This document shows positions 1 through 64,000 of a stretch of 64,000 bases of DNA, piece after piece. The stretch is from Oceanococcus sp. HetDA_MAG_MS8 (GTDB lineage Bacteria > Pseudomonadota > Gammaproteobacteria > Nevskiales > Oceanococcaceae). The position numbers were made by a program, and so were the translations under genes. The stretch is taken from positions 91,246-155,245 of the forward strand of contig JAHCMK010000006.1 in NCBI GenBank assembly GCA_019192445.1. The letters are read 5' to 3'. Numbering within the stretch: the stretch's first letter is position 1; every line of letters starts with the position of its first letter. The notes beneath the pieces are model-generated. The model saw nothing but the letters and a program-made list of their open reading frames with translations, was not told where the DNA came from and did no database searches.

Positions 1-14
1 TAAGCTAGATCTTT

Positions 15-599
15 TCAGTGCGGGACGGGGACATCGTCGCCGTAGAACACGGCGCAATTACCATGCATCGCACGCGCATCAGCAAGCGCCCTGTCGGCAA
101 ACACCCACAACGAGCTGGCCATGTGGTTTTTGTCAGGTATAACAACCGCGCCACCGACAGAGACCGTGAGTGTGGCCTGAGAGTCGATGGGATGGGGTAG
201 TTGCAGCGCATGAATGTTTCGAATGATTTGCTCAGCCACGCCGCGCATGCCCTCTAACTTGGACTCGGCCAGCATGACCCCAATCTCTTGTTTGCGCATA
301 CGCCCCGCGAAGTCAGCCCGACGTCGGCACCAGCGAGACACCACCTGACCTGCCTCGCGTACGTCTGCGCACAGGACCTCCGTGTGCTGCTTGTCGAGAT
401 TGTCCCGGTCGACACCATCCAGAGCTAGGAGCAATGCGCCCAAAGGTTGTTTGGTCCGTGCGCACTTCTCCCATTGTTGTTCCACGCGCTCCATGAGCAG
501 CTCGCGCACAGCTAAGCCCGATTCAGCATCGAAGCCGGCCAATTCCGGCACGGGGTCAGCGGCGCGGCGTAGGCGATTCAGCTGATTGACGTTGTGCAT
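15..599 (-). CDS. GGDEF-domain protein with degenerate active site (probably non-catalytic)
   Basis: 194-aa ORF. GGDEF-fold landmarks are visible: LLLALDGVDRDNL, TVSVGGAVV and C-terminal ADRALADARAMHGNCAVFY (cf. AD.ALY.AK..GRN). The slot normally occupied by RxGGEEF reads RMRKQEI. No N-terminal sensor domain. Confidence 0.6.
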   Translation of the reverse strand: MHNVNQLNRLRRAADPVPELAGFDAESGLAVRELLMERVEQQWEKCARTKQPLGALLLALDGVDRDNLDKQHTEVLCADVREAGQVVSRWCRRRADFAGRMRKQEIGVMLAESKLEGMRGVAEQIIRNIHALQLPHPIDSQATLTVSVGGAVVIPDKNHMASSLWVFADRALADARAMHGNCAVFYGDDVPVPH

Positions 600-666
600 C
601 TGCGGTCTCCTCGCTAGCCAGGCCTTTAGCTAAGCAAACTGCAGATAAACGAAGTATCAAGCCGCG

Positions 667-1389
667 TTAATTGCCTCCTAATGCGCCCACCGATCGGCGC
701 GTGGCATGAGTGCCCTCAACCGTGGTGACGCCACAACTCGCTCCGCGATCTTGCTGCCAAGTTTGCAGCCATGTTTCGGCGTCTAACCCGCCCATACAGT
801 CGGCTTGCTGAGGGTCCTGGGCTAAAACCTCAAAGCGCTTTTTCCAGCCGCGCAAGCTATTCGGTGTTTTCTCATAAATGATGAGGGCGGCAACGCTAGG
901 CTCGGCGCTCCAATCCATAATGGCCATGTACGGTTTGTTCACGGCCACGGACCAGCCAAAGTTACTGCCTTGTTTGACATGGCCACGCACAACGTTCCCA
1001 TCAAAGTACCAAGCATCGGCATTGGGGTTTACGCGGTACATCATGCGCACCATGGGTTGTGAGGGACTACCCACCACCCGATGGTGATCGTCTTCATAAA
1101 GCACCCGCTCAGAGCTATCTTGCCCAACTACCAAGGTCCCCAATTTTGAGTCACCGACGCTGGGGTTGGGGTTATCGCCTTCAATACGCAGTCCCAAGTC
1201 TGGCCCTGGAGTACCTGGAGGCCGCAAAACCTCCGAGAAGCTGGGTGCGGGCAGATCTGACTCCACGGCGGGCTGAGCATCATCCGCCCAGGCGATTGGG
1301 TGGCAGAACATCGCTCCCAAAAGCCAGCACAAGCCCATAAGCCTCCAGTGCAAGGGCTTTATCACAGTGAGTCGCAAACCCATGTCCAT
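667..1389 (-). CDS. hypothetical secreted protein
   Basis: The ORF runs to 1422. An internal Met (MDMGLRLTVIKPLHWRLMGLCWLLGAMFCHPIAWA/DD) gives a plausible signal peptide. No recognisable family motif. Confidence 0.4.
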   Translation of the reverse strand: MDMGLRLTVIKPLHWRLMGLCWLLGAMFCHPIAWADDAQPAVESDLPAPSFSEVLRPPGTPGPDLGLRIEGDNPNPSVGDSKLGTLVVGQDSSERVLYEDDHHRVVGSPSQPMVRMMYRVNPNADAWYFDGNVVRGHVKQGSNFGWSVAVNKPYMAIMDWSAEPSVAALIIYEKTPNSLRGWKKRFEVLAQDPQQADCMGGLDAETWLQTWQQDRGASCGVTTVEGTHATRRSVGALGGN

Positions 1390-1696
1390 GCTGTGCCGTC
1401 TCCACTCAAGCCAGCCTGCCAAGCGAAGCCCTCAGATTTGTCGAGCTTTGCGCTTGACCCCGACATTACCCAGGAAGAGCACAGCTGGCAATGCACAGGG
1501 CAAGCCACGAAAGCACGCCCATGCGCCACAGCAACAAGCGAACTGCAGCTCCTGCGCTGACAATGATGACGACGCGAGTCACCATCGAGCCGCTAGCCCA
1601 ACTCAGGGGCAACCTGAAATGAAACAGATCAGCACAAATTAGTACACGGTAACTTGGTGGGCTAGGCCCCAGCCTGCAGAGCGATGATCTGCGAAC

Positions 1697-3223
1697 TCAG
1701 TAACGCCAAGCCACACCGATGGTCAGTTCGTACTGGCGCATGTTGAGGATGATGTCCTGATCATCGGCGTCTGTTCCGAAGGCTTCTGAGGTGTCCTGGC
1801 CAAGCAGGTCGGTGATGAGATCCAGGCCCAGTCCTTCTCCGGCCAAGCCCAAGACCCCCACGTCGGTGTTCGACAAGGGGTTTTTGCCGCGCACAGGGTT
1901 TTGCGGAGCGTACATGGCCGCCGCTTCAATGTAGAAGCCGGGGCGCCAGCGCCAGCTGATTCCAGCCGTGAAATGCTCTTCGATCACCCCTGGAGCCAGT
2001 ATGTTGAACAAGACCTCGCTGGAGGGGATGGGCTGGCTGTCAGCCACACTGTAGCCGGCACGCAGGCGGTGCGGTCCCCAGCGATATTGCACGCCTACTT
2101 TGTGCACTTCCATTTCTTGCCAGCCAAAACCAGGCCCAGTCGCTGCACCTAAGCAAGCCCCGCTGGGCTCTGTGGAGCCTAAGCCTGGCGCCACCGAAGC
2201 GAACAGCCGTGGGATGGCACATTCGTTGACAAAGCGGTTGGGGTCCAGCGGATTCCCCACGGAGCGAACCTGGTTGTAGTCCATATATTGGTAGTCGTAG
2301 ACCAGGTCCCAGTTTTCAAACAGGTGCAAGGCCACGCCTGCGTTCCAGGTTTCGGGAATATCAAAGTCGCCTTGCTCAGCAAACAAACCTGCGTAGTCGT
2401 CAAAGGCTTGCATCCAGACCCGTGACTGATAGGACGCCCCCAGGCTCACAGCCTTCCCGGCGCCGGTGAGAAAACCAATGCGGTAGCCCCCGCCATAACT
2501 CAGCTCATGACCGTTGTCGCTGACTTTATCCGGCTGATTAGAGAAGGCTGCAAACGCGCCCAAGCCCTGAGCGGCAAAACGGCTGAGAGCCAGCAAGGGT
2601 GCGACCCCGATAGAACTATGCTCACCAATGCGCATGGACATGGAGGGAGCGATGAACATAATGGCCAAGTCCACGCCAGACAAAGCACGCGAGTTTCCGC
2701 AGAAGCCCGCGTTGTCGGCTCCTTGCGGATCACCACCGCCAAAGGTACCGTCGCACTGCGCTTCAAAACCTGGCAGATTCTCGCCGAAAATAGCTGAACC
2801 TCCCGAGTACTCGGTATTCATTCCGCCTTTGCCGTAAGCGGAAATACCCCAGCTATAGCGCTCACCCCACAGACGGTTGTAGCTGAATGCGGGAATGGGA
2901 AACAGCTCGTTACCACTACGGATTTGTCCGGGGCTAATTTTGACAATGCCCGACTCTGCATTCTCGCCGCGCTCCGTGGCGCGGTGGTCGCGGATGGGTT
3001 GGAACAGGCTCAAGCCTGCTTCGGTACTGTTTCCGGCCCAGACCATGCCAGCCGGGTTAATACTGACGATGAGGGCATCCTCAACCAATGCCGTACCAGC
3101 ACCGCCGAGGGCCTTCTGGCTCAGACTGAAGCCATGGGGAAAGTAGCCATTGGTGGCCGTAACGGCCGTGCTCACCAGCCAGCCTAGAGCGGCCAAAGCT
3201 ATCCGTGCAGAAAAATGACTCAC
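1697..3223 (-). CDS. FadL/OmpP1/TodX-family outer-membrane hydrophobic-compound channel
   Basis: 508 aa. Signal peptide followed by TNGYFPHGFSLSQKALGGAGTA, the typical FadL N-terminus. Gly/aromatic-rich beta-strand pattern, with C-terminal TIGVAWRY ending in an aromatic residue. Confidence 0.8.
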   Translation of the reverse strand: MSHFSARIALAALGWLVSTAVTATNGYFPHGFSLSQKALGGAGTALVEDALIVSINPAGMVWAGNSTEAGLSLFQPIRDHRATERGENAESGIVKISPGQIRSGNELFPIPAFSYNRLWGERYSWGISAYGKGGMNTEYSGGSAIFGENLPGFEAQCDGTFGGGDPQGADNAGFCGNSRALSGVDLAIMFIAPSMSMRIGEHSSIGVAPLLALSRFAAQGLGAFAAFSNQPDKVSDNGHELSYGGGYRIGFLTGAGKAVSLGASYQSRVWMQAFDDYAGLFAEQGDFDIPETWNAGVALHLFENWDLVYDYQYMDYNQVRSVGNPLDPNRFVNECAIPRLFASVAPGLGSTEPSGACLGAATGPGFGWQEMEVHKVGVQYRWGPHRLRAGYSVADSQPIPSSEVLFNILAPGVIEEHFTAGISWRWRPGFYIEAAAMYAPQNPVRGKNPLSNTDVGVLGLAGEGLGLDLITDLLGQDTSEAFGTDADDQDIILNMRQYELTIGVAWRY

Positions 3224-3403
3224 CTGCGTCTCACCTGATCTCGTTGGGGGAGGGGCGCGTGTCCTGTGCGCCGTAGCAGCAAATGATCGGGCACAACATG
3301 GTCTTATGCAAGCACGTGACTTAAATTATGAGCTCCCTATAACCAAAAGCTATAACAGCGTGCTGCCGACGAATCGCTGCGAATAGCCCTAGTGCACACC
3401 GGC

Positions 3404-3787
3404 TCAGAGCTTGAGTAATTCCGGGACGCCCGCGTCCACTAGTACGTGCACTTCCGGGTGTCCCTGTTCTATGAGGGTCTGCGCCACCTTTTGAGCGCGG
3501 CCTCCGGAACGGCAAACCAACAACAAAGGCTTATCGGCCGGCACGCGCGAAGCAATGGTGGCCCATTCTCGGGGCGGCACCCAGGTGGCGTTGGGGAGAT
3601 GGCCCTCTTCCCACTCTTCCTGGGTGCGCACGTCCACGACTGTGAGGTCTGGCTGCTGCAGCAAAATCTGGGCGCTACGCAGCGACTCCAAATGTAAGCG
3701 AGCGTCCGCTGGCTGCGAGCAAGCAGCGAGCCAAGTCAGAGTCAGACACAGGCATAAGCCATGGCGAAACACGATGGACTTGATCAA
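3404..3787 (-). CDS. rhodanese-domain sulfurtransferase, lipoprotein
   Basis: 127 aa. Lipobox LTWLAAC. Rhodanese motifs VVDVRTQEEWEEGHLP and active-site loop CRSGGRA. Confidence 0.8.
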   Translation of the reverse strand: MIKSIVFRHGLCLCLTLTWLAACSQPADARLHLESLRSAQILLQQPDLTVVDVRTQEEWEEGHLPNATWVPPREWATIASRVPADKPLLLVCRSGGRAQKVAQTLIEQGHPEVHVLVDAGVPELLKL

Positions 3788-3850
3788 GTTATTCCTTTCC
3801 TTGTCTGTGGCGCCAGCGCCGACGGAGGTTTAACCTCAGGGCTGGCTTTT

Positions 3851-4501
3851 ATGAGCGAGTCCCACATGAGTTTACGCCTCGGCGACACCGCCCCAAACTT
3901 CCAAATCGAGACCACCACTGGCCCTATCGACTTCCACGAGTGGGCTGGCGACTCCTGGGTATTCTTTTTTAGCCACCCCGCCGACTTTACCCCGGTTTGC
4001 ACCACCGAGATGGGCCGCACCGCCCAGCTGGACGGCGAGTTCAATGCACGCAAGGTAAAGCCCTTAGGACTGTCCACCGACACGGTGGATGAGCACCTGC
4101 GCTGGATTGAAGACGTCAATGCCACCCAAAACACCACACTGCGCTTTCCCATTGTGGCGGACAAGAATAAGGCTATTGCCGCCATGTACGACATGATCCA
4201 CCCCGGTGAATCGGATACCGCCACAGTGCGTTCGGTCTTCATCATCGACCCGGCCAAGAAAATTCGCCTGACCATGACCTACCCCATGAGCGTAGGCCGT
4301 AACTTCAGCGAAATTCTGCGGGTGATCGACGCCCTGCAACTAGGTGATGCCCACAAGGTGGCCACGCCGGCCGACTGGTCCCCAGGGGCCAAGGTGATCA
4401 TTCCGCCGAGCATTGCCAACGAACAGGCCAAAGATCTGTTTCCGCAGGGATGGGATGAAATACGGCCCTACCTGCGGATGACGGAGGTACCCGACTCCTG
4501 A
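3851..4501 (+). CDS. 1-Cys peroxiredoxin (Prx6 subfamily)
   Basis: LGDTAPNFQIETTTGPIDFHEW...WVFFFSHPADFTPVCTTE is the Prx6-type peroxidatic Cys motif. The track ORF starts at 3761 but that overlaps the divergent rhodanese gene. ATG at 3851 or 3866 gives the expected size of about 211-216 aa. Confidence 0.85.
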   Translation: MSESHMSLRLGDTAPNFQIETTTGPIDFHEWAGDSWVFFFSHPADFTPVCTTEMGRTAQLDGEFNARKVKPLGLSTDTVDEHLRWIEDVNATQNTTLRFPIVADKNKAIAAMYDMIHPGESDTATVRSVFIIDPAKKIRLTMTYPMSVGRNFSEILRVIDALQLGDAHKVATPADWSPGAKVIIPPSIANEQAKDLFPQGWDEIRPYLRMTEVPDS

Positions 4502-4508
4502 CCGGATG

Positions 4509-4544
4509 GGCCGTCGGGTGCAGCTGCGGTTGTGCTCGACGGCC
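4509..4544. terminator. candidate bidirectional hairpin between convergent genes
   Basis: GGCCGTCG (4509-4516) pairs with CGACGGCC (4537-4544), followed by a T-rich run. It lies between the stops of the peroxiredoxin (+) and haem protein (-) genes. The loop is long (20 nt), so this is a weak call. Confidence 0.35.
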
Positions 4545-4550
4545 TGCTCT

Positions 4551-5147
4551 TTATTCGCCTTCGGCCCGCAAGCGCTTGAAGGCAAACGCGCCGCGCTGAT
4601 CGCCAACGGCGTAACCCGTAGCGAGGTCATGGGGATACTCTAGGGCCAAACGCTCCCGGGTCGCCGGCGCGATGTCGGCGCTGCCGCCATGACACGCCGT
4701 GCAATGCGGCGCCAGCGGAATCTCCTGCAGATAGCGCTGCATCACACCCGCAGGCTCCGTCGTGGTCGTCTGCAGACTCTGTGGCGGTAGCTTGGGATTC
4801 TCTGCACGCGCCTTCTGCCAGGCCAACAGCTGCTCCTGCTCCCAAGCATCCGGCGTTCCCAGCAAGGGGTTGCGCGGCTGCAAGCTCACCCTGCGCACCT
4901 GCCAGCCGCTCTCGCGTGACAACCGCGCCGCCACCGCCGGCGCCACATCCTTGCAGACACCCACAGCGGACTCCGGCCCACCGGCCTGCATAGCCGACAT
5001 CATGGCCGGCGCCAGTTCACCGCGCATTTTTTGCACCAGCATTGCAGGGTCATCTCCTGCAGCCTGAGCAGCCGTTGCAAGGAGTACAAGGCCAATAACC
5101 AGTAGGAATCCACTGCGGCGAATTAAGTTGCTGGCGATGTTGAGCAT
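4551..5147 (-). CDS. DUF3365 (Tll0287-like) periplasmic c-type haem protein
   Basis: Start taken at MLNIASNLIRRSGFLLVIGLVLLATAAQA (signal peptide); ATG confirmed at 5147-5145. Single CTACH haem-c motif near the C-terminus. Family-typical RVSLQPRNPLLGTPDAWE and YPHDLATGYAVGDQRGAFAFK. Confidence 0.65.
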   Translation of the reverse strand: MLNIASNLIRRSGFLLVIGLVLLATAAQAAGDDPAMLVQKMRGELAPAMMSAMQAGGPESAVGVCKDVAPAVAARLSRESGWQVRRVSLQPRNPLLGTPDAWEQEQLLAWQKARAENPKLPPQSLQTTTTEPAGVMQRYLQEIPLAPHCTACHGGSADIAPATRERLALEYPHDLATGYAVGDQRGAFAFKRLRAEGE

Positions 5148-5253
5148 GGTCGTTGTCACCTTCAGATGTTTCAAGGACCTCGGCGCGACTGTTCTCGATA
5201 GGTCTACTTCGCGGCCGCGACAACACGATGCGCGAAACCCGCACCCTGTACAC

Positions 5254-5283
5254 AACGATATAATACTATTAGTGAATATCGTT
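5254..5283. promoter_or_regulatory. perfect 8-bp inverted repeat overlapping a consensus -10 in the sqr / haem-protein divergent region
   Basis: AACGATAT (5254-5261), a 14-nt spacer, then ATATCGTT (5276-5283). TATAAT on the + strand at 5259-5264, about 115 nt upstream of the sqr ATG. Confidence 0.45.
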
Positions 5284-5380
5284 ATTCCACAAGACGCATA
5301 CCATAGCTGAAGTAGAGCGAGCAGCAAACCGCGCTCGCCCACACTGGACAAGATGACCCGCTGCGGTCAGGAGACACGAC

Positions 5381-6625
5381 ATGAAGACTTCCTCCCCGCG
5401 CGTTGTGGTGATCGGCGGCGGTTCCGGCGGGCTGACCACAGCCTCAATGCTGTTGCGCAAACGGCCCAACCTGAAGCTGACGATTGTGGAACCCAGCGAT
5501 TTTCACTACTACCAACCTGCCTGGACCCTGGTTGGCGGAGGCTGTTACGCGGCCGAAAATACTCGGCATCTCATGAGCCAGGTCATCCCCGACGGAGCCG
5601 AGTGGGTTCAGCAAAAAGCCATGGGCTTCGCACCGGAGCAGCAGCAGGTCGAATTGGATGACGGCCGGCGGCTCGACTACGACATCCTCATTGTGGCCAT
5701 GGGCATCCAGATCGATTGGGACAAAGTCGAGGGTTTGAACGAAACGCTAGGCCGCAACGGCGTCTGCAGCAACTATCGCTATGACATGGCCCCCTACACC
5801 TGGGAGTGCATTCAGAATCATCGGGATGGGCCGGCGCTGTTCACCCAACCGGTGATGCCAATCAAGTGCGCAGGTGCGCCGCAGAAAATCATGTACCTGG
5901 CCGCCGATGCCTGGAAGACGGCCGGCAAAACACCCCCGATCAGCTTCCACACGCCGGGCGGCGCCATGTTCGGGGTGCCGTTTTACGCCGAAGCGCTGGA
6001 TAAGGTGGTTGCCAGTTACAACATCGCACCGCGGTTTGGTGAAGAGCTGATCAGCGTTGATGGCGAACGCCGGGAGGCCCTGTTTCGGCAGGGCGGTGAT
6101 GCCCCGCACGACGTCCGTCGCAGCTTCGAGATGCTCCATGTTACCCCGCCGCAATCCGCCCCAGAAGTCATCAAGACAAGCCCATTGGCAGCCGAGTCGG
6201 GGTGGATGAGCGTGGATAAACACAGCCTGCAGCACACCCAATTTGCCAACATCTTCGGCCTGGGTGATTGCACCACCACACCCAACAGCAAGACGGCTGC
6301 GGCCGTGCGCAACCAAGCCCCAGTCGTGACGAGTAATGTTCTGAAGGTGTTGGCTGGATGCAACCCGGATGCTCACTACGACGGCTACGCCTCCTGTCCT
6401 CTCACCACCTCCCGCGGCAAGATCATCCTCGCGGAATTTGGTTACGACGGTGTGGTGATGCCCAGTTTTCCCTTGGATCCGCGCATCCCGCGCCGCTCCT
6501 ACTGGTGGCTCAAGGAATCCTTTCTGCCTCGGCTGTACTGGCATTTCATGCTTAAGGGTCGCCCCGGACCCGACTGGCATCACGCGCGAGCTTTCCCCGC
6601 CACGGTACCCGCCATCACTCCGTAG
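5381..6625 (+). CDS. sqr: sulfide:quinone oxidoreductase, type II (SQRDL-like)
   Basis: 414 aa. N-terminus RVVVIGGGSGGLTTASMLL...LTIVEPSDFHYYQPAWTLVGGG closely parallels the human SQRDL FAD-binding and signature segment. FAD/NAD-disulfide oxidoreductase fold. Confidence 0.8.
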   Translation: MKTSSPRVVVIGGGSGGLTTASMLLRKRPNLKLTIVEPSDFHYYQPAWTLVGGGCYAAENTRHLMSQVIPDGAEWVQQKAMGFAPEQQQVELDDGRRLDYDILIVAMGIQIDWDKVEGLNETLGRNGVCSNYRYDMAPYTWECIQNHRDGPALFTQPVMPIKCAGAPQKIMYLAADAWKTAGKTPPISFHTPGGAMFGVPFYAEALDKVVASYNIAPRFGEELISVDGERREALFRQGGDAPHDVRRSFEMLHVTPPQSAPEVIKTSPLAAESGWMSVDKHSLQHTQFANIFGLGDCTTTPNSKTAAAVRNQAPVVTSNVLKVLAGCNPDAHYDGYASCPLTTSRGKIILAEFGYDGVVMPSFPLDPRIPRRSYWWLKESFLPRLYWHFMLKGRPGPDWHHARAFPATVPAITP

Positions 6626-6730
6626 AGCCCGCTTGGTCAGCAGCCGCGAGCCCAGCCCCTACTGAAGCCTCCACGGCCCTGAAACTGACTAAGACTGACG
6701 CCGGGATGCATTTGCGGCGAACATAGGTGG

Positions 6731-7561
6731 ATGCGCGACTTACTCATGCGCCGCCGCTTGGCCCAATGGAGCCGAGGCGCACTCATCACACTCATCTGCA
6801 CGGTGCTCGCTGCACCCTTGGTGGCCATTGTGCTTGGGGCCCTGCACAGCCCCGGAGACGTTCCTGCGCCTGGCGATCTTTGGCCATGGCCGCCCAGCCT
6901 GGCTAGCCTACAAGCAGCCTTTAGCACCATCCCTTTAGCCAGCGGCCTATGGAACTCTTTTCTGATTAGTCTGGGCTTCGTGGTGGTTGCCGTTCCTCTC
7001 GCAGCAGCCTGTGGCTTTGCCTTGCGATTTTTCTCCCCAGCATGGCGTTGGAGCAGTTACGGCCTGCTGGTGCTGGCCGCTTCTGTACCGGATGCAACCA
7101 CGTGGCTGCCACGCTTTTTGGCTTATCAGTGGCTTGGTATAGCCGATAGCTGGTGGCCTCTGTGGATTCCGGCCATTGCCGGAGGCAGCCCTCTGCTGGT
7201 GCTGCTGTTTGCGGTGGCTTTCGCGCGCCTGCGCTTGTCACCCCTGCTCGCGGCTCGTTTGGAAGGCTTGCCTTGGTGGCGGATCTTTGTACTGCTGGCT
7301 TGGCCGCAGGTGCGCCCAGCCACCTGGGCAGCTGGAATATTGGCGGCGGCCATGTCTTGGGCCAACTTTGCCCATACCTTGCTCTACCTGCAATCCCAAG
7401 AGGAACAGACCGCGCCGACCCTCATACATAGCCTCAGCCTGCTTGGCGCCAGCTACTGGCCGGTGCTGATGGCCAGCGCCTTGCTAGTGGCGCTTCCGGT
7501 ACTTTTGCTCATCGCCGCACTACCGGTCATTCTTGATCACGCTTTGGAGGACCAACCATGA
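6731..7561 (+). CDS. ABC transporter permease (CUT1/UgpE-MalG-like)
   Basis: 276 aa, about 6 hydrophobic segments. EAA-type loop AARLEGLPWWRIFVLLAWPQVRP. The stop overlaps the start of the binding-protein gene (ATGA at 7558-7561). Confidence 0.6.
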   Translation: MRDLLMRRRLAQWSRGALITLICTVLAAPLVAIVLGALHSPGDVPAPGDLWPWPPSLASLQAAFSTIPLASGLWNSFLISLGFVVVAVPLAAACGFALRFFSPAWRWSSYGLLVLAASVPDATTWLPRFLAYQWLGIADSWWPLWIPAIAGGSPLLVLLFAVAFARLRLSPLLAARLEGLPWWRIFVLLAWPQVRPATWAAGILAAAMSWANFAHTLLYLQSQEEQTAPTLIHSLSLLGASYWPVLMASALLVALPVLLLIAALPVILDHALEDQP

Positions 7562-8886
7562 GGCGAACACACTTCAGCACACTGGTGGCATTTAGCCTCA
7601 TTGCTCTGGGCTCCTTGGTTGGCTGCGATCAATCCACCACTCCCGAGCGCCCCACCATCCGGCTTCAAGCGGTTGCCGACCCCGCCGAAGCCGAGGCCTA
7701 CCGGAAGATGCTCGATGCCTTCCAAGCCACCCGGCCCGATGTGGAGGTGGAATTTGTCCCGGTTGGCCGCCATCCTGAGCACGTGACGCGGGTGGTCACC
7801 GCCCACGCCGCGGGGAATGCGCCGGATGTGTTTTTGATTAATTTTCGGCGCTGGGGCCAGTTCCTCAGCCATGACTTGCTTGAACCTGTAGGCCCACTAC
7901 TGGGCGATCTCCCCAGCCATCAGCCAGACCAGTTCTATGCACCGCCATTGGAGGCATTTACACGCAATGGGGTGCTTCTGTGCATGCCGCAAAATGTCTC
8001 ATCGCTGGTGGTCTACTGGAACCGAGAGCAATTTGCCGCTGCAGGCGTAGCTCCACCCCAGCCAGATTGGACCTGGACCGATTTCCACGATGCCGCCAAG
8101 GCCCTCACCAGAGATCTCGATGGAGATGGAGCTATCGATGTGTACGGCCTGGACTTAGATCCCTCCATCGTCCGCCTCGCCCCCTTCATTTGGCAGGCTA
8201 AAGGACGCATTGTCGACAACACCGACAGCCCATCACGATTCATGTTGGCGGGTCGTGGTGGAGCGCTGGGACTCATGTTCTTGAAGCGCCTCAAAAATGA
8301 GGTCGGCGTGATGCCCAGCTTAAGGGAGCGGCGTGGCGAGGATCCGGAGTCGCGCTTCATGCGCGGCGGGGCAGCCATGATTTTGCAAAGCCGCGTGTTC
8401 ACCCCAAGACTGCGAGCCGCCCGCGGCCTGGACTGGGATATCGCCCCCATGCCCAGATACTTGGAGGCGGCCTCGGTACTCCACTCCGATGCCTATTGTC
8501 TGTCCCGGCAAAGTCAGCAACGGGACTTAGCCCGCGATCTCATTGCCTTTGCCACTGGCGAGCAGGGCCAGGCCATATTGGCACGCACCGGACGCATCGT
8601 TCCTGTGCGCAAAAGCGTCGCACAAAGCGTCGCCTTTTTAGATCCGCGACAGGCCCCGCAGTCAGCACAGGTTTTCTTGGACGCCATCCCTAGCTTGCGA
8701 CGCACACCCAACACCCCCACGTGGTACGAAATTGAGACGCGCATCAACCCCATCCTCGAAGAGTGGATGTTTGAGCCTGCCGGACGAATGGCGGGTGAGG
8801 CCAACTATGGCTTGGTCGATGGAGTGCGAGTGGCCGGGATGATTCAAGAAGCCGCCCAACATCTGTTGAGGGACACGCAACCGTGA
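7558..8886 (+). CDS. ABC transporter periplasmic solute-binding lipoprotein (family 1, sugar/glycerol-phosphate type)
   Basis: 442 aa. Lipobox LGSLVGC. Size and composition are typical of CUT1 binding proteins, and the gene is embedded in the ABC operon. Confidence 0.7.
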   Translation: MRRTHFSTLVAFSLIALGSLVGCDQSTTPERPTIRLQAVADPAEAEAYRKMLDAFQATRPDVEVEFVPVGRHPEHVTRVVTAHAAGNAPDVFLINFRRWGQFLSHDLLEPVGPLLGDLPSHQPDQFYAPPLEAFTRNGVLLCMPQNVSSLVVYWNREQFAAAGVAPPQPDWTWTDFHDAAKALTRDLDGDGAIDVYGLDLDPSIVRLAPFIWQAKGRIVDNTDSPSRFMLAGRGGALGLMFLKRLKNEVGVMPSLRERRGEDPESRFMRGGAAMILQSRVFTPRLRAARGLDWDIAPMPRYLEAASVLHSDAYCLSRQSQQRDLARDLIAFATGEQGQAILARTGRIVPVRKSVAQSVAFLDPRQAPQSAQVFLDAIPSLRRTPNTPTWYEIETRINPILEEWMFEPAGRMAGEANYGLVDGVRVAGMIQEAAQHLLRDTQP

Positions 8887-9962
8887 GTGACGGCCTACGC
8901 ATCTGTGATCTCAGCCTGCAGCTCGGTGATCAGTCCATTTTGCAGCCGCTCAACCTGGAGCTGCAGCGCGGGGCCTTCGGCGTGCTGATCGGCCCCTCGG
9001 GCAGCGGCAAATCGTCCTTGCTGCGTTGCATCGCTGGGCTGCAAAAGGGACATGGCGGCAGTATTTGGATTGACGACTCCGAGGTCAGTCAGCTCGATCC
9101 GGCCCAGCGCCAGCTCGCGATGGTGTTCCAGGATCATGCGCTATTCCCTCACCTGAGCGTGCTCGACAACCTGAGTTTCGGGTTGCGCGCTCGTGGCTGC
9201 GCTCGCACCGAGGCCATACGGCAGGCCCAGGCTGTTGCCGAGCGATTAGGCCTTTTGCACTGCCTGCAACGTCGGCCTAAGGGCTTATCCGGAGGCGAGC
9301 AACAACGCGTTGCCCTCGGCCGAGCGATGCTGCGCCAGGCCCGCTTGGTGCTCATGGACGAACCTCTATCCAGCTTGGACGCCCCCTTAAGAGCCCGGAT
9401 GCGACAGGAGATTGCCGAGCTGCACCGTGAGCAAGGATGGACCACCCTTTATGTCACGCATGACCAGGTCGAGGCCATGACCATGGCCGACCAGCTAGGC
9501 TTACTCGATCAAGGCCAGCTGCTGCAATGGGGGCCTCCACAAGAGCTTTATCACCGGCCCAGCTCTTTGGCAGCCGCTCGCTTTTTGGGCCAGCCCCCCA
9601 TGCAGCAGCTTCCGCTGCATTGGGAGAAAGAGCAGGCTTGGCTTGGGGATGCCCCCATTACTCCACCTGCGGCGATCCCGGCCGGATCCTTGGCCGCTGT
9701 GCGCCCAGAAGATGCCCGGGTAACACCTGCAGACCCGCCAGAGGCCGGCGGCGACTCCCACATGATTCGGGCCACGGCCATGTTGCTACGCCGTGATCAC
9801 CTGGGCGACCGCCAATGGCTGCAATTACAGCTTGCTGATCAGCAAATCACGGTCAGCGCCGCAGCGCACACCCAATTTTCTCCGCGGCAGCCCGTGCACT
9901 TGCACATTCCTCGCAGCAAGCTGTGCTGGTTCGATGCACACACCGGCCACACCCTGTGCTGA
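8883..9962 (+). CDS. ABC transporter ATP-binding protein (MalK/UgpC-like with C-terminal regulatory domain)
   Basis: Walker A GPSGSGKSS, Q-loop, signature LSGGEQQRVALGRA, Walker B LVLMDEPLS and H-loop YVTHD. An extra C-terminal domain of about 120 aa. Confidence 0.9.
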   Translation: MSDGLRICDLSLQLGDQSILQPLNLELQRGAFGVLIGPSGSGKSSLLRCIAGLQKGHGGSIWIDDSEVSQLDPAQRQLAMVFQDHALFPHLSVLDNLSFGLRARGCARTEAIRQAQAVAERLGLLHCLQRRPKGLSGGEQQRVALGRAMLRQARLVLMDEPLSSLDAPLRARMRQEIAELHREQGWTTLYVTHDQVEAMTMADQLGLLDQGQLLQWGPPQELYHRPSSLAAARFLGQPPMQQLPLHWEKEQAWLGDAPITPPAAIPAGSLAAVRPEDARVTPADPPEAGGDSHMIRATAMLLRRDHLGDRQWLQLQLADQQITVSAAAHTQFSPRQPVHLHIPRSKLCWFDAHTGHTLC

Positions 9963-10813
9963 GCCGCGGCCTCATACTGCTGGCGCTACCGGTGCTGCTG
10001 GGCACATTGCTACTCACCGGTTTGCCTTTGCTGGCCACCATCGGCCTGAGCCTGTTCAGGGTCGACGCTCTACAGCCCGCCCAGTACGTGGGTTTGGAGC
10101 ACTTTCGTGCGCTACTGCACGACCCTCTATTTCTCCAAGCACTGCGCAACTCGGCCCTACTACTCATGATGGCTCTGCCCTTACGCCTGGGGTTATCGCT
10201 GCTGCTCAGCCTATTACTCGCTGGCTCAAGCCGGCTCAGTCATATCGGTCTAGGTTTGAGCTTGGCGCCATTGGTGCTGCCGACCTTGGTCTGGTCTATC
10301 GCTTGGCTATGGTTGCTCAACCCCTATGCCGGCCCAGCCGCCAGCCTGCTAGAGGCCTTTCATCCGCAGGGAGCAGACTGGATACTCAGCCCCCATGGTG
10401 CACGCACGGCGATTGTGCTGGTGATCAGCCTCATCGTTGGTGAGATGGTATTGGTGCTGCGCGCCGTCCGTCGCATGATCCCCGCGCACTATTATCAAAC
10501 AGCAGCGGTTGAGGGCGCCTCGACCTGGTTTGCATTTCGTCACATCACCTGGCCGCAGTTGCGGCCGATCATCGCTTTACTCAGCCTTCGTGACCTCAGC
10601 CTGAGCCTGCAATGGACCCTCGTTCCTGCCTTGATTGTGACAAAAACCGGCCCCCTGCACGCCACCTTGTACTTGCCCTATTACGGCTACCAAAACGCCT
10701 TCGAATACCTGCGTTTCGGTTACGCGGCGGCCATCGCCTTACCTATGGTTCTTCTGGTTATTGCCGCGCTGGCACTCCAGGGCTGGTTGCTGTGGCGCTG
10801 GCGCCAACACTAG
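9923..10813 (+). CDS. ABC transporter permease (CUT1/UgpA-MalF-like)
   Basis: EAA loop YQTAAVEGASTWFAFRHITWPQLRP and 6 hydrophobic segments. The start is GTG at 9923 or, more likely, GTG at 9956, which overlaps the ATPase TGA at 9960-9962. Confidence 0.75.
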   Translation: MLVRCTHRPHPVLSRGLILLALPVLLGTLLLTGLPLLATIGLSLFRVDALQPAQYVGLEHFRALLHDPLFLQALRNSALLLMMALPLRLGLSLLLSLLLAGSSRLSHIGLGLSLAPLVLPTLVWSIAWLWLLNPYAGPAASLLEAFHPQGADWILSPHGARTAIVLVISLIVGEMVLVLRAVRRMIPAHYYQTAAVEGASTWFAFRHITWPQLRPIIALLSLRDLSLSLQWTLVPALIVTKTGPLHATLYLPYYGYQNAFEYLRFGYAAAIALPMVLLVIAALALQGWLLWRWRQH

Positions 10814-10872
10814 ACAAACATGCAACCATCCCTGTGCGCCCAACTTGCTGCGCTGACGGCATGCGAGAAGCC

Positions 10873-12621
10873 TTAAGACTTGCTCAGCTCCGGCGCACCC
10901 TCTGCTGCACAATGAGGCGCTAGGCTCTGTACTGCCGTATGCGTGGATAGGTGCACGCGTCCTGCCATTCTTTGACCCAATGGTGAGGGAGCAACTTGAT
11001 CCCAGACCGGGCCCTTGACCTCGGCGAAGTGCAGCTCAACGCCCCGCTCCGCCAGCGACTCCTCCCAGTGCAGAAGAGCCTCTTCGGCACTGGCGTCAAT
11101 GGCACTGACGGCACTCATGACCAGCAGCAAGGCACGCACCGGCGGCTCTTGGACCGCTCGCGCCTGCAAGGCCTGCTCAACAAAATCTTCGACCATGGCG
11201 ATGTTGGCGAAGTAGAGATTTTCATCCACGCGGGCGATGAGCAAGCCCGGCGTGCATTCCACCTGATGCCGGTTCACATTGCGAAAGTGCTCGGTGCCTG
11301 GCACCCGCCCCATGATCGCAATATGCGGCACGCTGGTTTTGCGCAGGTACAACGCGATGGCCAATAACACGCCCAGAACCAGGCCCGCATCAATTCCAAA
11401 GATCAGCACACCCAGCATCGTGACGACCAATGTCGCACCGTCACCCCGGTCGTAGGCAAACACCGCGCGGGCCGACTTCCAGTCCACCAGCTGGGCAACA
11501 GCCACCACGATAATGGCGGCCAGCACGGCCTTCGGAAGCGTTTCAAAGACCTGCGTGAAGAAAACGGCAACCATGGCGACCAAGGCCGAGGTGATCAATG
11601 CGGCCACCTGGGTCCGCGCGCCAGCCTCGAAATTCACCACCGAACGGGAAAAGCCGCCAGCGACGGGCATAGTACCGACGACCGCGGCGCCGATATTGGC
11701 CAGCCCCAGCGCGGTGAGCTCCTGGTCGGCATCGACCTTTTGCCGGCGACGATGCCCCAGTACGCGGGCTACAGCAATGCTTTCCACGTAGCCCACCAAG
11801 GCGATCAACGCCGCTGAGGGAGCGAGTTCAATCCAGCCCGAACTCCACAGTGCGGCCCAGTCGGGTAGCGGAATACCGCGACCGATCTCCCCGACGAGCT
11901 GCAGGCCTTGTCGCTGCTCCGGCGGCAGCAGGCCGACCAGCAGCAGGGCGCCGAGGACCACGCTCAGCGGCATTGCCTTGGAAGCCAATCCTGCTGGGCC
12001 GGCGGGCACACCCAAACGTACAAGCAGCATCTGTAGTGGACGCCGTGACAACAGCAGTATCACGATGCTGACAAGCGCGAGGCCAAGGGTCAGACCGTCG
12101 CTTCCAGGCCATTGCTGGCTGATCGCCACCAAGGTGTGACCGGCTTCCGCGCGGGGGATCGACAAGCCCAATAGCAGCGGCAACTGGCTGACGATGATCA
12201 ACAGAGCCGCCCCGCTGGTAAACCCGTACAGCACCGGATGGGAAACAAAGTGCACCAAAGACCCCAGGCGAAACAACCGCATCAGCAGCAGTACCGCACC
12301 CGCTTCTGCGGCCAGAATCATGGCGCCTACGCTCCATAGCGCACGGTCATCAGCGGCGAAGTCGGCGAGCGCATGCGCCACCATCAGAGCGGCAACCGCC
12401 ACCGGCCCCACCGCCAGGCTGCGGCTGCTTCCAAACACGGCGTAGATGACTGGCGGCACAATGCTGGCGACGAGCCCAGCCTGGGCAGGTAGTCCCGCCA
12501 GATGTGCATAGGCCATGGCCTGAGGCACCAGCAAGATGGCCGTGATGACGCCGGCAACCACATCATCGCGCCGAGACCCAGCATCGGCGGCTTTGAGTGA
12601 CTCCAGGAGCGGCAACGGCAT
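10873..12621 (-). CDS. SulP-family anion permease with C-terminal STAS domain
   Basis: 582 aa. N-terminal AGVITAILLVPQAMAYAHLAGLP is the SulP signature region. Many TM segments. A C-terminal soluble domain of about 130 aa (ARVDENLYFANI...) is typical of STAS. The start lies 3 nt after the stop of the upstream dioxygenase gene. Confidence 0.85.
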   Translation of the reverse strand: MPLPLLESLKAADAGSRRDDVVAGVITAILLVPQAMAYAHLAGLPAQAGLVASIVPPVIYAVFGSSRSLAVGPVAVAALMVAHALADFAADDRALWSVGAMILAAEAGAVLLLMRLFRLGSLVHFVSHPVLYGFTSGAALLIIVSQLPLLLGLSIPRAEAGHTLVAISQQWPGSDGLTLGLALVSIVILLLSRRPLQMLLVRLGVPAGPAGLASKAMPLSVVLGALLLVGLLPPEQRQGLQLVGEIGRGIPLPDWAALWSSGWIELAPSAALIALVGYVESIAVARVLGHRRRQKVDADQELTALGLANIGAAVVGTMPVAGGFSRSVVNFEAGARTQVAALITSALVAMVAVFFTQVFETLPKAVLAAIIVVAVAQLVDWKSARAVFAYDRGDGATLVVTMLGVLIFGIDAGLVLGVLLAIALYLRKTSVPHIAIMGRVPGTEHFRNVNRHQVECTPGLLIARVDENLYFANIAMVEDFVEQALQARAVQEPPVRALLLVMSAVSAIDASAEEALLHWEESLAERGVELHFAEVKGPVWDQVAPSPLGQRMAGRVHLSTHTAVQSLAPHCAAEGAPELSKS

Positions 12622-12624
12622 AAG

Positions 12625-13317
12625 TTAGTCCGCGTGACCGCAGGCTAAATTGGCAGGTATGGCCACATCCATGAGCTTGGGGTCGGGCAGGTTGAGGTTG
12701 TTCATGATCTCCACATATTCGGCTTCGGTTTTCCCAGCCAAACGCGGGTTGTGCTGCTTTTCCTCGCGAATGCTCGAAGACGTCCAACCCTTGTAGTCAT
12801 GGGCGGGTAGCACCAGAGTGTGGTCCGGCAGAGTGAAGAGCTTATTGACGATGGAGTCCCACGATTTGTGTGGATCGCCGCCCTGAAAGTCGGTCCGGCC
12901 CGAGCCCCGGATCAGCAGCACATCGCCAGTGAATACGGCCTCATTGTTACCCAGCACAAAGCTGAAAGACTCATCGGTATGCCCCGGCGTGTACAAGGCC
13001 TTGAGGCGGACGCCGTCAATATCGAGCACATCGCCTTCACGTACATGATCCGAGACACACTCGGCCTGGGTGAACTCTCCCATGAGGGTGATGCAACCGG
13101 TTGCACTGCGTAAGTCGCCCAAGGCTGTGACATGGTCGGCATGGGTGTGAGTATCGATGGCGCGGACCAATTTCAGATCCAACTCGTCGATGAGCTGCAA
13201 GTAGCTTTGTGCATGCTCTTTGACCGGATCAATGATCAACGCTTCTCGACCATAGCCGGAGGCCAAAAGATAAGTGTAGGTCGATGAGCTGCTGTCGAAG
13301 AGCTGGCGAAAAAGCAT
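12625..13317 (-). CDS. persulfide dioxygenase (ETHE1-like metallo-beta-lactamase fold)
   Basis: 230 aa, alignable by eye along its whole length with human ETHE1: LFRQLFD..S.TYTYLL, THTHADHVT, TPGHTDES, FTGD.LLIRG.GRTDFQ.G, PAHDY.G and NLNLP.P....A.PAN..CG. Confidence 0.9.
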   Translation of the reverse strand: MLFRQLFDSSSSTYTYLLASGYGREALIIDPVKEHAQSYLQLIDELDLKLVRAIDTHTHADHVTALGDLRSATGCITLMGEFTQAECVSDHVREGDVLDIDGVRLKALYTPGHTDESFSFVLGNNEAVFTGDVLLIRGSGRTDFQGGDPHKSWDSIVNKLFTLPDHTLVLPAHDYKGWTSSSIREEKQHNPRLAGKTEAEYVEIMNNLNLPDPKLMDVAIPANLACGHAD

Positions 13318-13329
13318 AATAACTTTCCT

Positions 13330-13357
13330 GCATATATATATAACCTAAATTATATGC
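13330..13357. promoter_or_regulatory. perfect 7-bp inverted repeat overlapping a consensus -10 just upstream of the persulfide dioxygenase gene
   Basis: GCATATA (13330-13336), a 14-nt spacer, then TATATGC (13351-13357). On the coding (-) strand, TATAAT sits at 13354-13349 and the RBS AGGAAAG 5 nt before the ATG at 13317. Confidence 0.45.
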
Positions 13358-13494
13358 CCTGCAGCGCAGTCTTCAAGTCAGCAGGGCCTGAACCAAACCC
13401 TTGGGCCTGACCGCACAAAGCCACAACTCGCTCAGGAGCGCACCCAAGCCTCCCGCCACTCACGGGAGATGGGATCAAAGCTGAGCTGACGCGG

Positions 13495-15534
13495 TTAAAG
13501 TGCGCCGAGAGCCTTCATGACGATGCCCGGCGTCAGGATTTGCGGCAAGACCTGAACTTGCCCCTGGCGGTCATACAGCAAGTAAAGCGGGACACCGTTG
13601 CGGTCGAAGGCGGCCAAACCAGCGGTAATGGCCGGGTCTTGACGGGTCCAGTCGGCCTTGAGTAACACAACGCCCTGCTCGGCAAAGGCGGCTTGGACGG
13701 CATCATCGGCCAAAGCCGTGCGCTCATTGACCAGGCAGGAAATGCACCAGTCCGCAGTAAAGTCCACAAAAATGGGCTGGCCCTGTTCCTGCAACTGCGC
13801 GACTCGCTCTGGCGACCAAGTCTGCCAGCTACCATCTAGTCGCTGTTCGGCAGGAGGCAAGGCCAAAGGCGCCGCCAGCAGCACTAGGGCCATCAACCAG
13901 CCACTGCGCCGTGCAGCCGCGGAGGATAGCCAAAACTCGCCGTTGATCATTCGACTTACCGCCGCCAAGACGGCCAAGCTCGTCAATGCCGCAAGCAACG
14001 CGACAATGCCCGCCTGTCCGGCAACCACCCAAAACAGCCACAAAGCCGTTGCAAATAATGGCAAGGCCAACACATGTTTGACCTTATCCATCCAAGGACC
14101 AGGCTTGGGCAAGCGGCGGGCTAAAACGGGCACGATGGCCAAGAGCAGGATAGGCGCCGCCAAGCCTAAGCCCAAGCTCGCGAAGATGGCCATAGCAACG
14201 ACGGCTGGTTGTGTAACGGCATAACCTAAGGCCGCGCCCATAAATGGGGCCGTACAGGGGCTGGCCACCACCACGGCCAGCACACCCGTAAAAAAGGCTT
14301 GGCGCGGGCCGTGGCCTTCGGTCAGGCTTTGGCCCAGGCCCATCCAACGACTCCCCAGTTGGGTCCATCCCAGCATCGCTAGCCCCAGGTAGCCCATCAG
14401 CACACCCAGGCCCGCGACCACCGCGGGATTTTGCAGCTGAAAGCCCCATCCCAGCGCTGCGCCACTGGCGCGCAGCGCTAGTAATAAACCGGCTAGCAAC
14501 AAGAAGCTCAGCAGCACACCCAGGGTGTAGATCAGCGCCTCACGCCGCTTCTGACTGAGATTCTCTCCACGCGCCAGGCCCATGGCTTTGAGCGCCAGTA
14601 CCGGAAATACGCAGGGCATGAGATTCAGCAGCACCCCGCCACCGAAAGCCAGCAGCAACGCCATGCCCACACCGAGACTCACCCCGGGAAGCTGCGCCGA
14701 GGAAGTGACCGGCGCCACCTCGCCCGGCACAAACTCCACCCAGCGGGCGCCGTTGCGCTCTAGCAGAAGCGCGCTCAAGCGAGTCGGTAGGACTGTGGAG
14801 GCCGGGTCCAATACTGGCCAGGTCAAACGCCAAGGGGCCTGCTGAGACCACCCTGGCCCGGCGGCGTGATTCAGCAGGTATTGCTGTGCCGGCAGTAGTT
14901 CTCCAGGTCGGGCCGACACCGACTGGGGCAGTTGCAAGCGCAGGCGCCCGTCAACAATTTGCATACGCCCCTGTTGCGCTATTTTTTCCTGCGGCAGCGC
15001 TTTTTGTGCCGCAGCAAAAACATCGGCATTCAGTTGGGGGCCTGGCGAACCAAGTCGGATGGCCTGCTCTAGCTCGGCCCAGCCAGGGATGCAGATGTCC
15101 TTACACACCAACCAATCCGCACGCGCTTCCAGCCTGAGCTCGGTGCCTGCTGGCGCCGTCGGCAAAGTGATGTCGTAGAGCAAAGTGTGGCTATGACCAT
15201 AGCCATAGGTCAGCAGCTCGCCCTCCGGCAGTGGTTCCGGCACCGGCCAGCGCGGACCAGCGACCTGCATCCCCTCAATGCCTGAAAACGCGACCTGGGT
15301 CGCGCGCCCCGCATCTCCAGGGTTTTGCCAATAGGTATGCCAGCCTTTATCGGGAGTGAGCCGAACGGCGACAGAGATCGTGCTACCTGGCTCCACCTGT
15401 TCAGCAGGCAGAAATAGCTCAGCGAGCACAGGCTCTGGCCCCTGACCAAACTGGGCCTGCGCAAGCGGCACTAGCAACAGCAAAGCCAGCGTGGCCAACA
15501 CGCGATAAAGCAGAGTGAGCATGCAGAATTTCAT
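13495..15534 (-). CDS. dsbD: DsbD-family thiol:disulfide interchange (reductant-transfer) membrane protein
   Basis: Three-part architecture. N-terminal periplasmic domain carries DWLVCKDICIP. The TM core carries the two conserved Cys motifs, MPCVFPVL and ASPCTAPF. The C-terminal thioredoxin domain carries FTADWCISCL. ATG at 15534 shares its A with the TGA of the upstream GT9 gene (TGATG). Confidence 0.8.
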   Translation of the reverse strand: MKFCMLTLLYRVLATLALLLLVPLAQAQFGQGPEPVLAELFLPAEQVEPGSTISVAVRLTPDKGWHTYWQNPGDAGRATQVAFSGIEGMQVAGPRWPVPEPLPEGELLTYGYGHSHTLLYDITLPTAPAGTELRLEARADWLVCKDICIPGWAELEQAIRLGSPGPQLNADVFAAAQKALPQEKIAQQGRMQIVDGRLRLQLPQSVSARPGELLPAQQYLLNHAAGPGWSQQAPWRLTWPVLDPASTVLPTRLSALLLERNGARWVEFVPGEVAPVTSSAQLPGVSLGVGMALLLAFGGGVLLNLMPCVFPVLALKAMGLARGENLSQKRREALIYTLGVLLSFLLLAGLLLALRASGAALGWGFQLQNPAVVAGLGVLMGYLGLAMLGWTQLGSRWMGLGQSLTEGHGPRQAFFTGVLAVVVASPCTAPFMGAALGYAVTQPAVVAMAIFASLGLGLAAPILLLAIVPVLARRLPKPGPWMDKVKHVLALPLFATALWLFWVVAGQAGIVALLAALTSLAVLAAVSRMINGEFWLSSAAARRSGWLMALVLLAAPLALPPAEQRLDGSWQTWSPERVAQLQEQGQPIFVDFTADWCISCLVNERTALADDAVQAAFAEQGVVLLKADWTRQDPAITAGLAAFDRNGVPLYLLYDRQGQVQVLPQILTPGIVMKALGAL

Positions 15535-16574
15535 CAATGTTGAAGAATGGCGTCGGCCGCCGCACAGACGACTTGAGGGTGGAGTAACTCCATCACACCG
15601 GGCTCTTCGATTTTGCTGCCCCAGCGAAGTTCCGTAGCCGCTTTGCTGCGGAATTGCTGTGCAGCCTGGGCAAAAGCATTAGCGCAGTGGTCACGCCAAT
15701 GGTAAGGGCCACTGCGGGCCGGATCCGTTGCCGCATACAGACCGAGCACAGGGATATCAGCCACCGTTCCCATATGAGCAGGTCCAGAATCCGGAGTAAT
15801 CAACAAACGTGCCTGGCGGAGCAGCGCTAGAAATTGCGGCAAGGTGTCCTGCCCCACCAAGTTAGTCACCCCTGCGTCCAACTCCGCAGCAATGGCCGCA
15901 GCCGTCCTACGCTCCAGCTCTGTAGGCCCTCCGCACAGCACAATATGCAGACCCCAGCGGCGCTGCAGATGCTGCGCTAAGGCGATGTAGCCAGCCACCG
16001 TCCAGTTTCGCAGGCGATGACTAGAGCAAGGGCTAATCACCGCAAAAGGCTGGGACGGTGCATGCTGCTGCGCCCACTGCTCGTCGGCAGCCTGACTCGG
16101 CAAGCTCCAGTCCCATACCGGCGCGGCGCCCAAACTGGTCGCGAACTGCATCAAGGTCTGCGCAACATGCCCGCGCGGATGCGCCGGAATCCGCCGGTTA
16201 ATAAACAAACTGTGGCCTTCCTTGGAGCGCATGGCGTCATAACCCAGGCGCACAGAGGCGCGCACCTTGCGGCTGAGCCAATTCGCGCGTAAAGACAGCT
16301 GCATCAACATCAGCACATCAAACTGCCGCCCACGGAGCGCCTCGCTGAGGGCTTGGCGCCCAGCCCGACCGGCCTTCTTATCGAACACGAGGAACTCCAC
16401 GCCCGGTAACAGGCGCAGCAATTTGTGTTCAAAGCGGCCGATGATCCAGGTGATATGGGCCTGTGGCCACTGCGCTTGCAGGCTTTTCACCACCGGGATG
16501 ATGTGGGTAGTATCTCCCAAGGCCGAGAGGCGGAGAATACAAATGGAGTTGGGAGCAGAGTTCAGAGCGGTCAT
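15534..16574 (-). CDS. glycosyltransferase family 9 (LPS heptosyltransferase-like)
   Basis: 346 aa. ICILRLSALGDTTHIIPVVKSL..HITWII is the GT9 N-terminal signature. PDSGPAHMGTVADIPVLGLY is the GT9 C-terminal motif. Confidence 0.75.
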   Translation of the reverse strand: MTALNSAPNSICILRLSALGDTTHIIPVVKSLQAQWPQAHITWIIGRFEHKLLRLLPGVEFLVFDKKAGRAGRQALSEALRGRQFDVLMLMQLSLRANWLSRKVRASVRLGYDAMRSKEGHSLFINRRIPAHPRGHVAQTLMQFATSLGAAPVWDWSLPSQAADEQWAQQHAPSQPFAVISPCSSHRLRNWTVAGYIALAQHLQRRWGLHIVLCGGPTELERRTAAAIAAELDAGVTNLVGQDTLPQFLALLRQARLLITPDSGPAHMGTVADIPVLGLYAATDPARSGPYHWRDHCANAFAQAAQQFRSKAATELRWGSKIEEPGVMELLHPQVVCAAADAILQH

Positions 16575-16704
16575 CGCTGAAGTATGACGGAACTGGGCGA
16601 GGCTCCATGCTCAGACTGCATGTTTATTCTATTTAGTTATAGAACCTGGAAAGACATAGACACAATCCATATAGTACAGCCTCGTTTCTATTTGGCATGC
16701 GCTT

Positions 16705-17430
16705 ATGTCCGCCTCCGCAGCCGCCGACACGACTTCCGGCGACGATACGCTGGTCAACAGTGCCGGCATCACTCCGAGCCAGCTCGCCGAGCTCAATGCG
16801 GAATTTGCGCCCTGCCACTTCGAAGAGCGGATTCGGAAGCTATACGACTACTTTGACGAATCTAGAACGCTGATCACCTCCAGCTTCGCGGCAACTTCGG
16901 CCTACTTTCTGCACATCATCCACCGCATTCGTCCCACCCAAAAGATCGCTTTTATTGATACCGGGTACCACTTCCAGCAAACCCTGGAGTACAAGGAGTA
17001 CCTGAGCCAGCTGTACGGATTAGAGGTGTTCGCACTGAAAGCCGAGGACTGGAAGCATCAGTTCACTCAGGACGACAAAACCTGGGAAAAGAACCCCGAC
17101 TTTTGCTGCAGCATCAACAAAGTCGAGCCTCTGGAAGCAGTCAAGCCCAACTACCATGTCTGGGTGTCCAGCCTGATGCGCTGGCAGACTGACCACCGGG
17201 CGGATATGGATATTTTTGAGATTCGTCGCGGAATCCTCAAATTCAATCCCATGATTGATGTCACTCGCGAGGAACGTGATGCTTACATTCGCGAGCATGA
17301 CCTTCCCTTTCACCCACTGGTGGAACAGGGCTATCAATCCATTGGCTGCACCCATTGCACGCTCAAAGGCGATGACCGTAGTGGACGCTGGGCCGGCAAA
17401 CCCAAAACCGAGTGCGGACTCCACCTTTAA
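16705..17430 (+). CDS. cysH: assimilatory adenylyl-sulfate (APS)/PAPS reductase, Fe-S cluster type
   Basis: 241 aa. PAPS_reduct fold (IAFIDTGYHF). C-terminal catalytic KTECGLH. It also carries the CC...CxxC cysteines (DFCCSINK, IGCTHCT) that mark the [4Fe-4S] APS-reductase subclass. Confidence 0.85.
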   Translation: MSASAAADTTSGDDTLVNSAGITPSQLAELNAEFAPCHFEERIRKLYDYFDESRTLITSSFAATSAYFLHIIHRIRPTQKIAFIDTGYHFQQTLEYKEYLSQLYGLEVFALKAEDWKHQFTQDDKTWEKNPDFCCSINKVEPLEAVKPNYHVWVSSLMRWQTDHRADMDIFEIRRGILKFNPMIDVTREERDAYIREHDLPFHPLVEQGYQSIGCTHCTLKGDDRSGRWAGKPKTECGLHL

Positions 17431-17617
17431 GTCACCAGGTCCGGACACCGCCCTCAGCAAAGCGGAGCTCGCAACCAACTCTCTTAGTCATGGTTTGAAG
17501 TCGGCATGGCCGTTGCTTGCCCTTAGCCAGCGCTGAGTCTTAGATCGTGGACACGCCCCTTGGCGACACACGCTGCTAGCGTAGAATCCGACTTATAGAC
17601 CGACTGCGGAGAAGACC

Positions 17618-18427
17618 ATGTCTGGACTGCTGCACCAGCCGCGTGCACTGATTGCGCTGATGAGCGTTATGGCGCTGGTGGTAGCCTGCTCCACCTCGCC
17701 CACGGGTCGGCGCACACTCAAACTGTTTCCGGACGAACAAATGTCGGAAATGGGCGCCGCGGCTTATAACGAAACCAAGCAGAGCAGCACCATCTCCACG
17801 GATCCGGTCGCCCGGCGCTATGTCGCTTGTGTCAGCTCGGCCTTAACCCAACTGGTCCCGGGCAGCTGGGAAGTCACCCTCTTCGACGATGACTCTGCCA
17901 ACGCCTTTGCTCTTCCCGGAGGCAAAATTGGCGTATTCACCGGCTTATTAGATGTGGCCACTAATGCGGACCAACTGGCCGCCGTCATCGGGCATGAGAT
18001 TGCCCACGTTCAAGCCGAACACGCGAACGAACGCGTGTCCACTGGCTATGTGGCCCAAGCAGGACTGCAGATTGCCGATGCGGTATCCGGTGCCTACGGA
18101 GTCGCCAACCAGCGGCAAATCATGAGCCTGCTCGGCCTGGGCGCGCAGGTTGGTGTGCTATTGCCCTTCTCACGCGCTCAGGAATCCGAAGCCGATGTCT
18201 TGGGCCAAGTGCTGATGGCCAAGGCTGGCTTCGATCCTCGCGAATCGGTCAGCTTGTGGCAAAACATGGCCCGCCAGGCCCAAGGCCAACCTCCAGAATT
18301 TTTATCCACGCATCCCTCTCACGGCACGCGCATCGAAGAGCTGCGGCGCCAATTCAAGCAAACCGTACCGATTTACGAACAAGCTCGACAAAGTGGCCAA
18401 AGGCCGAACTGCCGCGACCCGCGTTGA
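17618..18427 (+). CDS. M48-family zinc metalloprotease, lipoprotein
   Basis: 269 aa. Lipobox LVVAC. HEIAHV (HExxH) with a downstream SRAQESEAD glutamate region. Typical YcaL/LoiP-like size. Confidence 0.8.
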   Translation: MSGLLHQPRALIALMSVMALVVACSTSPTGRRTLKLFPDEQMSEMGAAAYNETKQSSTISTDPVARRYVACVSSALTQLVPGSWEVTLFDDDSANAFALPGGKIGVFTGLLDVATNADQLAAVIGHEIAHVQAEHANERVSTGYVAQAGLQIADAVSGAYGVANQRQIMSLLGLGAQVGVLLPFSRAQESEADVLGQVLMAKAGFDPRESVSLWQNMARQAQGQPPEFLSTHPSHGTRIEELRRQFKQTVPIYEQARQSGQRPNCRDPR

Positions 18428-18582
18428 GGTGCATTCTCTGCGACACTGAGGGGAACCGAAGGCGCTGAGCCATACCGCATCGGACCAATCAAGCTGGCCG
18501 CGAACCATGCAGGGGCCATGGATGAGGTCGCGGCTCGCGCAGGACACATTCATTTCCACCGGTCTGCCGGGGTTAGATACGC

Positions 18583-20406
18583 ATGCACCAAATTGCCGAC
18601 GTTGCCATCTACTTGGCAGCCGCACTGATCGCGGTTCCACTGTTTAGACGCGCTGGCTTCGGCGCGATATTGGGGTATTTGGCAGGCGGCGTTGTCATTG
18701 GCCCCCAAGTGCTCGGGCTCATTGGCGAGGTTGAAGCCGTGATGCAAATCGCGGAAATCGGCGTGGTCTTGCTGCTTTTCGTCATTGGCCTCGAGCTGAA
18801 GCCTATGCGCTTGTGGCGACTGCGCAATGCCATCTTTGGCGCTGGAAGCCTGCAACTATTGGCAGCGACTGCGCCGCTCGCGATTTTGGCTGGCAGCCTT
18901 GCCGGACTCAGCTGGCCCCACGCCGTGTTCCTAGGCTTCGCGCTAGGCCTGTCATCGACAGCCTTCGTCTTGCAAACCTTGGCCGAACAAGGCTCCCTCA
19001 ACACCGACTATGGCCGCTCAGCATTCGGCGTATTGTTGTTCCAGGATTTAGCGGTTATTCCTGGCTTAGCCGTGTTGCCAGCACTAAGTGAAGCAGCAAC
19101 CAACAGCGGTGACCCCGCCTGGATGGCCATTGGCAAGGGCCTTTTGGCCATTGTGGTTTTGGTTGTAGGCGGCAGCCTGCTGCTACGTCCCTTGTTCAAG
19201 ATGGTTGCGCGCTGGGGTAGCGATGAAACCTTCACCGTAGCCGCATTGCTGGTGGTGATTGGTAGCGCTCTAGCGATGCAGGCGGCTGAATTGTCGGCTG
19301 GCCTAGGCGCCTTTCTCGCCGGAGTGCTGTTGGCCGAATCCGAGTATCGACATGAGCTAGAGGCCAACATCAACCCGTTCAAGGGCTTGCTGCTCGGCCT
19401 ATTCTTCATCTCGGTGGGGATGTCAGCCGACCTGCAGCTACTCGCTGCCGAACCCCACATCATTATCGGCGGTGCGCTGCTACTCATCGTGATTAAAGCC
19501 GGCACGCTAGCGGGTATTGCTCGAGGCCTGCTGAAAATGCCCTGGCGAACAGCCTTGCCACTGGCACTCATCCTCGGCCAAGGCGGGGAATTTGCCTTCG
19601 TACTCTTCCATGCAGCAGAGGGGCTGCATGTGTTTCCTCACGCACTCACCGACCGCCTCATCGGCATCGTGATTGTGTCTATGCTGCTAACCCCTGGTTT
19701 GTTCATGCTCGCTAGCCGCATCGCCGAAGGCCGCGACGCGGATAGCAAACAGCCCTTTGACACCATCGACGACGAAAGCACGCCCGTGATCATCGCCGGC
19801 TTTGGCCGCATGGGCCAGATCGTGGCCCGCGTGCTGCACATGCGCGGCATTGCCTTTACCGCACTAGAGCGCGACGCCGAACACGTCGAGCTGGTTCGCC
19901 GCTTTGGCAACAAAGTCTATTTTGGCGAACCTGCCAGCCTGGAAACCTTGCGTGCGGCCGGCGCGCGCGACGCCAAGGTGCTGGTGCTGGCCTTAGACGA
20001 CTACAATGCCGCCACGCGCATCGTGGATCTGGCCAAACGTCATTTCCCACATCTAGTGCTGATGGCCCGTGCCCGCGACCGCCAACAGGCCATGCACCTC
20101 ATGGAGTTGGGTGTAGACGAAGTCATACGAGAAACGTGGCTATCCAGCCTGGAGCTCAGCGGCCATTTACTGCAACGGCTTGGTGACGACGAAGAGACCG
20201 CCCAGCAATCCATCGCCGTTTTCCGCGAGGCGGACGAGGGCCTGCTACGCAAACAACTCGAAAAACGCGAGGACACCGAGCACCTCATCGAAACCACACA
20301 TACCCTCCGCAAAGATCTACGCGCGCTGTTCGAATCGGGGCAGGCCTTGCGCACGCCCGCGCCTGCTGGGTCAGCTGACTCTTCAGGCCCGCAAGAAACC
20401 CGATAA
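18583..20406 (+). CDS. CPA2 monovalent cation:proton antiporter with TrkA-N (KTN) domain (KefB/KefC-like K+ efflux)
   Basis: 607 aa. N-terminal Na_H exchanger TM region of about 380 aa. It is followed by the Rossmann motif VIIAGFGRMGQIVARVL, then a C-terminal extension. Confidence 0.85.
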   Translation: MHQIADVAIYLAAALIAVPLFRRAGFGAILGYLAGGVVIGPQVLGLIGEVEAVMQIAEIGVVLLLFVIGLELKPMRLWRLRNAIFGAGSLQLLAATAPLAILAGSLAGLSWPHAVFLGFALGLSSTAFVLQTLAEQGSLNTDYGRSAFGVLLFQDLAVIPGLAVLPALSEAATNSGDPAWMAIGKGLLAIVVLVVGGSLLLRPLFKMVARWGSDETFTVAALLVVIGSALAMQAAELSAGLGAFLAGVLLAESEYRHELEANINPFKGLLLGLFFISVGMSADLQLLAAEPHIIIGGALLLIVIKAGTLAGIARGLLKMPWRTALPLALILGQGGEFAFVLFHAAEGLHVFPHALTDRLIGIVIVSMLLTPGLFMLASRIAEGRDADSKQPFDTIDDESTPVIIAGFGRMGQIVARVLHMRGIAFTALERDAEHVELVRRFGNKVYFGEPASLETLRAAGARDAKVLVLALDDYNAATRIVDLAKRHFPHLVLMARARDRQQAMHLMELGVDEVIRETWLSSLELSGHLLQRLGDDEETAQQSIAVFREADEGLLRKQLEKREDTEHLIETTHTLRKDLRALFESGQALRTPAPAGSADSSGPQETR

Positions 20407-20420
20407 GGACCGACTGGCGC

Positions 20421-20443
20421 GCAGCCCAGCTGCAAATTTTTTT
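20421..20443 (+). terminator. weak rho-independent terminator after the antiporter gene
   Basis: GCAGC-CCA-GCTGC hairpin (20421-20433), followed by AAATTTTTTT. The stem is only 5 bp. Confidence 0.35.
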
Positions 20444-20454
20444 CTTCCAAACCC

Positions 20455-20482
20455 TTGCACGATTCTGTACACCCGTTATACT
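20455..20482 (+). promoter_or_regulatory. sigma70-type promoter for the tRNA pair
   Basis: TTGCAC (20455-20460), a 16-nt spacer, then TATACT (20477-20482). A GC-rich discriminator (ACGGGGCTTCGCGC) follows, about 20 nt before the tRNA-Ala 5' end. Confidence 0.5.
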
Positions 20483-20501
20483 ACGGGGCTTCGCGCAAGT
20501 C

Positions 20502-20577
20502 GGGGCTATAGCTCAGCTGGGAGAGCGCCTGCATGGCATGCAGGAGGTCGGCGGTTCGATCCCGCCTAGCTCCACCA
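20502..20577 (+). tRNA. tRNA-Ala (anticodon GGC)
   Basis: 76 nt, GGGGCTATAGCTCAGCTGGGAGAGCGCCTGCATGGCATGCAGGAGGTCGGCGGTTCGATCCCGCCTAGCTCCACCA. Cloverleaf folds by eye. G3:U70 Ala identity pair is present, the anticodon loop is AT-GGC-AT, and CCA is encoded. Confidence 0.95.
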
Positions 20578-20596
20578 AGCGTGAAAACAGTTTTAG

Positions 20597-20672
20597 GTCC
20601 CCATCGTCTAGAGGCCTAGGACACCGCCCTTTCACGGCGGCAACCGGGGTTCGAATCCCCGTGGGGACGCCA
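20597..20672 (+). tRNA. tRNA-Glu (anticodon TTC)
   Basis: 76 nt, GTCCCCATCGTCTAGAGGCCTAGGACACCGCCCTTTCACGGCGGCAACCGGGGTTCGAATCCCCGTGGGGACGCCA. Near-identical in layout to E. coli tRNA-Glu. The anticodon loop is CT-TTC-AC and CCA is encoded. Confidence 0.95.
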
Positions 20673-20681
20673 TATAAAGAC

Positions 20682-20710
20682 AAACCCGCCTTGTGCGGGT
20701 TTTTCTTTAT
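20682..20710 (+). terminator. rho-independent terminator of the tRNA operon
   Basis: ACCCGC (20684-20689), loop CTTGT, GCGGGT (20695-20700), followed by TTTTTCTTTAT. Confidence 0.8.
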
Positions 20711-21753
20711 CTGCGAACCGTACCGACCAACGCAAAGCTCAGACGTTCGACCAGTTGGTGCGAAAACCGTACCGGACGCCATGCTTGCCCTTCGCCACGG
20801 TGAGGCTCAGACTCCCCAGCCCTCTGAGGGCTTCGGTACGTGAAAACCTTTCAGACGCGATATGTGCTCTGCTTATTCCAGAGTTTCCCTATTAACAAGG
20901 TTTTCAAGCCAGGCTAAGTATTTTTGCGCACTTTCTTCTTGGCCATTACGCCAAAGGCACGGGCGGAGTACCTTCTAATAAGTGGCCCAAATCGCTGTGG
21001 AACAGCAAGTATCCAGCACGGCTCAGCACGGGCAAAGCCCGAAAATTGATCCCCCACCCTTGAGAAGGGCATATATGGCCTGATAGAGAACACTCGCGCG
21101 GGGTGGAGCGCACATCAACTTCAGGAAGCTTAAAAAAACCGAAGATAATCGCATTGTCCCCCAATGTGAGGAGTGTCCACCAAGCCGCACGGGATTTCGT
21201 GACGTAGCACAACGCGTGTCTAGGTGGCCACAGCTCCCAGCCCAAAGGCATGCTGGCCAAGGCCTAGAGACTCATTATCGCAACCTCATATGCAATCCGA
21301 TATTGCGTCGCTGAGTTGCAGTTCGTCAGACGCTGGATCAGCACTTTAAAGGTGCTTCCTCACTGTCGAGTTCTTTGCCATCCCGCTTGCTTGAAGGTCT
21401 GGCTTAGCACACTATGCCTTTCACTTATAGCAAGTTGCCAAGGCCGAGGGGCTACTCAAATGAGCCCTTTAGGATTGTTTGCAGTCTTACGCGATGGTTC
21501 GATATGACACAGATGAGCGAGTGATCAAATGTCATAAGCGATGGCCAGCCAAAGCCTGCAAGGCATACTGCAGACGAATTCCTTACCGCGTCACTGCGGC
21601 GCAAAAGACGGCAGGATAGTTTAGGGCAGATAATCATTGCGTTCGCTGCAGCTGAACTCCGTGCATAGCAGATTGATGCAGCGCCACGTTGCTTTGAGTG
21701 CCTTAAGTCGGCAGAATTGCGGCAAACGCATGTACACATGACAGGAAGGACAC

Positions 21754-22785
21754 ATGCAACAGCTCTCCAAGTGGGCGCAGGTTTTTTTCGCCCTTGCGGT
21801 CCCAACCTTGGTTTGGGCTGAGACAACGGTGGGTGAAGTAGAGCGGCTTTCGGGCCGAGCGACTGTCGTCCGGCAGGCCAATACGGTAGATGCCATCACC
21901 GGATTGGCACTCTTTCAGGCTGACAAGCTTTCAACAGGCCCCGCGTCAACAATTTACGCCAGCTTGTTGGACGGCTCTAAGCTCGTACTAGGCGCAGACT
22001 CTGAATTAGTCCTTAGACAAGTCATCTACGATGCTGATCGCCCCCAAGATGGCCGTGTTTCCTTATTGCTACGACTCGGTGAGCTTGAGATGACTACCGG
22101 GGACGTTGCCGAATCGGGTGGACAAGTCATTCTTTCCACGCCCTTTGGAGATATTTACGCGAGCAATACCACCTTCCAAGTGTCTCTTAATGAGGGAAAC
22201 GGTGGCCCTGTGCTAACAGTATCGAATGGGGCAGGCCAGCTGGAGATTCGGCGGGATGGGGTGGTGACCACGATCCCAAGTAATTCAACGCTAAGAGTCA
22301 ATGATGGAGGACCAGTAAGGGTAGAGGCGGGTCCTGAGCCCAGAGATAACCTATTCTTTGATGCCGGCCCCGATACCTTAGATCGCATTGAGGCGGTGCC
22401 CACTCAGGCCCCAAGCCCTACAGACCCTCCCGGCCCCTCACTAACGCCCACACCCTCACCAACGGCATCGCCGTCACCGTCGGTTACGCCCACGCCTGCG
22501 CCAACTACATCACCGTCGCCTTCGCTCACGCCTACGCCTGCGCCAACGACATCACCGTCGCCTTCGCTCACGCCTACGCCTGCGCCAACGACGTCACCGT
22601 CGCCCTCACTCACCCCTACACCTGCACCAACGACATCACCGTCGCCTTCGCTCACGCCTACGCCTGCGCCAACGACATCACCGTCGCCATCGCTCACCCC
22701 TACACCTGCACCAACGACATCACCGTCGCCATCGCCATCGCCACCACCGCCGACAACAACCCCAACGCCACCAAGCCCGTTTTAA
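21754..22785 (+). CDS. secreted FecR-domain protein with C-terminal Pro/Thr/Ser tandem-repeat tail
   Basis: 343 aa. Signal peptide [24 protein letters not shown]. FecR-like segment [15 protein letters not shown]....[40 protein letters not shown]. About 7 copies of [14 protein letters not shown] follow, ending [14 protein letters not shown]. Confidence 0.75.
22438..22737 (+). repeat. about 7 tandem copies of a 42-bp (14-codon) in-frame repeat
   Basis: The unit ACGCCTACGCCTGCGCCAACGACATCACCGTCGCCTTCGCTC is repeated head-to-tail with only a few, mostly synonymous, differences. The first copy ([14 protein letters not shown]) and the last are more diverged. Confidence 0.9.
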
Positions 22786-22853
22786 AAGGGCATTAGGTCT
22801 AAAAAGTTTGTTGGTTTGAATAAATTTAAAAACACGCCCGGAGGTTTACGTCG

Positions 22854-24029
22854 GTGATGCAACACTCTCGTATCGTTCATCTAGCAGTGGCAGTGTGGTG
22901 CTGCACACCGCTTACAGCCTTCTCTGCCCCGCCCGTAGATTTGGATGTAGCGCTGTCTTCTGTAGCGGTGGTCAACGACAACTTCTACAGCCGCGACATC
23001 AACTCTCAGAACGTAACAGGCGCGATCGTAACTCCGACTATTCGCTTACTACGCGCTGGCGCTCAGTTCAATAACTCTCTCCTGCTCAGTGCCAGCGGGG
23101 GAGCTTTCAATAGCTCGAGTGAAGACAGCTTTTTAGATTACTTGGCAAGTGCCAATTCTTTGTGGAGAGGCGGCTACCAATCAGTCGAAGTCAATGCGGC
23201 ATATCAACGCGGTCACGACCCTTTTGGGGAGGTGCGCACAGAGGGAGATGATTCTGAGAACCGCCAGCTTGACCTTTGGACGGAGGCCAGGGGCCGGCTG
23301 AAATGGCGGCGAGACGGTCAAATCAGGGGAAGTGCATTTACTGAAGTCGATCTCAGTTTTTTTGAGAGAAACTACACCACAAACGAAGAGATAACGGCGT
23401 TTCTCAACCGCGAGGGTTACACCGCCGGAGCAATCATCGGTCTTAACTTAACGGCAAAAACAGGCGTCTTCACCAACCTGACCTATAGCGCTCTTGACTT
23501 CGAAAATGAAGTAGGTCAGTTTTTACGCTCGGGTGACACCACTGCCGGCCTACTCGGAGTTCGGTGGCAAGCGACCGCGCGGACTTCGGGAGATGTTCGC
23601 CTGGGGTATGCAGAACGTTCAGATGACTCTGGGTTTTCCCTAGAGGCGAGCTATTGGAGCGCAGAGATAACCATTCAACCCACGGCCACAGACTCGGTCC
23701 GTGTCGCTACGAATCGCACCTTCGATGCAAGCTACTTCTCTGGAACCGCATTTTTCGACTCCATGAACCATCAACTTTACTGGGAACGGAACTGGAACGA
23801 ACGCTTTGTAGTCACTTTAGGTGGAGAGTTCAGAGAGCGTGAATTTATCCGTAGCGGAACCAGTGATGGAGACGATTTACTCCTTGCACAGTTCCGTGCT
23901 GAGTACACGCTGGATCGCGGCTTTTCCGTTTTCGGTCGGGTGCGGTATGTGGAACGTGAAGCGACTGCAGACACCCGCGATTTCGACGCCAGTCTTGTAG
24001 AACTGGGTTTCGACGTGAGCCTTAATTAA
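22854..24029 (+). CDS. outer-membrane beta-barrel protein of the polysaccharide export module
   Basis: 391 aa. Signal peptide ...TPLTAFSA/PP. Repeated amphipathic beta-hairpin patterns (RFVVTLGGEFREREF, LLLAQFRAEYTLDRGFSVFGRVRYVERE, LVELGFDVSL). Located directly upstream of the OPX gene. Confidence 0.6.
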   Translation: MMQHSRIVHLAVAVWCCTPLTAFSAPPVDLDVALSSVAVVNDNFYSRDINSQNVTGAIVTPTIRLLRAGAQFNNSLLLSASGGAFNSSSEDSFLDYLASANSLWRGGYQSVEVNAAYQRGHDPFGEVRTEGDDSENRQLDLWTEARGRLKWRRDGQIRGSAFTEVDLSFFERNYTTNEEITAFLNREGYTAGAIIGLNLTAKTGVFTNLTYSALDFENEVGQFLRSGDTTAGLLGVRWQATARTSGDVRLGYAERSDDSGFSLEASYWSAEITIQPTATDSVRVATNRTFDASYFSGTAFFDSMNHQLYWERNWNERFVVTLGGEFREREFIRSGTSDGDDLLLAQFRAEYTLDRGFSVFGRVRYVEREATADTRDFDASLVELGFDVSLN

Positions 24030-24053
24030 ACTAACGCCGCCCAACACACAATA

Positions 24054-24635
24054 ATGCAACTCGAGCATCCTATTGCGAGAGCACTCATGGCTTTGGCTCT
24101 TATAGCTTTGAGTGCCTGCGCAGACACACCCACTTTGCCGCAAGACACCGTACTTCGGTTGGCCACGCCATTCAGTGCTACCAATTACCTCATATCACCC
24201 ACCGATACAGTACGAATTGACGTCTATCGGGAACCCGACCTCAGCGGCGAGTACTATGTAGACCCTTCGGGAACGATCAATTTTCCTCTGCTCGGGAGGG
24301 TTGGAGTTGCTGGCGAGACAGTCTCTGCGCTTGAAAATAAACTCAGGCTTTCATTGAGCCAAGGCTACCTTGTTGATCCCGATGTTCGGGCTTCAATAAG
24401 TAAGTTCAGGCCAATCTATATCACAGGGGCAGTAGCCAAACCTGGAGCCTACCCGTTCACACCAGGGATGACGGTCCAGCAGGCGATCGTACTCGCTGGC
24501 GGAGAAACTCGGTTTGCCGCCGACCGCTACTACCTCCAACGAAACAACGACTCCACGGACAAACAGCTCCGGATTAGTAATCGTAGCGTGCTATTCCCCG
24601 GGGACGTCATCATTATTGGCGAGCGTGTTTTTTGA
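24054..24635 (+). CDS. short outer-membrane polysaccharide export (OPX, Wza-like) lipoprotein
   Basis: 193 aa. Lipobox LIALSAC. Poly_export motif YLISPTDTVRIDVYREPDLSGEYYVDPSGTINFPLLGRVGVAGETVSALE. One SLBB-like segment (IYITGAVAKPGAYPF..GMTVQQAIVLAGG). It lacks the long C-terminal part of 379-aa Wza. Confidence 0.85.
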   Translation: MQLEHPIARALMALALIALSACADTPTLPQDTVLRLATPFSATNYLISPTDTVRIDVYREPDLSGEYYVDPSGTINFPLLGRVGVAGETVSALENKLRLSLSQGYLVDPDVRASISKFRPIYITGAVAKPGAYPFTPGMTVQQAIVLAGGETRFAADRYYLQRNNDSTDKQLRISNRSVLFPGDVIIIGERVF

Positions 24636-26842
24636 TTAACTCCGGACGACCTCCACGGCCAAGCGAAGATCTTGGAGGCTTCTCGGAAGACCTCCCAGGC
24701 ACCGTCAGCTTATCTGACCTACTGGCGATGGTGCGGAGGAACCTCGTTCTGTTAGCGGGACTTCCTCTTCTTGGTGCATTTGCACTGACCTATCATGCGA
24801 TCTCTCAACCAAAGCTTTATCAGGCCTCGGCCCTATTACAGCTTGACCCTCGTCCGGCGAAAGTACTCGCGCGTGATGATGAATTGTATGATCCAGGGTA
24901 TGAGTCTATTAGTTACTACGGAACGCAGCGCAGGATATTAGAAAGCCGTAAACTGGCATCGCAACTAGCAAAACGGCTTGATTTGGCTGAGCTAGAGGAA
25001 TTTGGTGGGCCAAAATTGCAAGAGCCTCCTAAGTGGTCAACATGGCTTAGCGCACTCCCAGGTCTCCCGGACCCGCCAGAGCCAGAGCCCGTTTCCGAGG
25101 ACAAGCGCTGGGAAAGAACGGTTGCCAGGGTGCAAAATGCAATCTCGGCGCGGCTTGCCCCAACGACCACCTTATTTGAAGTCAACTTTAGCTCCCGTAG
25201 CCCTGAGCTTGCCGCACAAGCTGCGAATGCCCTGTGCGACCTCTATGTAGAAGAGCTCCTACAGGCTCGACTGGATATTTATGCCAAAGCGAATAGCTGG
25301 CTGAACAGCAAGCTAAACACGGTTCAGGGCGACCTTAGTGAGGCAGAACAAGCCTTACAAAGTTTCCGAGATGCCCGCGACATCGTCAATGTCGGAGGTA
25401 ATCGTGGACTTATGGAAAGCGAAGTCACGGATGCTACCCGGCGACTTCGAGAGGCGGAACGAGAGCGTCAGAGACTTGAGAACCTTTACCGAGAGATTCA
25501 ACGGCTTACCCAAGAGGGTGCAGACTTAGGGGGGGCAGAACCTCTGCTTGCAGACCCTGCCTTGCGGCAAGCAGGTCGAGCGTACCTGACTGCACGCGCA
25601 CAACTCGATGAGCTTGAGTCCCGCTACGGCAAACGTCACCCACAATACCTTGCTGCTGAAACACGCTACGAGTCGCTTGAAACAACGTACAAAGAGCAGC
25701 TCGCCTCGAATGCCAGGGGCGTGCTCGCTGAGTTAGAGAGCGCCCGGAATACCGAAGCCCAGCTCCGACGTCAGAAGAGGGAGGTGGAGCAAAAGCTGCG
25801 CTCGCTCGACCGGTCGGAGTTTGAGCTCAATATGCTCGAACGAGAAGTTCGGAGCAACCGCCAGCTATACGATGCCTTCTTAACCCGTTTCCAGGAAACA
25901 GAGAGCAACTCCAGCTTTTCAGAAGCGAACGCACGAATCGCAGATCCTGCTGTACCACCGCGGGGGGCCTATGAGCCAAATGTACGCAAACAGGCCTTGA
26001 CGGGCTTTGCTATTGGAGCCGCGATCGCCCTCTTACTAACACTGTTCCGTGAGACGCTTCGCTTTAAGATTGAGTCACCAGATGAGCTTGAACAACTCTC
26101 GACAGCGCCACTATTGGGTGTGGTCCCGCACTCCAGGGCTCGCCATTTGGATAAACATCTCGTGCAGCATATGCATGATGATGCGCGCTCACCTTTTGCG
26201 GACGCGGTGCGAAGTTTAAAAACAGCCATACTGATGAATAGAGAGGCCGGCGATAAATGTCTTTGTCTCGCCATCACCTCCACAGAACCCGCCGAGGGCA
26301 AATCAACGATCACCACGGCAATGGGCTGTGTATTCGCTGCTAATGCACGCGTTCTCCTCATCGACACGGATCTTCGCAGGCCGAGGTTGGCACGAATTTT
26401 CGGAACTAGCAGTTCGAAAAATCCCGGACTTGCTGACATCCTTCAAGGAAAGTCCAGCTTCGAAAGCGCTGTTCAAACTGACGAGCTGAGCGGTCTCAGC
26501 TTCTTACCCGCTGGGCAGCCCCCCCCGAACCCCGCGCTTCTGCTTGAGTCGACCGCGTTCAAATCTTTAGTGCAATACGTGCGTGAGAGGTATGACTTCG
26601 TATTCTTTGACACTCCTCCAGTCTTGGCGACGAGCGACGCACTCCACCTTGCTGACAGCGTGGACGGATATGTAGTAGTCGCAAGAGCAGAACGCACACA
26701 TAGAAAAGCTTTCGCTGGAGCACTGAAGCGCTTAGATGGGTCAGCAGCTCTCGTACGAGGCACCATCTTGAACGATGCCTCGACCAAGAGAAGTGCTTAT
26801 GGCCAAGGCTACTACTACTATGGGTCAAGTTATAGATATTAA
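24632..26842 (+). CDS. polysaccharide co-polymerase fused to BY-tyrosine kinase (Wzc/GumC-like, PCP-2a)
   Basis: 736 aa. Wzz-type N-terminal TM, a long coiled-coil periplasmic region and a second TM. The kinase has Walker A TSTEPAEGKST, A' LLIDTDLRRP and B VFFDTPPV. C-terminal Tyr cluster YGQGYYYYGSSYRY. The start overlaps the OPX stop. Confidence 0.9.
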   Translation: MINSGRPPRPSEDLGGFSEDLPGTVSLSDLLAMVRRNLVLLAGLPLLGAFALTYHAISQPKLYQASALLQLDPRPAKVLARDDELYDPGYESISYYGTQRRILESRKLASQLAKRLDLAELEEFGGPKLQEPPKWSTWLSALPGLPDPPEPEPVSEDKRWERTVARVQNAISARLAPTTTLFEVNFSSRSPELAAQAANALCDLYVEELLQARLDIYAKANSWLNSKLNTVQGDLSEAEQALQSFRDARDIVNVGGNRGLMESEVTDATRRLREAERERQRLENLYREIQRLTQEGADLGGAEPLLADPALRQAGRAYLTARAQLDELESRYGKRHPQYLAAETRYESLETTYKEQLASNARGVLAELESARNTEAQLRRQKREVEQKLRSLDRSEFELNMLEREVRSNRQLYDAFLTRFQETESNSSFSEANARIADPAVPPRGAYEPNVRKQALTGFAIGAAIALLLTLFRETLRFKIESPDELEQLSTAPLLGVVPHSRARHLDKHLVQHMHDDARSPFADAVRSLKTAILMNREAGDKCLCLAITSTEPAEGKSTITTAMGCVFAANARVLLIDTDLRRPRLARIFGTSSSKNPGLADILQGKSSFESAVQTDELSGLSFLPAGQPPPNPALLLESTAFKSLVQYVRERYDFVFFDTPPVLATSDALHLADSVDGYVVVARAERTHRKAFAGALKRLDGSAALVRGTILNDASTKRSAYGQGYYYYGSSYRY

Positions 26843-26881
26843 GCTTGGTGCAACATTCGATGGTTTTCCGCCTCACTGAGC

Positions 26882-27460
26882 ATGCTCTTAAAAATTTATG
26901 CCCTCACTATGGTGGCCGCTGCATGCTTTTGGAGCTACAGCGAGATTTTGGAAGCGCAGGAGATGCTTGCCTGGCGCCAGCCGGCAACCGCTCCTCATCC
27001 CATGCAGCTCTCGCCGCTACTAGATGGGCGCCGAATGGCAAATGTAAGCAGGGAAGCGCTTTACACCAGACTTGATCTTGCGGTTCAGGCGCTGGAAGTC
27101 GCGCTGCAATCGGACCCACTGAATCCAGACCTGTGGAGTCTACTCTCGCAAGGATATTTTTACTCCGGCCTGCTTGATCAAGGCAGTATGGCCAGCGAGC
27201 GGGCACTGCAACTCGCTGCGGGCAATAGGATTATCGCCTTGGAACAAGGCGTAGTCGCAGCCGACTTCTTCACAACGGTGAACTCCAGCACTCGGCGGCT
27301 ATGGTCGCAGAATGTGAGCCGCTTGCAGGATGAAGTACCCAATCCATTCCTGCTGCGGCTGATTGGTACCAAAAGGCTAGGGAAGGCTTGTCAGCACTTT
27401 CCTCCGCACGCCAACTTTGCCAAGGCATGTGCAAGAGTACAACGAGAGCTTTCTAAATGA
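26882..27460 (+). CDS. hypothetical membrane-anchored helical protein
   Basis: 192 aa. One N-terminal hydrophobic segment (IYALTMVAAACFW), with the remainder helical/TPR-like (DPLNPDLWSLLSQGYFYSGLLDQ). The stop overlaps the start of the next gene (ATGA). Confidence 0.45.
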   Translation: MLLKIYALTMVAAACFWSYSEILEAQEMLAWRQPATAPHPMQLSPLLDGRRMANVSREALYTRLDLAVQALEVALQSDPLNPDLWSLLSQGYFYSGLLDQGSMASERALQLAAGNRIIALEQGVVAADFFTTVNSSTRRLWSQNVSRLQDEVPNPFLLRLIGTKRLGKACQHFPPHANFAKACARVQRELSK

Positions 27461-28917
27461 GTCGGCGTGTACAACACAGCTGGGCACTTGGAATGTTGGC
27501 ACTGATCATCCTGAGCCTGTCCCGAGGGGGAATGACAGACGCCTCGCAATGTGGCGCAATGATCTTATGCGCTCTTAGCCTCCTGATATGCCCGCGGCCA
27601 CAAAGGGGGTCAATCGACCCCTGGCTTACAATCGCCCACCTTTGCTGGGCCATATGGCTTGCTTGGCAGGTCACCACACTTGTCCCCCTTACAGACGCAT
27701 GGCTTCGCACACTGTCACCGTTCAGTTATCAAGCCTGGCTTGACCTCGGCACACGGGTTACATCGGATAATCCATGGAACAGCATCAGCGTGCGACCCAC
27801 TGAGAGCATGCGGTATTTGCTTTTGTCTGCCAGTTATTATTGCCTCTGGACATCATTCAACTGGCAGCTTAGACAAAGCCCGCAAGTTCTCAGGTGGACA
27901 CTGACGGCAATATCCGTCTTGGGTTTGTTTCATGCCGTCTACGGCACTTTGGCGCATAGCGGGGTGGTTAGCTGGAATTTATTAGAGCCAGCAGGCTACG
28001 TCCACAGCCATTCCGCCCACGGTACATTCGCGAACCGCAACCACTACGCTGCATTTCTAACTCTCTGTGCCTCAGCAACGATCGCAGCGATGCTGGGCAA
28101 CCGACGGCATGACCGCTCTAGCAGTCGGTCTCTAGTCCGCTCAGCCCTGGACTTTCTCAATCAACCCAGCTGGCTATTTCGAGTCGTGTTACTCACCATT
28201 GTCATTGGAATCGTCCTATCACGGTCCCGCATGGGGAATACGTCGTTCGCGATCGCAGCGGGCGTGTTCGGCCTCGCCTGGCTCTTACAAACCACGACCG
28301 TAAAAGAGTTTGTCCGCGTCGGCCTTATCTTCACCAGCATCATTGTCGTTGACATACTAATAATCAGTGACAAGTTCGGACTAGATGTTGTCGTACAGCG
28401 GCTGGAGTCCACGCAACTCGACTCCAGCAATCGTGCGCAAGTGCGAGAAGTCAATCGTGAACTCCTTGCCCGAGCTCCATGGACTGGCACCGGATTAGGC
28501 AGCTATTTTGTCCTCGAGCAAGCAGAACTCAAGCGCTTTGAAGACTGGTTATATATCTACGCTCATGACGACCACACCCAGCTCAGGCTTGAGGCCGGCT
28601 TGCCCGGATATGTGGTCTTAAATTTACTCGTCCTGTGCCATCTCGGCATGGCCGCACGCACATTACGCTCGCGAAGACGGGTCTACAGGGCATCGTCTGC
28701 GGCAACCTTCATGGTGGTCACTGCAGCAGCCATTCATTCCACTGTTGAGTTCAATGCATACATTCCCGCTTGGGCCGCACTGTTCGTTGTAATTCTTGCA
28801 TTGACAACTGCGCCCCCGTCACGGAGAAGATCAAGACGGCCAAATAAAACCATAGACTATAGTGAGGGGGTCCAGCGGCGCGTAATGCCTAAGCCGGCTT
28901 TTGGAACACCAGGATAA
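27457..28917 (+). CDS. Wzy_C (O-antigen ligase/polymerase) family membrane protein
   Basis: 486 aa, polytopic. Family landmarks LSRSRMGNTSFAIA, PWTGTGLGSY and YAHDDHTQLRLEAGLPG (cf. H.HN.YLQ...E.G). Confidence 0.8.
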   Translation: MSRRVQHSWALGMLALIILSLSRGGMTDASQCGAMILCALSLLICPRPQRGSIDPWLTIAHLCWAIWLAWQVTTLVPLTDAWLRTLSPFSYQAWLDLGTRVTSDNPWNSISVRPTESMRYLLLSASYYCLWTSFNWQLRQSPQVLRWTLTAISVLGLFHAVYGTLAHSGVVSWNLLEPAGYVHSHSAHGTFANRNHYAAFLTLCASATIAAMLGNRRHDRSSSRSLVRSALDFLNQPSWLFRVVLLTIVIGIVLSRSRMGNTSFAIAAGVFGLAWLLQTTTVKEFVRVGLIFTSIIVVDILIISDKFGLDVVVQRLESTQLDSSNRAQVREVNRELLARAPWTGTGLGSYFVLEQAELKRFEDWLYIYAHDDHTQLRLEAGLPGYVVLNLLVLCHLGMAARTLRSRRRVYRASSAATFMVVTAAAIHSTVEFNAYIPAWAALFVVILALTTAPPSRRRSRRPNKTIDYSEGVQRRVMPKPAFGTPG

Positions 28918-30358
28918 TGGTTCTCAAAAGAATCCTCATATCCAGCGCTATCGACCAATGTTCGATGTACCACAGGTCAAATTCAAGCCGCCGCTTCATC
29001 TGCTCTGAGCTCCGCACTGGCCCACGGTGACCATTGATTTGGGCGAGCCCGGTCATTCCCGGCAGCACGCGATGCCTGAGCCTGTAACTAGAATCCAAAT
29101 CTGCAGCGGCCTGGTTCATACTCGACTCATGTGGCCGGGGTCCAACGAGGCTCATTTCTCCTCGGATGACGTTCAGTAGCTGCGGTAGCTCATCGAGCGA
29201 CCAGCGACGAAGAAACTCCCCGACTCGCGTGAACCTCGGATCGTTTGGCCGAACCTGACGCATTCTCGTAGCCTCAGGAGCATACCTGAGGGTTCTGAAT
29301 TTAATGATGGAGAAGATTCGGCCATTAACTCCATGGCGATTCTGGCGGAAGAATATTGGCCCAGGACTATCCAAACGAACGGCGATAGCAATCATGATCA
29401 GAATAGGAGAAAGCGCGATGACTCCTAGTGCGGCGCAACACCGATCAAAAACAAGCTTGAATAATCCTCTCAGGCCACGTGCGGGCTGAGGACTCAAGCC
29501 AATAACAACTTGAGTCCCGACATGCTGAATGGCATCGGATAGCACCGTGTAACCGTCTAAGTTGGGAATAAAGCAAACATCGAATAATTCCAAGTGGCTA
29601 GAGTAAAAAAGGTGCTGGAGAACAGTATCTGTAGAAGGTGATTGGAGCACCCAAACTTCGTCGACAGCGTCTACGAAGTCTTTGTTGAGTTTGGAAACCG
29701 CCTGCTCTGCTGTGCCTGAGGACGACAGTCCCGCGACTCGCGAAGCAGGCCCGAAATACGCCACAAAAACGACTTCTTCACCCACGCGTTCGCTAACTTG
29801 AGCGATGACGCTGCGAGCATGGGTAGCTTCGCCTATAAGAGCTACTCGGCGTACTCCCACGCCTTGGCTCAGCAGCCATCTACGGCAGTAAACCAGCAGT
29901 CCCCTAAGGCCCAAAAATCCGAAACATGCACTCAAATACCAAGTGCCCATCCAAAGACGGGAAAATTGAGCAGAGACCTTGAACATCACGGTTAGCACTA
30001 GGGCTGCCGCGAACAGAAGCGACCATCCCACAAGTGCGGTCGTAACTATTCGGTAATCTTGAGCCAAGCCACCAACGTGATATCCACCAAAAACGAAAAT
30101 ACACAGCGGGCTCGCCAACCCCACTAGCGTAATCAGTACGCTGTATTGATCGCGCCCAAGGAGAGCGTGGTCGTGTACAAACTGACCGAGTAGCCAGCTG
30201 CCCGCATAGCCCGTGGCGACCACCATGAGTACGTCCAAAGCGGCTAGGCCAAACATCATCCCTACAATGAACTGTTCGTAACCACTGCGGCTGTTGCGCC
30301 GCCCAAGCGTTTGCGAGCTACGCCCAAAGTTCTCAATTGCCTCTTTGTGGCTAGTCAT
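28889..30358 (-). CDS. polyprenyl-phosphate hexose-1-phosphate transferase (WbaP/large PGT, bacterial sugar transferase)
   Basis: 489 aa. 4-5 N-terminal TM segments and a central domain. The C-terminal catalytic domain carries [49 protein letters not shown] and GMTGLAQ. Confidence 0.9.
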
Positions 30359-31049
30359 TGCTATGACCCATTGACACTAAGGACAAATAGCCGAGAAAGT
30401 TTGGCGTGTCATAAGGGACCTTTACCTGCGGATTTGATATCAGGGTTGACTCGTGCACAAGAGGGGCGAGTCCTATCGGCGATAGCGCTATTTGCGTAGT
30501 TGGCGACCTCACAACACCGAGATAGACCCGTCCAAGTGAGCGGCACTCGACAAGAACGCTTTAGCGACCGAAGACCCAAGACACTCACGGGAAGAATGAC
30601 GAAGAGACACGCATGTGATCCCTGTGCCTTGACTATGTCTATGCCTGCCTTAGTCACGAACGGAAACTTCTCCGCTGGCCTGGAAGTACCTAGACCAGAC
30701 CCAATGTTCGGATGGGGCACCATGGCCATCTCCGACACCCCTCTCCCACTAGTTCAAAACTTTCACTTAAGTCTAGCTCTTTTGACAATGCAAGGGTGCA
30801 TGCGCAATAGCGTGACCATCTTCCTGTGACTGGGCTATCCAGTGCTATGACAACAGTACTCGGGGGTTCGAGCACCTGCCTAACGTTTTTGACTTCAATG
30901 CTGAAGTGCATTTTTCCGGCGAGTACGCGAGCACTTTGCACTCAACACGCGGTGACAACCCACTCTGTTAAACAGCTTCCTCACCAGTGAGGATCAACGT
31001 AATCAACACCACGGCGAATATTGATGCTAAAGCGTCGCAGAATCAGCAA

Positions 31050-31763
31050 TCAACTCGGTGAGTGGCGAAGTACGAAGAATACCTGTGAGTTAAGCACGCC
31101 ATGAAACCATGGAAATGGTGAAAATTGAGTGTCGATCACCGAGAACCCGCTGGCTTCGAACTTTGGCCTTAAGCTCTTATGCGAAAACCCGATATGGCTC
31201 GGAATATAGCTACAGTTTGCAGGCCCTGGAAATCGCCCCACCGGCATATTGAGAGCGGACTTCAGTATATTCGGCCACGTCCCCCCGTGATGTGGTTTTC
31301 GGAGCATCTTTCGTATGCAGTTCTTCAGCAATCCACTCACGCCAGTTTCAATGGGTACCGAAATGATGAGGACACCCGTCGGCGATAACAAGGATTGTAG
31401 TTCTTCCAGTGACCGCAAAAGTATGCGCTCGGGCAAGTGCTCCAACACTTCTAAGCAGAAGATCAGGTCATACTTCGCCACGCCCAAGTTCGAGTATTGC
31501 CGCTCGGCGATGATCCTTCCGCCAGAGATCTCGTCGAGCGCATTTTGCCTGAGCTGTTCGTGCATGTGCCCCAATGGCTCATAAGCGGTGACTTGTGGGG
31601 CTTTGCTCAGTAAACGCTTAGCAAAATGTCCGTCACCAGCCCCGTAATCTAGCACCTCCAAACCCTTGTAGCGGGTTGCCAGTGCAAGAGCCGTCTCAAA
31701 TCGAGTGTTGTGAGCATGCCGCTTGACCCAAGAGCCGCTCTGCGTTGTTATCTTGCTGTACAT
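31050..31763 (-). CDS. class I SAM-dependent methyltransferase
   Basis: 237 aa. Motif I VLDYGAGDGHFAKRL, post-I AYEP and motif II/III DLIFCLEVLEHLPE. Confidence 0.75.
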   Translation of the reverse strand: MYSKITTQSGSWVKRHAHNTRFETALALATRYKGLEVLDYGAGDGHFAKRLLSKAPQVTAYEPLGHMHEQLRQNALDEISGGRIIAERQYSNLGVAKYDLIFCLEVLEHLPERILLRSLEELQSLLSPTGVLIISVPIETGVSGLLKNCIRKMLRKPHHGGTWPNILKSALNMPVGRFPGPANCSYIPSHIGFSHKSLRPKFEASGFSVIDTQFSPFPWFHGVLNSQVFFVLRHSPS

Positions 31764-32266
31764 CCTGGCACCAAAGGTTTGTTCGCTCGAGGTTCACACG
31801 TTCCGCGAAAACGAAGTTGCCGCCAGCACGGTCAAAGACATAGACACGTGACCACCCAAGATGTTGTCTGCATCATGGCGCCTCCTTCCCCAACATTGTC
31901 GCGGCTCAAGCGCAACTATAAGACAATCAGCAATTTAGAACGCCGCCATAATCTGCAGACGTGGTCTTGTTCCCGAAGGAGCCACCACAGATGTCATGGG
32001 ATTTTCATTCAACAGAGTGATCAGGAGTCTCAGCGTCTAGCATCGTTAAGGCTTAGACCAGCTCAGGTATGCCGGAAACCGTCAAAACAGTGAGCTCCTT
32101 CTACCGAGATTCTGGAGCATCGGTCGGCGCGTTCTACTAGTGGCGGAACCAGTTTGGGGGTCTACACGTCAACGCGGCCAAGCAGCCGCTTGCATTCCAG
32201 GCGATGAGTCTAGAGCTCAAGGTTTCGCCTTCCCCATTTCATGGGGCAGCGGCACTATGCATGCGT

Positions 32267-33109
32267 TTATCCGGCGAGCATCCATTCAAACTCGGTCCCC
32301 TTGAGGTAGCTAGCAACCTCGCCAAAATTCATGATCATTGACGACAGCGGAAAGGGATTGACTCTTCGCATGCGTAACTCATATCGCTCGGGCGAGATGC
32401 CCACATGCTCGCAGACCTTACGGTAAGCGCCTTCCACCCCTGGCTCTATGTCATTTTCAAAAACGAGCTGAAGCAATTGGCTTTGGGGGAGCGCCTCGAT
32501 CATATTTCGCTGAAATTCGAGGTACCACCGGAGTACAAAAAGAAGGTCTCCATTCCCAGGCCCACTGGGTGCCTCAATATCTACCTTGACACTGCGCGGC
32601 AGCTCCAGGGCACCGTCATGCGAAAGCTCTTTCCGACCTTGGTGATACACAAATAGACCAGAAACCAAGGCGCGCAGGGCATTTCGACGAGTAAGTAGGA
32701 TGTAGTGAGTGCAACCTAGTTTTTGCAAAAGCTGAACGTACTCTTGTGGCGTTTGAGGCACACAGCGAGAGCTGAAGTGCATGGCTTTTGTTTCAAACCC
32801 CATGACGCCGCTTGAGGCTGCGCAAACCGAACGCCGAATGACCTCTTCAACCCACGGCCGAGTTGGCTCAAAGCCAGGGCAATAGCTGCGAACTCCATCA
32901 AAGATCTCACCACTCCAGCGCACTTGTGAATGTTGCCGCAACACGTCGGCGAGAAGCGTACTTCCGCAGCGACCACTATGGAACATGGCCACCTGAGAAA
33001 TCTTCGGCGTCCCCCAGAGTCGTTGACGACAATTATTCGCGAACCGCAGGCGACGTAGATCGGCGCCCAGCCATGGCCCTATGTGTTTGGACATTCGGTG
33101 TAATGGCAC
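32267..33109 (-). CDS. sulfotransferase (NodH/Stf0-like)
   Basis: 280 aa. 5'-PSB-like loop FHSGRCGSTLLADVL and 3'-PB-like ILLTRRNALRALVS. Late FENDI segment as in NodH/Stf0-type enzymes. Confidence 0.65.
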   Translation of the reverse strand: MPLHRMSKHIGPWLGADLRRLRFANNCRQRLWGTPKISQVAMFHSGRCGSTLLADVLRQHSQVRWSGEIFDGVRSYCPGFEPTRPWVEEVIRRSVCAASSGVMGFETKAMHFSSRCVPQTPQEYVQLLQKLGCTHYILLTRRNALRALVSGLFVYHQGRKELSHDGALELPRSVKVDIEAPSGPGNGDLLFVLRWYLEFQRNMIEALPQSQLLQLVFENDIEPGVEGAYRKVCEHVGISPERYELRMRRVNPFPLSSMIMNFGEVASYLKGTEFEWMLAG

Positions 33110-33170
33110 TAGTGCGTCGATTCCAATCTGGATGTTTTCGGTGGAGAAGAGATTCTCGAAGCAGAATAAG

Positions 33171-34430
33171 TTAAGGCGTCTGCAGTGACTTCAGGCTCAT
33201 GAGAAAGTCGCCCAGAATCCTATCAATATTTAAGTTTTCCTCGGCGTACGCGCGCGCACGCGATCCAAGCCGTAACCGCAGGCTAGCCGAGGCGGCAAGG
33301 TCTTGGATGGCGCGCACCAAAGCTTGTTGATCTTCTGGGGGCACGCAAACGCCCCCACCAGACTTGGAGATAGTTTCCGCAAGGGCTGTGCCCGCTTCTG
33401 CAGTCACAATACTGGGTCTAGCCGCCGCAAAAATATTGGCCAGTTTGGATGGCATAACTAGATCTGCTGCGGCACGCTGCTGAAGAACAACATGTATGTC
33501 TGCAGCCGCTAGTATGGAAGGAAGCTGCTCTCTTGGCTGTAACGGGAAGAACTTAACATTGGTCACTCCGAGGTCACTGGCTTGCGCCTCGAGGCTTGCT
33601 CTCGCCGCGCCTTCACCAATCATCACGAAAGTAATGCGTGCATCGTTCTGTAGAGCCTGAGCAGCTTCTAGCAGCCCACCAAGGCCTTGCTTAAAACCCA
33701 TATTCCCCGCGTACAGCACAAGTACTTGATCTGAACGGACCCCTAACCTACTGCGCACCTTGGTGCCATCCTCTTGCGAAGAGATTTCTTGCAGGTCCGC
33801 CCAGTTGGGAACCAACAAACATTGTTGTTGGCTCACGCCCTTTGCGACGATCTTATTGAGCATGGCTGGACTCACTGTTGACACCAGTGCAGCCCTCTGA
33901 AGCAGCTTCTCCTCCAGGAAAAACAGCAGTCGCCGTAGACGCCTACCGCTAAGCATACCGAGTTGAAGAGCGGCATCAGCCTGCAAATCTTGGACATGAG
34001 CCACTCGTGGAACATTCCGTAGCGCGCAGTACAGCCACGGCCAAATCATTGCTTGCAGAGGCGGAACAACGACGACCATAGCGTCTGGCTTAGCTCGAAT
34101 AAACAGCCGCCGGAGCCAATACATTACGCCGCGCAAATTGAAGCTCGTTTCCAGGGCAATTCGGCCCTTTGCCCCAAGGTTATGCTCGCGAGGAATATAG
34201 TGCGGAATCCTTTCAACAGGAACACCGTCAACTGTCTCGCACAGGACTCTCCAGGGGGATACTCGCCCCTCATACGCCGGATCGAGGCGCCATGCCGGGT
34301 AATGGGGAAACCCACAAACAACGGTCACCTGCAACCCTCTTTGCACAAACCAACGGGCCATATCAGCGGTGAATTTCCCAATGCCGGTCGGCTCGGGGGC
34401 ATAGTTCAAGCTGAGGATTTCAATCCGCAT
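33171..34430 (-). CDS. GT4 glycosyltransferase (WcaI-like)
   Basis: Start taken at MRIEILSLNYAPEPTGIGKFTADMARWFVQRGLQVTVVCGFPHYPAW, the WcaI-type N-terminus. The C-terminal GT-B domain follows. The track ORF extends 22 codons further upstream. Confidence 0.8.
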   Translation of the reverse strand: MRIEILSLNYAPEPTGIGKFTADMARWFVQRGLQVTVVCGFPHYPAWRLDPAYEGRVSPWRVLCETVDGVPVERIPHYIPREHNLGAKGRIALETSFNLRGVMYWLRRLFIRAKPDAMVVVVPPLQAMIWPWLYCALRNVPRVAHVQDLQADAALQLGMLSGRRLRRLLFFLEEKLLQRAALVSTVSPAMLNKIVAKGVSQQQCLLVPNWADLQEISSQEDGTKVRSRLGVRSDQVLVLYAGNMGFKQGLGGLLEAAQALQNDARITFVMIGEGAARASLEAQASDLGVTNVKFFPLQPREQLPSILAAADIHVVLQQRAAADLVMPSKLANIFAAARPSIVTAEAGTALAETISKSGGGVCVPPEDQQALVRAIQDLAASASLRLRLGSRARAYAEENLNIDRILGDFLMSLKSLQTP

Positions 34431-34473
34431 TCGCCCCTCAGTTTTCTTTGGTCTTCCGTCACCCAGAGAGCTG

Positions 34474-35331
34474 TCAGACATAGCCCAAGTAGCCATCTAC
34501 GCCATTAGCTAACATCTGATATTTTTCAACCTGATCAAATGCGAGCCAGTTTCCAGTTTCCCGCATCCCAGGCGGCTGGAACACTAAGTGGCCAGGCTGG
34601 AAAAACCCAAAATGGGGTATGTTGAAGTAGTAGGCCAAATGCACGAAAAAACTATCCGGCCCGATATAAAGATCACCAGCAAGCAGTGCCTGCACGGCAT
34701 CGGCTAGCTTAGGCTTGGCTAGGTATGTGTCGACTCGCCCGGAGTACTGCAAATACTGACCACAAGGGTCGATAAGAGTTATTTTCCAGCACCGCTCTTT
34801 AGCGAGAAGCACGACGTTATCAATGACTTTGGAGGACAACCATCGTTCGCGATAACGTGCACAGGGGTTGATGACGACTCGACGCACCGAATGCTGCGGT
34901 AACCGCAATGAAGGCCACGGGCACTGAACGCCCAGCAAACTCTCCAGCAGTATGCGGCGGTCTTCGTACACACTTCTCCCTGTGGGTGTGTAACAACCTT
35001 GACGCCCAGGCCAGACCAAGAGCCGATTACGAATACCATCACGTTCAAACACAAGCATATCGCCAGGATTGGTTTGACGCCCCAATCGCCACCACGCCAA
35101 CCCTAAGTCCCTTACAGCCGCGAGCACCCCTCGCTCTTTAACGGTATTGAAAGCCGCCTTATCTGGAAGAATAGAGTGAATGGGCAATGGAAAACGCATC
35201 TGCTCAGAGACTTGCCGCGTCAGACCAGTTCCTATGATATTAAATTGAGCTCCCTGCTCACGCGCGCGCTCCAAGACTGACAATGTGATCAGTGCATCGC
35301 CAAAAGCCATGAGCGTAACGATGTGAATCAT
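34474..35331 (-). CDS. GT9-like glycosyltransferase (heptosyltransferase fold)
   Basis: 285 aa. MIHIVTLMAFGDALITLSVL (cf. GT9 ALGD) and C-terminal GPDSFFVHLAYYFNIPHFGFF (cf. DSGPMHLAAALG.P). Divergent, so the family call is tentative. Confidence 0.5.
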   Translation of the reverse strand: MIHIVTLMAFGDALITLSVLERAREQGAQFNIIGTGLTRQVSEQMRFPLPIHSILPDKAAFNTVKERGVLAAVRDLGLAWWRLGRQTNPGDMLVFERDGIRNRLLVWPGRQGCYTPTGRSVYEDRRILLESLLGVQCPWPSLRLPQHSVRRVVINPCARYRERWLSSKVIDNVVLLAKERCWKITLIDPCGQYLQYSGRVDTYLAKPKLADAVQALLAGDLYIGPDSFFVHLAYYFNIPHFGFFQPGHLVFQPPGMRETGNWLAFDQVEKYQMLANGVDGYLGYV

Positions 35332-36029
35332 ACTGATTCGCTAGCGTAGCGGCGGAATACGATAATTGTTTCAAAGCCATACAGCGACCAAATGAAGCTG
35401 TTGACACGCATAGCCCCCCCACAAAGTCTTCGCGGAAGTTGAATTACCCAGTGCGCCAGTCCCAGGCAAGCGTACACAGGATGCCTGTAGCGCAAATGAA
35501 CCGACTCTGGAGTCAAGTGCGCCTGTTCCAATTCCCGATAAACTTCGGCGGCGCTGATCACATGACGATGTGTAGGATCATCGTAGAAATTCAAAGTGCC
35601 CTCGGCTGATGGAAAATGCACGCTCGCCTTGGTCGGGAATGATGCGTAGATCACGCCGTTCGTCGACAGGCATTCAGAAACCACTCGGAGCACACCCAGC
35701 GGATCATCGACATGCTCCAAGACATGCTGGAGGATGATCAGATCGAAGGTCCTCCCATCTAGGCTCTGCTTGAGTGCACTTGCGTAACGATCTTTAGGCA
35801 AGATAATGACCTCAGCAGCCATCTCGATATCGTGCGCGTTGAGGTGGAAATACTCTACGTCGACTCCGGTGTAGTGCACATCCGGCCTGAGTGACTTGAC
35901 CCGCGTAGGTGAGTGATTCCCGCAACCAATATCAAGAACTGCTGCGCCCCGTGGTGCGTCGAACAGCCATCGACAATGCGCGGGCCGCAACGCACGCAGT
36001 AAAAAGCGTCGCAAAGATCGTTTAACCAT
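35328..36029 (-). CDS. class I SAM-dependent methyltransferase
   Basis: Motif I VLDIGCGNHSP and DLIILQHVLEHVDDP. Start set at MVKRSLRRF (36029) to avoid a 74-nt overlap with the upstream GT2. Confidence 0.75.
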   Translation of the reverse strand: MVKRSLRRFLLRALRPAHCRWLFDAPRGAAVLDIGCGNHSPTRVKSLRPDVHYTGVDVEYFHLNAHDIEMAAEVIILPKDRYASALKQSLDGRTFDLIILQHVLEHVDDPLGVLRVVSECLSTNGVIYASFPTKASVHFPSAEGTLNFYDDPTHRHVISAAEVYRELEQAHLTPESVHLRYRHPVYACLGLAHWVIQLPRRLCGGAMRVNSFIWSLYGFETIIVFRRYASESV

Positions 36030-37017
36030 GTGTTCGACTGTCCGGTTCAAAGGCGCCCGCAGTTCGAGCACGCACAGATCGAGCGAGATTGACATAGGCG
36101 ACGAAGGCCCGTCTTCCAGCCCACGAAACCAACCAGTTCAACACACTGCGCGGATGCCCTGGCCTTGCGCTCCAAGCATGTTTGAACCACCGCCGCGCGG
36201 CCTTAGCACTACCCTCTTTGCATAGCGTCTGGCCGAGTAAGTTCGCGTAGTGAGAATACGCCATGGCCGAGGGACGGATAACTTCCGAATGACGAACAAG
36301 AATTCTCTGCAAGCTCGCCGCGTAACCGGCCTCGTCCGCCAAAAGGCTGTCAGCACTTTTGTGGTAGCGGACGAGGCGGGCAGGCAACCAAAGAACCTGA
36401 CCCTTCTTCGCCAGCTTTATGATGAATTCCCAGTCTTCAAAACGACTTAAATCCTCAGAAAAGCCACCCACAGACATTGCTGTGTCTCGTCTGACCATCC
36501 AGCAAGACGCCCCCGGTACACGCCACGGAATCCACGGGCCTAAATCGATTGGCGTCATTTCACCATGAGCCCTTCCGTAAGAGCGTGACTCATCTTGAGG
36601 GCACTCGCAGCCGCAGGCGATGGCAACGGCCTCTGGCCGCAGCTCAAAAGCGTCGTAGGTAAGACTGAGACGTCCTGGCATCCACTCGTCATCGCTATCT
36701 AGAAAAACCAACACCTCTGAATTTGCCGCATGAATCCCCATGTTCCGCGCTTTTGCGGGCCCCTCTCGACATGTCGTTGACATATAGCGGATGCGAGCGT
36801 CTTTCACCCCACGCACCAGCTCGGATGTCTCATCCGTGGATTGGTCGTCGATGATGAGGACTTCGTCATCAACACTCAGCTGCGGCAATACACTCGCAAG
36901 CGCCCGACGCAAAGCACGTGCCCGATTGTAAGTTGGGATAATGACGCTCAATCGAGCCTGACCACTAGCGTCTTCCATCGGGATGTCTGGGCTACCTTTG
37001 CTGGCGATTCCGGCCAA
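36022..37017 (-). CDS. GT2 glycosyltransferase
   Basis: LSVIIPTYNRARALRRALASVLPQ, IIDDQSTDET and FLDSDDEW (DxD). Confidence 0.85.
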   Translation of the reverse strand: MAGIASKGSPDIPMEDASGQARLSVIIPTYNRARALRRALASVLPQLSVDDEVLIIDDQSTDETSELVRGVKDARIRYMSTTCREGPAKARNMGIHAANSEVLVFLDSDDEWMPGRLSLTYDAFELRPEAVAIACGCECPQDESRSYGRAHGEMTPIDLGPWIPWRVPGASCWMVRRDTAMSVGGFSEDLSRFEDWEFIIKLAKKGQVLWLPARLVRYHKSADSLLADEAGYAASLQRILVRHSEVIRPSAMAYSHYANLLGQTLCKEGSAKAARRWFKHAWSARPGHPRSVLNWLVSWAGRRAFVAYVNLARSVRARTAGAFEPDSRTHG

Positions 37018-37215
37018 GCCTGAAAATAAGATTCTCTAGCCGACGTTAGAAGTGTATGTCATGGGTCGGCGGTTATGGGATCGCAGCCTATCACCCGAGG
37101 TATTAGGCTCTAACTCGTGACCGCCAGCTCAGCACTGATCATTGCGCAAATGCAGCCATTACCATTGGCTACGGGTTAATGTCCACGGCATATCGACAAC
37201 AAAGCCTCATCATCA

Positions 37216-38142
37216 TTGAACCAGACTCACATGTTGACGACCGCAGTTTTCCACTCCAAAGCCCTCCGGGCTAGCGCTCGCTTGCTTCGCGATATTGCCA
37301 ATCCCGGCCGGCTCGTGGCACATCGACATCGGCGCAATCAACCAATTGTTCTGGCCTGCTACCACAAGTCGGGAACGGAGCTGTTAAGCAAAATTTTCGC
37401 TGCTGTATCTCGGCGTTTTGGTTGGCGGTTTCGTACGCTGCATGGCTACAAAACAGGCCTTGCTCCAGACGCGGAGGTCATGCTGTATGCCCACTCATTA
37501 ATTGCACTGGACCAAGTCACTGAACCTTATGTGGGCGTGCATCTCATTCGCGACCCCCGAGACATTATTGTTTCGGGCTACCTTTATCATCGGCAAACCC
37601 AAGAAGGATGGTGCACAAATGTTCCGCCATCTCCACCTTTTCCAGACGACATCGATTTTCCCTTAGTGCCCTACTCTCAGCGCCATCGCGATGAAGCGTG
37701 GAAGAAGTCATACCTTCGCACACTCGCCGGCCTTTCGTACCAGCAGACATTGTGTCAACTCAGCCGTGACGATGGCCTCATCTTTGAGATGGATCACTAT
37801 GCAAGGTGGACTATCGAAAGCATGAGAGACTGGAACTACACCAACGAAAAGGTGTTAGAGGTACGCTTTGAAGACTTGAGAGACAATTTCGATCAGGGCT
37901 TCAATAGGATTTTTTCTCATGCAGGACTGAGGGACGACGAACAAACGGTTGCGATGCGCATTGCTCGTAAACATGACCTTAATCGAAAGAGCACCCGTGA
38001 GCTGCGTCGCATGACACATGTGACTGGTAATGAGCCTCAGAAGTGGCGGCGGTATTTCACCCCCGAGTTGAAAACAGCCTTCCTGAGCCGATTTGGCGAC
38101 ATACTTATTGACCTTGGTTACGAAGAAGACAACAGGTGGTAA
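37216..38142 (+). CDS. sulfotransferase (cytosolic-type PF00685-like)
   Basis: 308 aa. 5'-PSB VLACYHKSGTELLSKIF (cf. PKSGTTW) and 3'-PB VHLIRDPRDIIVSGYLYH (cf. RDPRD..VS). Confidence 0.8.
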   Translation: MNQTHMLTTAVFHSKALRASARLLRDIANPGRLVAHRHRRNQPIVLACYHKSGTELLSKIFAAVSRRFGWRFRTLHGYKTGLAPDAEVMLYAHSLIALDQVTEPYVGVHLIRDPRDIIVSGYLYHRQTQEGWCTNVPPSPPFPDDIDFPLVPYSQRHRDEAWKKSYLRTLAGLSYQQTLCQLSRDDGLIFEMDHYARWTIESMRDWNYTNEKVLEVRFEDLRDNFDQGFNRIFSHAGLRDDEQTVAMRIARKHDLNRKSTRELRRMTHVTGNEPQKWRRYFTPELKTAFLSRFGDILIDLGYEEDNRW

Positions 38143-38161
38143 GCCGAGGACCATCCAACGC

Positions 38162-39058
38162 TCAGTTGTATCCGTATCTCCTAAGTAGCGGTCTGCAGGT
38201 TGTCGCCAGCACCTGATTGGGCAAAGACGGCGTTCGTTGCGGCCACGGATCACTCACCTTAATTTCCGTTGGCCCGGTCTTGAAGGCGTCTGGGTTGCCC
38301 ACTACTCCATGATAATTTTGGATATCCACAGTGCGGCTATCTTCTGCAAGAGGAGACGCATAACTGACACCCAGCCAGTCACATATACCTTCCAGACTAA
38401 CGCCCGGGTTGTGTAGAAAGTCCTCAAACCGCATGAGCCGATAATGTAGCGCGCTGTGACCCAGCACCCGCTCCGCCAACACATTCGAGATGGCCCACTC
38501 CAACGCAATGCCCATCCACCCGCGCTGTTTTAGCCACTGCTTGTCGCTACGCCATGACATAGCGACTCCTCTGACATCACGGACCAAATGTAAAACCCAC
38601 AGCTCGACATTTGGCAACATTGACAGCGCCGTACCATACGACGCCACTCTGGACGTCTCTACGATGATCTTGCCGCCAGTCTGCTCAGCAAGTCGGAGAT
38701 ACAGCTCGTCGAGTCGTCCGAGGTATTCATCGAAATCTGGCCTCGCGCGTGTGCGTCCGGAGTGGAACATCAACTCCGGACGTTGGGAGAATCGAAACTT
38801 CTGGCGCCACTCATGCATGGCCTCCGGCTTCCATCCATCAATCAAACAGCCATTGGGGTAAAAAACCCTCCCCCAGAACTCGCACTCCTGAAAACTATGT
38901 CGACACGCACAATGCCCACTTCGCAGGAAGTTCCTAGCCCAGGTGTCATGGAGCTCCCCAACGGGGAAAAAGTTCTTCATCTGACCTAGCACTCGGCCGA
39001 TCAGGGTTCCACCACTACGGCCGGCTCCAGCAAGGTATAGAACCCGAGCTTTTTCCAT
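38162..39058 (-). CDS. sulfotransferase (Sulfotransfer_3-like)
   Basis: 298 aa. 5'-PSB LYLAGAGRSGGTLIGRVL and 3'-PB LHLVRDVRGVAMSW. Confidence 0.7.
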   Translation of the reverse strand: MEKARVLYLAGAGRSGGTLIGRVLGQMKNFFPVGELHDTWARNFLRSGHCACRHSFQECEFWGRVFYPNGCLIDGWKPEAMHEWRQKFRFSQRPELMFHSGRTRARPDFDEYLGRLDELYLRLAEQTGGKIIVETSRVASYGTALSMLPNVELWVLHLVRDVRGVAMSWRSDKQWLKQRGWMGIALEWAISNVLAERVLGHSALHYRLMRFEDFLHNPGVSLEGICDWLGVSYASPLAEDSRTVDIQNYHGVVGNPDAFKTGPTEIKVSDPWPQRTPSLPNQVLATTCRPLLRRYGYN

Positions 39059-39060
39059 TG

Positions 39061-40350
39061 TTAACTCACTTCACTCCAAAGGCGCCCCTCTTCCGCAGAA
39101 CGCTGCAACACTAGCCTTATCGCCCCAAGTAGCGTCAGGCCAAACAATACACCTACGGTTCTACTGAACAAGCCTGAGTGCGCCCAAAACACGGACCAGT
39201 AGGCGACGTTGGCAGCTATCAAACCCATATAGAAAGTATCTGGTGCAGACATTTTTCGCCATGCAGAAATGACGATCAGATACATAAATGCCATTTGGAG
39301 GGCAAAACTGAAGCACATCACTAAACCACCGGCTTCTAAAAGCTCTAACAAGCGATGATGGGCTTGCCCTATGGTGTGGTATCCGTTGCCCAGTACAGGC
39401 CTTTCCCAAATATCCTCCCACGACTCGGCCTGACGAACTGCCCTTCGATAATCGGAAACTACAGATGAGGCTGCGCCGGAAAGACGGCTGTATGCAGACT
39501 GTGAATCTGGGGCGGGGCCTCCCCGAATGAGCACAGGAGCCAACGCTACGCAAGCGCTTACGAGGATTAGCTTATAGACATGGCTCCAGCGGAAATGACG
39601 GCTCCATAATGAGAAGCACACCACAAAAACTAGGCCGACCACTGGCGCCAAGAGGCTACTGCGCGACCCTGAAAGGTTTGCCGCTGAAAAATTCACGTAT
39701 AGGACCAACAGCCACACCAAGCTACCCATCCAGCTTCTACTTCGAATGAAGAGTACCGATGTTGCCGCCAAAGCCATTGACACATTGAAGCCCAAGCTAG
39801 TCGAGTGCAGTGCCATCCCGGCGAATCTACGGCCTTCATCTTTCGCGTAAGCATCCAGAAGATCTGGCCATAAACCGTTGGCATCCATTACTGCAACAAG
39901 AGCACTCAAGGTGCTTCCAAGGATCCAGGCCGTCACTAACTGCGGTACCACTCGCGGACCACTTGAATACCATTGCACGATCACGAGCGGCACCACGATG
40001 TGGATATAGCTGTACACAATGTACTGAGTGACGTTTTGGCGGTAAGTCGATGAGTTGAGCTCCAATTGCCACAATGCCGTGACCAAACCCAGTATGAGCG
40101 CGACTACCCAAGGCAACGGTAGCCACATCCGACTTGTACTCGCATCTTGCCCGAGAAATTTGACCGCAATCGCTAAACCGATACACAAGTCTGAAATACT
40201 CAGCGCCCCACTGACGCGTAATGACTCGCAAGGAGCGAAAAACACTCCCAGAAAGAGCAACCAAGTTGCTGCCGCGGAAAAGTCAACATACTGCTCCGCG
40301 GACAGTTGTTGCGTTATGCCGGAATAACTCGTGGAGCCTGGATTAACCAC
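39061..40350 (-). CDS. Wzy_C (O-antigen polymerase/ligase) family membrane protein, second copy
   Basis: 429 aa, about 10 TM segments. NLSGSRSSLLAPVV and a periplasmic loop ending ERPVLGNGYHTIGQAHHRLLELLEAGG. Confidence 0.7.
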   Translation of the reverse strand: MVNPGSTSYSGITQQLSAEQYVDFSAAATWLLFLGVFFAPCESLRVSGALSISDLCIGLAIAVKFLGQDASTSRMWLPLPWVVALILGLVTALWQLELNSSTYRQNVTQYIVYSYIHIVVPLVIVQWYSSGPRVVPQLVTAWILGSTLSALVAVMDANGLWPDLLDAYAKDEGRRFAGMALHSTSLGFNVSMALAATSVLFIRSRSWMGSLVWLLVLYVNFSAANLSGSRSSLLAPVVGLVFVVCFSLWSRHFRWSHVYKLILVSACVALAPVLIRGGPAPDSQSAYSRLSGAASSVVSDYRRAVRQAESWEDIWERPVLGNGYHTIGQAHHRLLELLEAGGLVMCFSFALQMAFMYLIVISAWRKMSAPDTFYMGLIAANVAYWSVFWAHSGLFSRTVGVLFGLTLLGAIRLVLQRSAEEGRLWSEVS

Positions 40351-41110
40351 GAGAAACTAGATGATGTGAACTCAGCTGACGCCACAAGCGCCCATGCTCA
40401 GGCAGGAAGACCCCATCGAATTGGAGCGTGGCCCCATCAGAGCGCCGCCGGTGCAGCGAAACAATATCGACTAAGCGGAAGCCCTTGGCAGCCATGAAAT
40501 CCATAGCCTGGTGCACAAGCGGGGCAGCATTGTTGTACGGCAGCAGGCCAACCTCCATGACAATACATTCCGCATGACTCAGGACATGCTCTGCCCCTGT
40601 CAAGATTTCAAGCTCGCTCCCTTGAGTGTCAAGTTTGAGCAAACATTTTCCAAGGGCAACGCTGCCAAGTTCCTTGTCAAGTGTGCTGGTGGTCATTAAC
40701 TGGCAGCGTCTCGAAAATGACGTCAGCTCCTCCTTGTATGACGACCCAGAGGCCATTTTATAGAAGGTCACTTCGCGGCCTTCCGTATCCGCTAACAAAT
40801 CGGAACGAAGCGTGAAGCGCTTCCCTCGAAGGTTCTCACGAATCAGCCCATGTTTATCTGCTTGAGGCTCAAATAGGAAGAGCTCTGCCTGAGGAAAGAT
40901 GCTTGACACTGACCGAGACCACTGCCCCTCAAACGCACCAACATCAACAATGGTGTCCGGAGCCAGGCCATGGCGAGCTAAGAGCTTCAGCCCATTACGC
41001 AAATCGGGGACGCCAGCGTGGAAGAAATCCACTTTTGCGGCTGCCCTACGCAGCCCTCGTGCCAGCAGTGAATTGATTCTCGAGGCCGACATCCCAATTC
41101 CCACCATCAA
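40343..41110 (-). CDS. FkbM-family methyltransferase
   Basis: 255 aa. IVDVGAFEGQWS motif I. LKLDTQGSELEIL, typical of the FkbM family. Confidence 0.75.
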   Translation of the reverse strand: MMVGIGMSASRINSLLARGLRRAAAKVDFFHAGVPDLRNGLKLLARHGLAPDTIVDVGAFEGQWSRSVSSIFPQAELFLFEPQADKHGLIRENLRGKRFTLRSDLLADTEGREVTFYKMASGSSYKEELTSFSRRCQLMTTSTLDKELGSVALGKCLLKLDTQGSELEILTGAEHVLSHAECIVMEVGLLPYNNAAPLVHQAMDFMAAKGFRLVDIVSLHRRRSDGATLQFDGVFLPEHGRLWRQLSSHHLVSRG

Positions 41111-42096
41111 ACCATCCCCTCCAAAGTCGTCAAGAACTCTCGAGCAACGGCGTGCTTACGATACTTCGCCACGCCGTCTAGCCCGGCAATGTTTGGACCT
41201 TGCTCGCCGTAGCGGTTACAAGCCGCCTCCAAAGCTTCAGCGAGTTGCCGGGAGTCATCTGCCGAGAAATGCAAGGCAGTGTCCCCACCGGCCTCCCGTA
41301 ACCCGCCTCTGCCACTGGTTACGACGTAGCATGCACAGGCCAAACCCTCAATAACCGTGATTCCGAAAGCCTCTTCGCCTCGAGAGGGTGCCACCAATGA
41401 CTTACTAGAGCGCAGTACTTGTGCTAAGGCGTCACCTGTCAACTCCCCTAGAAAGCTCAGATTCTCTGTCACCCCTAAGTCGCTATTTAGCTGCTGGAGT
41501 CTTTCGAGCTGAGGGCCATCACCAATAATCGCCACGCGAACATCCGGCCGGCTTTGCCGCCAGATTGCGACAGCCTTGAGCAGTATGTCGACGCCCTTGA
41601 AGGGAACTAGTCTGCCCAAGAAAACCGCATCATAAGAACGCGCTTCGACTTTTGGTGGATAGAAGATTTCATCATCGAAAGGATTTGGGAGCACTGTTGC
41701 GCCACTCGGTACCCGCTGCGCTACAAACTGGCTAGGTGCCGAATTTTCGACCAAGCTACACAGCCACCGTTTCGAGATAGAACGCACAGATTTGCGCTCC
41801 GCACCCATCACAGGATGATTGATCATGATTGGCTTTCCCATCAACAGAGGCAGCCAGAGAAACCGCCACGTGGTGCTGAATGACAAAACCACATCAGCCT
41901 CCCAGATCACTCGTACGAGCCTCGGAAGCGAGGGATTTCGCAGTACCTCTGGGCCATTTGGTTGTGGCCCAGGATATGGCGTGACAATGGTGACACCGTG
42001 TTTCTCGACCCGGAATTGGGTCGCCAACAAATTAACAACAGTCTCTACACCACCCAAATGTGGTGAGTACCAAGGTGTGTACATCACAATGTTCAT
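41107..42096 (-). CDS. GT4 glycosyltransferase
   Basis: Start set at MNIVMYTPWYSPHLGGVETV (42096). The longer track ORF would overlap the upstream GT2 by 94 nt. The C-terminus carries PSRGEEAFGITVIEGLACACYVVTS (E-x7-E). Confidence 0.85.
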   Translation of the reverse strand: MNIVMYTPWYSPHLGGVETVVNLLATQFRVEKHGVTIVTPYPGPQPNGPEVLRNPSLPRLVRVIWEADVVLSFSTTWRFLWLPLLMGKPIMINHPVMGAERKSVRSISKRWLCSLVENSAPSQFVAQRVPSGATVLPNPFDDEIFYPPKVEARSYDAVFLGRLVPFKGVDILLKAVAIWRQSRPDVRVAIIGDGPQLERLQQLNSDLGVTENLSFLGELTGDALAQVLRSSKSLVAPSRGEEAFGITVIEGLACACYVVTSGRGGLREAGGDTALHFSADDSRQLAEALEAACNRYGEQGPNIAGLDGVAKYRKHAVAREFLTTLEGMV

Positions 42097-42116
42097 TGAG
42101 CTCAACACTGAAGCGC

Positions 42117-43046
42117 TTACCAATGGATCATCGGGAGTCTTGAAGCGCGCCGGTTTAACAGCCCGCTCACGAAAGCTGAGCCCCCCAATGTCATCGCAAG
42201 TAACAACCATAGCTTTGGCAGCCGCGGGTTCCTTACAAGCGCCTGCCGCAGTCGATACCGAGCCGCAGAGGCATTCCCTGCAAAAAGATGCACCTTGGCT
42301 AAGTCAAACAAAATTGACGTGGCATAGTCCGGTCGACCCAAAAGTAAGCTTTTGTGCTTGTCGAGCAGGTACGAGGTCGACACCTCTTTCTCCGCCCAAT
42401 TGGTTGAGACACCATCATGACTCTCATGGGAGAAAGCCAGAACATCATCACAAAACCTTAATCGTCCAGCACTCAACAAACGCAGTACCAACTCGTAATC
42501 GCTACGAGTCCGGAGTTTTGTGTCAAAAGCACCGACCTCTGTCACCACGGAGCTACTGAGTAGCAAGCTTTGCAGATAAGCTGTCAGACCCTCAATCGTC
42601 CTCGGGGCTTCCACCCAAACGCCTTGCGAATCGCGCGGCCATCTGATGAGCTCGGCTCCAGCTTTGCCATAACGCAGCAAAGTGCTCACTACTCCGACTA
42701 GCTCAGGGTCTTCTTCTTGCTCGCGTATCACTCGCAGCTGGGTTTCAAGCTTGTGCGGTAGCCATTCGTCGTCGCTGTCTTGGAACGCTAGCCATCGACC
42801 GGTGGCCCTGGCAATACCGGCGTTACGAGCAGCAGCACACCCACTGTTTCTTTCCAATGCGATGTAGCGAACACGCGGATCAGCCCATCTTGCAACCACA
42901 CTGGCCGTACCGTCTGTGGAGCCATCGTCAACAATGATTAGCTCTATCGACGCGTGCGTTTGCTGCAAAACCGAATGTATAGCCCGGTCGATAGTATGAG
43001 CGCGGTTAAAGGTTGGCATTATCACGCTCACGAGCGGCGTAGTCAT
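42117..43046 (-). CDS. GT2 glycosyltransferase (array member 1)
   Basis: VSVIMPTFNRAHTIDRAIHSVLQQT, IVDDGSTDGT and FQDSDDEW. Start at MTTPLVSV gives an ATGA overlap with the upstream stop; + strand TCAT at 43043-43046 was checked. Confidence 0.85.
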   Translation of the reverse strand: MTTPLVSVIMPTFNRAHTIDRAIHSVLQQTHASIELIIVDDGSTDGTASVVARWADPRVRYIALERNSGCAAARNAGIARATGRWLAFQDSDDEWLPHKLETQLRVIREQEEDPELVGVVSTLLRYGKAGAELIRWPRDSQGVWVEAPRTIEGLTAYLQSLLLSSSVVTEVGAFDTKLRTRSDYELVLRLLSAGRLRFCDDVLAFSHESHDGVSTNWAEKEVSTSYLLDKHKSLLLGRPDYATSILFDLAKVHLFAGNASAARYRLRQALVRNPRLPKLWLLLAMTLGGSAFVSGLLNRRASRLPMIHW

Positions 43047-43993
43047 CGCGTATTCACCCGCTCTCTCCAACGCCGCAGAAACATCGTTGTTGACTTCGTG
43101 AAACTCTGTCCAATGTAACTGAGGAGCAGCGCAACCCAGGCTTTGATCTGAATTGGTCGCACCCTCAAAGATTTCTTGATCATGTCCCGCCCAGCTCCAG
43201 GACGGTCGTCGTACAAGCTCTCGGCGCGACCTATGACGTAGTAGTGCCTCGCCATCACATCCGGTCTACCTGTCCACATTGCCCCGTGCTTCACAAGAAT
43301 CAACCGCATATCGTCAGCCCGCGCCCGTTCCGCTTTCGTCAATCCTCCTCCGTCAACGCGATCTTGAATCCAGAGTGGCGCATTGACATGCACAAAGTCT
43401 GTGTGATTACGAATGCGCAGACTGAGCTCCCAGTCATCCCACGAATGAATACGCTCGTCAAAGCCACCGACCTCTCGAATTAACGCAGTTTCCACTAACC
43501 AGTTTGGCGTAGTGATGAGACTCCACTCAGGACCGCCATGGCCAATCCCACGGGTGTAATCCACCTGCTTTTCGTAAAAGGACCCACCAACATACACTGC
43601 GCCCTTTGCCGTCAGACGCACATAAGCTGCTAGGCACCACCGTGTGCCGGGGCTCTTTTCAAGTGCCTGCAGCTGACGCTGGATCTTTTCAGCCAGCCAA
43701 TAATCGTCATCGTCCTGGAAACAGAGATATTGTCCACTAGCAATCGCAATGCCTTTGTTTCGCGCTGCTGCAGCACCGTGATTCTGAGTGTTTCGCAGAA
43801 CGGTGAGGCGCGAGTCGTCGATCTTCCCCAGCACCTCCGGCGTCGCGTCGGTGGAGGCATCATCGATGACGATTAGCTCAATATCACGGTGTGTTTGGCC
43901 GAGCACACTCATAACAGACCGGCGCAGCAAATGCGCTCGATTATGAGTCGGGATAATGACTGTGACCTTTGCCTGCTCCGGAGGAGTCATCAT
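43043..43993 (-). CDS. GT2 glycosyltransferase (array member 2)
   Basis: VTVIIPTHNRAHLLRRSVMSVLGQT, VIDDASTDAT and FQDDDDYW. A close paralogue of member 3. Confidence 0.85.
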   Translation of the reverse strand: MMTPPEQAKVTVIIPTHNRAHLLRRSVMSVLGQTHRDIELIVIDDASTDATPEVLGKIDDSRLTVLRNTQNHGAAAARNKGIAIASGQYLCFQDDDDYWLAEKIQRQLQALEKSPGTRWCLAAYVRLTAKGAVYVGGSFYEKQVDYTRGIGHGGPEWSLITTPNWLVETALIREVGGFDERIHSWDDWELSLRIRNHTDFVHVNAPLWIQDRVDGGGLTKAERARADDMRLILVKHGAMWTGRPDVMARHYYVIGRAESLYDDRPGAGRDMIKKSLRVRPIQIKAWVALLLSYIGQSFTKSTTMFLRRWRERVNTR

Positions 43994-44958
43994 GAGCTGC
44001 GCACCGACGCAGGTCCTGATCGATGTTTGAGTTGGCGCAATTTTTTCATCCAGCGCCTATTCAGATCAGCGCCTACATAAGTGAGCGCTAGAGCAAGCCA
44101 GTAGCGCCAATACAGAGGACGTATGGAGAGTGCTTTGCGTAGCTCTTCTCGCCCCGCAGGCGGCGGCTCATGAACACTCAGAAATCGACCGATTAGGTAC
44201 CAGTGATGGCTCAACACCTCGGGACGATTCGCCCATATCTCTGCATGCTTACGCATGATTACGCGGATATCAAACGCCCGGGCGAGCTCCTGGCGCCGCA
44301 CTCCTCCACCAGCAACTAGATCCTGAACAAAGAGTGGCTCATCGACGAAGACAGGCGGCGCCAGTTGGCTGAGCCTCAAACCCAACTCCCAATCATCGAA
44401 TGAGCGGATGTGGGGATCAAAGCCACCAACAGAACTCAATGCCTCGCGGCGAACGACCCAGCCTGGGGTAGCAACCATGCTCCAGTCGTTGCGGCCATCC
44501 ACGTGACCACGGGAAACCCCCTCGGAATAGTCAATTTGAGCTCGATACTTAGGGCCTCCAACATAACGTGCGCCGCTTGGCGCCAACAGTAAAAACCCCG
44601 CTAAACACCATACGGCGTCAGGGCATGAGCGAAGCACCGCAACCTGACGTTCCAGCTTATGGCAAAACCAGAAGTCATCGTCGTCGTTGAAAGCGACGAA
44701 CTCCCCTCTCGCCTCGTCTATACCCGTATTCCTCGCGACCGCTGCGCTGCAGTTTTCCTCCCGCCGAATGACCTTCAAACGCGAATCAGAAAATTCCCTG
44801 AGTACCTGTTGAGTGTGGTCTGTAGAAGCATCATCGACGACGATCAGTTCTAAGTCAGTGAACGATTGCCCCAAGACACTCTGAACCGATCTACGCAAAA
44901 GCTCTGCGCGATTGCGCGTTGGTATGACTACGCTAACCACTGGCACTGACATGCTCAA
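43990..44958 (-). CDS. GT2 glycosyltransferase (array member 3)
   Basis: VSVVIPTRNRAELLRRSVQSVLGQS, VVDDASTDHT and FNDDDDFW. Confidence 0.85.
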   Translation of the reverse strand: MSMSVPVVSVVIPTRNRAELLRRSVQSVLGQSFTDLELIVVDDASTDHTQQVLREFSDSRLKVIRREENCSAAVARNTGIDEARGEFVAFNDDDDFWFCHKLERQVAVLRSCPDAVWCLAGFLLLAPSGARYVGGPKYRAQIDYSEGVSRGHVDGRNDWSMVATPGWVVRREALSSVGGFDPHIRSFDDWELGLRLSQLAPPVFVDEPLFVQDLVAGGGVRRQELARAFDIRVIMRKHAEIWANRPEVLSHHWYLIGRFLSVHEPPPAGREELRKALSIRPLYWRYWLALALTYVGADLNRRWMKKLRQLKHRSGPASVRSS

Positions 44959-45887
44959 TGAACCTCAAGAGTGGAAGATCTACCAATGGGCGGCTTCAAC
45001 ACCACACCATGTAGCCGGGCGCGTGAGCGGTGGAGAGCAGCCCATAGTAGAGACACGCGAGACCGCCATTGCTCTCCGCCACCACCCCTCAACTGAAGGG
45101 CTTGGTGAACTGCCTGTTTATACTGTCCTTGCAGGCCATAGAGACGCGCCAACTCTAACTCCCAGTACACGCGCCAACGAGGGTACTCGGTGAGCAATCG
45201 TATATGGGTCAGCAACACTCCCTGCAAACCTTCGACACGCTTATCTAACTCCGCAAATAAGCTATCGCTGCTGCCGTAACGCATTAGCACGATATCTCTA
45301 GTCACCCCCATCCTGTAGACGCTCTTTAGCCGGAAAAGCAGCTCCCAGTCCTCCAAGCATGGCAGAGATTCGTCGAACCCACCAAGGTTCTCCAGCACGT
45401 TCCGCCGAACTAGCCAACTCGGCGTCATTAGTCCCGCCCCGCGCACTACTGCATCGTGACGGATTTCGGTATAGCCCTGCGGCGCCGTCCACCTCTCAGT
45501 CACGACTCCACCATCGGACCACGTCACAATAGAGCCACCTACCCAGCTAAAGCCTCCCGCCTGCGCAACGAATAATTGTTTATCAAGCTTATCCAACACC
45601 CATTCGTCGTCGCTATCTTGAAAAGCTATCCACTCCCCTCGGGCTTGCTTTACGCCAAAGTTACGAGCTGCAGCGGCGCCTTGCGAAGACTCTAAGCGCA
45701 AGTAACGTACCCTCCGATCCCTGAGACTGCTAACCCACTCCTGTGTGGCATCTGTGGAGTGGTCGTCCACAATGATGAGTTCCCAATTGCGGTAGCACTG
45801 ACCGCAGACGCTAGCAACGGAACGAGGAAGAGTAGAAAGACGGTTTTTTGTTGGCAGGACGATACTGACGAGTGGCGGCGCAGTCAC
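44955..45887 (-). CDS. GT2 glycosyltransferase (array member 4)
   Basis: VSIVLPTKNRLSTLPRSVASVCGQ, IVDDHSTDAT and FQDSDDEW. Confidence 0.85.
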   Translation of the reverse strand: MTAPPLVSIVLPTKNRLSTLPRSVASVCGQCYRNWELIIVDDHSTDATQEWVSSLRDRRVRYLRLESSQGAAAARNFGVKQARGEWIAFQDSDDEWVLDKLDKQLFVAQAGGFSWVGGSIVTWSDGGVVTERWTAPQGYTEIRHDAVVRGAGLMTPSWLVRRNVLENLGGFDESLPCLEDWELLFRLKSVYRMGVTRDIVLMRYGSSDSLFAELDKRVEGLQGVLLTHIRLLTEYPRWRVYWELELARLYGLQGQYKQAVHQALQLRGGGGEQWRSRVSLLWAALHRSRARLHGVVLKPPIGRSSTLEVH

Positions 45888-46828
45888 TTAGCCCTGACTC
45901 CTAACCGGCGAAGTAAGGTCCTCATGCCAGGCACTAAAGTCGCTTTATCACGTATTGCCCAGAAGCTTGGTGGATAGATAAAGAGTGCCTGCCACAGGCG
46001 CCACCTGAGTTGCCATGTAGAGTGATTTGGATTGTACTCTTGCAGAAGAATTCGCCAGCCAGCCGCCGCTGCGCACCTCAATTGCCAGGGGCCTCTGCGA
46101 ACGACATTGGCCTCTTGCAGCATCCGTGTGTAGCTGGAATGGATTCGGCCGCTTTGATTATTTCGCTGATCTGGATGTTTTCTCCACCCAGACCACAGCC
46201 CAGGAATCTGCAATGCGGTTGTGTGTTCTAGCATCCGAAGCCACATATCAACGTCCGCCACGAAATAATCTGGTCTCCAACCACCTACCTGCCGTGCCAG
46301 CTCCAGCCGAAAGAAAGCACTGTTCTGCATGATGAAGGTGCGGCCGCACAGAAGACGCGCCAAACTGTATGACTCCCAAGCTGTGGGAGGATATCTGGAA
46401 CCGTCCTGACGAAGTGGGTAGCAGTTTGAATAAACAATTCCCACCTGAGGATTCATCAAGAGCGCCTGCACAGCTGCGCTCACAGCCCCGGGGAAATAAA
46501 CATCATCTGAGCTTTGAATCGCCGCAAACTCCCCCCTAGCTCGCCGCAAACCCTCGTTAACGGCCTCGGCCACTCCGGAGTCTGGTCGTGACCACCACCT
46601 CAGACGACTATCACGTTGCTGATACTCGCGGAGTACTTCAACGGTTCCGTCCGTTGAAGCTCCATCGATGACCAGCACCTCTAAACTACCGTAATCCTGT
46701 GAGGAGATCGACTCAAGTGTCGCAAGGATGTATTGAGCTTGGTTGAAGCTCGGCACGATGATACTGACTAGCGGCGTCACGAAGCCTTCCATCTGATGAT
46801 CGGGTCCAGCCGTTGCTACAACTGACAT
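45884..46828 (-). CDS. GT2 glycosyltransferase (array member 5, different subfamily)
   Basis: VSIIVPSFNQAQYILATLESISSQD, VIDGASTDGT and IQSSDDVY. Confidence 0.85.
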   Translation of the reverse strand: MSVVATAGPDHQMEGFVTPLVSIIVPSFNQAQYILATLESISSQDYGSLEVLVIDGASTDGTVEVLREYQQRDSRLRWWSRPDSGVAEAVNEGLRRARGEFAAIQSSDDVYFPGAVSAAVQALLMNPQVGIVYSNCYPLRQDGSRYPPTAWESYSLARLLCGRTFIMQNSAFFRLELARQVGGWRPDYFVADVDMWLRMLEHTTALQIPGLWSGWRKHPDQRNNQSGRIHSSYTRMLQEANVVRRGPWQLRCAAAAGWRILLQEYNPNHSTWQLRWRLWQALFIYPPSFWAIRDKATLVPGMRTLLRRLGVRAK

Positions 46829-47377
46829 CCCACAGTAGTCGAAACTACCACAGCATAAACGGAATGCATTACCGGTTTAAGGATTGACTTCGAGCTCCCT
46901 AAACCATTGCCCAGAGAAGCCGTCCACGCGTGGCCACCTGACACTGCAGTATTTCAAAGGATCAAGTGAACTACTGATCAGAGGCGAACCGATGCTGCAA
47001 GTTAAAGGCCAACTCACAAAACTCAGCTCCAGAGCCAACCGATCCCTCCGCAGCCTGCACCGGTTCAACCGTGATAAAGCCTCGGTCATCCCAATCATGA
47101 ACCGAGGAGCGCATCGTTGAGGAATTAGCAGCCGGTACCACAGCTTGTCCGATTCGAAGCGGCCGCACACCAGAAGAGCATTCAAAAACAACCTTGACGC
47201 ACGAATCGAGCGCCTAGCGGTCATCAACGATGATGAGCGCCTCATCTTAAGCCATTCTGTAGCTGAAAGCGCTCACTACGGATACACTCCTGACGTGGCA
47301 CTAGCAAGGTCTCGTCAAAGGACGTCTCCAGCGCTCCTCCACTTCTTCGTATTGAGGACACACCTCTAATCTCCATC

Positions 47378-48139
47378 ATGACATACAAAAAAGCGCTGGA
47401 ACGTATCAAGCGAGAAGGCCTTCTTGCCACTATGAGGTCTGTACCTCAATACTTGTATCGTAAATATCGAAGAAGGCAACACCGGAAAATGCTCGCGTTA
47501 CCGTCTTTAAGTGAGCGCTTTTCCGCAATCTATACCAACAACCTATGGGAGTCAGCGGAGTCCAAAAGCGGCCTGGGCAGTGAAATCACTTTCACACTGG
47601 CTCTTAGAAGCTGGCTCGTCGAAGCCATCCCGAAGCTCAGTATCAAAACAGTGGTCGATGCACCTTGCGGAGATTTTAACTGGATAAAGGAGCTACTGCC
47701 ACATACTAATGTTCATTATATCGGGCTGGATATTGTAGGGTCACTCATAGAAGAAAACAATAAGAACTTCGCCTCAGACCGAATACGTTTCGCCACGGCT
47801 GATATTTGTAGTGACACCATACCCCAATGCGATTTGCTGTTGATACGAGACTGCCTATTTCACCTGTCCATTGCCGACATAGACAAGGTTCTCAGGAACC
47901 TTGCCAATACAAACTACAAATACTTATTGACATCTACACATATCAACACCTCGGACTTCAGGAATAAGGATATTGTTTCGGGAGGGTTTCGCCGCATTGA
48001 CTTGTTCGCTCACCCTTTCAATTTCGACGAGAAACATGTGATTGAACGTGTCAATGACTCTCCTGAAGGGTTTGCCCATCCTCGACAGATGGTACTTTTT
48101 CGTAAATGCCATGTACCATCAGCCATTGCAATGACGTAG
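47378..48139 (+). CDS. class I SAM-dependent methyltransferase
   Basis: 253 aa. VVDAPCGDFNWIKELL, YIGLDIV and LLLIRDCLFHLS. Noticeably AT-richer than its neighbours. Confidence 0.7.
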   Translation: MTYKKALERIKREGLLATMRSVPQYLYRKYRRRQHRKMLALPSLSERFSAIYTNNLWESAESKSGLGSEITFTLALRSWLVEAIPKLSIKTVVDAPCGDFNWIKELLPHTNVHYIGLDIVGSLIEENNKNFASDRIRFATADICSDTIPQCDLLLIRDCLFHLSIADIDKVLRNLANTNYKYLLTSTHINTSDFRNKDIVSGGFRRIDLFAHPFNFDEKHVIERVNDSPEGFAHPRQMVLFRKCHVPSAIAMT

Positions 48140-48442
48140 CCTCGCAACATGTAGTTCGCAACTCATTTTCGAGGTGCCTTCCACCAGCTGCGACTAGCGT
48201 GAGTAGTCACGATTGCAATACCCTCTTTCTGAGGTTTTACCATCCCCCGTGAGGGCACAACGAACCACGAACACTACGCATAACGACAACCCGAACACCA
48301 CCGAAGTTTATGCCCTTTAGCATATGTAAAAAGGACGTATTGCCAGTTATACAGCCACAATCCAGCGTGTTCAGCTTAGCTACGCCAGGTTTTGGCGCCG
48401 GTTATTATGCCTGACGTTATACATCCTTGTGGGCGATAAACA

Positions 48443-49606
48443 ATGTGCAGTCCTACGCAGCGCTCCGGGGCGACGCCAAATGCGTCGAAAGCCAAAAAAC
48501 CCCTAAACTCGCAGTCCAACAGCAACCAAATATATACTTCCACACTGACATCGCTGAGAGGAATACTTGCTGTATGGGTCGTTGCGTTTCATTTTAGACA
48601 CGCCCTAGAAACACTTTTCCCAGCGCTTCAACACATTGCACCAATTACGGCAAAAGGGAACTTAGCCGTTCCAGCGTTCTTCATACTGAGCGGTTATATT
48701 TTAGGGGAGGCGCATGGAGGAGATTTCTCGCGCATATCGAAACAGGCGGTTACTAAGTTTTACCTTCTCAGGCTTGCGCGCATCTATCCAGTACATTTAA
48801 TCACAATGCTGCTATCTGGATCCATCGCATACACACTCTTGCATTTTGGATACCTGGAAAGCCTCTCTGCGTTTTCGGCAAAAGATGCCTTATATAATAT
48901 TCTGTTGATACATATGTGGCACCCCGTAGCTCAGTTGAGCTGGAACTATCCCTCTTGGTCAATAAGCTCAGAGTGGTTTGCCTACCTTCTCTTTCCGTTC
49001 TTTGCGATGATGACAGCACGCTTAGGGCATCAGGCAAGACCTGGATTCATTCTGCTTGCTTCCCTAGGTCTTGCTTTGGCTGGCAGCGAGTATTACACCC
49101 GTGGTCATCAGCAGCCGTTCTTTGGAATGGTGTGCATCATCCCTTATTTCCTCTCGGGCTTGCTCTTTCATCAGTTTCAGAGGTACCACGATCATCGCTC
49201 GATCAAGTTACCCCGCGCTCTCCTTCACTGCTGCACGGCAGCAGTGCTAGTGGCACCATTCTTTCTCGATGGCGATGCGGTTAGTATTGTGTTGCTATTC
49301 GTCCTCACTTTGATGATATTTTCCCTTGCCCTTTCAGGCACCGACAGTGCTAGAGGCTGGCAGCATCCATGGTTAGTATCTTTAGGAGCGCGCAGCTATT
49401 CACTTTATATGACCCATGCGCTGGTACAGATTGCCCTGTATCGAATTCTCCCAGCTGCAGAGTTCGCTGAGGGCGCCTTCTATGTTAGAGCGGGCATTTT
49501 CGGTATATACCTCACGCTAATCTGGCTTGCGTGTAGCTTTTGTTTCCGATACTGCGAACAGCCAAGTCGTACACGCCTGAAAAAACATATTCTGAATCGG
49601 CTTTAG
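48443..49606 (+). CDS. acyltransferase family 3 (O-acyl/acetyl transferase) membrane protein
   Basis: 387 aa, about 10 TM segments. N-terminal signature LTSLRGILAVWVVAFHF. Confidence 0.8.
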   Translation: MCSPTQRSGATPNASKAKKPLNSQSNSNQIYTSTLTSLRGILAVWVVAFHFRHALETLFPALQHIAPITAKGNLAVPAFFILSGYILGEAHGGDFSRISKQAVTKFYLLRLARIYPVHLITMLLSGSIAYTLLHFGYLESLSAFSAKDALYNILLIHMWHPVAQLSWNYPSWSISSEWFAYLLFPFFAMMTARLGHQARPGFILLASLGLALAGSEYYTRGHQQPFFGMVCIIPYFLSGLLFHQFQRYHDHRSIKLPRALLHCCTAAVLVAPFFLDGDAVSIVLLFVLTLMIFSLALSGTDSARGWQHPWLVSLGARSYSLYMTHALVQIALYRILPAAEFAEGAFYVRAGIFGIYLTLIWLACSFCFRYCEQPSRTRLKKHILNRL

Positions 49607-50256
49607 ATCGCATGAAGTTCACCACGATCGTCTACAACTAGAGCACGCCCAATCCGTGGGACTTGCCCGTACAACGGGTTTCACCAACCCTCACCCTGGT
49701 GAAGGGGCATGGAGTTTCATAGATCACCCGCGCAAAAACTTCGCATGCGTCAAGCGACGACGGGCATCACCATCGCGGAGCTTGCAGAGCTTCAGCTGGT
49801 AGGAATCGCTCACAGTCAAACTGTTCTGTCACACCAAAAAGCCCGACTCTGCGTTTAGCGCTCTGTCCTCTTGAGTAGTACAGCCTGCATTACTGTCAGC
49901 GAGCGCGATAAGAGCGCCGCAATCCTCTCACTCCACGTGATCTTATTGCCATTTACACTGCCCCGCCGGCAGCACCCCCTTGCCCCCTATTCTCGACGGG
50001 TCCCATCAGGGCAGCTGGAGGGAGACCACTATCAGCATTGGCTTTGATGTGACGACGCTAGCCTCGACAAAACCAGCGTATGACATCACCACCACAACCT
50101 GACCACTCCACAAAGTGGTTGCATACGCTTCGTGGCCTCTGTGGGAGTGACTGGGCTGTGCAAGCTACAACCACACTCAATTGTTCTGCAGTGCCAACTC
50201 ACAACAAAGGCGAATGTCGCTCACTTTGCGGCTACGCCTACCGGCTCGCGCTCCAT

Positions 50257-51405
50257 TTATTCCTTTCGCCTATCACTGTCGTCAGTCGCACGCTTTGAGA
50301 CAGACGTCGGAAACAACCTCTTTAGTCGCATGGCTGGACCTTCGATGAGCACGCCCGATAAATGAGCTGCGATCAGAATAAGGGCCAGCACAATCGCAAA
50401 GCTTGGCCATCCCTTTTGCTCACCAATGAGTTGATTTACACGTGGCTCAACAAATGTAAGAAATGGCATATGAAATAGGTAGATCGCATAGCTTAAGCTA
50501 CCAAGATACACGGGAACCTTTGACCGCAACCAGCCCAGCCACCACCTGGGTGGGCTAGTCACAATGAGTGCGATTAGACCCATGAATAACACAGCCGCCT
50601 GGGTCCATAGCAACGGCCTATGGAGAAGCTCTAAATCCGAAAGCCTTCCTGAATATCCAGCAATTAAATATGGAAGCAAGGAACCCAGGGCGGATAACAT
50701 AGAAATCCACCCGAGGCACGCTACCTTCATGAGGTTCCTTGTTGATCCAGTTGAACCGGCGGCGTAGTGAACAGCAACTGCCAACCCAACACCTAGTGCC
50801 AAACAGTCTATCTGACTCAGCAATAGCACTGGCGCCAACACCTGTGTCTTCAGATACAACCCGACGACTAGAAGACCGACCAAGGCCACTGATATACCGA
50901 TTAGGCCAAAGCGGGGGACAATCAGCAAGAGCAACAGCGGAAGGCATAGATAGAACTGCTCTTCAATTGCCAGAGTCCATATTGGCAGAAGGCCAGGAAG
51001 GAATTCGAGAAAGGAAAAGGGGTGATCCGACAGATTGAAATACAACGGTGTGAACTGAAGGTACACCATCGAAAGCTTCCATTCCGTGAAGCGAACTGTC
51101 GCGAAAAATTCATCACCATAACGAGACAAACTGTAGACGAGGTATACGACCAGCACAAAGTAGTATGCCGGCCAAACACGCAGAGCTCTTCTTATATAGA
51201 AGTTTCTCAGTGAAAATCTGCCGGCAACCAAGTCAATCAGGATAATACGCCCAATTAGATAGCCTGATAGCACAAAAAACATGGGCACCCAGCACCACGC
51301 CCAGAAGATATAGGTTGGATCCCAATGGTAGAAAACAACCATTAAAGCCCCAACACCACGGAGCCCGTCTAGCTCCGATATATTTTGAATTCTTTGCTGC
51401 GCCAT
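50257..51405 (-). CDS. acyltransferase family 3 membrane protein, second copy
   Basis: 382 aa, polytopic. ELDGLRGVGALMVVFYH signature. LGSLSYAIYLFHMP late motif. Confidence 0.8.
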   Translation of the reverse strand: MAQQRIQNISELDGLRGVGALMVVFYHWDPTYIFWAWCWVPMFFVLSGYLIGRIILIDLVAGRFSLRNFYIRRALRVWPAYYFVLVVYLVYSLSRYGDEFFATVRFTEWKLSMVYLQFTPLYFNLSDHPFSFLEFLPGLLPIWTLAIEEQFYLCLPLLLLLIVPRFGLIGISVALVGLLVVGLYLKTQVLAPVLLLSQIDCLALGVGLAVAVHYAAGSTGSTRNLMKVACLGWISMLSALGSLLPYLIAGYSGRLSDLELLHRPLLWTQAAVLFMGLIALIVTSPPRWWLGWLRSKVPVYLGSLSYAIYLFHMPFLTFVEPRVNQLIGEQKGWPSFAIVLALILIAAHLSGVLIEGPAMRLKRLFPTSVSKRATDDSDRRKE

Positions 51406-51586
51406 TGGTTTTACTTTATTGTGGGCAGCAAGTCGTTTTGGACCAGGTTGTGGTCTATCTCCGCAACCGATTTGGTGGTCAGCATTGCATACTGCCGCAC
51501 GCTCGAAGACGACAAGCTCAATACCTCGAATTGGTTTGTCTGACTCACCCTTGAACCTAGCCGACTGATGGCGCTGCTTTGAACAC

Positions 51587-53332
51587 TCATTGGCTGCGGG
51601 AAGCCTTGATGCGGCGCGCTGTTCTCAGAGCGCGCGCGAGTCTCCCATACCGCCACCCAATGTGCGATCGCTGAATCGCCAGGGTGTCATGGACATCCTC
51701 AATCAACTCGTAATCCAGGCTATCTAATAGTTCGTTACATAGATTCTTGTCAGCGTCTGCGAAATGCTTATGCTCGAACAGGACAACGGCCGGGCGAAAT
51801 TCCAACCCTTGAATATCTTTGAGTATTTCAAAGTCATGCCCCTCCGCATCAATATGCAATAAATCCAGGTTGTCTAAGTCATGTTTCTTACATAACTCTT
51901 TGAGGGTAATACACCTCACGCTCTCTTCCACAATGCGGTCGGCAATATCAGGGATGTACTCCCTATGCTTCATGAGATGCGCCAGGTCGAATGAGCCTAT
52001 CTGGTCATACCAGGGTGGCAGATACGGATCGGAGCTATGGCGCAAGTAGTAAAACGTGGCTTGCTTTTCAGTGCGCGTTACCGCGGCTCGCTCAAGCTCG
52101 AGTCGTTTGTTGTTCCCGTAGCGCTGCTGTAGGCGCTCAAAGACATATGGGACGGGCTCTACCAGAATGCCGGACCACTCCCGGTTCGAGACATAGCTCT
52201 GCAATGGGTCGTCACAAACAGCATCATTGGATCCAACCTGAAGGAACTTAATGTTACTGCGAGTGTACGCAAAGGCTTCGAGGACATGGCGAAAAGGGCT
52301 TCGCCTCGGAGGCGCGTTTCGCAGGGTCCAGTAAACGTCACGCAACCACGCACCTAACCAGTTCTCTGGTGTACTGGACCAACGCAGAAGGTGAGTTTTG
52401 ATGCGTCGCCTGATTGGTGGCCCCGCCATAAAACGCTGCCAACGCCACTCCACACCGGCCGGCACCATGCCAATAAGGCCGTTCCGTACGGTGCGGCCCA
52501 CGATCGGGCGCGTCTCCCACGGTGTCTGTGCGAGCACATCGAAAAATTCGCGCCGATAGGGATTACGACAGCGTTGATGCCAAGCCTTAAAAGGGCCGAT
52601 GAAGTGCACGATTCGTGGCGATTGACGCGCCTGATTTATGTGTTTCACCGCATAGGGCAACGCCGAGTATGGGGCCGTGAACAGAACTGTCATCGCATTC
52701 CACTTCGGCTCCAACTGCAGCCAGCGACCTCTAAAAACTGCATTCAGTGGATCTTGATCAGCCCAAGGCATGGGTGCACGCCGCTCCTTGATAAAGTCGA
52801 TAAGGGCGTCAACACAGCCATCTTTTCGCATACGCTCAAGGTCCATGAGCATAACGCCACTATTAAAATACGCCTCAGGTGTTGATACTCCGAGTTGTTT
52901 GACGCGGGAAAACTCAGAAGGCAGCAGAGGCTGACTTACGGCTGCGAGCAAGTGCTCGCCTAAGTCCACTTGCCACAAGGCAGCCAGGTCCCCCCTGACG
53001 AGGGTATCAGCATCAACGTACAGAATTCTGCGTTGATTCGTGAGCAGTGTTGGAAGCAGGACTCGGTACCATGCCGACAAACCGAACCGTTGAGTTCTCG
53101 GGAATATTGTGCACATCTCAGGGTGGACCCTTGCAGGGCACCATGAAGCGCCGTGGCCTTGAACCACCCGCTCCAATGTCGCTAAATCTTCAGGCTGGCT
53201 GGCGTCGTCATACAGAAAGTGAATGCTGACCTGATGAGTCTTATTGTGGCTGAGCAAAGAGCTAAGCATTACGCCACAATCGACGATCAACCGGCTGTCG
53301 GCTGAGCAAGCGATGTGCAAGTGTTCGGTCAT
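51587..53332 (-). CDS. bifunctional GT8 glycosyltransferase / FkbM-family methyltransferase fusion
   Basis: 581 aa. The N-terminal half is GT8 (HIACSADSRLIVDCGVMLSSLL, ILYVDADTLV DxD, YFNSGVMLMDL, IVHFIGPFKAWH). The C-terminal half is FkbM-like (FLQVGSNDAVCDDPL, VEPVPYVFERL, LLHIDAEGHDFEIL). Confidence 0.8.
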   Translation of the reverse strand: MTEHLHIACSADSRLIVDCGVMLSSLLSHNKTHQVSIHFLYDDASQPEDLATLERVVQGHGASWCPARVHPEMCTIFPRTQRFGLSAWYRVLLPTLLTNQRRILYVDADTLVRGDLAALWQVDLGEHLLAAVSQPLLPSEFSRVKQLGVSTPEAYFNSGVMLMDLERMRKDGCVDALIDFIKERRAPMPWADQDPLNAVFRGRWLQLEPKWNAMTVLFTAPYSALPYAVKHINQARQSPRIVHFIGPFKAWHQRCRNPYRREFFDVLAQTPWETRPIVGRTVRNGLIGMVPAGVEWRWQRFMAGPPIRRRIKTHLLRWSSTPENWLGAWLRDVYWTLRNAPPRRSPFRHVLEAFAYTRSNIKFLQVGSNDAVCDDPLQSYVSNREWSGILVEPVPYVFERLQQRYGNNKRLELERAAVTRTEKQATFYYLRHSSDPYLPPWYDQIGSFDLAHLMKHREYIPDIADRIVEESVRCITLKELCKKHDLDNLDLLHIDAEGHDFEILKDIQGLEFRPAVVLFEHKHFADADKNLCNELLDSLDYELIEDVHDTLAIQRSHIGWRYGRLARALRTARRIKASRSQ

Positions 53333-54315
53333 CCAGGCCCACCTTTGGGTTTACGCCACCACTTCAATGACGCTTTCAATTGTCGCAGGCGCCCCCACCA
53401 CAACTCTAGGAAATAGGCCCAAACAGCGGGTATCCTGTGTAATACCCAGTTGGGGAAGCTCTCTCCAATGACCGCACAATCAGGCCAGTCAGTCCGCCGG
53501 CGATAGCGAAAATATTCTTTCTTATATGGAACGCGGCACCGGTAATGCCAGGGTTTAAAAGGCCCGCTAAAATGTACGATCGCCGGTTGGGTCCGCGCCT
53601 CATAGATTTCAGAGGTAGAGTATGGCAAGTAGCGGCGTGGAAGTTGGAAGTAGGCGGTTTGGGCATTCCAGCGCGGCTCTAAGTCGACTCTACTGTCCGC
53701 ATAGACGATGTTCAGCGGATCCTGGTCAACCCAGGGAAAGCGCCCTCCTTCGCGCCGCACAAGTTCGAGTAACCGGCGTGCCCGGCCGGTTTCTCGCATG
53801 GCCTTCAAGTCCATCAGTAACACGCCGCTATTAAAGTAACGATCAGGCTCATTTAAGCCTAACCCATCGCGAATCCTAGGCACCATGTGCGAATACAAAG
53901 GATTTGTCACCGCAGCAAGGCAATGACCGTTGAGAGGACGTTCCCATAGGGACCAAAGGCTCTTCATCACCACGATATCTGAGTCTAGGTAAAGGACTCG
54001 CTCTAACGGCGCCAGTAAATCTGGTAGAAGAAGCCTGAAACTTGCACTCAGACCGTATCGCGGTGAGTCCTGTAGATGAGCGATCAAGTGATGCGGAACA
54101 GCCAACGGCCGCCACTCTCCCCCAGCCCGGGCCACAGAACTAGCGAGCCCTGCCATTACGGGTGCAGGCAACTGCTTGTCGTGCAAAAAGTGTATGACAA
54201 CACGGTTAGGGTCATGCTGGCTCATCAGAGAAACCAGCATGGTTGCGCAATCCGCCGCAAAGTCTGCATCAGCAGCACAAGCTACGTGCAGTTCATTGGG
54301 AATCGCGCCGCTCAT
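53329..54315 (-). CDS. GT8 glycosyltransferase
   Basis: 328 aa. LHVACAADADFAADCATMLVSLM, VLYLDSDIVV, YFNSGVLLMDL and IVHFSGPFKPWH. Confidence 0.85.
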   Translation of the reverse strand: MSGAIPNELHVACAADADFAADCATMLVSLMSQHDPNRVVIHFLHDKQLPAPVMAGLASSVARAGGEWRPLAVPHHLIAHLQDSPRYGLSASFRLLLPDLLAPLERVLYLDSDIVVMKSLWSLWERPLNGHCLAAVTNPLYSHMVPRIRDGLGLNEPDRYFNSGVLLMDLKAMRETGRARRLLELVRREGGRFPWVDQDPLNIVYADSRVDLEPRWNAQTAYFQLPRRYLPYSTSEIYEARTQPAIVHFSGPFKPWHYRCRVPYKKEYFRYRRRTDWPDCAVIGESFPNWVLHRIPAVWAYFLELWWGRLRQLKASLKWWRKPKGGPG

Positions 54316-55214
54316 CCACCCAGATCCAGTATTTTTTCAGGGAGTAGCCTGCGCAAGCGTGGCCGTAGTTGGTCTCGCCAGTACACTAGCTTGCGATGCA
54401 GGTAGGGGGGGTCTATCAGATCAAGTAACCCATGCTTTTTCTGCGTCGCGTACAGATGGTTAGAGTCAGAGCGACTCTTTGGCTCCTCAATGTTCAGAAA
54501 CGCACTCAAAAAGCCTTTCGACTCCCCTAGGTCTGAGGTGCAAACCACTATCCTCCTGGATTCAGGAATTGCTTCCAGGACTAGGTTCAGGTGTGCGGCC
54601 CAAAAACGTAGATATCCATCGAGTGGGAAAAGGCCACGATTCTCAAGTGGTTGTTCGTCACCGGCGCATGGGCGGCTGAAGCCGGAAAAATAATAGTGAT
54701 AAACCGACGCCCAGAGAGGCGCTTGCGACTGAATCCACTCACGGGCATTCAATTGGTCATCAAGCATCGACCCAAGCCACGCTCGTGGAGACCGGACCGT
54801 AATGATGAACTTGGCGTGAGGAAATAGACTCACCAGAGTGGGGGTAAACGCGGCCAATAAGTGGTTGGACTCGAGCTCCCAACTGTCCTGCTTATCTCGC
54901 CAGTAAAGCCAGCTCCGGTAATCCTGCTTCAACTCCGGAAACCTCCGGCTTTCTTGGATCGCTCTCAGTAGTGGCTTACTAGTTGGCTCGTGCTGAACCT
55001 TCAGGCATGACTCAAACATACCGGCCACTGAGTGCGTACCGGTTTTTGGGGCGCCAACACAATAAGCATGCACGCGACGCTTGCCTCGCTGACGCTCAGC
55101 CAAGAGAAGGCCAGCCCGGTCTAGGTAACGGTAGGGGTGGGCGCTGGTCACAATACCCAGCCCCTTCTTGCCATCCTCTTGTACACAGGGAACTGCCAGG
55201 AAGGAGGGAGACAT
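54312..55214 (-). CDS. probable sulfotransferase
   Basis: 5'-PSB-like YCVGAPKTGTHSVAGMF and 3'-PB-like FIITVRSPRAWLGSMLD. The ATG at 55214 overlaps the upstream GT8 by 67 nt. The alternative GTG at 55151 gives a GTGA stop/start overlap. Confidence 0.55.
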   Translation of the reverse strand: MSPSFLAVPCVQEDGKKGLGIVTSAHPYRYLDRAGLLLAERQRGKRRVHAYCVGAPKTGTHSVAGMFESCLKVQHEPTSKPLLRAIQESRRFPELKQDYRSWLYWRDKQDSWELESNHLLAAFTPTLVSLFPHAKFIITVRSPRAWLGSMLDDQLNAREWIQSQAPLWASVYHYYFSGFSRPCAGDEQPLENRGLFPLDGYLRFWAAHLNLVLEAIPESRRIVVCTSDLGESKGFLSAFLNIEEPKSRSDSNHLYATQKKHGLLDLIDPPYLHRKLVYWRDQLRPRLRRLLPEKILDLGG

Positions 55215-56086
55215 CGTACCGCTCTCACTAGGCCAGTATTACCAATCCAAGGGGTACGACACCAAGGGGTTGATGACCATGATTCTCTAAATTCTGAGGT
55301 GTAAGGGTGCTGACACATCACATGCCAGGGCTTGGCGTGACCCGGCCCCTCAAAATGAACGATGCCAGGAGCGTCAACAGCCTCCCGCAAAGCACTTTCT
55401 CCAAGAACCTCTCGCGCGCGCTGCGGCCAAAAGAAAAACGAATTCTGGCAATTCCAGCGCGGGTGCAAAGCCAACCTTCGGCCTCCAAGCACTTTGTTGA
55501 GAGCATCTTGATCCGGCCACGCGAGCTCGGCCGCCCTCGCACGACCAAATGCTGCTAAATCTGCGACGACACCATCGGCACGCATCAGCTCAAGATTGAG
55601 CAACAGGACACCGCTGTTAAAGTACCTTTGCCCAGGCATTAGGCCCAGCTTTACTGACCAAGATGCCATTGATTTAGGCAGAACATTATCAACTGCTGCG
55701 AGATAATAATCTTCCAGCGACATCTGCCACACCGGGGTAAGGTCCGAGGTAACGAGTGCATCACAGTCTAGGTAGAGCACCTTCTCGATGCCAGACAATA
55801 GTTCTGGGAGATATATTCGGTACCACATTAACGCAGGAATGAATCGTAAACGCGGCAGGCCTTTCAAGCGATCGGATGAAGCGACATAGGTATGCAGGCT
55901 ACCGCCGCTGAACTCAATCATTTCGGCCAGTCTAGAAACATCCTCTGGGCTAACGTCGGGGGTGTGTAAAAGGTGTACGCGCACTCTGTGAGATGGAGAG
56001 TTACTGAGAACAGAGTGAATCATCGCTGCGCAGGGAGGCAGGTAATTGGCGTCAGTAGCACATGCTAAATCCATGCAACCATCCAC
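55148..56086 (-). CDS. GT8 glycosyltransferase
   Basis: 312 aa. MDLACATDANYLPPCAAMIHSVL, VLYLDCDALV, YFNSGVLLLNL and IVHFEGPGHAKPWH. Confidence 0.85.
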   Translation of the reverse strand: MDGCMDLACATDANYLPPCAAMIHSVLSNSPSHRVRVHLLHTPDVSPEDVSRLAEMIEFSGGSLHTYVASSDRLKGLPRLRFIPALMWYRIYLPELLSGIEKVLYLDCDALVTSDLTPVWQMSLEDYYLAAVDNVLPKSMASWSVKLGLMPGQRYFNSGVLLLNLELMRADGVVADLAAFGRARAAELAWPDQDALNKVLGGRRLALHPRWNCQNSFFFWPQRAREVLGESALREAVDAPGIVHFEGPGHAKPWHVMCQHPYTSEFRESWSSTPWCRTPWIGNTGLVRAVRCLPPSWQFPVYKRMARRGWVL

Positions 56087-56284
56087 TTGTTTGGCATGAG
56101 CGCAACCACTTCATCCTGTAGTAGTCCTGCCAGACCAGAGCACCGCCTCGCTGCGCGGCACAAAAACCCAGTGAACACCAATGTATTTATTGTACGATCG
56201 TGTGATGTTCTAAATATGTGGCCATTGAATCTGAACAGCTCCCCCATATTGCGCCGAACGCCTTCTGCCTCACTGAGACTCGGG

Positions 56285-57109
56285 TTATGCAAAGGACTCA
56301 AGCAAGCGCTGGCGCCGCGCCTTAAGGCGACCCCATTTTTTCCATAAACGTTCAGATAATAGCTGCGACTGCACACCCCACGTATCAAGCCCCTCCTCAT
56401 TCAAGTCGTAGCCAGCAGACTGTAGCAGCAACATACATTGTTTGCGATCGGTGCTTGATAAATGGTGGTGCTCATAGATTACCAAGCGAGGCTTCAGGGT
56501 AGAAAAGTCGATTTGTTTTATGATCTCAAAGTCATAACCTTCGGTGTCAATGTGCAGCACATCAACAGTCTTAATGTCATGCTTCGAACATAGAGACTCA
56601 AAGGTCAAGCAGGGGACCTCACTACAGACAATTCGACTCTCAATGTCCGGTATGAATTTGGCATGCCGAAGTAAAATCTCTCGAGAAAACGACCCCAAGC
56701 CATCGTACCAAGAGGGCAGCTCTTCATCTGGGCTGGCCTGAGGTAGGTGGTAAAATGGCATAACGCCTTCTTCCTGAGAAATAGCGACGTTTTCTAGCGC
56801 GAGTCGCTCACAGGTGTTATACCTGTTAAATAATCGCTCAAAAACGTAAGGGACTGGCTCCACCATTACCCCGCTCCATGCTGATTTCTGAATAGCATCA
56901 TGGAGAGGGTCTTGCTGGAGGCCGTCGTTTGAACCAATTTGAATGAATGTTGCTTGCGGGTAGGCTCTTGCAAATGCGAGCATGAAATCAGGTCCCACCA
57001 GCCTGCGCAGCCTACGCCTCTGCCTCCATATGCGCCGTGCATGCTGGAGTATTCCTTCACCATTTGAAACTCTCGAGAAATACAACCAGAAGCGATGAAG
57101 AAAAGTCAT
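56285..57109 (-). CDS. FkbM-family methyltransferase (stand-alone paralogue of the 51587-53332 C-terminal domain)
   Basis: 274 aa. FIQIGSNDGLQQDPL, VEPVPYVFERL (identical to the fusion protein) and VLHIDTEGYDFEII. Confidence 0.8.
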   Translation of the reverse strand: MTFLHRFWLYFSRVSNGEGILQHARRIWRQRRRLRRLVGPDFMLAFARAYPQATFIQIGSNDGLQQDPLHDAIQKSAWSGVMVEPVPYVFERLFNRYNTCERLALENVAISQEEGVMPFYHLPQASPDEELPSWYDGLGSFSREILLRHAKFIPDIESRIVCSEVPCLTFESLCSKHDIKTVDVLHIDTEGYDFEIIKQIDFSTLKPRLVIYEHHHLSSTDRKQCMLLLQSAGYDLNEEGLDTWGVQSQLLSERLWKKWGRLKARRQRLLESFA

Positions 57110-57112
57110 TAC

Positions 57113-57979
57113 TTATCCCCGAAAGCCTAAAAGCTGACTCAGTTGCTGACGGAGTGGTCTTTTCTCACGAACTCTAAGGTTGTACTCGTGCCGGTGGTGA
57201 TAGCGGAAAATGTCAGGGTACTGAGATTTCAGCCCTTCGTATTCACGGCCGTCAAAGTACTCCACAAGGTATGAGCGCCGCTGCCTTACGGAGGTGTTTT
57301 CAAAGCTACAGTGCAGTAAGTCGCGATGAATCAACAGAGCATCCCCCCTCTGCATAGCAACCGGCTTACACTCAGCGACCTTGGGGTCAACTTCGTAAAA
57401 TTGATTGAGCTGATTATCAACTCGGGTTGTCCCGTTTGATTTGCGTACGATACCTGGACTTGAATATCCCGGCTGGTGGCTTCCGGGAACGACCGTGAGG
57501 CACCCATTCTGTGCATCCACGTCGTCTAAGGGCATCCATACTGTGAAAACCGGCACCCCCAGGAAAAAGTCACTATCCCTATGCCAGTAGGTAACGCCTC
57601 CCGTGCGCGCTGGTTTGTGATAAAGCTGGTCGTCTAGTAGCCGCACGTCAGGCCCGAGAACGGCCTTAGCTGTGGCAACGATTCGAGGGTCGTGAACGAC
57701 ATCTAGAAAGGCCCTGTGATATCGGAAGGCATGCTCAATATGCAATGACGCCTTGCCGTTCACGTCGGCCAGGTTACCGTCTTCCCAAGTCAAAATGTTC
57801 TTTATAACCGGATACTTCCTCGTGTCCGTCTGCCCCTTATGACGGATAGCCTCCTCACTCAAGGCCTCCCAGGCCTTTATAAGCAGTTCTACTCGTCGTT
57901 GATCAAGTACTCCCGGAACGACAAGGAAACCATTCTCAGAGAACTGCTCCACCCCTGGGAAGTTGCCGAATGTATTCAT
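57113..57979 (-). CDS. PhyH-family Fe(II)/2-oxoglutarate-dependent dioxygenase
   Basis: 288 aa. GFLVVPGVLD start. H-x-D facial triad in WHRDSDF. Distal His in LIHRDLLHCSFEN, then RRS (2OG-binding Arg). Confidence 0.75.
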   Translation of the reverse strand: MNTFGNFPGVEQFSENGFLVVPGVLDQRRVELLIKAWEALSEEAIRHKGQTDTRKYPVIKNILTWEDGNLADVNGKASLHIEHAFRYHRAFLDVVHDPRIVATAKAVLGPDVRLLDDQLYHKPARTGGVTYWHRDSDFFLGVPVFTVWMPLDDVDAQNGCLTVVPGSHQPGYSSPGIVRKSNGTTRVDNQLNQFYEVDPKVAECKPVAMQRGDALLIHRDLLHCSFENTSVRQRRSYLVEYFDGREYEGLKSQYPDIFRYHHRHEYNLRVREKRPLRQQLSQLLGFRG

Positions 57980-57982
57980 ATG

Positions 57983-58732
57983 TTAGTTCTCTGGCTTGAT
58001 CAACAATCGTCCACACTCGTCGATACGGTGCAGGTAGGAGCCGGGTTTCTCCTTGGTTAAGTATTCGTCTACTGCCAGCCGGACTCCGGGAAAGCAACCA
58101 TAATCATCCAACAACAGTACGCCTCCAGGACTTAAGCGAGGATACAAGTGAACCATTTCATGCCTCGTTGACTCGTACCAGTCAGTATCCAGTCGGCACA
58201 GTGCCAGTTGATTCGGGGCGTTCTGCGGTAGGGTCTCTTCCACCATACCTTGAACAAATCTCAACCTATCTTCTGGGTACCCCGTGCTTTTAAGGAGTTG
58301 GACAACCTCAGCGAACGGAAGATAATCGAATGCTCCACACTCCAAAGCAGCCTCGTAACCTTGTGCAGGCGATGGAGCCTGGCCAGTAAAGTCTTTCTCA
58401 CCTGGAGGCGGCATGTGGGTGAATGTGTCGCATAAGACCAGCTCTCGGTCGCGAACACCGAGACTAAGCAAAGTCTCTGCCACAACCAGCATGCTGCCCC
58501 CTCGCCACACTCCGCATTCTAGGATTGCGCCGGGGACATCTTTGGCCACCAAATAGCGAACCGAGTCAACGAGTGCAATGATGCGCTCATTGCTTGTCAG
58601 CGTGTAGGGGCGAACTCGACCGATCAACCGACGGGTAAATTCGTCACAGTCCGATGGAAGACGTTGCTTCCGAGGATAGGCTGAAATGTCATATCCCAGA
58701 CGGCGTATCCCCCTCTTGATTAACCCTCTCAT
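57983..58732 (-). CDS. TylF/MycF-family sugar O-methyltransferase
   Basis: 249 aa. ECGVWRGGS, CDTF, metal-binding RLDTDWYEST and LLLDDYG. Confidence 0.8.
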   Translation of the reverse strand: MRGLIKRGIRRLGYDISAYPRKQRLPSDCDEFTRRLIGRVRPYTLTSNERIIALVDSVRYLVAKDVPGAILECGVWRGGSMLVVAETLLSLGVRDRELVLCDTFTHMPPPGEKDFTGQAPSPAQGYEAALECGAFDYLPFAEVVQLLKSTGYPEDRLRFVQGMVEETLPQNAPNQLALCRLDTDWYESTRHEMVHLYPRLSPGGVLLLDDYGCFPGVRLAVDEYLTKEKPGSYLHRIDECGRLLIKPEN

Positions 58733-58815
58733 GCTAAGGCCCCAACCATTCGGTATGTGTGAGATCGACTCGGCTTCGCAGGCGAGTTGGCCAAATGACG
58801 CTTAAGACCCACCTC

Positions 58816-59571
58816 TCAAGCTTTAATGACCAAGCGAGCAGCATAATCGATACGGGTCAGGAGCACAGGTTCGGCATACTGAGAAAAGTACTCATCAACC
58901 GCTTGCTTGCTGCCATGCCAATGACCGTAGTCATCTAAAATCAATACTCCACCATGCGCCAGCCTCGGGTACAAACACAACAGCTCGTGCTTCGTAGATT
59001 CGTACCAGTCGGTGTCCAATCTGAGTAGGGCCAGCTGCTCCGGTGCCTGCGTAGGAAGGGTTTCTTCAACTGGCCCTCGAACGAAATGGATACGGCTTGC
59101 GGGGTAGCCGGTCTGCATGAGCAGGTCGCGAACATTGTTCTCGTTAAACCCAGACTCTTCGAAGAACTCCTTCCATGGCCTCTCACCCCTGCCAATAGAG
59201 TTTTTCCAACTGTCTAAAGCTGGCCGCTCATAGGGTGAAGTATCGTTATTTGAGGGCATCGTCATGCCCTCGAAGGTGTCGTATAGAAAGATGTCCTTAT
59301 TATCAACGCCCATCTCTTGTAGAGTCAGAATCATCGCAAGGATGGACCCTCCTCTCCACACCCCGCATTCCGCGAAGGCCCCGTCTAGGTCACGCTGAAC
59401 ACAGTAGCGCACCGCATCAAGTAGTGCAGCGATCCGCGGCAAGCTAGTCATCGTATATGGTCGTATCGCTGAAATGATGCGATGGTCTGTTTCGGTCAGA
59501 GATTGACGCAGACGTGCGTGCGGATGTTCTTGAGGACTGCGACCCAGTGCCCGTCGTAACCGCCGAATCAC
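58816..59571 (-). CDS. TylF/MycF-family sugar O-methyltransferase, tandem paralogue
   Basis: 251 aa. ECGVWRGGS, YDTFEGM, RLDTDWYEST and LILDDYG. Confidence 0.8.
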   Translation of the reverse strand: MIRRLRRALGRSPQEHPHARLRQSLTETDHRIISAIRPYTMTSLPRIAALLDAVRYCVQRDLDGAFAECGVWRGGSILAMILTLQEMGVDNKDIFLYDTFEGMTMPSNNDTSPYERPALDSWKNSIGRGERPWKEFFEESGFNENNVRDLLMQTGYPASRIHFVRGPVEETLPTQAPEQLALLRLDTDWYESTKHELLCLYPRLAHGGVLILDDYGHWHGSKQAVDEYFSQYAEPVLLTRIDYAARLVIKA

Positions 59572-60728
59572 GCAGCACCCTCAATACGGGCCAGGGTCTT
59601 GAGCCAAACCCGCATCATTTGAGCAGTTTCCCTAAGAAACTCCTGACCTCCCTGATCCCAAATGAAACCATGCATTCGTGATGCTTGAAGCTCCAGCTCA
59701 TCCGCCAACACGGCATAAGCTTCGGTGTAGGTACTGGCTTGAAGTTTTAAACCCTGAAGCCAAGGAAGCAGATCCTCCACAATCACTTTACCCGCAAGCT
59801 CGTGATACAAGTCCTGAAAAAGGTTATGCGGCGAGCGTCGATGCTCAGCAATAGGGGACCCAAAGCATATGGCATCTCCAAGATGCTTGACACACTTTTG
59901 TAGAAAATAACCGGACAGGATGTCGCCATATCGATCAATACGCATCCCCTGGATGGGGAAACCCATCCGCACATAGTAATAGGCCGGAATCGCATCTCTA
60001 ATCAATGCGGTGTTCTGGGTGTTAATGGGGCTCCATGTTGGAGTATCTAGCAAAACAGCAGTCGAGTTCGCCGAAATTACTCGCGGGCCCTGAACCAATC
60101 TCGTAGCGGCGTCAACGTCGGGATCATCGGTCCACAGTCCTGCATTAACGGCGACGCGTCTATCGGTTGAGCCTAAAGGCTCAAGCGTGGCCCGTTCTGA
60201 AGCGCCACGCGCTGCGTAAGGGAACCCGCGCGCATAAAAAGACGCACAGTTTTCTGCATGAAGGTTTTCACAGACGTTGTACCACGGCGCCTGAGATGCA
60301 AGCATAGCTGAGCCTGGCAGAGTCGTTGTCGCAGACCCCACGATGCCATGAGCATCTATGAAGGATTCCCCTTGCAGGCAATAGTTGTCATCATCGATGG
60401 ATATGAGCGCTCTTGCCCCATGCTCCCAAGCTCGTAGAAACCCAATATTGCGACGGTTATCAGAGTTCCAGGGGATAAAGTCGGCCGGCAAACCCAGTTT
60501 TTTTAAGTAGTCAGCCTGCTCATCCAGGCTCGGGCAGTCAATATGAAAACCCATTTGCTGCGCTTGGGCTGCGGCCGCATAGACTTCCTTGGGAGTTTTT
60601 TTGTCACAAATTATTCTTAACGTGACTTTGTCACACGCATCATACTTCTCAAAATTCTCCAGGTAGCCTAATAGCCACTCAGGAGAAAATATCGTCGTTA
60701 CAACGATGTCAAATTCTGTCGGCTTCAT
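59568..60728 (-). CDS. RGP/GT75-like protein (homologue of plant reversibly glycosylated polypeptide / UDP-L-arabinopyranose mutase)
   Basis: 386 aa. Collinear with plant RGP1 by eye (window motif vs RGP1 motif):
- DIVVTTI vs DIVIPTI
- RIICDKKTP vs LIIVQDGDP
- ISIDDDNYC vs FTIDDDCFV
- ARGFPYAAR vs VRGYPFSLR
- VNAGLWTDDPDVDAATRL vs VSHGLWLNIPDYDAPTQL
- RIDRYGDILSGYF..KCVKHLG vs IGRYDDMWAGWC.KVICDHLG. Confidence 0.65.
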   Translation of the reverse strand: MKPTEFDIVVTTIFSPEWLLGYLENFEKYDACDKVTLRIICDKKTPKEVYAAAAQAQQMGFHIDCPSLDEQADYLKKLGLPADFIPWNSDNRRNIGFLRAWEHGARALISIDDDNYCLQGESFIDAHGIVGSATTTLPGSAMLASQAPWYNVCENLHAENCASFYARGFPYAARGASERATLEPLGSTDRRVAVNAGLWTDDPDVDAATRLVQGPRVISANSTAVLLDTPTWSPINTQNTALIRDAIPAYYYVRMGFPIQGMRIDRYGDILSGYFLQKCVKHLGDAICFGSPIAEHRRSPHNLFQDLYHELAGKVIVEDLLPWLQGLKLQASTYTEAYAVLADELELQASRMHGFIWDQGGQEFLRETAQMMRVWLKTLARIEGAA

Positions 60729-62002
60729 ATCTCGGGTCGCTCTCCGCTATGGCTGGTCGACTGCGGCCACCAGATGGAAACATAAAGGCCGCTAAAATGA
60801 AGAAAAAGACGCAGCCAATCTGTTTGCCCATCTAAAACCTCATGTACTGCAGATCGGTTCCCCAGCAAAGCGGGATGCCCATAGTCCTCGCAAACAAGGA
60901 CACTGCCAGGACTCAGGTACTGTTGCGGTATAGCGCGCAACAGGTACTCGGTCGCACGAAAACTGTCACAATCAATAAATGCCATCGCCAACTTTTCAAT
61001 CGGCGCGCTGTCTAATGTCTGAGTAAAGTCACCTTGAATGAGGTGTACTTTCGGCATTTTCTCAAATTTCTTTTGAACCTGAGAAAAATCCACATGGTGC
61101 GTATTTCCCCAGAAGTAATCAACACCACGTTCTTGGGGAAAGCGATCAAAGGTATCGAACAGGAAGACGCGCTTATCAGACCCCAGCAACTCCAAAGTCC
61201 GCGCAATAAGCCAACCACTGTGACCCTGGTAAGAGCCGAACTCTGCGATGTCCCCAGGGATATTCCTCTCTACAACCAACTTGAGTAGTTGGTAGAGATC
61301 CAGAAAATCACGCAGGCCGCACTTCTGTTCAAACAGGCTCAATGACTCTGCATAAATCTCGTGTGGCGTCGGCTTATCCAATAACGCGGGCGAAACGAAA
61401 AAAGTTTCCCGGTATTCGTCATGCGCAGAGAAAAATGGCTGGGCAGCGTCCAAGCCGGCAACATACTCAAACGGAAGCTGAGAAAGAAATGGATGGCGCA
61501 TCACGGCCCGTGCCAACTGGGTTTGCCGCGATGCATCTTGAAACAAGCATAGGACAAGCCTGCACTTTTCCAAGTCATCATCCGTGTCCGTGGCAATGGC
61601 TGCAATATCAGTCTCGCGAACCCTAAGACCGTTTGCTCTCAGGCGAATCAAGACACCACGATGGAAACCATCCTTAGGCCCGCTACACAGCACCCAGGCA
61701 CCAGTATTAACTGCCTCTGGGGGAAGCCGTTGCAAAACCTGCTGCACCAGTGCAGTGGCTCCTTCTTCTTGTCCACGAGCGCCATGCCAGCGCACGCGCT
61801 GAGCAATCGACGAACGACCTAGATAGCCAGCAACGCGGCCACTAATTTTTCCAGAGCGCCAGCGCCATACCCAACGGCTCCACAACAGCGCTGCTGCCCT
61901 AAACACGAACGTTTTTCCCCAAGTTCCGCAGGCTCCGACCCGCCGCGTCCTCGTCTGGAAACAGACTTGAGTAATCGCCTGTGCGGACAATCTTGCCATC
62001 AT
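60725..62002 (-). CDS. methyltransferase (TylF/Methyltransf_24-like C-terminal domain) with an uncharacterised N-terminal region of about 190 aa
   Basis: The C-terminal half carries IAEFGSYQGHSGW, LFDTFDRFP, FIDCDSFRATEY and LVCEDYG. The ATG at 62002 overlaps the upstream ABC gene by 104 nt. The alternative GTG at 61906 overlaps the ABC stop codon by only 8 nt. The start is unresolved. Confidence 0.65.
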   Translation of the reverse strand: MMARLSAQAITQVCFQTRTRRVGACGTWGKTFVFRAAALLWSRWVWRWRSGKISGRVAGYLGRSSIAQRVRWHGARGQEEGATALVQQVLQRLPPEAVNTGAWVLCSGPKDGFHRGVLIRLRANGLRVRETDIAAIATDTDDDLEKCRLVLCLFQDASRQTQLARAVMRHPFLSQLPFEYVAGLDAAQPFFSAHDEYRETFFVSPALLDKPTPHEIYAESLSLFEQKCGLRDFLDLYQLLKLVVERNIPGDIAEFGSYQGHSGWLIARTLELLGSDKRVFLFDTFDRFPQERGVDYFWGNTHHVDFSQVQKKFEKMPKVHLIQGDFTQTLDSAPIEKLAMAFIDCDSFRATEYLLRAIPQQYLSPGSVLVCEDYGHPALLGNRSAVHEVLDGQTDWLRLFLHFSGLYVSIWWPQSTSHSGERPEI

Positions 62003-63707
62003 TAACGATGAAAATTTGATCGCAATCCATCACCGTCGCCATACGATGAGCGATGACAATGACCGTCTTGACGTGGGCCATTTCCATAATCGCTTGATGC
62101 ACCGCTCTTTCGGTGTCCTGATCTAGCGCGCTGGTTGCCTCATCCAGCACGAGCACGTCCGGGTCATGGTAGAGAGCACGGGCTATACCTAAACGCTGCC
62201 TCTGCCCCCCCGACAGGCGAACACCCCGCTCCCCCACAATAGTCGCATAACCATTCTCCATATGAGCACAAATGTGCTCGTGGATTTTTGCAGTTTTGGC
62301 GGCTCTATAGACCGCTTCAATGTTCACCTCCGACGGTGGTACGCCGAAAGCGATGTTAGCGATGACTGTGTCATCAAGCAGGTAAATATCTTGGGGAACG
62401 TAGCCCATATTCGCTTGCCAGGCGTGCCGGTTCTCTTCGGTTATCACCTGGTTATCGACGATCAGCCCCCCTTTCTGCGGTGTCAGTAACCCAAGGATGA
62501 CATCGACAAGCGTTGTCTTTCCCGCACCTGTCGGGCCAACAAAGGCGACAAAACTACGCTTTGCAATATCTACACTGACATCGCTTAGCGCCTTTTTCTC
62601 AGATCCGGGGTAGCTGTAACTCACATGGTCTAGACGCAGACCATGTTCCATGGGCATTCGAGGAGGGTTGGGAGCTCTCCCTCCCTCAGGCCATGTCTGC
62701 GTGAGCTCCAGCGAAATAGACTTCAGCACGGGCGCAGTGTATTTCAGCGTTGTCAAACCCCGATAGATCGACTGGAAAGCGGGCAACATACGGTAGCCGG
62801 CGAATGCAAACGCACTGGCCAATGGCAGGAGCGCAGACAAGTTACGGTCAGCAGCAACAAAGTAGAGCACAACACTTAATAGTGCGCCAAAAGCCAGGGT
62901 CTCAATAAAATAGCGCGGGATCATCCCCAGCAAATGATTCGAGATCACCGAGCGGGAAAACTCTAATGCATGAGGCTGAAATGCGTGCACGAATGCGTCC
63001 TCACGCCCTAGTACCTTGACTTCCTTCAGCCCTCCAAAAGCCTCGTTAACAGCCTTAAGCCGAGCCTTGTTGGCGTCCAGCCTGCGCTGACCCAGACGCT
63101 CCATCCGCCGGCGAAGAACAACATACATCCCACCATAAATGACTGCGAACACGGTGGCTACAAGCAAAACCGTTACCGGGGAAAGCCAACTCAAGAAAAG
63201 CAACATGAAGATGACCATCACGCCCGAGCACGACAACCCTAAAATGATGGCAATCACACCGTGCGTTACCTGTAAGGACTCATTGACAACTGTGGTTGCC
63301 AAATCCGCTGAGTTACTAGCGATGAAGTCAACATAGGGCCGGTGGATGTAATTATGCAGTAGCGTACCCGACAACCTTCTATGAAAGTCATAACAAAACT
63401 TCGTTATCCACCATTGACTCAACATAGCCAGGCTATTGGCCATGATCAGCATCACAAGGATCAGACCCCCAAAAATTAGAGTGAAAGTCTTATGCGAATC
63501 AATACCGGCCAGGTTTGCAAACGATGCAAGCCACCTATTCTCCCAAATCATTTCCGGGCGGGTCAGCATGGAGATGAAGGGAACCACTGAACCAATGCTC
63601 GCGACTTGCACAACGCCGAGTACAGCGGCAAACGGCAAGATCAAAGCAAACTGTTTACGCTCACTATGGGTAAGTAGCAAGCGCAAGTCGCGCACCATAG
63701 ACTTCAT
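61899..63707 (-). CDS. fused TMD-NBD ABC exporter (MsbA/PglK/NdvA-like half transporter)
   Basis: 602 aa. N-terminal 6-TM domain. Walker A GPTGAGKTT, signature LSGGQRQRLGIARAL, Walker B VLVLDEATSALD and H-loop IVIAHR. Confidence 0.9.
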   Translation of the reverse strand: MKSMVRDLRLLLTHSERKQFALILPFAAVLGVVQVASIGSVVPFISMLTRPEMIWENRWLASFANLAGIDSHKTFTLIFGGLILVMLIMANSLAMLSQWWITKFCYDFHRRLSGTLLHNYIHRPYVDFIASNSADLATTVVNESLQVTHGVIAIILGLSCSGVMVIFMLLFLSWLSPVTVLLVATVFAVIYGGMYVVLRRRMERLGQRRLDANKARLKAVNEAFGGLKEVKVLGREDAFVHAFQPHALEFSRSVISNHLLGMIPRYFIETLAFGALLSVVLYFVAADRNLSALLPLASAFAFAGYRMLPAFQSIYRGLTTLKYTAPVLKSISLELTQTWPEGGRAPNPPRMPMEHGLRLDHVSYSYPGSEKKALSDVSVDIAKRSFVAFVGPTGAGKTTLVDVILGLLTPQKGGLIVDNQVITEENRHAWQANMGYVPQDIYLLDDTVIANIAFGVPPSEVNIEAVYRAAKTAKIHEHICAHMENGYATIVGERGVRLSGGQRQRLGIARALYHDPDVLVLDEATSALDQDTERAVHQAIMEMAHVKTVIVIAHRMATVMDCDQIFIVNDGKIVRTGDYSSLFPDEDAAGRSLRNLGKNVRV

Positions 63708-63713
63708 GTCGTA

Positions 63714-64000
63714 TTACGCTTGAGGGCTCTTCTCAAGCACACCTCGAAAATACGCAACGGTATGCCGTAAACCCTGCTCTAGGGCGACATCGGGCATCCA
63801 ATGCAGATTATCTTTTGCGTAAGTGATATCCGGCTGCCGCTGCTTGGGATCATCTTGGGGAAGCGGCTCAAAGCTGAACCCTCCACTCATGCCGGTGAGC
63901 TGCTGCACCTTTTCCGCCAGCTCCAACATGGTGAATTCAGCCGGGTTGCCCAAGTTGACCGGCCCAGTGAGATCATCGGCGGACTCCATGAGCCGAATTA
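63714..64000 (-). CDS. UDP-glucuronate decarboxylase (UDP-xylose synthase), C-terminal part only; the gene continues beyond the window
   Basis: [20 protein letters not shown]...[18 protein letters not shown]...[12 protein letters not shown] is alignable by eye with the human UXS1 C-terminus ([17 protein letters not shown]...DDPQKRKPDI). The reading frame is open to position 64000. Confidence 0.8.

Follow-up and report, generated by a model that had tools for sequence, protein, structure and literature searches.

The E. coli group 1 capsule/colanic acid system comprises WcaJ, Wza-Wzb-Wzc, Wzx, Wzy, Gmd and Fcl. In sulfated EPS loci of marine bacteria and cyanobacteria, such as the 'synechan' xss locus of Synechocystis, sulfotransferases lie within a Wzy/PCP/OPX-type cluster. 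The Salmonella rfb-type O-antigen and capsule clusters of Enterobacteria occupy one conserved chromosomal site across relatives, and their variants are exchanged among related lineages (PMC3715488). A G+C content under the genome average is a known pattern in such polysaccharide clusters; glycosyltransferase, processing and tailoring genes are lowest in GC, the nucleotide-sugar genes at one end are more conserved, and the middle is variable and mosaic (PMC3715488).

The window analyzed here is a 64,000-nt stretch of Oceanococcus sp. HetDA_MAG_MS8 (GCA_019192445.1, JAHCMK010000006.1, 91,246-155,245, forward strand). Judged by its gene content, it carries the single-copy exopolysaccharide/capsule assembly locus of an Oceanococcaceae-type gammaproteobacterium. 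The locus shares with the E. coli group 1/colanic acid system a WcaJ-type transferase, a Wzc BY-kinase, a Poly_export OPX protein, a Wzy-domain protein, and gmd and fcl for a GDP-6-deoxyhexose. Unlike in E. coli, the OPX protein has only 193 residues and is accompanied by a separate BBP2_2 beta-barrel, Wzx and Wzb are missing from the block whereas a PglK-like ABC exporter is present, and the proteins score under the cut-offs of the WcaJ and Wzc equivalog models. Sulfotransferase genes inside a Wzy/PCP/OPX-type EPS cluster recall Synechocystis xss by gene content, but sulfation here is a prediction, with two of four sulfotransferase-like genes passing Pfam cut-offs. All of the enterobacterial features listed above recur in the focal cluster or, for the conserved site and the exchange of variants, in its family. 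In contrast to the enterobacterial clusters, the whole focal cluster has left the conserved site, has its own PCP/OPX export module without Wzx, and is unusually rich in tailoring functions (nine methyltransferase domains, two to four sulfotransferases). It also resembles P4-integrase-type tRNA islands, two of which (in relatives G003 and G008) occupy the same tRNA-Glu, in its position directly 3' of a tRNA, its atypical composition with sharp borders and its absence from that place in relatives. Unlike these islands, it lacks both an integrase and a directly repeated tRNA end, the genes it carries are orthologous to a chromosomal locus found throughout the family, and its ancestral site persists, empty, in the focal genome.

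Experimental Procedures

We called tRNAs with ARAGORN and Rfam RF00005, assigned domains with Pfam and used NCBIfam/TIGR equivalog models with curated cut-offs. C17 is the contig that contains the window and C2 a second contig of the focal genome (G000). The cluster was compared with those of Oceanococcaceae relatives from two genera: the congeners G002 and G003, the further relatives G005, G007, G008, G011, G013 and G014, and L113, a Logan contig.

Results

We located the block relative to the tRNA genes that precede it. The first-pass annotation had described a switch from housekeeping to glycan genes right after the tRNA-Glu terminator, and this is what we find: the left flank encodes sulfate/sulfur metabolism, DsbD, an M48 peptidase and a KefC-like transporter, and 41 genes for glycan export, transfer and tailoring follow without interruption from 21,754 on. 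The features of the site are:

20502..20577, plus strand: tRNA-Ala(GGC) (ARAGORN; Rfam RF00005, 63.4 bits)
20597..20672, plus strand: tRNA-Glu(TTC) (ARAGORN, Rfam); the block sits in its 3' flank, the recipient site
20682..20702, plus strand: terminator hairpin of the tRNA operon; a similar hairpin lies at the same place in G002
20703..21753, unstranded: left junction spacer, ~1.05 kb, non-coding, G+C 0.52, holding the relocation breakpoint

The accompanying claims on composition are borne out. The G+C content falls from ~0.60 to ~0.53 right after tRNA-Glu (0.57-0.62 up to 20 kb versus 0.48-0.55 from 21 kb to the window end, 2-kb windows), and the low values extend into the non-coding spacers of the block. 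In 37 of 37 long ORFs between 21,742 and 66,852, GC3 is 0.50-0.60 (mean 0.550, sd 0.027), compared with 0.669 in the flanks and a genome mean of 0.650 (sd 0.052; p = 2e-21, Mann-Whitney). Tetranucleotide deviation in the block reaches the 96th-99.6th genome percentile in 10-kb windows, whereas the flanking windows range only from the 17th to the 62nd; the borders of the block are sharp. The lowest values occur at 47.3-51.4 kb (G+C 0.48-0.50, GC3 0.50-0.51), as had been suspected by eye. As also anticipated, the right border is outside the window, ~3 kb beyond its end, since the low-GC tract on the full contig runs from ~C17:112,000 to 158,000. The block spans 21,754 to window-equivalent 66,843, ~45 kb coding and ~47 kb with its two spacers. 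After normalization for GC, its tetranucleotide signature remains genome-like (r = 0.90); the best match is a polysaccharide tract on C2, the former neighbor of the cluster (r = 0.935), and no core chunk exceeds r 0.930.

The tRNA-Glu 3' flank is a true integration hot spot, as had been supposed from its class. The tRNA-Ala/tRNA-Glu pair after DsbD...M48 is kept in 10 family genomes, and tRNA-Glu is 100% identical in G002, G003 and G011. At this position, G003 carries an island with an integrase and a type I R-M system in which no att repeat is detectable, G008 an integrase element of 8 kb, delimited by a 46-nt tRNA-Glu repeat, and G002 att-like scars. The glycan block is absent from the locus in every relative examined. 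Six-frame scans of the whole of C17 found no integrase, no rve or DDE transposase and no IS element; with border-restricted searches added, neither a primase nor any other trace of an element turned up on this contig or in the spacers. The 3' end of tRNA-Glu is not repeated anywhere in the focal genome, nor over 11 nt or more near the distal border, in agreement with the first reading of the window. The left spacer matches no Rfam family, its ORFs have no Pfam match, and it shows no similarity to the relatives, the empty site or the proteins of integrase elements. In L113, the closest relative, the spacer from the acylase to the FecR-like gene is merely ~118 bp; ~0.9 kb of the focal left spacer has no traced origin.

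The left end of the block contains export, polymerization and initiation genes. Throughout the block, functions are predictions from domain matches, and the WcaJ and PglK assignments and two of the four sulfotransferases fall below curated cut-offs.

21754..22785, plus strand: secreted FecR-domain protein (Pfam FecR), first gene of the cluster
22854..24029, plus strand: outer-membrane beta-barrel, BBP2_2 family, EpsL-like (PF10082, 52.7 bits)
24054..24635, plus strand: short OPX protein, Wza-like, 193 aa (Poly_export and SLBB)
24632..26842, plus strand: Wzc-type PCP-2a/BY-kinase (Wzz, GNVR, AAA_31; TIGR01007 143 bits, cut-off 108)
26882..27460, plus strand: conserved protein of 192 aa, TPR signal faint (same-position orthologues in G003, 35%, and L113, 37%)
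27457..28917, plus strand: Wzy_C-domain membrane protein, candidate polymerase (Pfam Wzy_C 41.9 bits, cut-off 31.7)
28889..30358, minus strand: WcaJ-like initiating polyprenyl-phosphate hexose-1-phosphate transferase (Bac_transf 215 bits)

The Pro/Thr/Ser-rich tail of the FecR-domain protein is encoded by 42-nt tandem repeats (22393-22770, repeat family D1), and weak orthologues lie between acylase and porin in G003 (28%) and L113 (32%). The beta-barrel is kept in the clusters of all relatives (32-42% identity) and scores just 25.4 bits against TIGR03014 EpsL (cut-off 275). The short OPX protein is 69-70% identical to those of G003 and L113, and the Wzy_C-domain protein 35-46% identical in relatives. 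Wzc is single-copy, with one match in G000 at E<=1e-20. The WcaJ-like transferase exceeds the TIGR03025 cut-off (373.6 bits versus 295.6) and lies under that of TIGR03023 WcaJ (381 bits versus 410.75).

Glycosyltransferase and tailoring genes follow up to the right end:

31050..41110, minus strand: variable tailoring and glycosyltransferase block (Pfam; TM count)
31050 and 35328, minus strand: two class-I methyltransferases (Pfam)
32267, 37216 and 38162, with 37216 on the plus strand: three sulfotransferase-like genes (Pfam)
33171 and 36022, minus strand: GT4 and GT2, respectively (Pfam)
34474, minus strand: 285-aa protein without assigned family
39061, minus strand: 9-TM protein without assigned family (TM count)
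40343, minus strand: FkbM methyltransferase (Pfam)
41107..46828, minus strand: one GT4 and five tandem GT2 (Pfam; all-against-all blastp)
47378..51405, both strands: most AT-rich sub-block, with a methyltransferase (plus), two Acyl_transf_3 O-acyltransferases (plus and minus) and a 650-bp gap
51587..57109, minus strand: GT8-FkbM fusion, two GT8, Sulfotransfer_4 (54312) and FkbM methyltransferase (Pfam)
57113..62002, minus strand: PhyH-type dioxygenase, three TylF-type O-methyltransferases and RGP/GT75-like protein (Pfam)
61899..63707, minus strand: fused TMD-NBD ABC exporter, PglK/MsbA/HepA-like (ABC_membrane and ABC_tran)
63714..64000, minus strand: 3' part of an fcl-like gene (GDP-fucose synthase type), start codon at window-equivalent 64,673
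64,704-65,822, window-equivalent, past the window end: gmd (Pfam, GC3)
65,836-66,843, window-equivalent, past the window end: third epimerase/reductase (Pfam, GC3)

A 0.75-kb right spacer with a lipoprotein ORF comes next, and a normal-GC RND efflux operon starts at window-equivalent 67,593. Most genes of the 31050..41110 block have no counterpart in the clusters of relatives, and for sulfotransferase 37216, the nearest homologues reach at most 56% identity and belong to scattered phyla. The GT4/GT2 genes of 41107..46828 are old paralogues (31-47% mutual identity), and the paralogues within 51587..57109 share 35-44%. Counterparts in relatives are just 29-40% identical for the AT-rich sub-block, and G002 counterparts of the 57113..62002 genes 48-61%. 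The best NCBIfam match of the ABC exporter is PglK (308.6 bits, under the cut-off of 1000), and the exporter is a candidate lipid-linked-oligosaccharide flippase; the only clear Wzx of the genome is at C2:172,659, and none is encoded in the block.

We compared the block to its counterparts in the family. All eight relatives (G002, G003, G005, G007, G008, G011, G013 and G014) and L113 have a collinear cluster whose ends are conserved and whose middle varies. A PvdQ-like acylase orthologue (64-78%) lies directly upstream in 8/8 relatives whose contig reaches there. In G002, the far end consists of fcl (78-89%), gmd (81%) and the epimerase (62%), followed by a fumarase that is 93% identical to focal C2:208,270-209,823. 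In the focal genome, this fumarase (minus strand) and the acylase (C2:205,692-208,199, plus strand) converge across a gap of ~70 bp that contains one bidirectional terminator. The acylase/fumarase junction on C2 is a clean empty site, with no att-like sequence and no repeats common to the old site and the new borders. The synteny borders of the cluster (FecR-like left, epimerase right) coincide with its compositional borders, indicating that the whole cluster moved as a single unit.

All Wzc proteins of the family fall into one clade (100/100 support) in which the focal copy and that of G003 are sisters, and the right-end genes are nearest to G002, as expected for vertical descent. Wzc identity to the closest relatives is merely 55-69%. 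The focal Wzc is 69, 55 and 44% identical to those of L113, G003 and G002, and the focal acylase 73, 72 and 78%, respectively. No Wzc above 69% was found in 5.8 billion proteins, 185k species genomes and metagenome contigs. The Wzc tree of the family disagrees with that of KefC (it places G002 outside, and G008 and G011 with G000 and G003), so cluster variants move between lineages. The cluster of G007, at the ancestral site, has the same GC3 offset (0.639 versus 0.748); low GC is thus no proof of recent import but a long-standing trait of such loci and no sign of recent foreign origin. The offset is weaker in G013 and G003, absent in G002 and not visible in L113, and this lack of universality leaves room for a lower-GC donor.

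Discussion

We consider it probable that the block is the family's own EPS cluster, moved from its usual chromosomal site to tRNA-Glu as one block within the genome of this lineage, and hence not a foreign mobile island. The comparison shows that the locus is ancestral to the family, its usual place being between the PvdQ-like acylase and, in the focal genus, the fumarase. In the focal lineage, all of it lies directly 3' of tRNA-Glu instead, and the old site is closed to a single terminator; the cluster, which has no mobility machinery of its own, would have been relocated in one piece. The landing site is likely recombination-prone, since integrative elements repeatedly target tRNA-Glu in relatives. 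The absence of a scar of the move, be it shared repeats or an IS element on C17, tells against this reading. A single inversion was ruled out as the route, as it could not yield the observed junctions. The locus is of an ordinary kind with a tidy relocation history. Of the two options left by the first-pass annotation, old and fixed or mobilized by something unseen, the age stands; because the cluster was relocated in the focal lineage, it is not fixed in place.

A replacement, in which the native cluster was deleted and a family-type variant from an unsampled lower-GC member landed at tRNA-Glu, is rather unlikely. The uniformly low GC3 (sd 0.027), the sharp borders, the low GC of non-coding spacers and the missing GC dip in L113 and G002 would fit such an event, as would the conflict between Wzc and housekeeping trees, a sign that cluster types are exchanged in the family, and a focal Wzc unusually near L113 (69%) relative to acylase identity (73%). 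However, the donor was not found in any collection, the gmd and fcl genes are nearest to G002, the GC-normalized signature is genome-like and closest to the resident C2 polysaccharide tract, and G007 shows its GC3 offset without relocation. Replacement also needs two events, a precise deletion and an insertion, relocation just one. That the cluster was the cargo of, or was moved in trans by, a tRNA-Glu-specific element since lost or decayed appears improbable, even though the block lies exactly at the 3' end of the tRNA-Glu operon, the target of two different elements in relatives and scarred in G002, moved as a precise unit from a site left clean, and is flanked by spacers (~0.9 kb of the left, 0.75 kb of the right) without traced origin. 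The missing att repeat is weak counter-evidence, since the G003 integrase island also lacks one. Neither C17 nor the spacers hold an integrase, a primase or a remnant, the repeat is missing at the distal border and the old site has no att-like sequence; excision of DNA without att sites is not known for site-specific integrases.

Transfer of a classical genomic island from outside the family into the tRNA site we regard as very improbable. It would be in line with the atypical composition, the position next to a tRNA, the absence from this locus in relatives and single tailoring genes nearest to homologues of distant phyla, but it is contradicted by orthologous, collinear clusters across the family, the single Wzc clade, the acylase/fumarase site in G002 and the empty ancestral site in the focal genome, and mobility genes are missing. 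The 'island' noted at first is real as a compositional block, but it is not foreign or sporadic, being a single-copy family locus of the Wzc type. An assembly error, with the cluster attached to a contig where it does not belong and the empty site produced by a collapsed join, is scarcely credible. The genome is a draft of 21 contigs, but all three junctions lie deep in long contigs in unique, repeat-free sequence, a well-formed terminator between convergent genes makes up the empty site, and the assembly would have had to go wrong twice in complementary ways, each time exactly at gene boundaries.

From its domain content, the WcaJ-like transferase would prime the polyprenyl-phosphate carrier, on which ~12 glycosyltransferases (six GT2, two GT4, three GT8 and one RGP-like) would build a repeat unit. 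This unit may contain a 6-deoxyhexose that gmd, fcl and the third reductase/epimerase would derive from GDP-mannose, and would be heavily tailored by the nine methyltransferase domains, the two to four sulfotransferases, two O-acyltransferases and one dioxygenase. Since the block has no Wzx, the PglK-like ABC exporter probably flips the repeat unit over the inner membrane. Polymerization is probably carried out by the Wzy_C-domain protein, and export would proceed via Wzc, the short OPX protein and the separate beta-barrel. An APS kinase for PAPS supply is encoded in the genome.

Results

We examined the composition of the focal Oceanococcus genome (G000; 3.53 Mb, 21 contigs, 58.5% G+C) around a tRNA pair on contig C17 (JAHCMK010000006.1), where the window spans 91,246-155,245. 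In 2-kb windows, G+C lies at 0.57-0.62 up to 20 kb and at 0.48-0.55 from 21 kb to the end of the window. Across the whole contig, low G+C persists to about C17:158,000, some 3 kb past the window, which locates the right border that the first-pass annotation had expected to lie outside it. All 37 long ORFs between 21,742 and 66,852 have a GC3 of 0.50-0.60 (mean 0.550, S.D. 0.027), compared with a genome mean of 0.650 (S.D. 0.052) and an average of 0.669 in the flanking genes (Mann-Whitney p = 2e-21). Tetranucleotide deviation in 10-kb windows places the block in the 96th-99.6th percentile of the genome and its flanks in the 17th-62nd. The low-GC DNA starts directly past the tRNA-Glu terminator, and the compositional borders are sharp. 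As G+C, gene-level and oligonucleotide measures agree, the break at the tRNA-Glu is real and far beyond chance, and the drop in G+C and codon style previously noticed by eye is confirmed. The segment at 47.3-51.4 kb, singled out at the time as much more AT-rich, is the most AT-rich part of the block by both windowed G+C and GC3.

Features to the left of the block
Left flank: sulfate ABC transporter, SulP permease, metallo-beta-lactamase-fold enzyme, DsbD
Left flank, continued: GT9 heptosyltransferase, PAPS-reductase-family protein, M48 peptidase, KefC-like antiporter
20502-20577: tRNA-Ala(GGC) (ARAGORN, Rfam)
20597-20672: tRNA-Glu(TTC) (ARAGORN, Rfam)
20682-20702: terminator hairpin, directly after tRNA-Glu

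Profile searches identify 41 consecutive genes from 21,754 onwards, close to the 40 or so glycan export, transfer and tailoring genes counted in the first reading.

Gene content of the block and its right flank
Export and assembly: FecR-domain secreted protein, BBP2_2 beta-barrel, 193-aa OPX protein (Wza-like), Wzc-type PCP/BY-kinase
Export and assembly, continued: small conserved protein, Wzy_C protein, WcaJ-like initiating transferase
Glycosyltransferases: six GT2, two GT4, three GT8 (one fused to FkbM), one RGP/GT75-like
Methyltransferase domains: three class-I, three FkbM, three TylF
Sulfation: four sulfotransferase-like genes, two of which pass Pfam cut-offs
Other tailoring: two Acyl_transf_3 acyltransferases, a PhyH dioxygenase
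Transport: fused ABC exporter, best NCBIfam match PglK (308.6 bits, under its cut-off of 1000)
Nucleotide-sugar synthesis, past the window: fcl, gmd, a third epimerase/reductase
Right of the cluster: 0.75-kb spacer with a small lipoprotein ORF, then an RND efflux operon at normal GC

The initiating transferase scores 215 bits for Bac_transf and 373.6 bits for TIGR03025 (cut-off 295.6). The Wzc, the only copy in the genome, contains Wzz, GNVR and AAA_31 domains and reaches 143.4 bits for TIGR01007 (cut-off 108). The OPX protein, paired with the BBP2_2 beta-barrel, has Poly_export and SLBB domains in 193 aa and scores far under full-length equivalog cut-offs. The Wzy_C domain scores 41.9 bits (cut-off 31.7), in a family that also includes ligases. 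The initiating transferase and the PCP-2a Wzc with its BY-kinase are features of Wzx/Wzy-dependent capsule and EPS loci; unlike these, the block contains no MOP-family Wzx. There is no Polysacc_synt match in it, the sole clear genomic Wzx is found at C2:172,659-173,492, and the PglK-like ABC exporter is present where Wzx is absent. A 429-aa protein with about nine predicted transmembrane segments (39,061-40,350, minus strand) matches no Pfam or NCBIfam family and has only a 26% identical counterpart in the congener G003; it could act as another polymerase or be a flippase that has diverged.

The EpsL-like porin had suggested a PEP-CTERM/exosortase system. We rejected this, since exosortase (PF09721) is unmatched in the 100%-complete genome; the Eps equivalogs also score far under their cut-offs (EpsL 25 versus 275 bits, EpsE 86 versus 263, EpsF 105 versus 423, EpsG 126 versus 314). 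We likewise rejected a recent origin of the GT2, GT8 and TylF genes by tandem duplication, because the paralogues are only 27-47% identical. The sole real repeat in the block is a 42-nt array in the gene of the FecR-like protein: at least six tandem copies (22,393-22,770) encode a 14-residue Pro/Thr/Ser-rich unit at the C terminus, and strains could differ in the length of this array. Some 10 kb to the right of the block, a DabB/DabA-type inorganic-carbon transporter pair (L001:15,701-19,743, C17:168,700-172,742) follows a DUF2333 gene that was not found in four congeners and is present in six sister-genus genomes.

We compared the block to Oceanococcus and other Oceanococcaceae MAGs. A collinear cluster is present in the congeners G003 and G002, in six genomes of the sister genus (G007, G013, G008, G011, G005, G014), and on the Logan contig that encodes the closest Wzc (69% identity). 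The order is FecR-like protein, porin, Wza, Wzc, small protein, Wzy_C and initiating transferase, followed by GT2s, GT8s, FkbM and TylF, and finally fcl/gmd/epimerase. Identity at the conserved ends (export module at one, fcl/gmd/epimerase at the other) is 44-89%, and 12 middle genes, all sulfotransferases among them, are without counterpart in relatives. In all eight relatives whose contig extends far enough, an orthologue of a PvdQ-like acylase (focal C2:205,692-208,199) lies directly upstream of the cluster. At the far end in G002 we found a class-I fumarase 93% identical to focal C2:208,270-209,823. In the focal genome itself, the acylase (plus strand) and the fumarase (minus strand) are convergent and about 70 bp apart, with one bidirectional terminator between them, and the cluster is instead located between the tRNA-Glu and the RND efflux operon. 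We interpret the approximately 70-bp gap as an empty site. Its edges match the first (FecR-like) and last (epimerase) genes of the compositional island exactly. The acylase site, common to eight of eight relatives in two genera, is by parsimony ancestral, and the tRNA-Glu position arose in the focal lineage; in support, the KefC tree places the focal genome within its genus. Gene order thus suggests that the whole cluster is a native, family-wide EPS locus relocated as one unit. Beyond the fumarase, up to the genes at C2:233-237 kb, lies a further block (C2:209,873-233,000) that encodes a TolC-like OEP and giant proteins (1,643 and 2,569 aa). It is absent from the corresponding interval in G002 and resembles a locus for type I secretion or for an adhesin.

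The 5' flank from DsbD to the M48 peptidase and the tRNA-Ala/tRNA-Glu pair are kept in 10 family genomes; in the focal genus this flank also includes CysH and KefC. None of the relatives examined carries the glycan block 3' of the tRNA-Glu, so the comparison proposed for this locus returned a retained tRNA pair and no block in any of them.

Genes found 3' of tRNA-Glu in relatives
G007, G012, G013, G014: truD directly
G008: an 8-kb element, then truD
G003: P4-type integrase, then HsdM, HsdS and a Schlafen/AlbA_2 gene
G002: the tRNA-Glu 3' end again, as three fragments inside 1 kb
G005, G011: genes different from all of these

The G008 element (L144:2,836-10,952, on G008:C35) is delimited on one side by the tRNA-Glu and on the other by 46 nt repeated from the tRNA 3' end. 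It encodes a tyrosine integrase, a Zn-ribbon/DUF7146/Toprim primase-like protein, DUF3987 and an SNase-family nuclease, and by this gene content resembles a satellite or P4-like element. The G003 island (about 17 kb; L026:11,866-20,000 and L027, on G003:C6) lies directly 3' of the tRNA-Glu and contains the P4-type integrase, type I restriction-modification genes (HsdM, HsdS) and a Schlafen/AlbA_2 plus HATPase_c_4 protein; an att repeat of at least 11 nt was not detectable within 48 kb. In G002, two repeat copies of about 225 bp just 3' of the tRNA-Glu (L023:10,380-10,720, on G002:C5) each include 16 nt of the tRNA 3' end (ATCCCCGTGGGGACGC), and are probably stacked att scars. Because the 3' flank differs among relatives, elements included, the tRNA-Glu site is a true integration and rearrangement hot spot. 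The general expectation that tRNA 3' flanks attract insertions is thereby borne out by the integrase elements of G003 and G008 and the tRNA fragments of G002.

We next consider mobility signals in the focal genome. In six-frame scans of C17 with stops allowed, integrase, rve and DDE transposase profiles (PF00589, PF00665, PF01609) are unmatched; a relaxed scan leaves the spacer ORFs without a Pfam match even at E ≤ 1; and tblastn with the G003 and G008 element proteins gives no match at the block borders. Rfam reports only the two tRNAs in the window. The tRNA-Glu 3' end has no other copy genome-wide, from 16 nt with at most 1 mismatch through 45 nt with at most 12 mismatches, and exact matches of at least 11 nt are absent within 60 kb downstream, distal border included. 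The visible lack of integrase, transposase and tRNA 3'-end repeat thus held under systematic search, and the direct repeat sought further to the right did not appear once the sequence was extended past the window. The positive control for att repeats is mixed: G008 has its 46-nt repeat, and G003 has none despite an intact integrase, so a missing repeat is weak evidence. When both block borders and the empty site were compared, no common match exceeded 10 nt, which is chance level.

We also addressed the origin of the cluster. The Wzc proteins of the whole family form one clade with 100/100 support, in which the focal Wzc is sister to that of G003, and the right-end genes are closest to the congener G002. 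Matches to the focal Wzc reach at most 54% in species genomes, at most 32% in metagenomes and 69% in a protein collection. The 69% relative, the sole closer one, again belongs to an acylase-adjacent cluster, and no closer homologue was found in any collection searched. The Wzc and KefC trees conflict, with G002 falling outside and G008 and G011 grouping with G000 and G003; because of this disagreement, cluster variants are exchanged within the family, as is usual for surface-glycan loci. The tailoring genes are mosaic. For the sulfotransferase at 37,216, the nearest homologues share no more than 56% identity and are spread across Cyanobacteria, Bacteroidota, Ignavibacteriota and Archaea.

The G007 cluster at the ancestral site has a GC3 of 0.639 versus 0.748 in its flanks, the same offset as in the focal genome. 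The offset is smaller in G013 and G003, and there is none in G002 or the closest relative. A second low-GC tract lies outside the window (C2:131,000-205,600; 75 kb, GC3 0.578). It encodes rml-type dTDP-sugar genes, a 2,072-aa multi-glycosyltransferase, large OPX proteins of 920 and 612 aa, UDP-glucose dehydrogenase (Ugd), Wzx, a GT4, an AsnB-like amidotransferase and further polysaccharide genes. This tract is the ancestral neighbor of the cluster; in relatives, the C2-type tract, the acylase and the cluster are contiguous in one 'supercluster' of more than 100 kb. The GC-normalized tetranucleotide correlation of the island is 0.935 with the C2 tract, at most 0.930 with core chunks and 0.90 with the genome. 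Sub-genomic G+C is moreover a long-known trait of polysaccharide clusters (PMC3715488). Given the G007 offset, the C2-tract signature and this general pattern, the low G+C is not evidence of recent import. Since the GC3 offset is not universal in the family, a close relative of lower G+C could still have been the donor.

Discussion

The first-pass annotation described a tRNA-flanked, lower-GC island. Its composition and its setting at a tRNA hot spot stand; its content is not foreign, as the genes correspond to a native EPS locus found across the family. Deviant composition, sharp borders, a position 3' of a tRNA and absence from relatives are shared with tRNA-integrated mobilized islands. The block differs from these in having no recombinase, no tRNA 3'-end repeat and cargo that is not foreign. 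A classical foreign island, for which the deviant composition, the adjacent tRNA and the block-free locus of relatives would speak, is therefore highly improbable in view of the collinear orthologous cluster in eight of eight relatives and the single, fully supported Wzc clade. We give an assembly artefact even less credence.

We favor as the probable explanation that the block moved in one piece within the lineage's own genome, from the acylase/fumarase site to the tRNA-Glu. A single inversion was rejected as its route: the observed tRNA-Glu|FecR-like orientation is impossible from one inversion, and the genes 3' of the tRNA-Glu in congeners do not map beside the empty site. An rve-type IS at C2:199,484-200,314 is 5.5 kb from the empty site, and nothing ties it to the move. 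A less likely scenario is that a close relative not yet sampled supplied a variant that replaced the locus. This would fit the exchange of cluster variants in the family and the uneven GC3 offset, but the right-end genes are closest to G002, and no collection searched contains a closer homologue. It is unlikely, though conceivable, that an integrative element, acting in trans or carrying the 47-kb EPS cluster as cargo, moved it into the tRNA-Glu attachment site. The same site hosts integrase elements in G003 and G008, whose integrases would on this reading still be active, and a large housekeeping-type glycan locus would then have been a transiently mobilizable island. However, there are no element remnants and no repeats common to the borders and the empty site.

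Relocation inside the genome, our preferred reading, would make the block an example of whole-cluster, gene-boundary-precise movement with an intact empty site and without visible mobility genes. With conserved ends, a variable middle and G+C below that of the genome (GC3 offsets in G000, G007, G013 and G003), it resembles low-GC hypervariable surface-polysaccharide loci, and it differs from them in a chromosomal position that is not that of its relatives. Loci of this kind are known, and the relocation history of this one is unusually clean. The case is cautionary for island prediction: low G+C with sharp borders, tRNA adjacency, absence in relatives and a proven hot spot are four features from which most predictors would call the block horizontally acquired.

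The block also delimits the sole Wzc-dependent EPS locus of an Oceanococcaceae bacterium, and its rich predicted tailoring set (methylation, sulfation, acylation, 6-deoxyhexose) may interest researchers of marine sulfated polysaccharides. The sulfate ABC uptake, SulP and PAPS-reductase-family genes (6,731-17,430) are 4-15 kb from the sulfotransferase-rich cluster (32,267-55,214). In congeners the left flank is the same and no cluster adjoins it, so this adjacency is new. It is conceivable, though unlikely, that the position beside sulfate-uptake and assimilation genes was also selected, because it would couple sulfate supply to a sulfated polysaccharide. The sole strong APS kinase gene of the genome, the predicted PAPS source for the sulfotransferases, is found elsewhere (C8:4,741-6,644), adjoining a tyrosine integrase on the small 8.8-kb contig C8.

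Follow-up and report, generated by a model that had tools for sequence, protein, structure and literature searches.

The window analysed here, a 64,000-nucleotide stretch of DNA from Oceanococcus sp. HetDA_MAG_MS8, comes from an environmental, marine host lineage that named relatives place in Nevskiales/Oceanococcaceae. Within it lies an island whose plus-strand export operon starts with the FecR-PT gene and runs on through genes for an outer-membrane barrel, a class-3 OPX protein, a Wzc-type kinase, a TPR-like protein and a Wzy_C-family enzyme (WzyC1); on the other strand, a gene for an initiating phosphoglycosyl transferase (PGT) runs towards this operon (Table 1). The earlier note had proposed that FecR-PT opens the export operon, and this is borne out by its place as the first plus-strand gene and by the lack of any terminator-like site in the gap that separates it from the barrel gene, which starts at 22854. 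The 1-kb leader of the FecR-PT gene gave no match to a sigma-70-type promoter. The remainder of the island encodes GT2, GT4 and GT8 transferases, FkbM methyltransferases, four sulfotransferases and acyltransferases. Only two Wzy_C-like genes occur in the genome, WzyC1 and the weaker WzyC2, both of them in the island, and WzyC2 homologues are present in related loci.

Table 1. FecR-PT and the export genes around it, with positions counted from the first nucleotide of the window.
Feature	Position	Strand	Evidence or remark
Shine-Dalgarno-like AGGAAGGA	21743-21750	+	3 nt 5′ of ATG; read from sequence
FecR-PT ORF, 343 aa	21754-22785	+	ORF confirmed in sequence
Predicted signal peptide, aa 1-22 (…LVWA/ETT)	21754-21819	+	Read from sequence
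FecR-fold beta-sandwich head, aa 23-192	21820-22329	+	Pfam, AF2, Foldseek, family profile against PDB
Acidic linker ending D-R-I-E (RIE = 22384-22392)	22330-22392	+	Recurs in orthologues; AF2 pLDDT <50
Pro/Thr/Ser disordered stalk, aa 214-338	22393-22767	+	Composition, AF2 disorder
42-bp in-frame tandem repeat, 6.6 copies	22459-22735	+	Tandem Repeats Finder, score 421
C-terminal tag P-P-S-P-F-COOH	22768-22782	+	S-P-x conserved at exact C-terminus of homologues
BBP2_2 outer-membrane beta-barrel, EpsL-like	22854-24029	+	PF10082, 52.7 bits; conserved neighbour
193-aa lipoprotein class-3 OPX, ends …GERVF	24054-24635	+	Pfam Poly_export plus one SLBB; lipobox LSAC by eye
Wzc-type PCP/tyrosine autokinase	24632-26842	+	Pfam, NCBIfam
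192-aa TPR-like protein, hydrophobic N-terminus	26882-27460	+	Overlaps WzyC1 gene by 4 nt; conserved in cassette
WzyC1, Wzy_C family, HAHND motif	27457-28917	+	PF04932, 41.9 bits
Initiating PGT, WcaJ-like	28889-30358	-	TIGR03025, 373.6 bits
WzyC2, weaker Wzy_C-like gene among glycosyltransferases	39061-40350	-	PF04932, 28.2 bits, below cut-off

FecR-PT itself is, on sequence and model, a predicted secreted protein made of a FecR-like head, a flexible Pro/Thr/Ser stalk and a conserved Ser-Pro end, with a predicted mature mass of 32.5 kDa. The type I signal peptide was called by eye, and orthologues carry hydrophobic N-termini equivalent to it. Residues 57-159 match PF04773 (FecR) in Pfam at 28.3 bits (E 2.5e-6; cut-off 24 bits), and this is the sole PF04773 gene of the genome. 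AlphaFold2, given a 10-sequence family alignment, folds residues ~22-192 into an all-beta sandwich at pLDDT >90 and leaves the remainder disordered. Foldseek comparison of the head with the PDB returned FecR-type structures, namely BDI_1681 (4m0h/4m0n, E 4e-7 to 1.2e-6) and PupR (6ovk_R, E 1.5e-6), and the head superimposes on FecR/PupR-type domains at an rmsd of 2.3-3.6 Å over ~138 aligned columns. An earlier description of this gene as encoding a secreted FecR-domain protein with a low-complexity tail thus stands as to signal peptide, domain and fold, the profile search and the structure prediction it had called for agreeing on the last two; only its figure of about 115 residues for the tail needs correction, to 130. 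A word-indexed homologue search with the head alone returned only the protein itself, and the family profile recovered nine proteins, none of them new.

The head has a second structural relationship. Its first ~60 residues match the 'cell surface anchoring domain' of a Marinomonas ice-binding adhesin (5ix9) over 62 columns at an rmsd of 1.2 Å, and a profile of 14 family heads finds the same structure by sequence (E 9.8e-6); heads only were used in that search, as the full-length alignment was swamped by low-complexity matches. NF033682, the NCBIfam model of the LapA retention module, matches eight of the 14 family heads, all below threshold, with 16.8 bits for FecR-PT against a 50-bit cut-off and E 8e-8 for the best family member. 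Judged from these sequence and model comparisons, the N-terminal half of the head resembles LapA/MpIBP retention modules.

The tail (aa 214-343) is 38% Pro, 25% Thr and 20% Ser, 83% in all. Its 42-bp repeats encode five identical 14-aa units (aa 245-314), and all seven DNA sites that vary among five units (units 2-6) are third-codon and synonymous, a pattern that, small numbers allowed for, suggests selection on the peptide of the stalk. The Pro/Thr/Ser run is nevertheless confined to Oceanococcaceae, where the order is R-I-E, then the run, then a C-terminal tag; in Nevskiaceae/Solimonas relatives the stalk is missing or minimal, and across the family the tether between head and tag spans 0 to 130 residues. 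What often precedes the tail or tag in orthologues is R-I-E or an alternating acidic/hydrophobic strand. The stalk-less orthologues make a periplasm-spanning scaffold, one of the roles first considered for this protein, difficult to uphold.

The part of the tail that is kept is its very end. The family carries a free C-terminal tag, P-x-S-P-x-COOH, often with R-I-E before it, and the stalk-less orthologues end …RIEQEPAASPS, …LQIEPVASPS or …PPPPVSPN, with …DLDLQIEPVASPS and …PPRIEQEPAASPS as further examples. S-P-x stands at the exact C-terminus of 28 of the 34 cassette-linked proteins, compared with four of 143 other FecR-family representatives, a contrast whose support is overstated, and nominal P value inflated, by the non-independence of related genomes. 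In five further cassette-linked proteins the motif lies no more than 12 residues from the end, and short extensions beyond S-P-x occur in some orthologues. About half of the stalk-less orthologues have Ser as their last residue; FecR-PT here ends in Phe, with the invariant Ser at -3. When a stalk-less orthologue was modelled with AF2, residues 202-215 came out at pLDDT <50 and the last ~18 residues were unstructured, which suggests that the tag is a free peptide outside the fold and excludes a tail folded back onto the head. Judged across the family, then, the stalk is not the defining feature of FecR-PT; the conserved feature is the P-x-S-P-x tag.

Two broader identities for the tag were rejected. 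It is not a general trait of gammaproteobacterial FecR proteins, since 400 other Gammaproteobacteria were sampled and the 29 best FecR-like loci among them had neither the tag nor OPX neighbours. Nor is it a genome-wide sorting signal, since the full tag occurs once in the genome. A second ORF ending APPSPI (C17:158794-159381) encodes a His-rich membrane protein beside an RND pump and looks like a chance match. A PEP-CTERM identity is likewise excluded: FecR-PT has no C-terminal TM helix, and PF09721 (exosortase) is unmatched in the 100%-complete genome, in keeping with an earlier reading that the protein lacks a PEP-CTERM, LPXTG or barrel anchor.

FecR-PT forms part of a conserved Nevskiales cassette together with the BBP2_2 barrel, a ~190-aa lipoprotein class-3 OPX, Wzc, the TPR-like protein and WzyC1. 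In 11 of 15 related loci a gene encoding a signal peptide, a FecR-like domain and a Pro/Thr/Ser tail lies directly before barrel, OPX, Wzc, the 192-aa protein and WzyC1, with PGT opposite. This order is also kept in L025-L031 and in metagenome contigs (L045 and L047; those carrying P0003 and P0011); the short, 3.9-kb contig of P0004 reaches from the amidase gene upstream no further than the beginning of the gene after it. Among 151 Nevskiales genomes 42 have the barrel, at 43 loci in all, and comparison of barrel coordinates with FecR-profile matches in those genomes places a FecR-like gene in cis at at least 28 of the 43. It lies directly upstream of the barrel at 11 loci (Oceanococcaceae), 5-7 kb downstream on the same strand and directly after WzyC1 at 17, and 15-22 kb away at three (one genus); at 11 more it falls on contig ends or other contigs, its position unassigned, and at one the genome has no FecR match. 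The arrangement after WzyC1 was confirmed in L015 and L034-L036, and in L036 the tag gene overlaps WzyC1 by 4 nt. Where DNA was fetched around the WzyC1 cassettes L032, L043, L156 and L157, the tag protein was not found. The earlier note had suggested looking for co-variation of repeat tails with neighbouring Wzy_C genes; the genes are indeed linked, as the 17 loci attest, but stalk length does not co-vary with them. This conserved partnership with export genes across Nevskiales favours two of the roles proposed at the outset, a part of the machine and a glycosylation substrate.

FecR-PT diverges rapidly, its orthologues sharing 20-37% identity, while Wzc matches at E 1e-180 to 1e-259 and OPX is likewise highly similar, and OPX orthologues of the 193-aa protein end in ERLF. 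No Pfam match was found for the 192-aa TPR-like protein of the window; its L045 homologue gives faint TPR_14/TPR_19 matches. WzyC1 is unusually conserved (E ~1e-119 in other classes). Its HAHND motif is common to the ligase WaaL, and in the C-terminal third its family profile aligns with WaaL 7tpg (E 5e-12); a PglL_A domain was not matched in it. WzyC1 may simply be the repeat-unit polymerase; its sequence does not tell ligase, polymerase and O-oligosaccharyltransferase apart.

The tag also occurs on other heads. Of 401 Pseudomonadota sampled, 71 had a match to the barrel profile, and neighbourhoods were widened for the 29 best barrel loci. Most of these 29 have the barrel-OPX-Wzc triad, with OPX C-termini SFF, RFF or SFW, and 15 have a WzyC1-family gene (E<1e-70). 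A signal-peptide protein ending [AGVP]SP[SN] is encoded at seven of them, in every case adjoining WzyC1 (L152, L153, L159), the barrel (L134-L136) or OPX (L161); such an ending is found in seven of the 854 ORFs of those loci, compared with one of 10,647 frames of the Oceanococcus genome. These seven proteins have either Ala-rich helical repeats as their heads or a FecR domain combined with such repeats, which suggests that a FecR head is not essential to the role of the family. At another six loci an Ala-rich secreted protein of the same kind is encoded immediately upstream of WzyC1; five of these end in Gly-rich …AVSS, …NAVS, …AVSP, …PASV and …VASNN, and the sixth (L154) ends …HALDGG, without Ser. 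Tag and WzyC1 occur together in five of 15 loci, compared with one or two of 14 without a detected WzyC1, a difference that is not significant.

We infer the localisation of FecR-PT, any glycan transfer to it and any binding partner from sequence, structure prediction and gene linkage, on which the functional statements that follow are built. With good though not full confidence, we regard FecR-PT as a periplasmic accessory of the class-3 OPX cassette with a folded head and a free, disordered C-terminal peptide, whose P-x-S-P-x tag, and not the stalk, is the functional handle. The conserved tag is probably how the protein works, either as a sugar-attachment site or as a docking peptide.

The reading we prefer, and hold tentatively at somewhat less than an even chance, is by analogy with TfpO/TfpM-pilin pairs: the tag Ser would accept the glycan of the locus from WzyC1, and this capacity would be amplified in the stalk. 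WzyC1 would move the undecaprenyl-pyrophosphate-linked glycan onto the invariant Ser; in Oceanococcaceae the tag region would have been tandemly duplicated into the S-P/T-P-rich stalk, giving a multi-site acceptor; and the head would retain the glycoprotein at the OPX/barrel complex. This is favoured by the invariance of the tag Ser, by the repeated adjacency, and sometimes overlap, of the tag gene with the highly conserved WzyC1, by the presence of a separate Wzy-like gene among the glycosyltransferases, and by the amplification of the S-P/T-P array under purifying selection. It is weakened by several observations. The last residue of FecR-PT is Phe, and only the Ser at -3 is invariant, whereas TfpO/TfpM use the terminal residue; the Oceanococcaceae gene stands beside the barrel, four genes from WzyC1; the only solved WzyC1 relative is WaaL, matched over the C-terminal third; and at some WzyC1 cassettes no tag protein was found in the DNA fetched. 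A docking peptide also has a precedent in the same machine, the Phe-Phe motif of WzaB (PMC12819527).

Docking as such is the rival reading, judged a little less likely. Here the head would bind the periplasmic face of the barrel/OPX, P-x-S-P-x and the R-I-E strand would dock on a cassette partner, and the stalk would be a tether; candidate partners are the barrel rim, Wzc, the TPR-like protein and WzyC1, and the effect would be to stabilise or gate the composite translocon. WzaB, a class-3 OPX protein, uses a C-terminal S-F-F peptide to dock on its porin (PMC12819527), and cassette OPX proteins end ERLF, ERVF or SFF. At 11 Nevskiales loci, as in L134-L136, the barrel gene comes immediately after the tag gene; FecR-fold domains bind domains of outer-membrane proteins, as in PupR-PupB (6ovk); and the head is similar to LapA/MpIBP retention modules, which are sited at an outer-membrane pore (bioRxiv 10.1101/198937). 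Strands such as DIDIDIEIEI and DVDLDLQIE before the tag suggest beta-augmentation, and the TPR-like protein is conserved in the cassette. Set against this, the OPX dock is aromatic whereas the tag is polar and small, a tether of 0-130 residues is hard to fit to a single fixed geometry, and purely synonymous divergence of the stalk repeats is unexpected in a mere spacer. Residues beyond the tag are also tolerated, so that a sequon fits better than a carboxylate-dependent dock. Glycan acceptance and docking are not mutually exclusive.

A further variant, which we consider improbable, would have WzyC1 ligate the polymer to Ser/Thr of the tag and stalk and the unfolded, glycosylated tail thread through the BBP2_2 barrel, the head serving as a periplasmic stopper much as LapA is retained in its TolC-like pore. 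If this were true, capsule or EPS would be covalently anchored, protein-primed and retained at the pore, and the tag would act as a portable signal for polymer attachment, shared by FecR-like and helical heads across many phyla.

Regulation, a role also raised in the earlier note, is still less probable. The head would sense the state of the outer-membrane exporter or polymer and relay it, by FecR-type signalling, to Wzc or to gene expression, in line with the family membership of the domain and with the position of the gene at the head of the operon. However, the cytoplasmic anti-sigma N-domain, the TM segment and the STN-binding C-domain (FecR_C/DUF4974) of FecR/PupR anti-sigma factors are all missing, and Pfam gives PF04773 alone. 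The genome has this one FecR-domain gene only, and the tag also occurs on non-FecR helical heads. Identity as a FecR-type anti-sigma factor is excluded, there being no DUF4880 match and the domain beginning right after the 22-aa signal peptide. Least probable of all is that FecR-PT is a fast-evolving, dispensable passenger kept beside the cassette by shared ancestry alone: orthologues are only 20-37% identical compared with the far stronger Wzc matches, the stalk varies in length and sequence, and kin are not independent, but the linkage holds in several families and outlasts a change of gene order (before the barrel or after WzyC1), the tag is both specific and conserved, and the repeat differences are synonymous only.

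Transfer of the locus glycan to the tag, our preferred reading, has its closest parallel in the TfpO(PilO)-PilA and TfpM-pilin pairs. TfpO and TfpM are Wzy_C enzymes of 420-470 aa that glycosylate a C-terminal Ser/Thr of the pilin encoded beside them, and TfpM transfers long chains (PMC9829042). A partial likeness is seen at 17 Nevskiales loci and several others, where the gene for WzyC1, a Wzy_C-family protein of similar size and at most a putative O-oligosaccharyltransferase, stands beside that of a secreted protein whose conserved feature is a Ser at or near an exposed C-terminus. The differences are that FecR-PT is not a pilin, that its Ser is at -3 and followed by Pro, and that the two genes are four apart in the window. 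Should the tag be an O-glycosylation site, it would be a short sequon of a new kind with a Wzy_C enzyme dedicated to it, a type of pair that is of practical interest for bioconjugates.

The other relatives share parts of the architecture. With FecR/PupR domains (PF04773; 6ovk, 4m0h) the head has the same beta-sandwich fold, and on sequence FecR-PT is a member of the FecR-domain family but not a FecR-type regulator; its neighbours are polysaccharide export genes, and neither a sigma factor nor a TonB-dependent transducer was recognised among them. With the LapA/MpIBP retention module (NF033682; 5ix9; bioRxiv 10.1101/198937) it shares homology over the first ~75 head residues and a layout in which a long extended chain comes after a folded stopper, but FecR-PT is predicted to be Sec-exported and lacks RTX repeats, a T1SS signal and a LapG site, and its NF033682 score lies below cut-off. 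The composition and predicted disorder of the stalk recall the Pro/Thr-rich linkers of secreted glycoside hydrolases and mycobacterial glycoproteins; unlike those O-glycosylated linkers, the run here is lineage-specific and set between R-I-E and a terminal tag, and no mannosyltransferase-type system is implicated.

Class-3 OPX systems, said to be more widespread than any other polysaccharide exporter, are given a three-part model (PMC12819527), exemplified by the composite class-3 OPX/beta-barrel translocons of M. xanthus, WzaB-WzpB-WzcB and EpsY/EpsX (PMC9601211, PMC9603273, PMC12819527). By its predicted components the present export module belongs to this known class: it has a short lipoprotein OPX with no outer-membrane helix and an aromatic C-terminus, an adjacent barrel gene and a Wzc-type PCP. 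FecR is not mentioned in these three papers on the composite translocon, and we found no description of the P-x-S-P-x tag. Unlike the three-part translocon, the module here is accompanied by a conserved Wzy_C gene and by a fourth component, a secreted protein that bears the tag. This recurrent fourth component, found beside the barrel or the Wzy_C gene and defined by a portable C-terminal tag on interchangeable heads, bears on how the end of the polymer leaves the Wzy_C enzyme and reaches the pore in the outer membrane, and on how exported polymers remain attached to the cell.

In the stalk of the FecR-like protein, its Pro/Thr/Ser-rich disordered tail, all seven variable nucleotide sites among the five repeat units are synonymous third positions, and the 14-residue peptides are identical. 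At the level of sequence, selection thus appears to act on the peptide of what had been described as low-complexity repeats. The C-terminal tag that follows the stalk has a look-alike elsewhere in the genome: a 195-residue His-rich membrane ORF (contig C17, 158794-159381), which lies 3.5 kb beyond the end of the window and adjoins an RND pump, also terminates in …APPSPI. It has no similarity to the tagged FecR-like protein family, and its ending is probably a chance match.

The cassette that begins with the FecR-like gene has a different upstream neighbourhood here from that in its relatives (see table). There, a penicillin-amidase-family gene precedes the same cassette; in the window the cassette comes after the two tRNA genes, the terminator and the leader, and therefore either the cassette has moved or its flank has been replaced. 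At this point G+C drops from about 0.60 to about 0.53.

Features of the cassette, its flank and the glycan island
Feature	Position	Content
Upstream flank	20502-21753	tRNA-Ala and tRNA-Glu, terminator, ~1-kb gene-poor leader
Stalk repeats	22459-22735	
Class-3 OPX	24054-24635	
WzyC1 (cassette Wzy_C gene)	27457-28917 (+)	
WzyC2 (second Wzy_C-like gene)	39061-40350 (-)	
Glycan island, glycosyltransferases	30358-63707	five GT2, two GT4, two GT8
Glycan island, methyltransferases	30358-63707	several FkbM/TylF
Glycan island, other genes	30358-63707	four sulfotransferases, two Acyl_transf_3, one PhyH dioxygenase
Glycan island, MsbA-like ABC protein	61899-63707	

The glycan island is very large, and its scanned ORFs, which comprise all but a few, include no Polysacc_synt-type Wzx flippase. 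WzyC1 and WzyC2, both in the island whose first gene is the FecR-like one, are the only Wzy_C-like genes of this 100%-complete genome; because the rest of it yielded no WaaL-type ligase gene distinct from these, one of the two may act as a ligase. The genome also has a second polysaccharide export system, different from that of the window: contig C2, at 177.7-183.6 kb and outside the window, carries another two genes with a Poly_export domain, side by side, in open frames 612 and 920 residues long.

In other Pseudomonadota (loci L137, L139, L141, L142, L144, L152-L154 and L159), genes for secreted proteins built of Ala-rich helical repeats of ~11 residues (AAITTAA.xAP..A) directly adjoin WzyC1-family genes, and in most of these proteins the C-terminus consists of a Gly-rich stretch and, after it, a short tail that contains Ser. 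The last residues of the Nevskiales class-3 OPX (that of the window and its orthologues) are ERLF or ERVF and include only one Phe. In cassettes of other Pseudomonadota the OPX C-terminus reads SFF, RFF or SFW and in this resembles that of Myxococcus xanthus WzaB.

Follow-up and report, generated by a model that had tools for sequence, protein, structure and literature searches.

Four sulfotransferase genes of distinct lineages in a surface-polysaccharide island of Oceanococcus sp. HetDA_MAG_MS8

Layout of the polysaccharide island

We analysed a 64-kb stretch of DNA (the window) from Oceanococcus sp. HetDA_MAG_MS8, a marine gammaproteobacterium whose metagenome-assembled genome (MAG) came out of a cyanobacterial enrichment. 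A surface-polysaccharide island of ∼42 kb or more spans the window from about 21.7 to beyond 63.7 kb. At about 20 kb the GC content drops from 0.57-0.62 to 0.50-0.55, where it stays as far as the window end (genome mean 58.5%), and a tRNA-Ala(GGC)/tRNA-Glu(UUC) pair (20502..20672, plus strand; ARAGORN and Rfam) probably serves as the island's left landmark. Two modules can be distinguished: module A, of the Wzy/BY-kinase type, has three sulfotransferase (ST) genes (ORF1-3, within 28.9-46.8 kb), and module B, a GT8/methyltransferase/ABC-exporter operon (51.6-63.7 kb), has one (ORF4). In total, the island encodes one initiating transferase (PGT), 13 glycosyltransferase (GT)-type genes and nine SAM-dependent methyltransferases.

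The export genes of module A lie on the plus strand and encode an EpsL-like outer-membrane beta-barrel (22854-24029), a short OPX protein with Poly_export and SLBB domains (24054-24635) and a PCP-2a/BY-kinase with Wzz, GNVR and P-loop domains (24632-26842; all by Pfam and NCBIfam), followed on the same strand by a Wzy_C-domain membrane protein of the polymerase/ligase family (27457..28917; PF04932, 41.9 bits versus a gathering score of 31.7). On the minus strand, a WcaJ-like initiating polyprenyl-phosphate hexose-1-phosphate transferase (28889..30358; Bac_transf, E=6e-64) scored 373.6 with TIGR03025 (cutoff 295.6) and 381 with TIGR03023 (WcaJ), slightly under the cutoff of 410.75 (NCBIfam). 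The assembly and decoration block (31050..46828, minus strand; Pfam, TM scan and synteny with the metagenomic loci L002 and L004) contains, on that strand, GT4 genes (33171-34496 and 41107-42210), a GT9-like gene (34474-35331), one GT2 gene (36022-37017) and five more in tandem (42117-46828), three methyltransferase genes (31050-31763, 35328-36095 and 40343-41110; all by Pfam) and a gene for a 9-TM Wzy-like protein (39061-40350; TM scan). By domain annotation (Pfam/NCBIfam), neither a Wzx nor a second initiating transferase was found in the island. The block ORF3-ORF2-GT2-methyltransferase-GT9-like-GT4 recurs in L004 and partly in L002 with 35-56% identity, and both loci bear additional STs.

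Between the modules lies a junction of mixed orientation (47-51.5 kb) where the GC content reaches the minimum of the window, about 0.50. It carries a methyltransferase gene (47378-48139, plus strand) and two Acyl_transf_3 O-acyltransferase genes (48443-49606, plus strand; 50257-51405, minus strand; all by Pfam). Beyond it, the co-directional module B operon (51587..63707, minus strand; Pfam and NCBIfam) comprises a GT8-FkbM fusion, a GT8, ORF4, another GT8, an FkbM methyltransferase and a PhyH-type dioxygenase, and then two TylF O-methyltransferases, an RGP-like (GT75-like) protein, a TylF-like protein and a PglK/MsbA/HepA-like ABC exporter (61899-63707, minus strand). In an ATGA overlap, the stop codon of ORF4 runs into the start codon of the GT8 gene that follows it; ORF4 is translationally coupled inside this GT8/FkbM/TylF/ABC-exporter operon.

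Four sulfotransferases of distinct lineages

The four ORFs named in the original prediction, together with their eight motifs, were all found in place. ORF1 (32267..33109, minus strand; Pfam, family profile and AF2 fold) is a divergent PF13469/NodH-like sulfotransferase with GRCGSTLL and RRNALRALVS in its translation. Its start is probably downstream of the longest-ORF start, at 33094 (ATG, 275 aa, Logan) or 32989 (GTG, 241 aa, nr). The family is rare (19 homologs, 17 of which matched PF13469), and HxGRCGS and RxNxLRxxxS (R101/N103/R106/S110) are invariant in it. Against solved STs, the family profile matched the OLS ST (4gox) with E=1.7e-3 and NodH (9vki) with E=0.08. In the AF2 model (pLDDT 89) both motifs lie on strand-loop-helix elements, like in solved STs, and the best 15 Foldseek matches in the PDB were all sulfotransferases, 14 of them heparan sulfate (HS) 3-O-STs, with a TM of about 0.5; nucleotide kinases appeared lower in the list. 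By sequence, ORF1 is the weakest ST assignment among the four, but its predicted fold best fits the HS 3-O-STs. Members of the family occur in glycan loci of Albimonas, a Roseobacter MAG and a Myxococcota MAG, one relative is named 'LPS sulfotransferase NodH' in UniRef, and the closest homolog (P0002) has no obvious glycan operon around it.

ORF2 (37216..38142, plus strand; Pfam and family profile) is a PF00685-type sulfotransferase with HKSGTELL and RDPRDIIVS, and its probable start is at 37231 (303 aa), downstream of the longest-ORF start. Its family is large (1643 representative clusters at E<=1e-3), with H50/K51/G53 and R112/D113/R115/S120 invariant, and the family profile matched cytosolic SULTs (E=1.5e-14) with the two motifs aligned. 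Orthologs with 54-56% identity are present in L002 and L004. ORF3 (38162..39058, minus strand; Pfam, family profile and AF2 fold), whose start lies 3 nt past the end of the 9-TM gene upstream of it, is a PF13469-type sulfotransferase with an invariant CxC...C triad and the motifs GRSGGTLI and RDVRGVAMS. It is called 'sulfotransferase' in nr, and nearly all of its 104 homologs are PF13469 proteins; R14/S15/G16/T18 and R160/D161/R163/S168 are invariant. The family profile matched the OLS ST (5.7e-21), the CurM ST (3e-16) and TPST (2e-10), and the top Foldseek matches of the AF2 model (pLDDT 91.8) were all STs (TPST, CurM, OLS), with both motifs again on strand-loop-helix elements, like in solved STs.

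ORF4 (54312..55214, minus strand; Pfam and family profile) is a PF17784 (Sulfotransfer_4) sulfotransferase (44.3 bits; gathering score 22.8) with PKTGTHS and RSPRAWLGS. Its start is probably 55103 (263 aa, nr), downstream of the longest-ORF start. Only seven homologs were found, with P56-K-T-G-T60 and R141/W146/L147/S149 invariant; one of them (P0126) lies in an ABC-type glycan locus beside a GT8 and acyltransferases. The family profile matched Schistosoma STs (4.3e-11) and also SgdX2 and Cpz8.

By profile or fold evidence, all four ORFs belong to the PAPS-dependent ST superfamily, in distinct lineages. The motifs, originally read as 5'-phosphosulfate-binding (PSB) and 3'-phosphate-binding (3'-PB), occupy positions that are invariant in the respective family alignments and therefore are not chance P-loop look-alikes. 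As pairwise BLASTP gave nothing better than E=0.02, the four STs are not recent duplicates. The different families originally proposed for them are PF00685 (ORF2), PF17784 (ORF4) and two PF13469-like groups (ORF1 and ORF3) that cannot be aligned with each other. Among the profiles suggested originally, PF00685 passed for ORF2 (35.3 bits, gathering score 22), PF13469 stayed below its gathering score of 27 for ORF1 (22.4 bits) and ORF3 (25.9 bits across the full length), PF03567 matched none of the four and PF09037 matched just two relatives of ORF1. The suggested structure prediction bore out both of the PF13469-like proteins, as the top folds were STs and the motifs lay in ST-like elements. 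Three points count against the glycan-sulfating role proposed below: the fold TM of ORF1 is only moderate, ORF1 and ORF3 individually stay under the Pfam gathering score, and among solved structures ORF3 is closest to STs that act on substrates other than carbohydrates (OLS/CurM acyl-ACP STs and tyrosylprotein STs). None of the four STs has a TM segment (TM scan), and all four genes share operons with GTs.

Comparison with known loci and PAPS supply

The proposal of an undescribed pathway was overstated, because polysaccharide loci with several STs are in the literature from Vibrio, Cobetia and Synechocystis, and metagenomes contain related ones (about five STs apiece). The sulfated capsular polysaccharide/O-antigen locus of Vibrio sp. 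KMM 8419 contains three predicted STs and its own cysN/cysD/cysC (PMC11641403), and the CPS locus of Cobetia marina KMM 1449 contains several predicted STs, cysN/cysD/cysC, cysQ and a sulfate permease (PMC11766843); both polymers were chemically proven to be sulfated (PMC11641403, PMC11766843). One Vibrio ST reportedly has its nearest relatives in Nevskiales, the order to which Oceanococcus belongs (PMC11641403), and Nevskiales MAGs were earlier flagged as potential sulfated-EPS producers. Compared by gene content, all three are large loci of marine Gammaproteobacteria (70-80 genes in Vibrio and Cobetia) with predicted PAPS-dependent STs among GTs and acyltransferases. However, the Vibrio and Cobetia loci are of the Kps/ABC-transporter type (group 2/3 capsule), whereas the Oceanococcus island combines Wzy/PCP-BY-kinase/OPX with a PglK-like ABC exporter, and has four STs and nine methyltransferases.

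Unlike the clusters of Vibrio and Cobetia, which include PAPS genes, the 64-kb window has no cysC, cysN, cysD or cysQ (PAPS synthesis and PAP recycling), and this counts against a sulfated glycan. A CysH near the island carries CC...CxxC cysteines, which we take to be the mark of APS reductases. Sulfate assimilation would therefore not need PAPS, and the assimilation pathway gives no ground for assuming that PAPS is formed.

The synechan xss cluster of Synechocystis sp. PCC 6803 is of the Wzx/Wzy type, encodes a PCP, eight GTs and two STs that belong to different subfamilies (XssA and XssE), and was linked to a sulfated EPS by genetics (PMC8205485). The Oceanococcus island likewise is a Wzy-type cluster with a PCP, GTs and STs of different subfamilies, but the Wzx and the XssS/R/Q regulators of xss were not seen in it. 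None of the four STs had a tblastn match on pSYSM (E<=1e-3), and orthology with XssA/XssE was therefore rejected; the best relation was that of the ORF3-family profile to XssE (48.9 bits, 22% identity over 131 aa). An uncharacterised ST in a Wzy/PCP locus of Sinorhizobium pSymB-type replicons (e.g. CP050561.1, QND37037.1) is a member of the ORF3 family (286 bits with its profile, A4; 26-27% identity over the full length; CxC...C retained). It adjoins GT4 genes, a chain-length determinant and an O-antigen-ligase-domain protein, but is a single ST in an alphaproteobacterial host. The PF13469-like ORF1 and ORF3 share the superfamily and an R-x-G-S/T type PSB loop with NodH, Stf0, KpsS and LpsS. 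ORF1 was rejected as an ortholog of these, given the E-value of the NodH match, the failure of its family profile to retrieve Stf0 among solved STs and the result of tblastn against all plasmids (rhizobial symbiotic plasmids included), where the only match was a Salinibacter 'NodH' with 24% identity.

Proposed pathway and its products

The STs are embedded among GTs, methyltransferases and a Wzy/PCP-BY-kinase/OPX export set, so that a sulfated surface glycan, as originally proposed, is the natural prediction. We consider it fairly probable (roughly 60%) that ORF1-4 are functional, soluble, cytoplasmic PAPS-dependent O-sulfotransferases of four unrelated lineages, which decorate lipid-linked glycan intermediates of a horizontally acquired island. 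Beside the observed superfamily identity, motif conservation, operon embedding and synteny, we infer the acceptor, the use of PAPS, the sulfation site and the number of products, and the pathway steps are drawn from domain content and established knowledge of the Wzy pathway. The WcaJ-like phosphotransferase would prime undecaprenyl phosphate, and the GT2, GT4, GT9-like and GT8 enzymes would extend the oligosaccharide at the cytoplasmic face. Because PAPS and SAM are cytoplasmic, the nine methyltransferases and the STs would modify specific hydroxyls on this same face. As no Wzx was found, the PglK/HepA-like ABC exporter or the 9-TM protein are the candidates for flipping the unit. The Wzy_C protein would then polymerise it, the Acyl_transf_3 proteins would O-acylate it, and the PCP-BY-kinase, OPX and EpsL-like barrel would export the product. 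The product of module B may be a second glycan or else a side-branch; this modular island would therefore yield one or two surface glycans that are sulfated, O-methylated and O-acylated.

One rival reading, taken as that of the original prediction, has the whole island encode a single very large repeat unit, with the four STs sulfating four positions of one exopolysaccharide. In its favour, the island is an unbroken low-GC stretch that has a single export set and a single PGT but no further initiating transferase, and with Wzx absent the far-end ABC exporter could be the flippase of the same pathway; moreover, the metagenomic locus L005 combines module-A homologs (9-TM protein, GT4, GT2) with an ORF4-type ST and a GT8, and synechan uses eight GTs for its 8-sugar unit. 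We nevertheless regard one polymer as rather unlikely, since 13 GT-type genes and a PGT exceed the needs of known Wzy repeat units, module B is a separate co-directional operon past the mixed-orientation, lowest-GC junction, and L002 and L004 keep module A with no GT8/TylF module within 10 kb on either side. Less likely still is that some or all of the ST-fold proteins spare the glycan and act on another acceptor (lipid anchor, small molecule or protein tyrosine), activate leaving groups like the CurM/OLS STs or idle at low PAPS, so that no stably sulfated polysaccharide is made: the solved relatives nearest to ORF3 (activating STs and TPSTs) and ORF4 (small-molecule STs), the PAPS genes missing from the window, the CysH type and the surroundings of P0002 speak for it, but bacterial carbohydrate STs are so few in the PDB that the nearest structure is little guide to the acceptor, all four genes are operon-packed with GTs in an ST/GT arrangement conserved across distant taxa, and the ORF1 model best fits carbohydrate STs.

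With four genuine, unrelated ST genes in a polysaccharide island, the organism thus probably makes sulfated, heavily methylated glycans. Loci of this type are already on record from other marine bacteria and from cyanobacteria, and the island is an uncharacterised example of them.

The four sulfotransferases and their families

Judged from their sequences, four ORFs are members of the PAPS-dependent sulfotransferase superfamily: ORF1 (32267-33109, minus strand), ORF2 (37216-38142, plus strand), ORF3 (38162-39058, minus strand) and ORF4 (54312-55214, minus strand). The original prediction had placed four sulfotransferases of different families in one polysaccharide locus; the four ORFs lay at these coordinates, and all eight of the motifs that it quoted were present in the translations. 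The likely start codons differ from those of the longest ORFs (33094 or 32989 for ORF1, 37231 for ORF2 and 55103 for ORF4). The 5'-phosphosulfate-binding loop, (K/R)-x-G-(S/T)-(S/T), occurs in all four proteins and is invariant in each family alignment, as are the Arg/Ser pairs of the 3'-phosphate-binding motif (R101/S110 in ORF1, R112/S120 in ORF2, R160/S168 in ORF3 and R141/S149 in ORF4); the AF2 models of ORF1 and ORF3 set the latter motif in a strand-helix. The predicted superfamily membership was upheld by Pfam or family profiles for all four proteins and by the AF2 folds of ORF1 and ORF3. This profile and fold evidence excludes the reading of the motifs as chance P-loops in proteins other than sulfotransferases. 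The four are also, as had been proposed, too diverged to be recent duplicates: pairwise BLASTP among them gave nothing better than E=0.02, and recent paralogy was rejected for want of detectable pairwise similarity.

No NCBIfam model matched any of the four, and single-sequence phmmer searches of the PDB gave no match for ORF1 and only matches with E>=0.005 for ORF2-4; we therefore built family alignments. When HMMs from the four families were run against all six-frame ORFs of the window, no fifth sulfotransferase was found. None of the four proteins contains a hydrophobic or transmembrane segment. Their genes sit among an initiating polyprenyl-phosphate hexose-1-phosphate transferase (PGT), 13 glycosyltransferase (GT)-type genes and genes for a Wzy_C protein, a PCP-BY-kinase, an OPX protein and an ABC exporter. 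They are tightly packed with glycan genes: ORF3 starts 3 nt past the gene of a 9-TM protein and the stop codon of ORF4 overlaps the start of the next GT8 gene (ATGA).

Closeness to solved sulfotransferases is supported for ORF2 and ORF4 by profile matches. ORF2 matched PF00685 with 35.3 bits (gathering score 22), has a family of 1643 representative clusters at E<=1e-3 and found cytosolic SULTs in the PDB by its profile (E=1.5e-14); its loop HK(v)GT aligns with PKSGT (TYPKSGTNW of SULT2A1) and its RDPRDviVSGY with RNPRDVLVSGY of the same enzyme. Among PLSDB plasmids it matched sulfotransferases of the Roseobacter group. ORF4 matched PF17784 with 44.3 bits (gathering score 22.8), and its profile found Schistosoma sulfotransferases (4e-11) as well as SgdX2 and Cpz8, its 3'-phosphate-binding motif aligning with IRDKYDWLYS of the Schistosoma enzyme. 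Only seven relatives of ORF4 were found among 5.8 billion proteins; nr lists it as a 'hypothetical protein', and throughout its family P-K-T-G-T and R141...W146-L147-x-S149 do not vary. One relative (P0126) lies in a Wzm/Wzt-type locus with a GT8 and two acyltransferases, and the search of all PLSDB plasmids with ORF4 gave zero matches.

ORF1, also a 'hypothetical protein' in nr, reached PF13469 with 22.4 bits, below the gathering score of 27 and over the P-loop region only. It has 19 relatives among the 5.8 billion proteins, 17 of which matched PF13469 at E<0.01, and the family keeps H-x-G-R-C-G-S and R101/N103/L105/R106/S110 invariant. In the PDB its profile found the olefin-synthase sulfotransferase 4gox (E=1.7e-3), the CurM sulfotransferase and NodH 9vki (E=0.08). 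The AF2 model (pLDDT 89.2, pTM 0.87) places GRCGS in a strand-loop-helix (E2-4/H10-18) and RRN...S in a strand-helix. All of its top 15 Foldseek matches in the PDB were sulfotransferases, 14 of them heparan-sulfate 3-O-sulfotransferases (E down to 4.7e-6, TM ~0.5), with nucleotide kinases from rank 16 on. Relatives in Albimonas, a Roseobacter MAG and a Myxococcota MAG adjoin nucleotide-sugar, GT, acyltransferase, exosortase or ABC-exporter genes; no glycan operon is evident around the closest relative (P0002). Against all PLSDB plasmids, the sole match of ORF1 was a Salinibacter 'NodH' at 24% identity. Orthology to NodH or Stf0 was ruled out by the ORF1 profile results, in which NodH came no closer than the E value given here, and by the plasmid searches.

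ORF3 likewise fell just short of the gathering score of PF13469 (25.9 bits vs 27, residues 9-233), a domain found in nearly all of its 104 homologs, and is named 'sulfotransferase' in nr. Its profile found the OLS (5.7e-21) and CurM (3.3e-16) sulfotransferases and the TPSTs (~2e-10) in the PDB, and the same three kinds made up the top 15 Foldseek matches (TM 0.50-0.60) of its AF2 model (pLDDT 91.8), which has the phosphosulfate-binding loop in a strand-loop-helix (E4-10/H15-24). The ORF3 family also has an invariant cysteine triad, C50-x-C52...C59, followed by F-W (consensus CGCGxPxxxCPFW, residues 50-59), in an insertion past the second strand. The triad is shared with a sulfotransferase of Sinorhizobium pSymB and has no counterpart in the solved sulfotransferases that ORF3 matches; it could be a metal site.

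Anatomy of the polysaccharide island

The source, Oceanococcus sp. HetDA_MAG_MS8 (Gammaproteobacteria, Oceanococcaceae, the order being given variously as Nevskiales or Chromatiales), is a MAG of 3.53 Mb and 58.5% GC from an enrichment of a Rivularia-like heterocystous cyanobacterium, from Trichodesmium colonies at Station ALOHA. The text of its genome announcement does not mention the locus. For ORF1, ORF3 and ORF4, nr contains identical proteins from this MAG, and ORF3 was also found on a 58.8-kb Logan contig from SRR14140256, the read set of the MAG. Upstream of ~20.4 kb the window has a GC content of 0.57-0.62 and housekeeping genes (ABC importer, SulP sulfate permease, DsbD, GT9 heptosyltransferase, CysH, M48 peptidase, K+/H+ antiporter). 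From the genes for tRNA-Ala(GGC) and tRNA-Glu(UUC) (20502-20672), directly ahead of the polysaccharide genes, to the window end the GC content is 0.50-0.55, compared to the genome mean of 58.5%. This drop past the tRNA genes suggests that the island adjoining them was laterally acquired.

The first part of the island, module A (21.7-46.8 kb, its genes assigned by Pfam, NCBIfam and TM scans), encodes a FecR-like protein, an EpsL-like beta-barrel, a short OPX protein, a PCP-2a/BY-kinase, a Wzy_C protein and a WcaJ-like PGT; its GTs are two GT4, six GT2 (five of these in tandem) and a GT9-like protein lacking a Pfam match, and three methyltransferases, a family-less 9-TM membrane protein and ORF1, ORF2 and ORF3 complete it. 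Parts of a Wzx/Wzy pathway are thus recognisable in the PGT (Bac_transf/TIGR03025), the Wzy_C polymerase (41.9 bits vs 31.7), the PCP/BY-kinase (Wzz+GNVR+AAA_31/TIGR01007) and the OPX protein (Poly_export+SLBB). The FecR-like protein, the EpsL-like (BBP2_2) beta-barrel and the 193-aa OPX protein (21754-24635) are akin to export genes of PEP-CTERM/exosortase EPS loci, with all matches under the equivalog cutoffs and no exosortase found in the window.

A junction of mixed orientation (47.4-51.4 kb, GC ~0.50), with one methyltransferase and two Acyl_transf_3 genes by Pfam, leads to module B (51.6-63.7 kb), whose genes share the minus strand: a GT8-FkbM fusion, a GT8, ORF4, a further GT8, an FkbM methyltransferase, a PhyH-type Fe/2OG dioxygenase (57113-57979), two TylF O-methyltransferases, an RGP-like protein, a TylF-like protein and a PglK/MsbA/HepA-like ABC exporter. 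In total, nine methyltransferase genes or domains (31050-62002) were counted, three each of the FkbM, TylF and class-I SAM types. The island product is accordingly predicted to be heavily O-methylated and perhaps hydroxylated.

No ORF of the window matched a MOP-family Wzx flippase (Polysacc_synt/MOP). Candidates for this role, by sequence, are the 9-TM protein (39061-40350, minus strand), which is kept in three related loci on other contigs (L002, L004 and L005), and the PglK/HepA-like exporter of module B (61899-63707, minus strand). The L004 homolog of the 9-TM protein has a weak Wzy_C match, and thus the island would hold two Wzy_C-like proteins.

The five tandem GT2 genes (42117-46828) overlap at their ends, and two of them (43043-43993 and 43990-44958) are 47% identical; the three GT8 paralogs (51587-56086) are 35-41% identical, and the FkbM domain that the first GT8 carries shares 44% identity with the separately encoded FkbM methyltransferase (56285-57109). 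These likenesses point to local duplication. A 285-aa protein (34474-35331, minus strand) has no Pfam or NCBIfam match but is found at 47-55% identity beside the same GT4 and methyltransferase genes in L002 and L004. It contains a GT9-like 'GPDSFFVHLA' segment, its L002 homolog matches GT9 weakly, and a divergent transferase of GT9-like type is its probable identity. Its size would fit a fifth sulfotransferase, a candidate that we rejected because it lacks both sulfotransferase motifs and has a weakly GT9-like homolog.

Related loci and known systems

The closest relatives of ORF3 lie on a JGI contig (L004, 52% identity) and a Logan contig (L002, 46%). L004 keeps a block of ORF3, ORF2 (56%), GT2 (49%), methyltransferase (47%), GT9-like (55%) and GT4 (35%) genes, and L002 keeps ORF3, ORF2, the 9-TM protein and FkbM methyltransferase, GT4 and GT2 genes; each has four Pfam-annotated sulfotransferases plus an unannotated ORF2 ortholog. 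In L004 there are also genes of the heptose pathway (hldE, gmhA, gmhB-like). Relatives this close (46-52%) were found only on these two metagenomic contigs: when GTDB representative genomes were scanned with a 6-sequence alignment as query, the 260 relatives found were all at <=35% identity and mostly from Actinomycetota, Chloroflexota, Gemmatimonadota and Planctomycetota, and the Oceanococcus MAG itself was not among the matches. Within 10 kb either side of ORF3 relatives, the four family HMMs found at least two sulfotransferase-like ORFs in 31 of 87 loci and at least three in 10; these counts are minimum values, and in high-GC genomes some of the ORFs may be artefacts of overlapping frames. 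In four loci from actinobacterial and other MAGs (L022, L024, L042 and L050), two to four ORF3-family ORFs are adjacent or overlapping, and these may be tandem sulfotransferase arrays or such artefacts. Among all PLSDB plasmids, ORF3 matched 82 records, 74 of them Sinorhizobium pSymB-type replicons at ~27% identity. On these replicons the sulfotransferase, which scores 286 bits against the ORF3 profile, is flanked by GT4 genes, a gene for a chain-length determinant and one with an O-antigen-ligase domain. Sulfotransferases are placed in Wzy loci in a similar way even in Sinorhizobium.

Orthology to XssA and XssE of the synechan xss cluster was also rejected, since none of the four proteins matched pSYSM by tblastn and the similarity seen by BLASTP and HMM is superfamily-level only, at best 48.9 bits for the ORF3 profile against XssE. 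In 2021, the synechan paper stated that no sulfotransferase genes had yet been found in other bacterial EPS clusters (PMC8205485). Sulfated CPS structures have been published together with a 95-kb locus with three predicted sulfotransferases and cysNDC in Vibrio sp. KMM 8419, where one sulfotransferase has relatives from Nevskiales (PMC11641403), and with a locus containing cysNC, cysD, cysQ, a sulfate permease and a sulfotransferase in Cobetia marina KMM 1449 (PMC11766843). A putative sulfated-GAG cluster is described for Pontiella, and sulfotransferase, GT and exporter genes for Shark Bay mat MAGs, Nevskiales included. A 2024 review counts six bacterial genera with reported sulfated polysaccharides and notes that Pfam seeds are biased against bacterial polysaccharide sulfotransferases.

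Because sulfated-CPS/EPS loci with sulfotransferases have been published since 2021, the Oceanococcus island is an uncharacterised addition to a known kind of locus and introduces no new principle. The claim of an undescribed pathway is overstated, as polysaccharide loci with several sulfotransferases have been reported before from marine Gammaproteobacteria and cyanobacteria; the sulfated-glycan reading is supported in part, by the placement of four sulfotransferases among the genes for polysaccharide assembly and export. The island is distinctive in the number and diversity of its sulfotransferases, two of them from sparse lineages, in the nine methyltransferases alongside them and in the Wzy/BY-kinase architecture in a gammaproteobacterium.

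PAPS supply, assembly and the predicted polymer

The main gap in the sulfated-glycan reading is the supply of PAPS. The joint presence of sulfotransferase and PAPS-synthesis genes has been proposed as a hallmark of sulfated-polysaccharide clusters (PMC11641403). The Vibrio and Cobetia loci have their own cys genes, whereas none of the substantial ORFs in the 64-kb Oceanococcus window has a cysC, cysN, cysD or cysQ domain. Outside the island, 4-11 kb upstream of it, are a SulP sulfate permease (10873-12621, minus strand) and, 4 kb from the permease, a CysH-family reductase (16705-17430, plus strand). In the reductase, DFCCS supplies a 'CC' and GCTHCT a 'CxxC' pair of cysteines, and ECGLH stands at the C-terminus; 'CC' and 'CxxC' cysteines of this kind mark [4Fe-4S] APS reductases, and sulfate assimilation therefore need not pass through PAPS.

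In the most likely mechanism, undecaprenyl-diphosphate-linked oligosaccharides would be O-sulfated from PAPS in the cytoplasm while they are assembled, with SAM-dependent O-methylation alongside, followed by flipping, Wzy polymerisation, O-acylation and export via the PCP-BY-kinase/OPX machinery. Sulfation is placed before flipping because the sulfotransferases are soluble and PAPS and SAM are cytoplasmic. The single PGT and the single export set favour one pathway, and one glycan, for the whole island. Two products, or else a branch that is built separately, are favoured by the organisation of module B as a separate operon with its own exporter, by the 13 GT-type genes in total and by the absence of module B from L002 and L004.

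We give roughly a one-in-four chance to the reading in which ORF1 and ORF4 are two rare, unannotated carbohydrate-sulfotransferase lineages that, with ORF2, ORF3 and the nine methyltransferases, would produce an unusually densely sulfated, O-methylated exopolymer. The regio- or acceptor specificities of ORF1 and ORF4 could be new. Sulfated polysaccharides are valued biomaterials for which few bacterial producers or polysaccharide sulfotransferases have been characterised, and the island supplies four sequence-unrelated candidate carbohydrate sulfotransferases, two from sparse lineages, in one genetic context. The block of two sulfotransferase, GT2, methyltransferase, GT9-like and GT4 genes, which recurs in marine metagenomes, could guide acceptor assignment. 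If the reading of a densely sulfated exopolymer is true, this Trichodesmium/Rivularia-associated heterotroph might use the polymer for life in the phycosphere, e.g. in metal binding or adhesion, and the polymer would mirror the sulfated EPS that the host cyanobacteria make. The island itself suggests that sulfated, methylated polymers in marine colonies come in part from heterotrophs that live on diazotrophic cyanobacteria.
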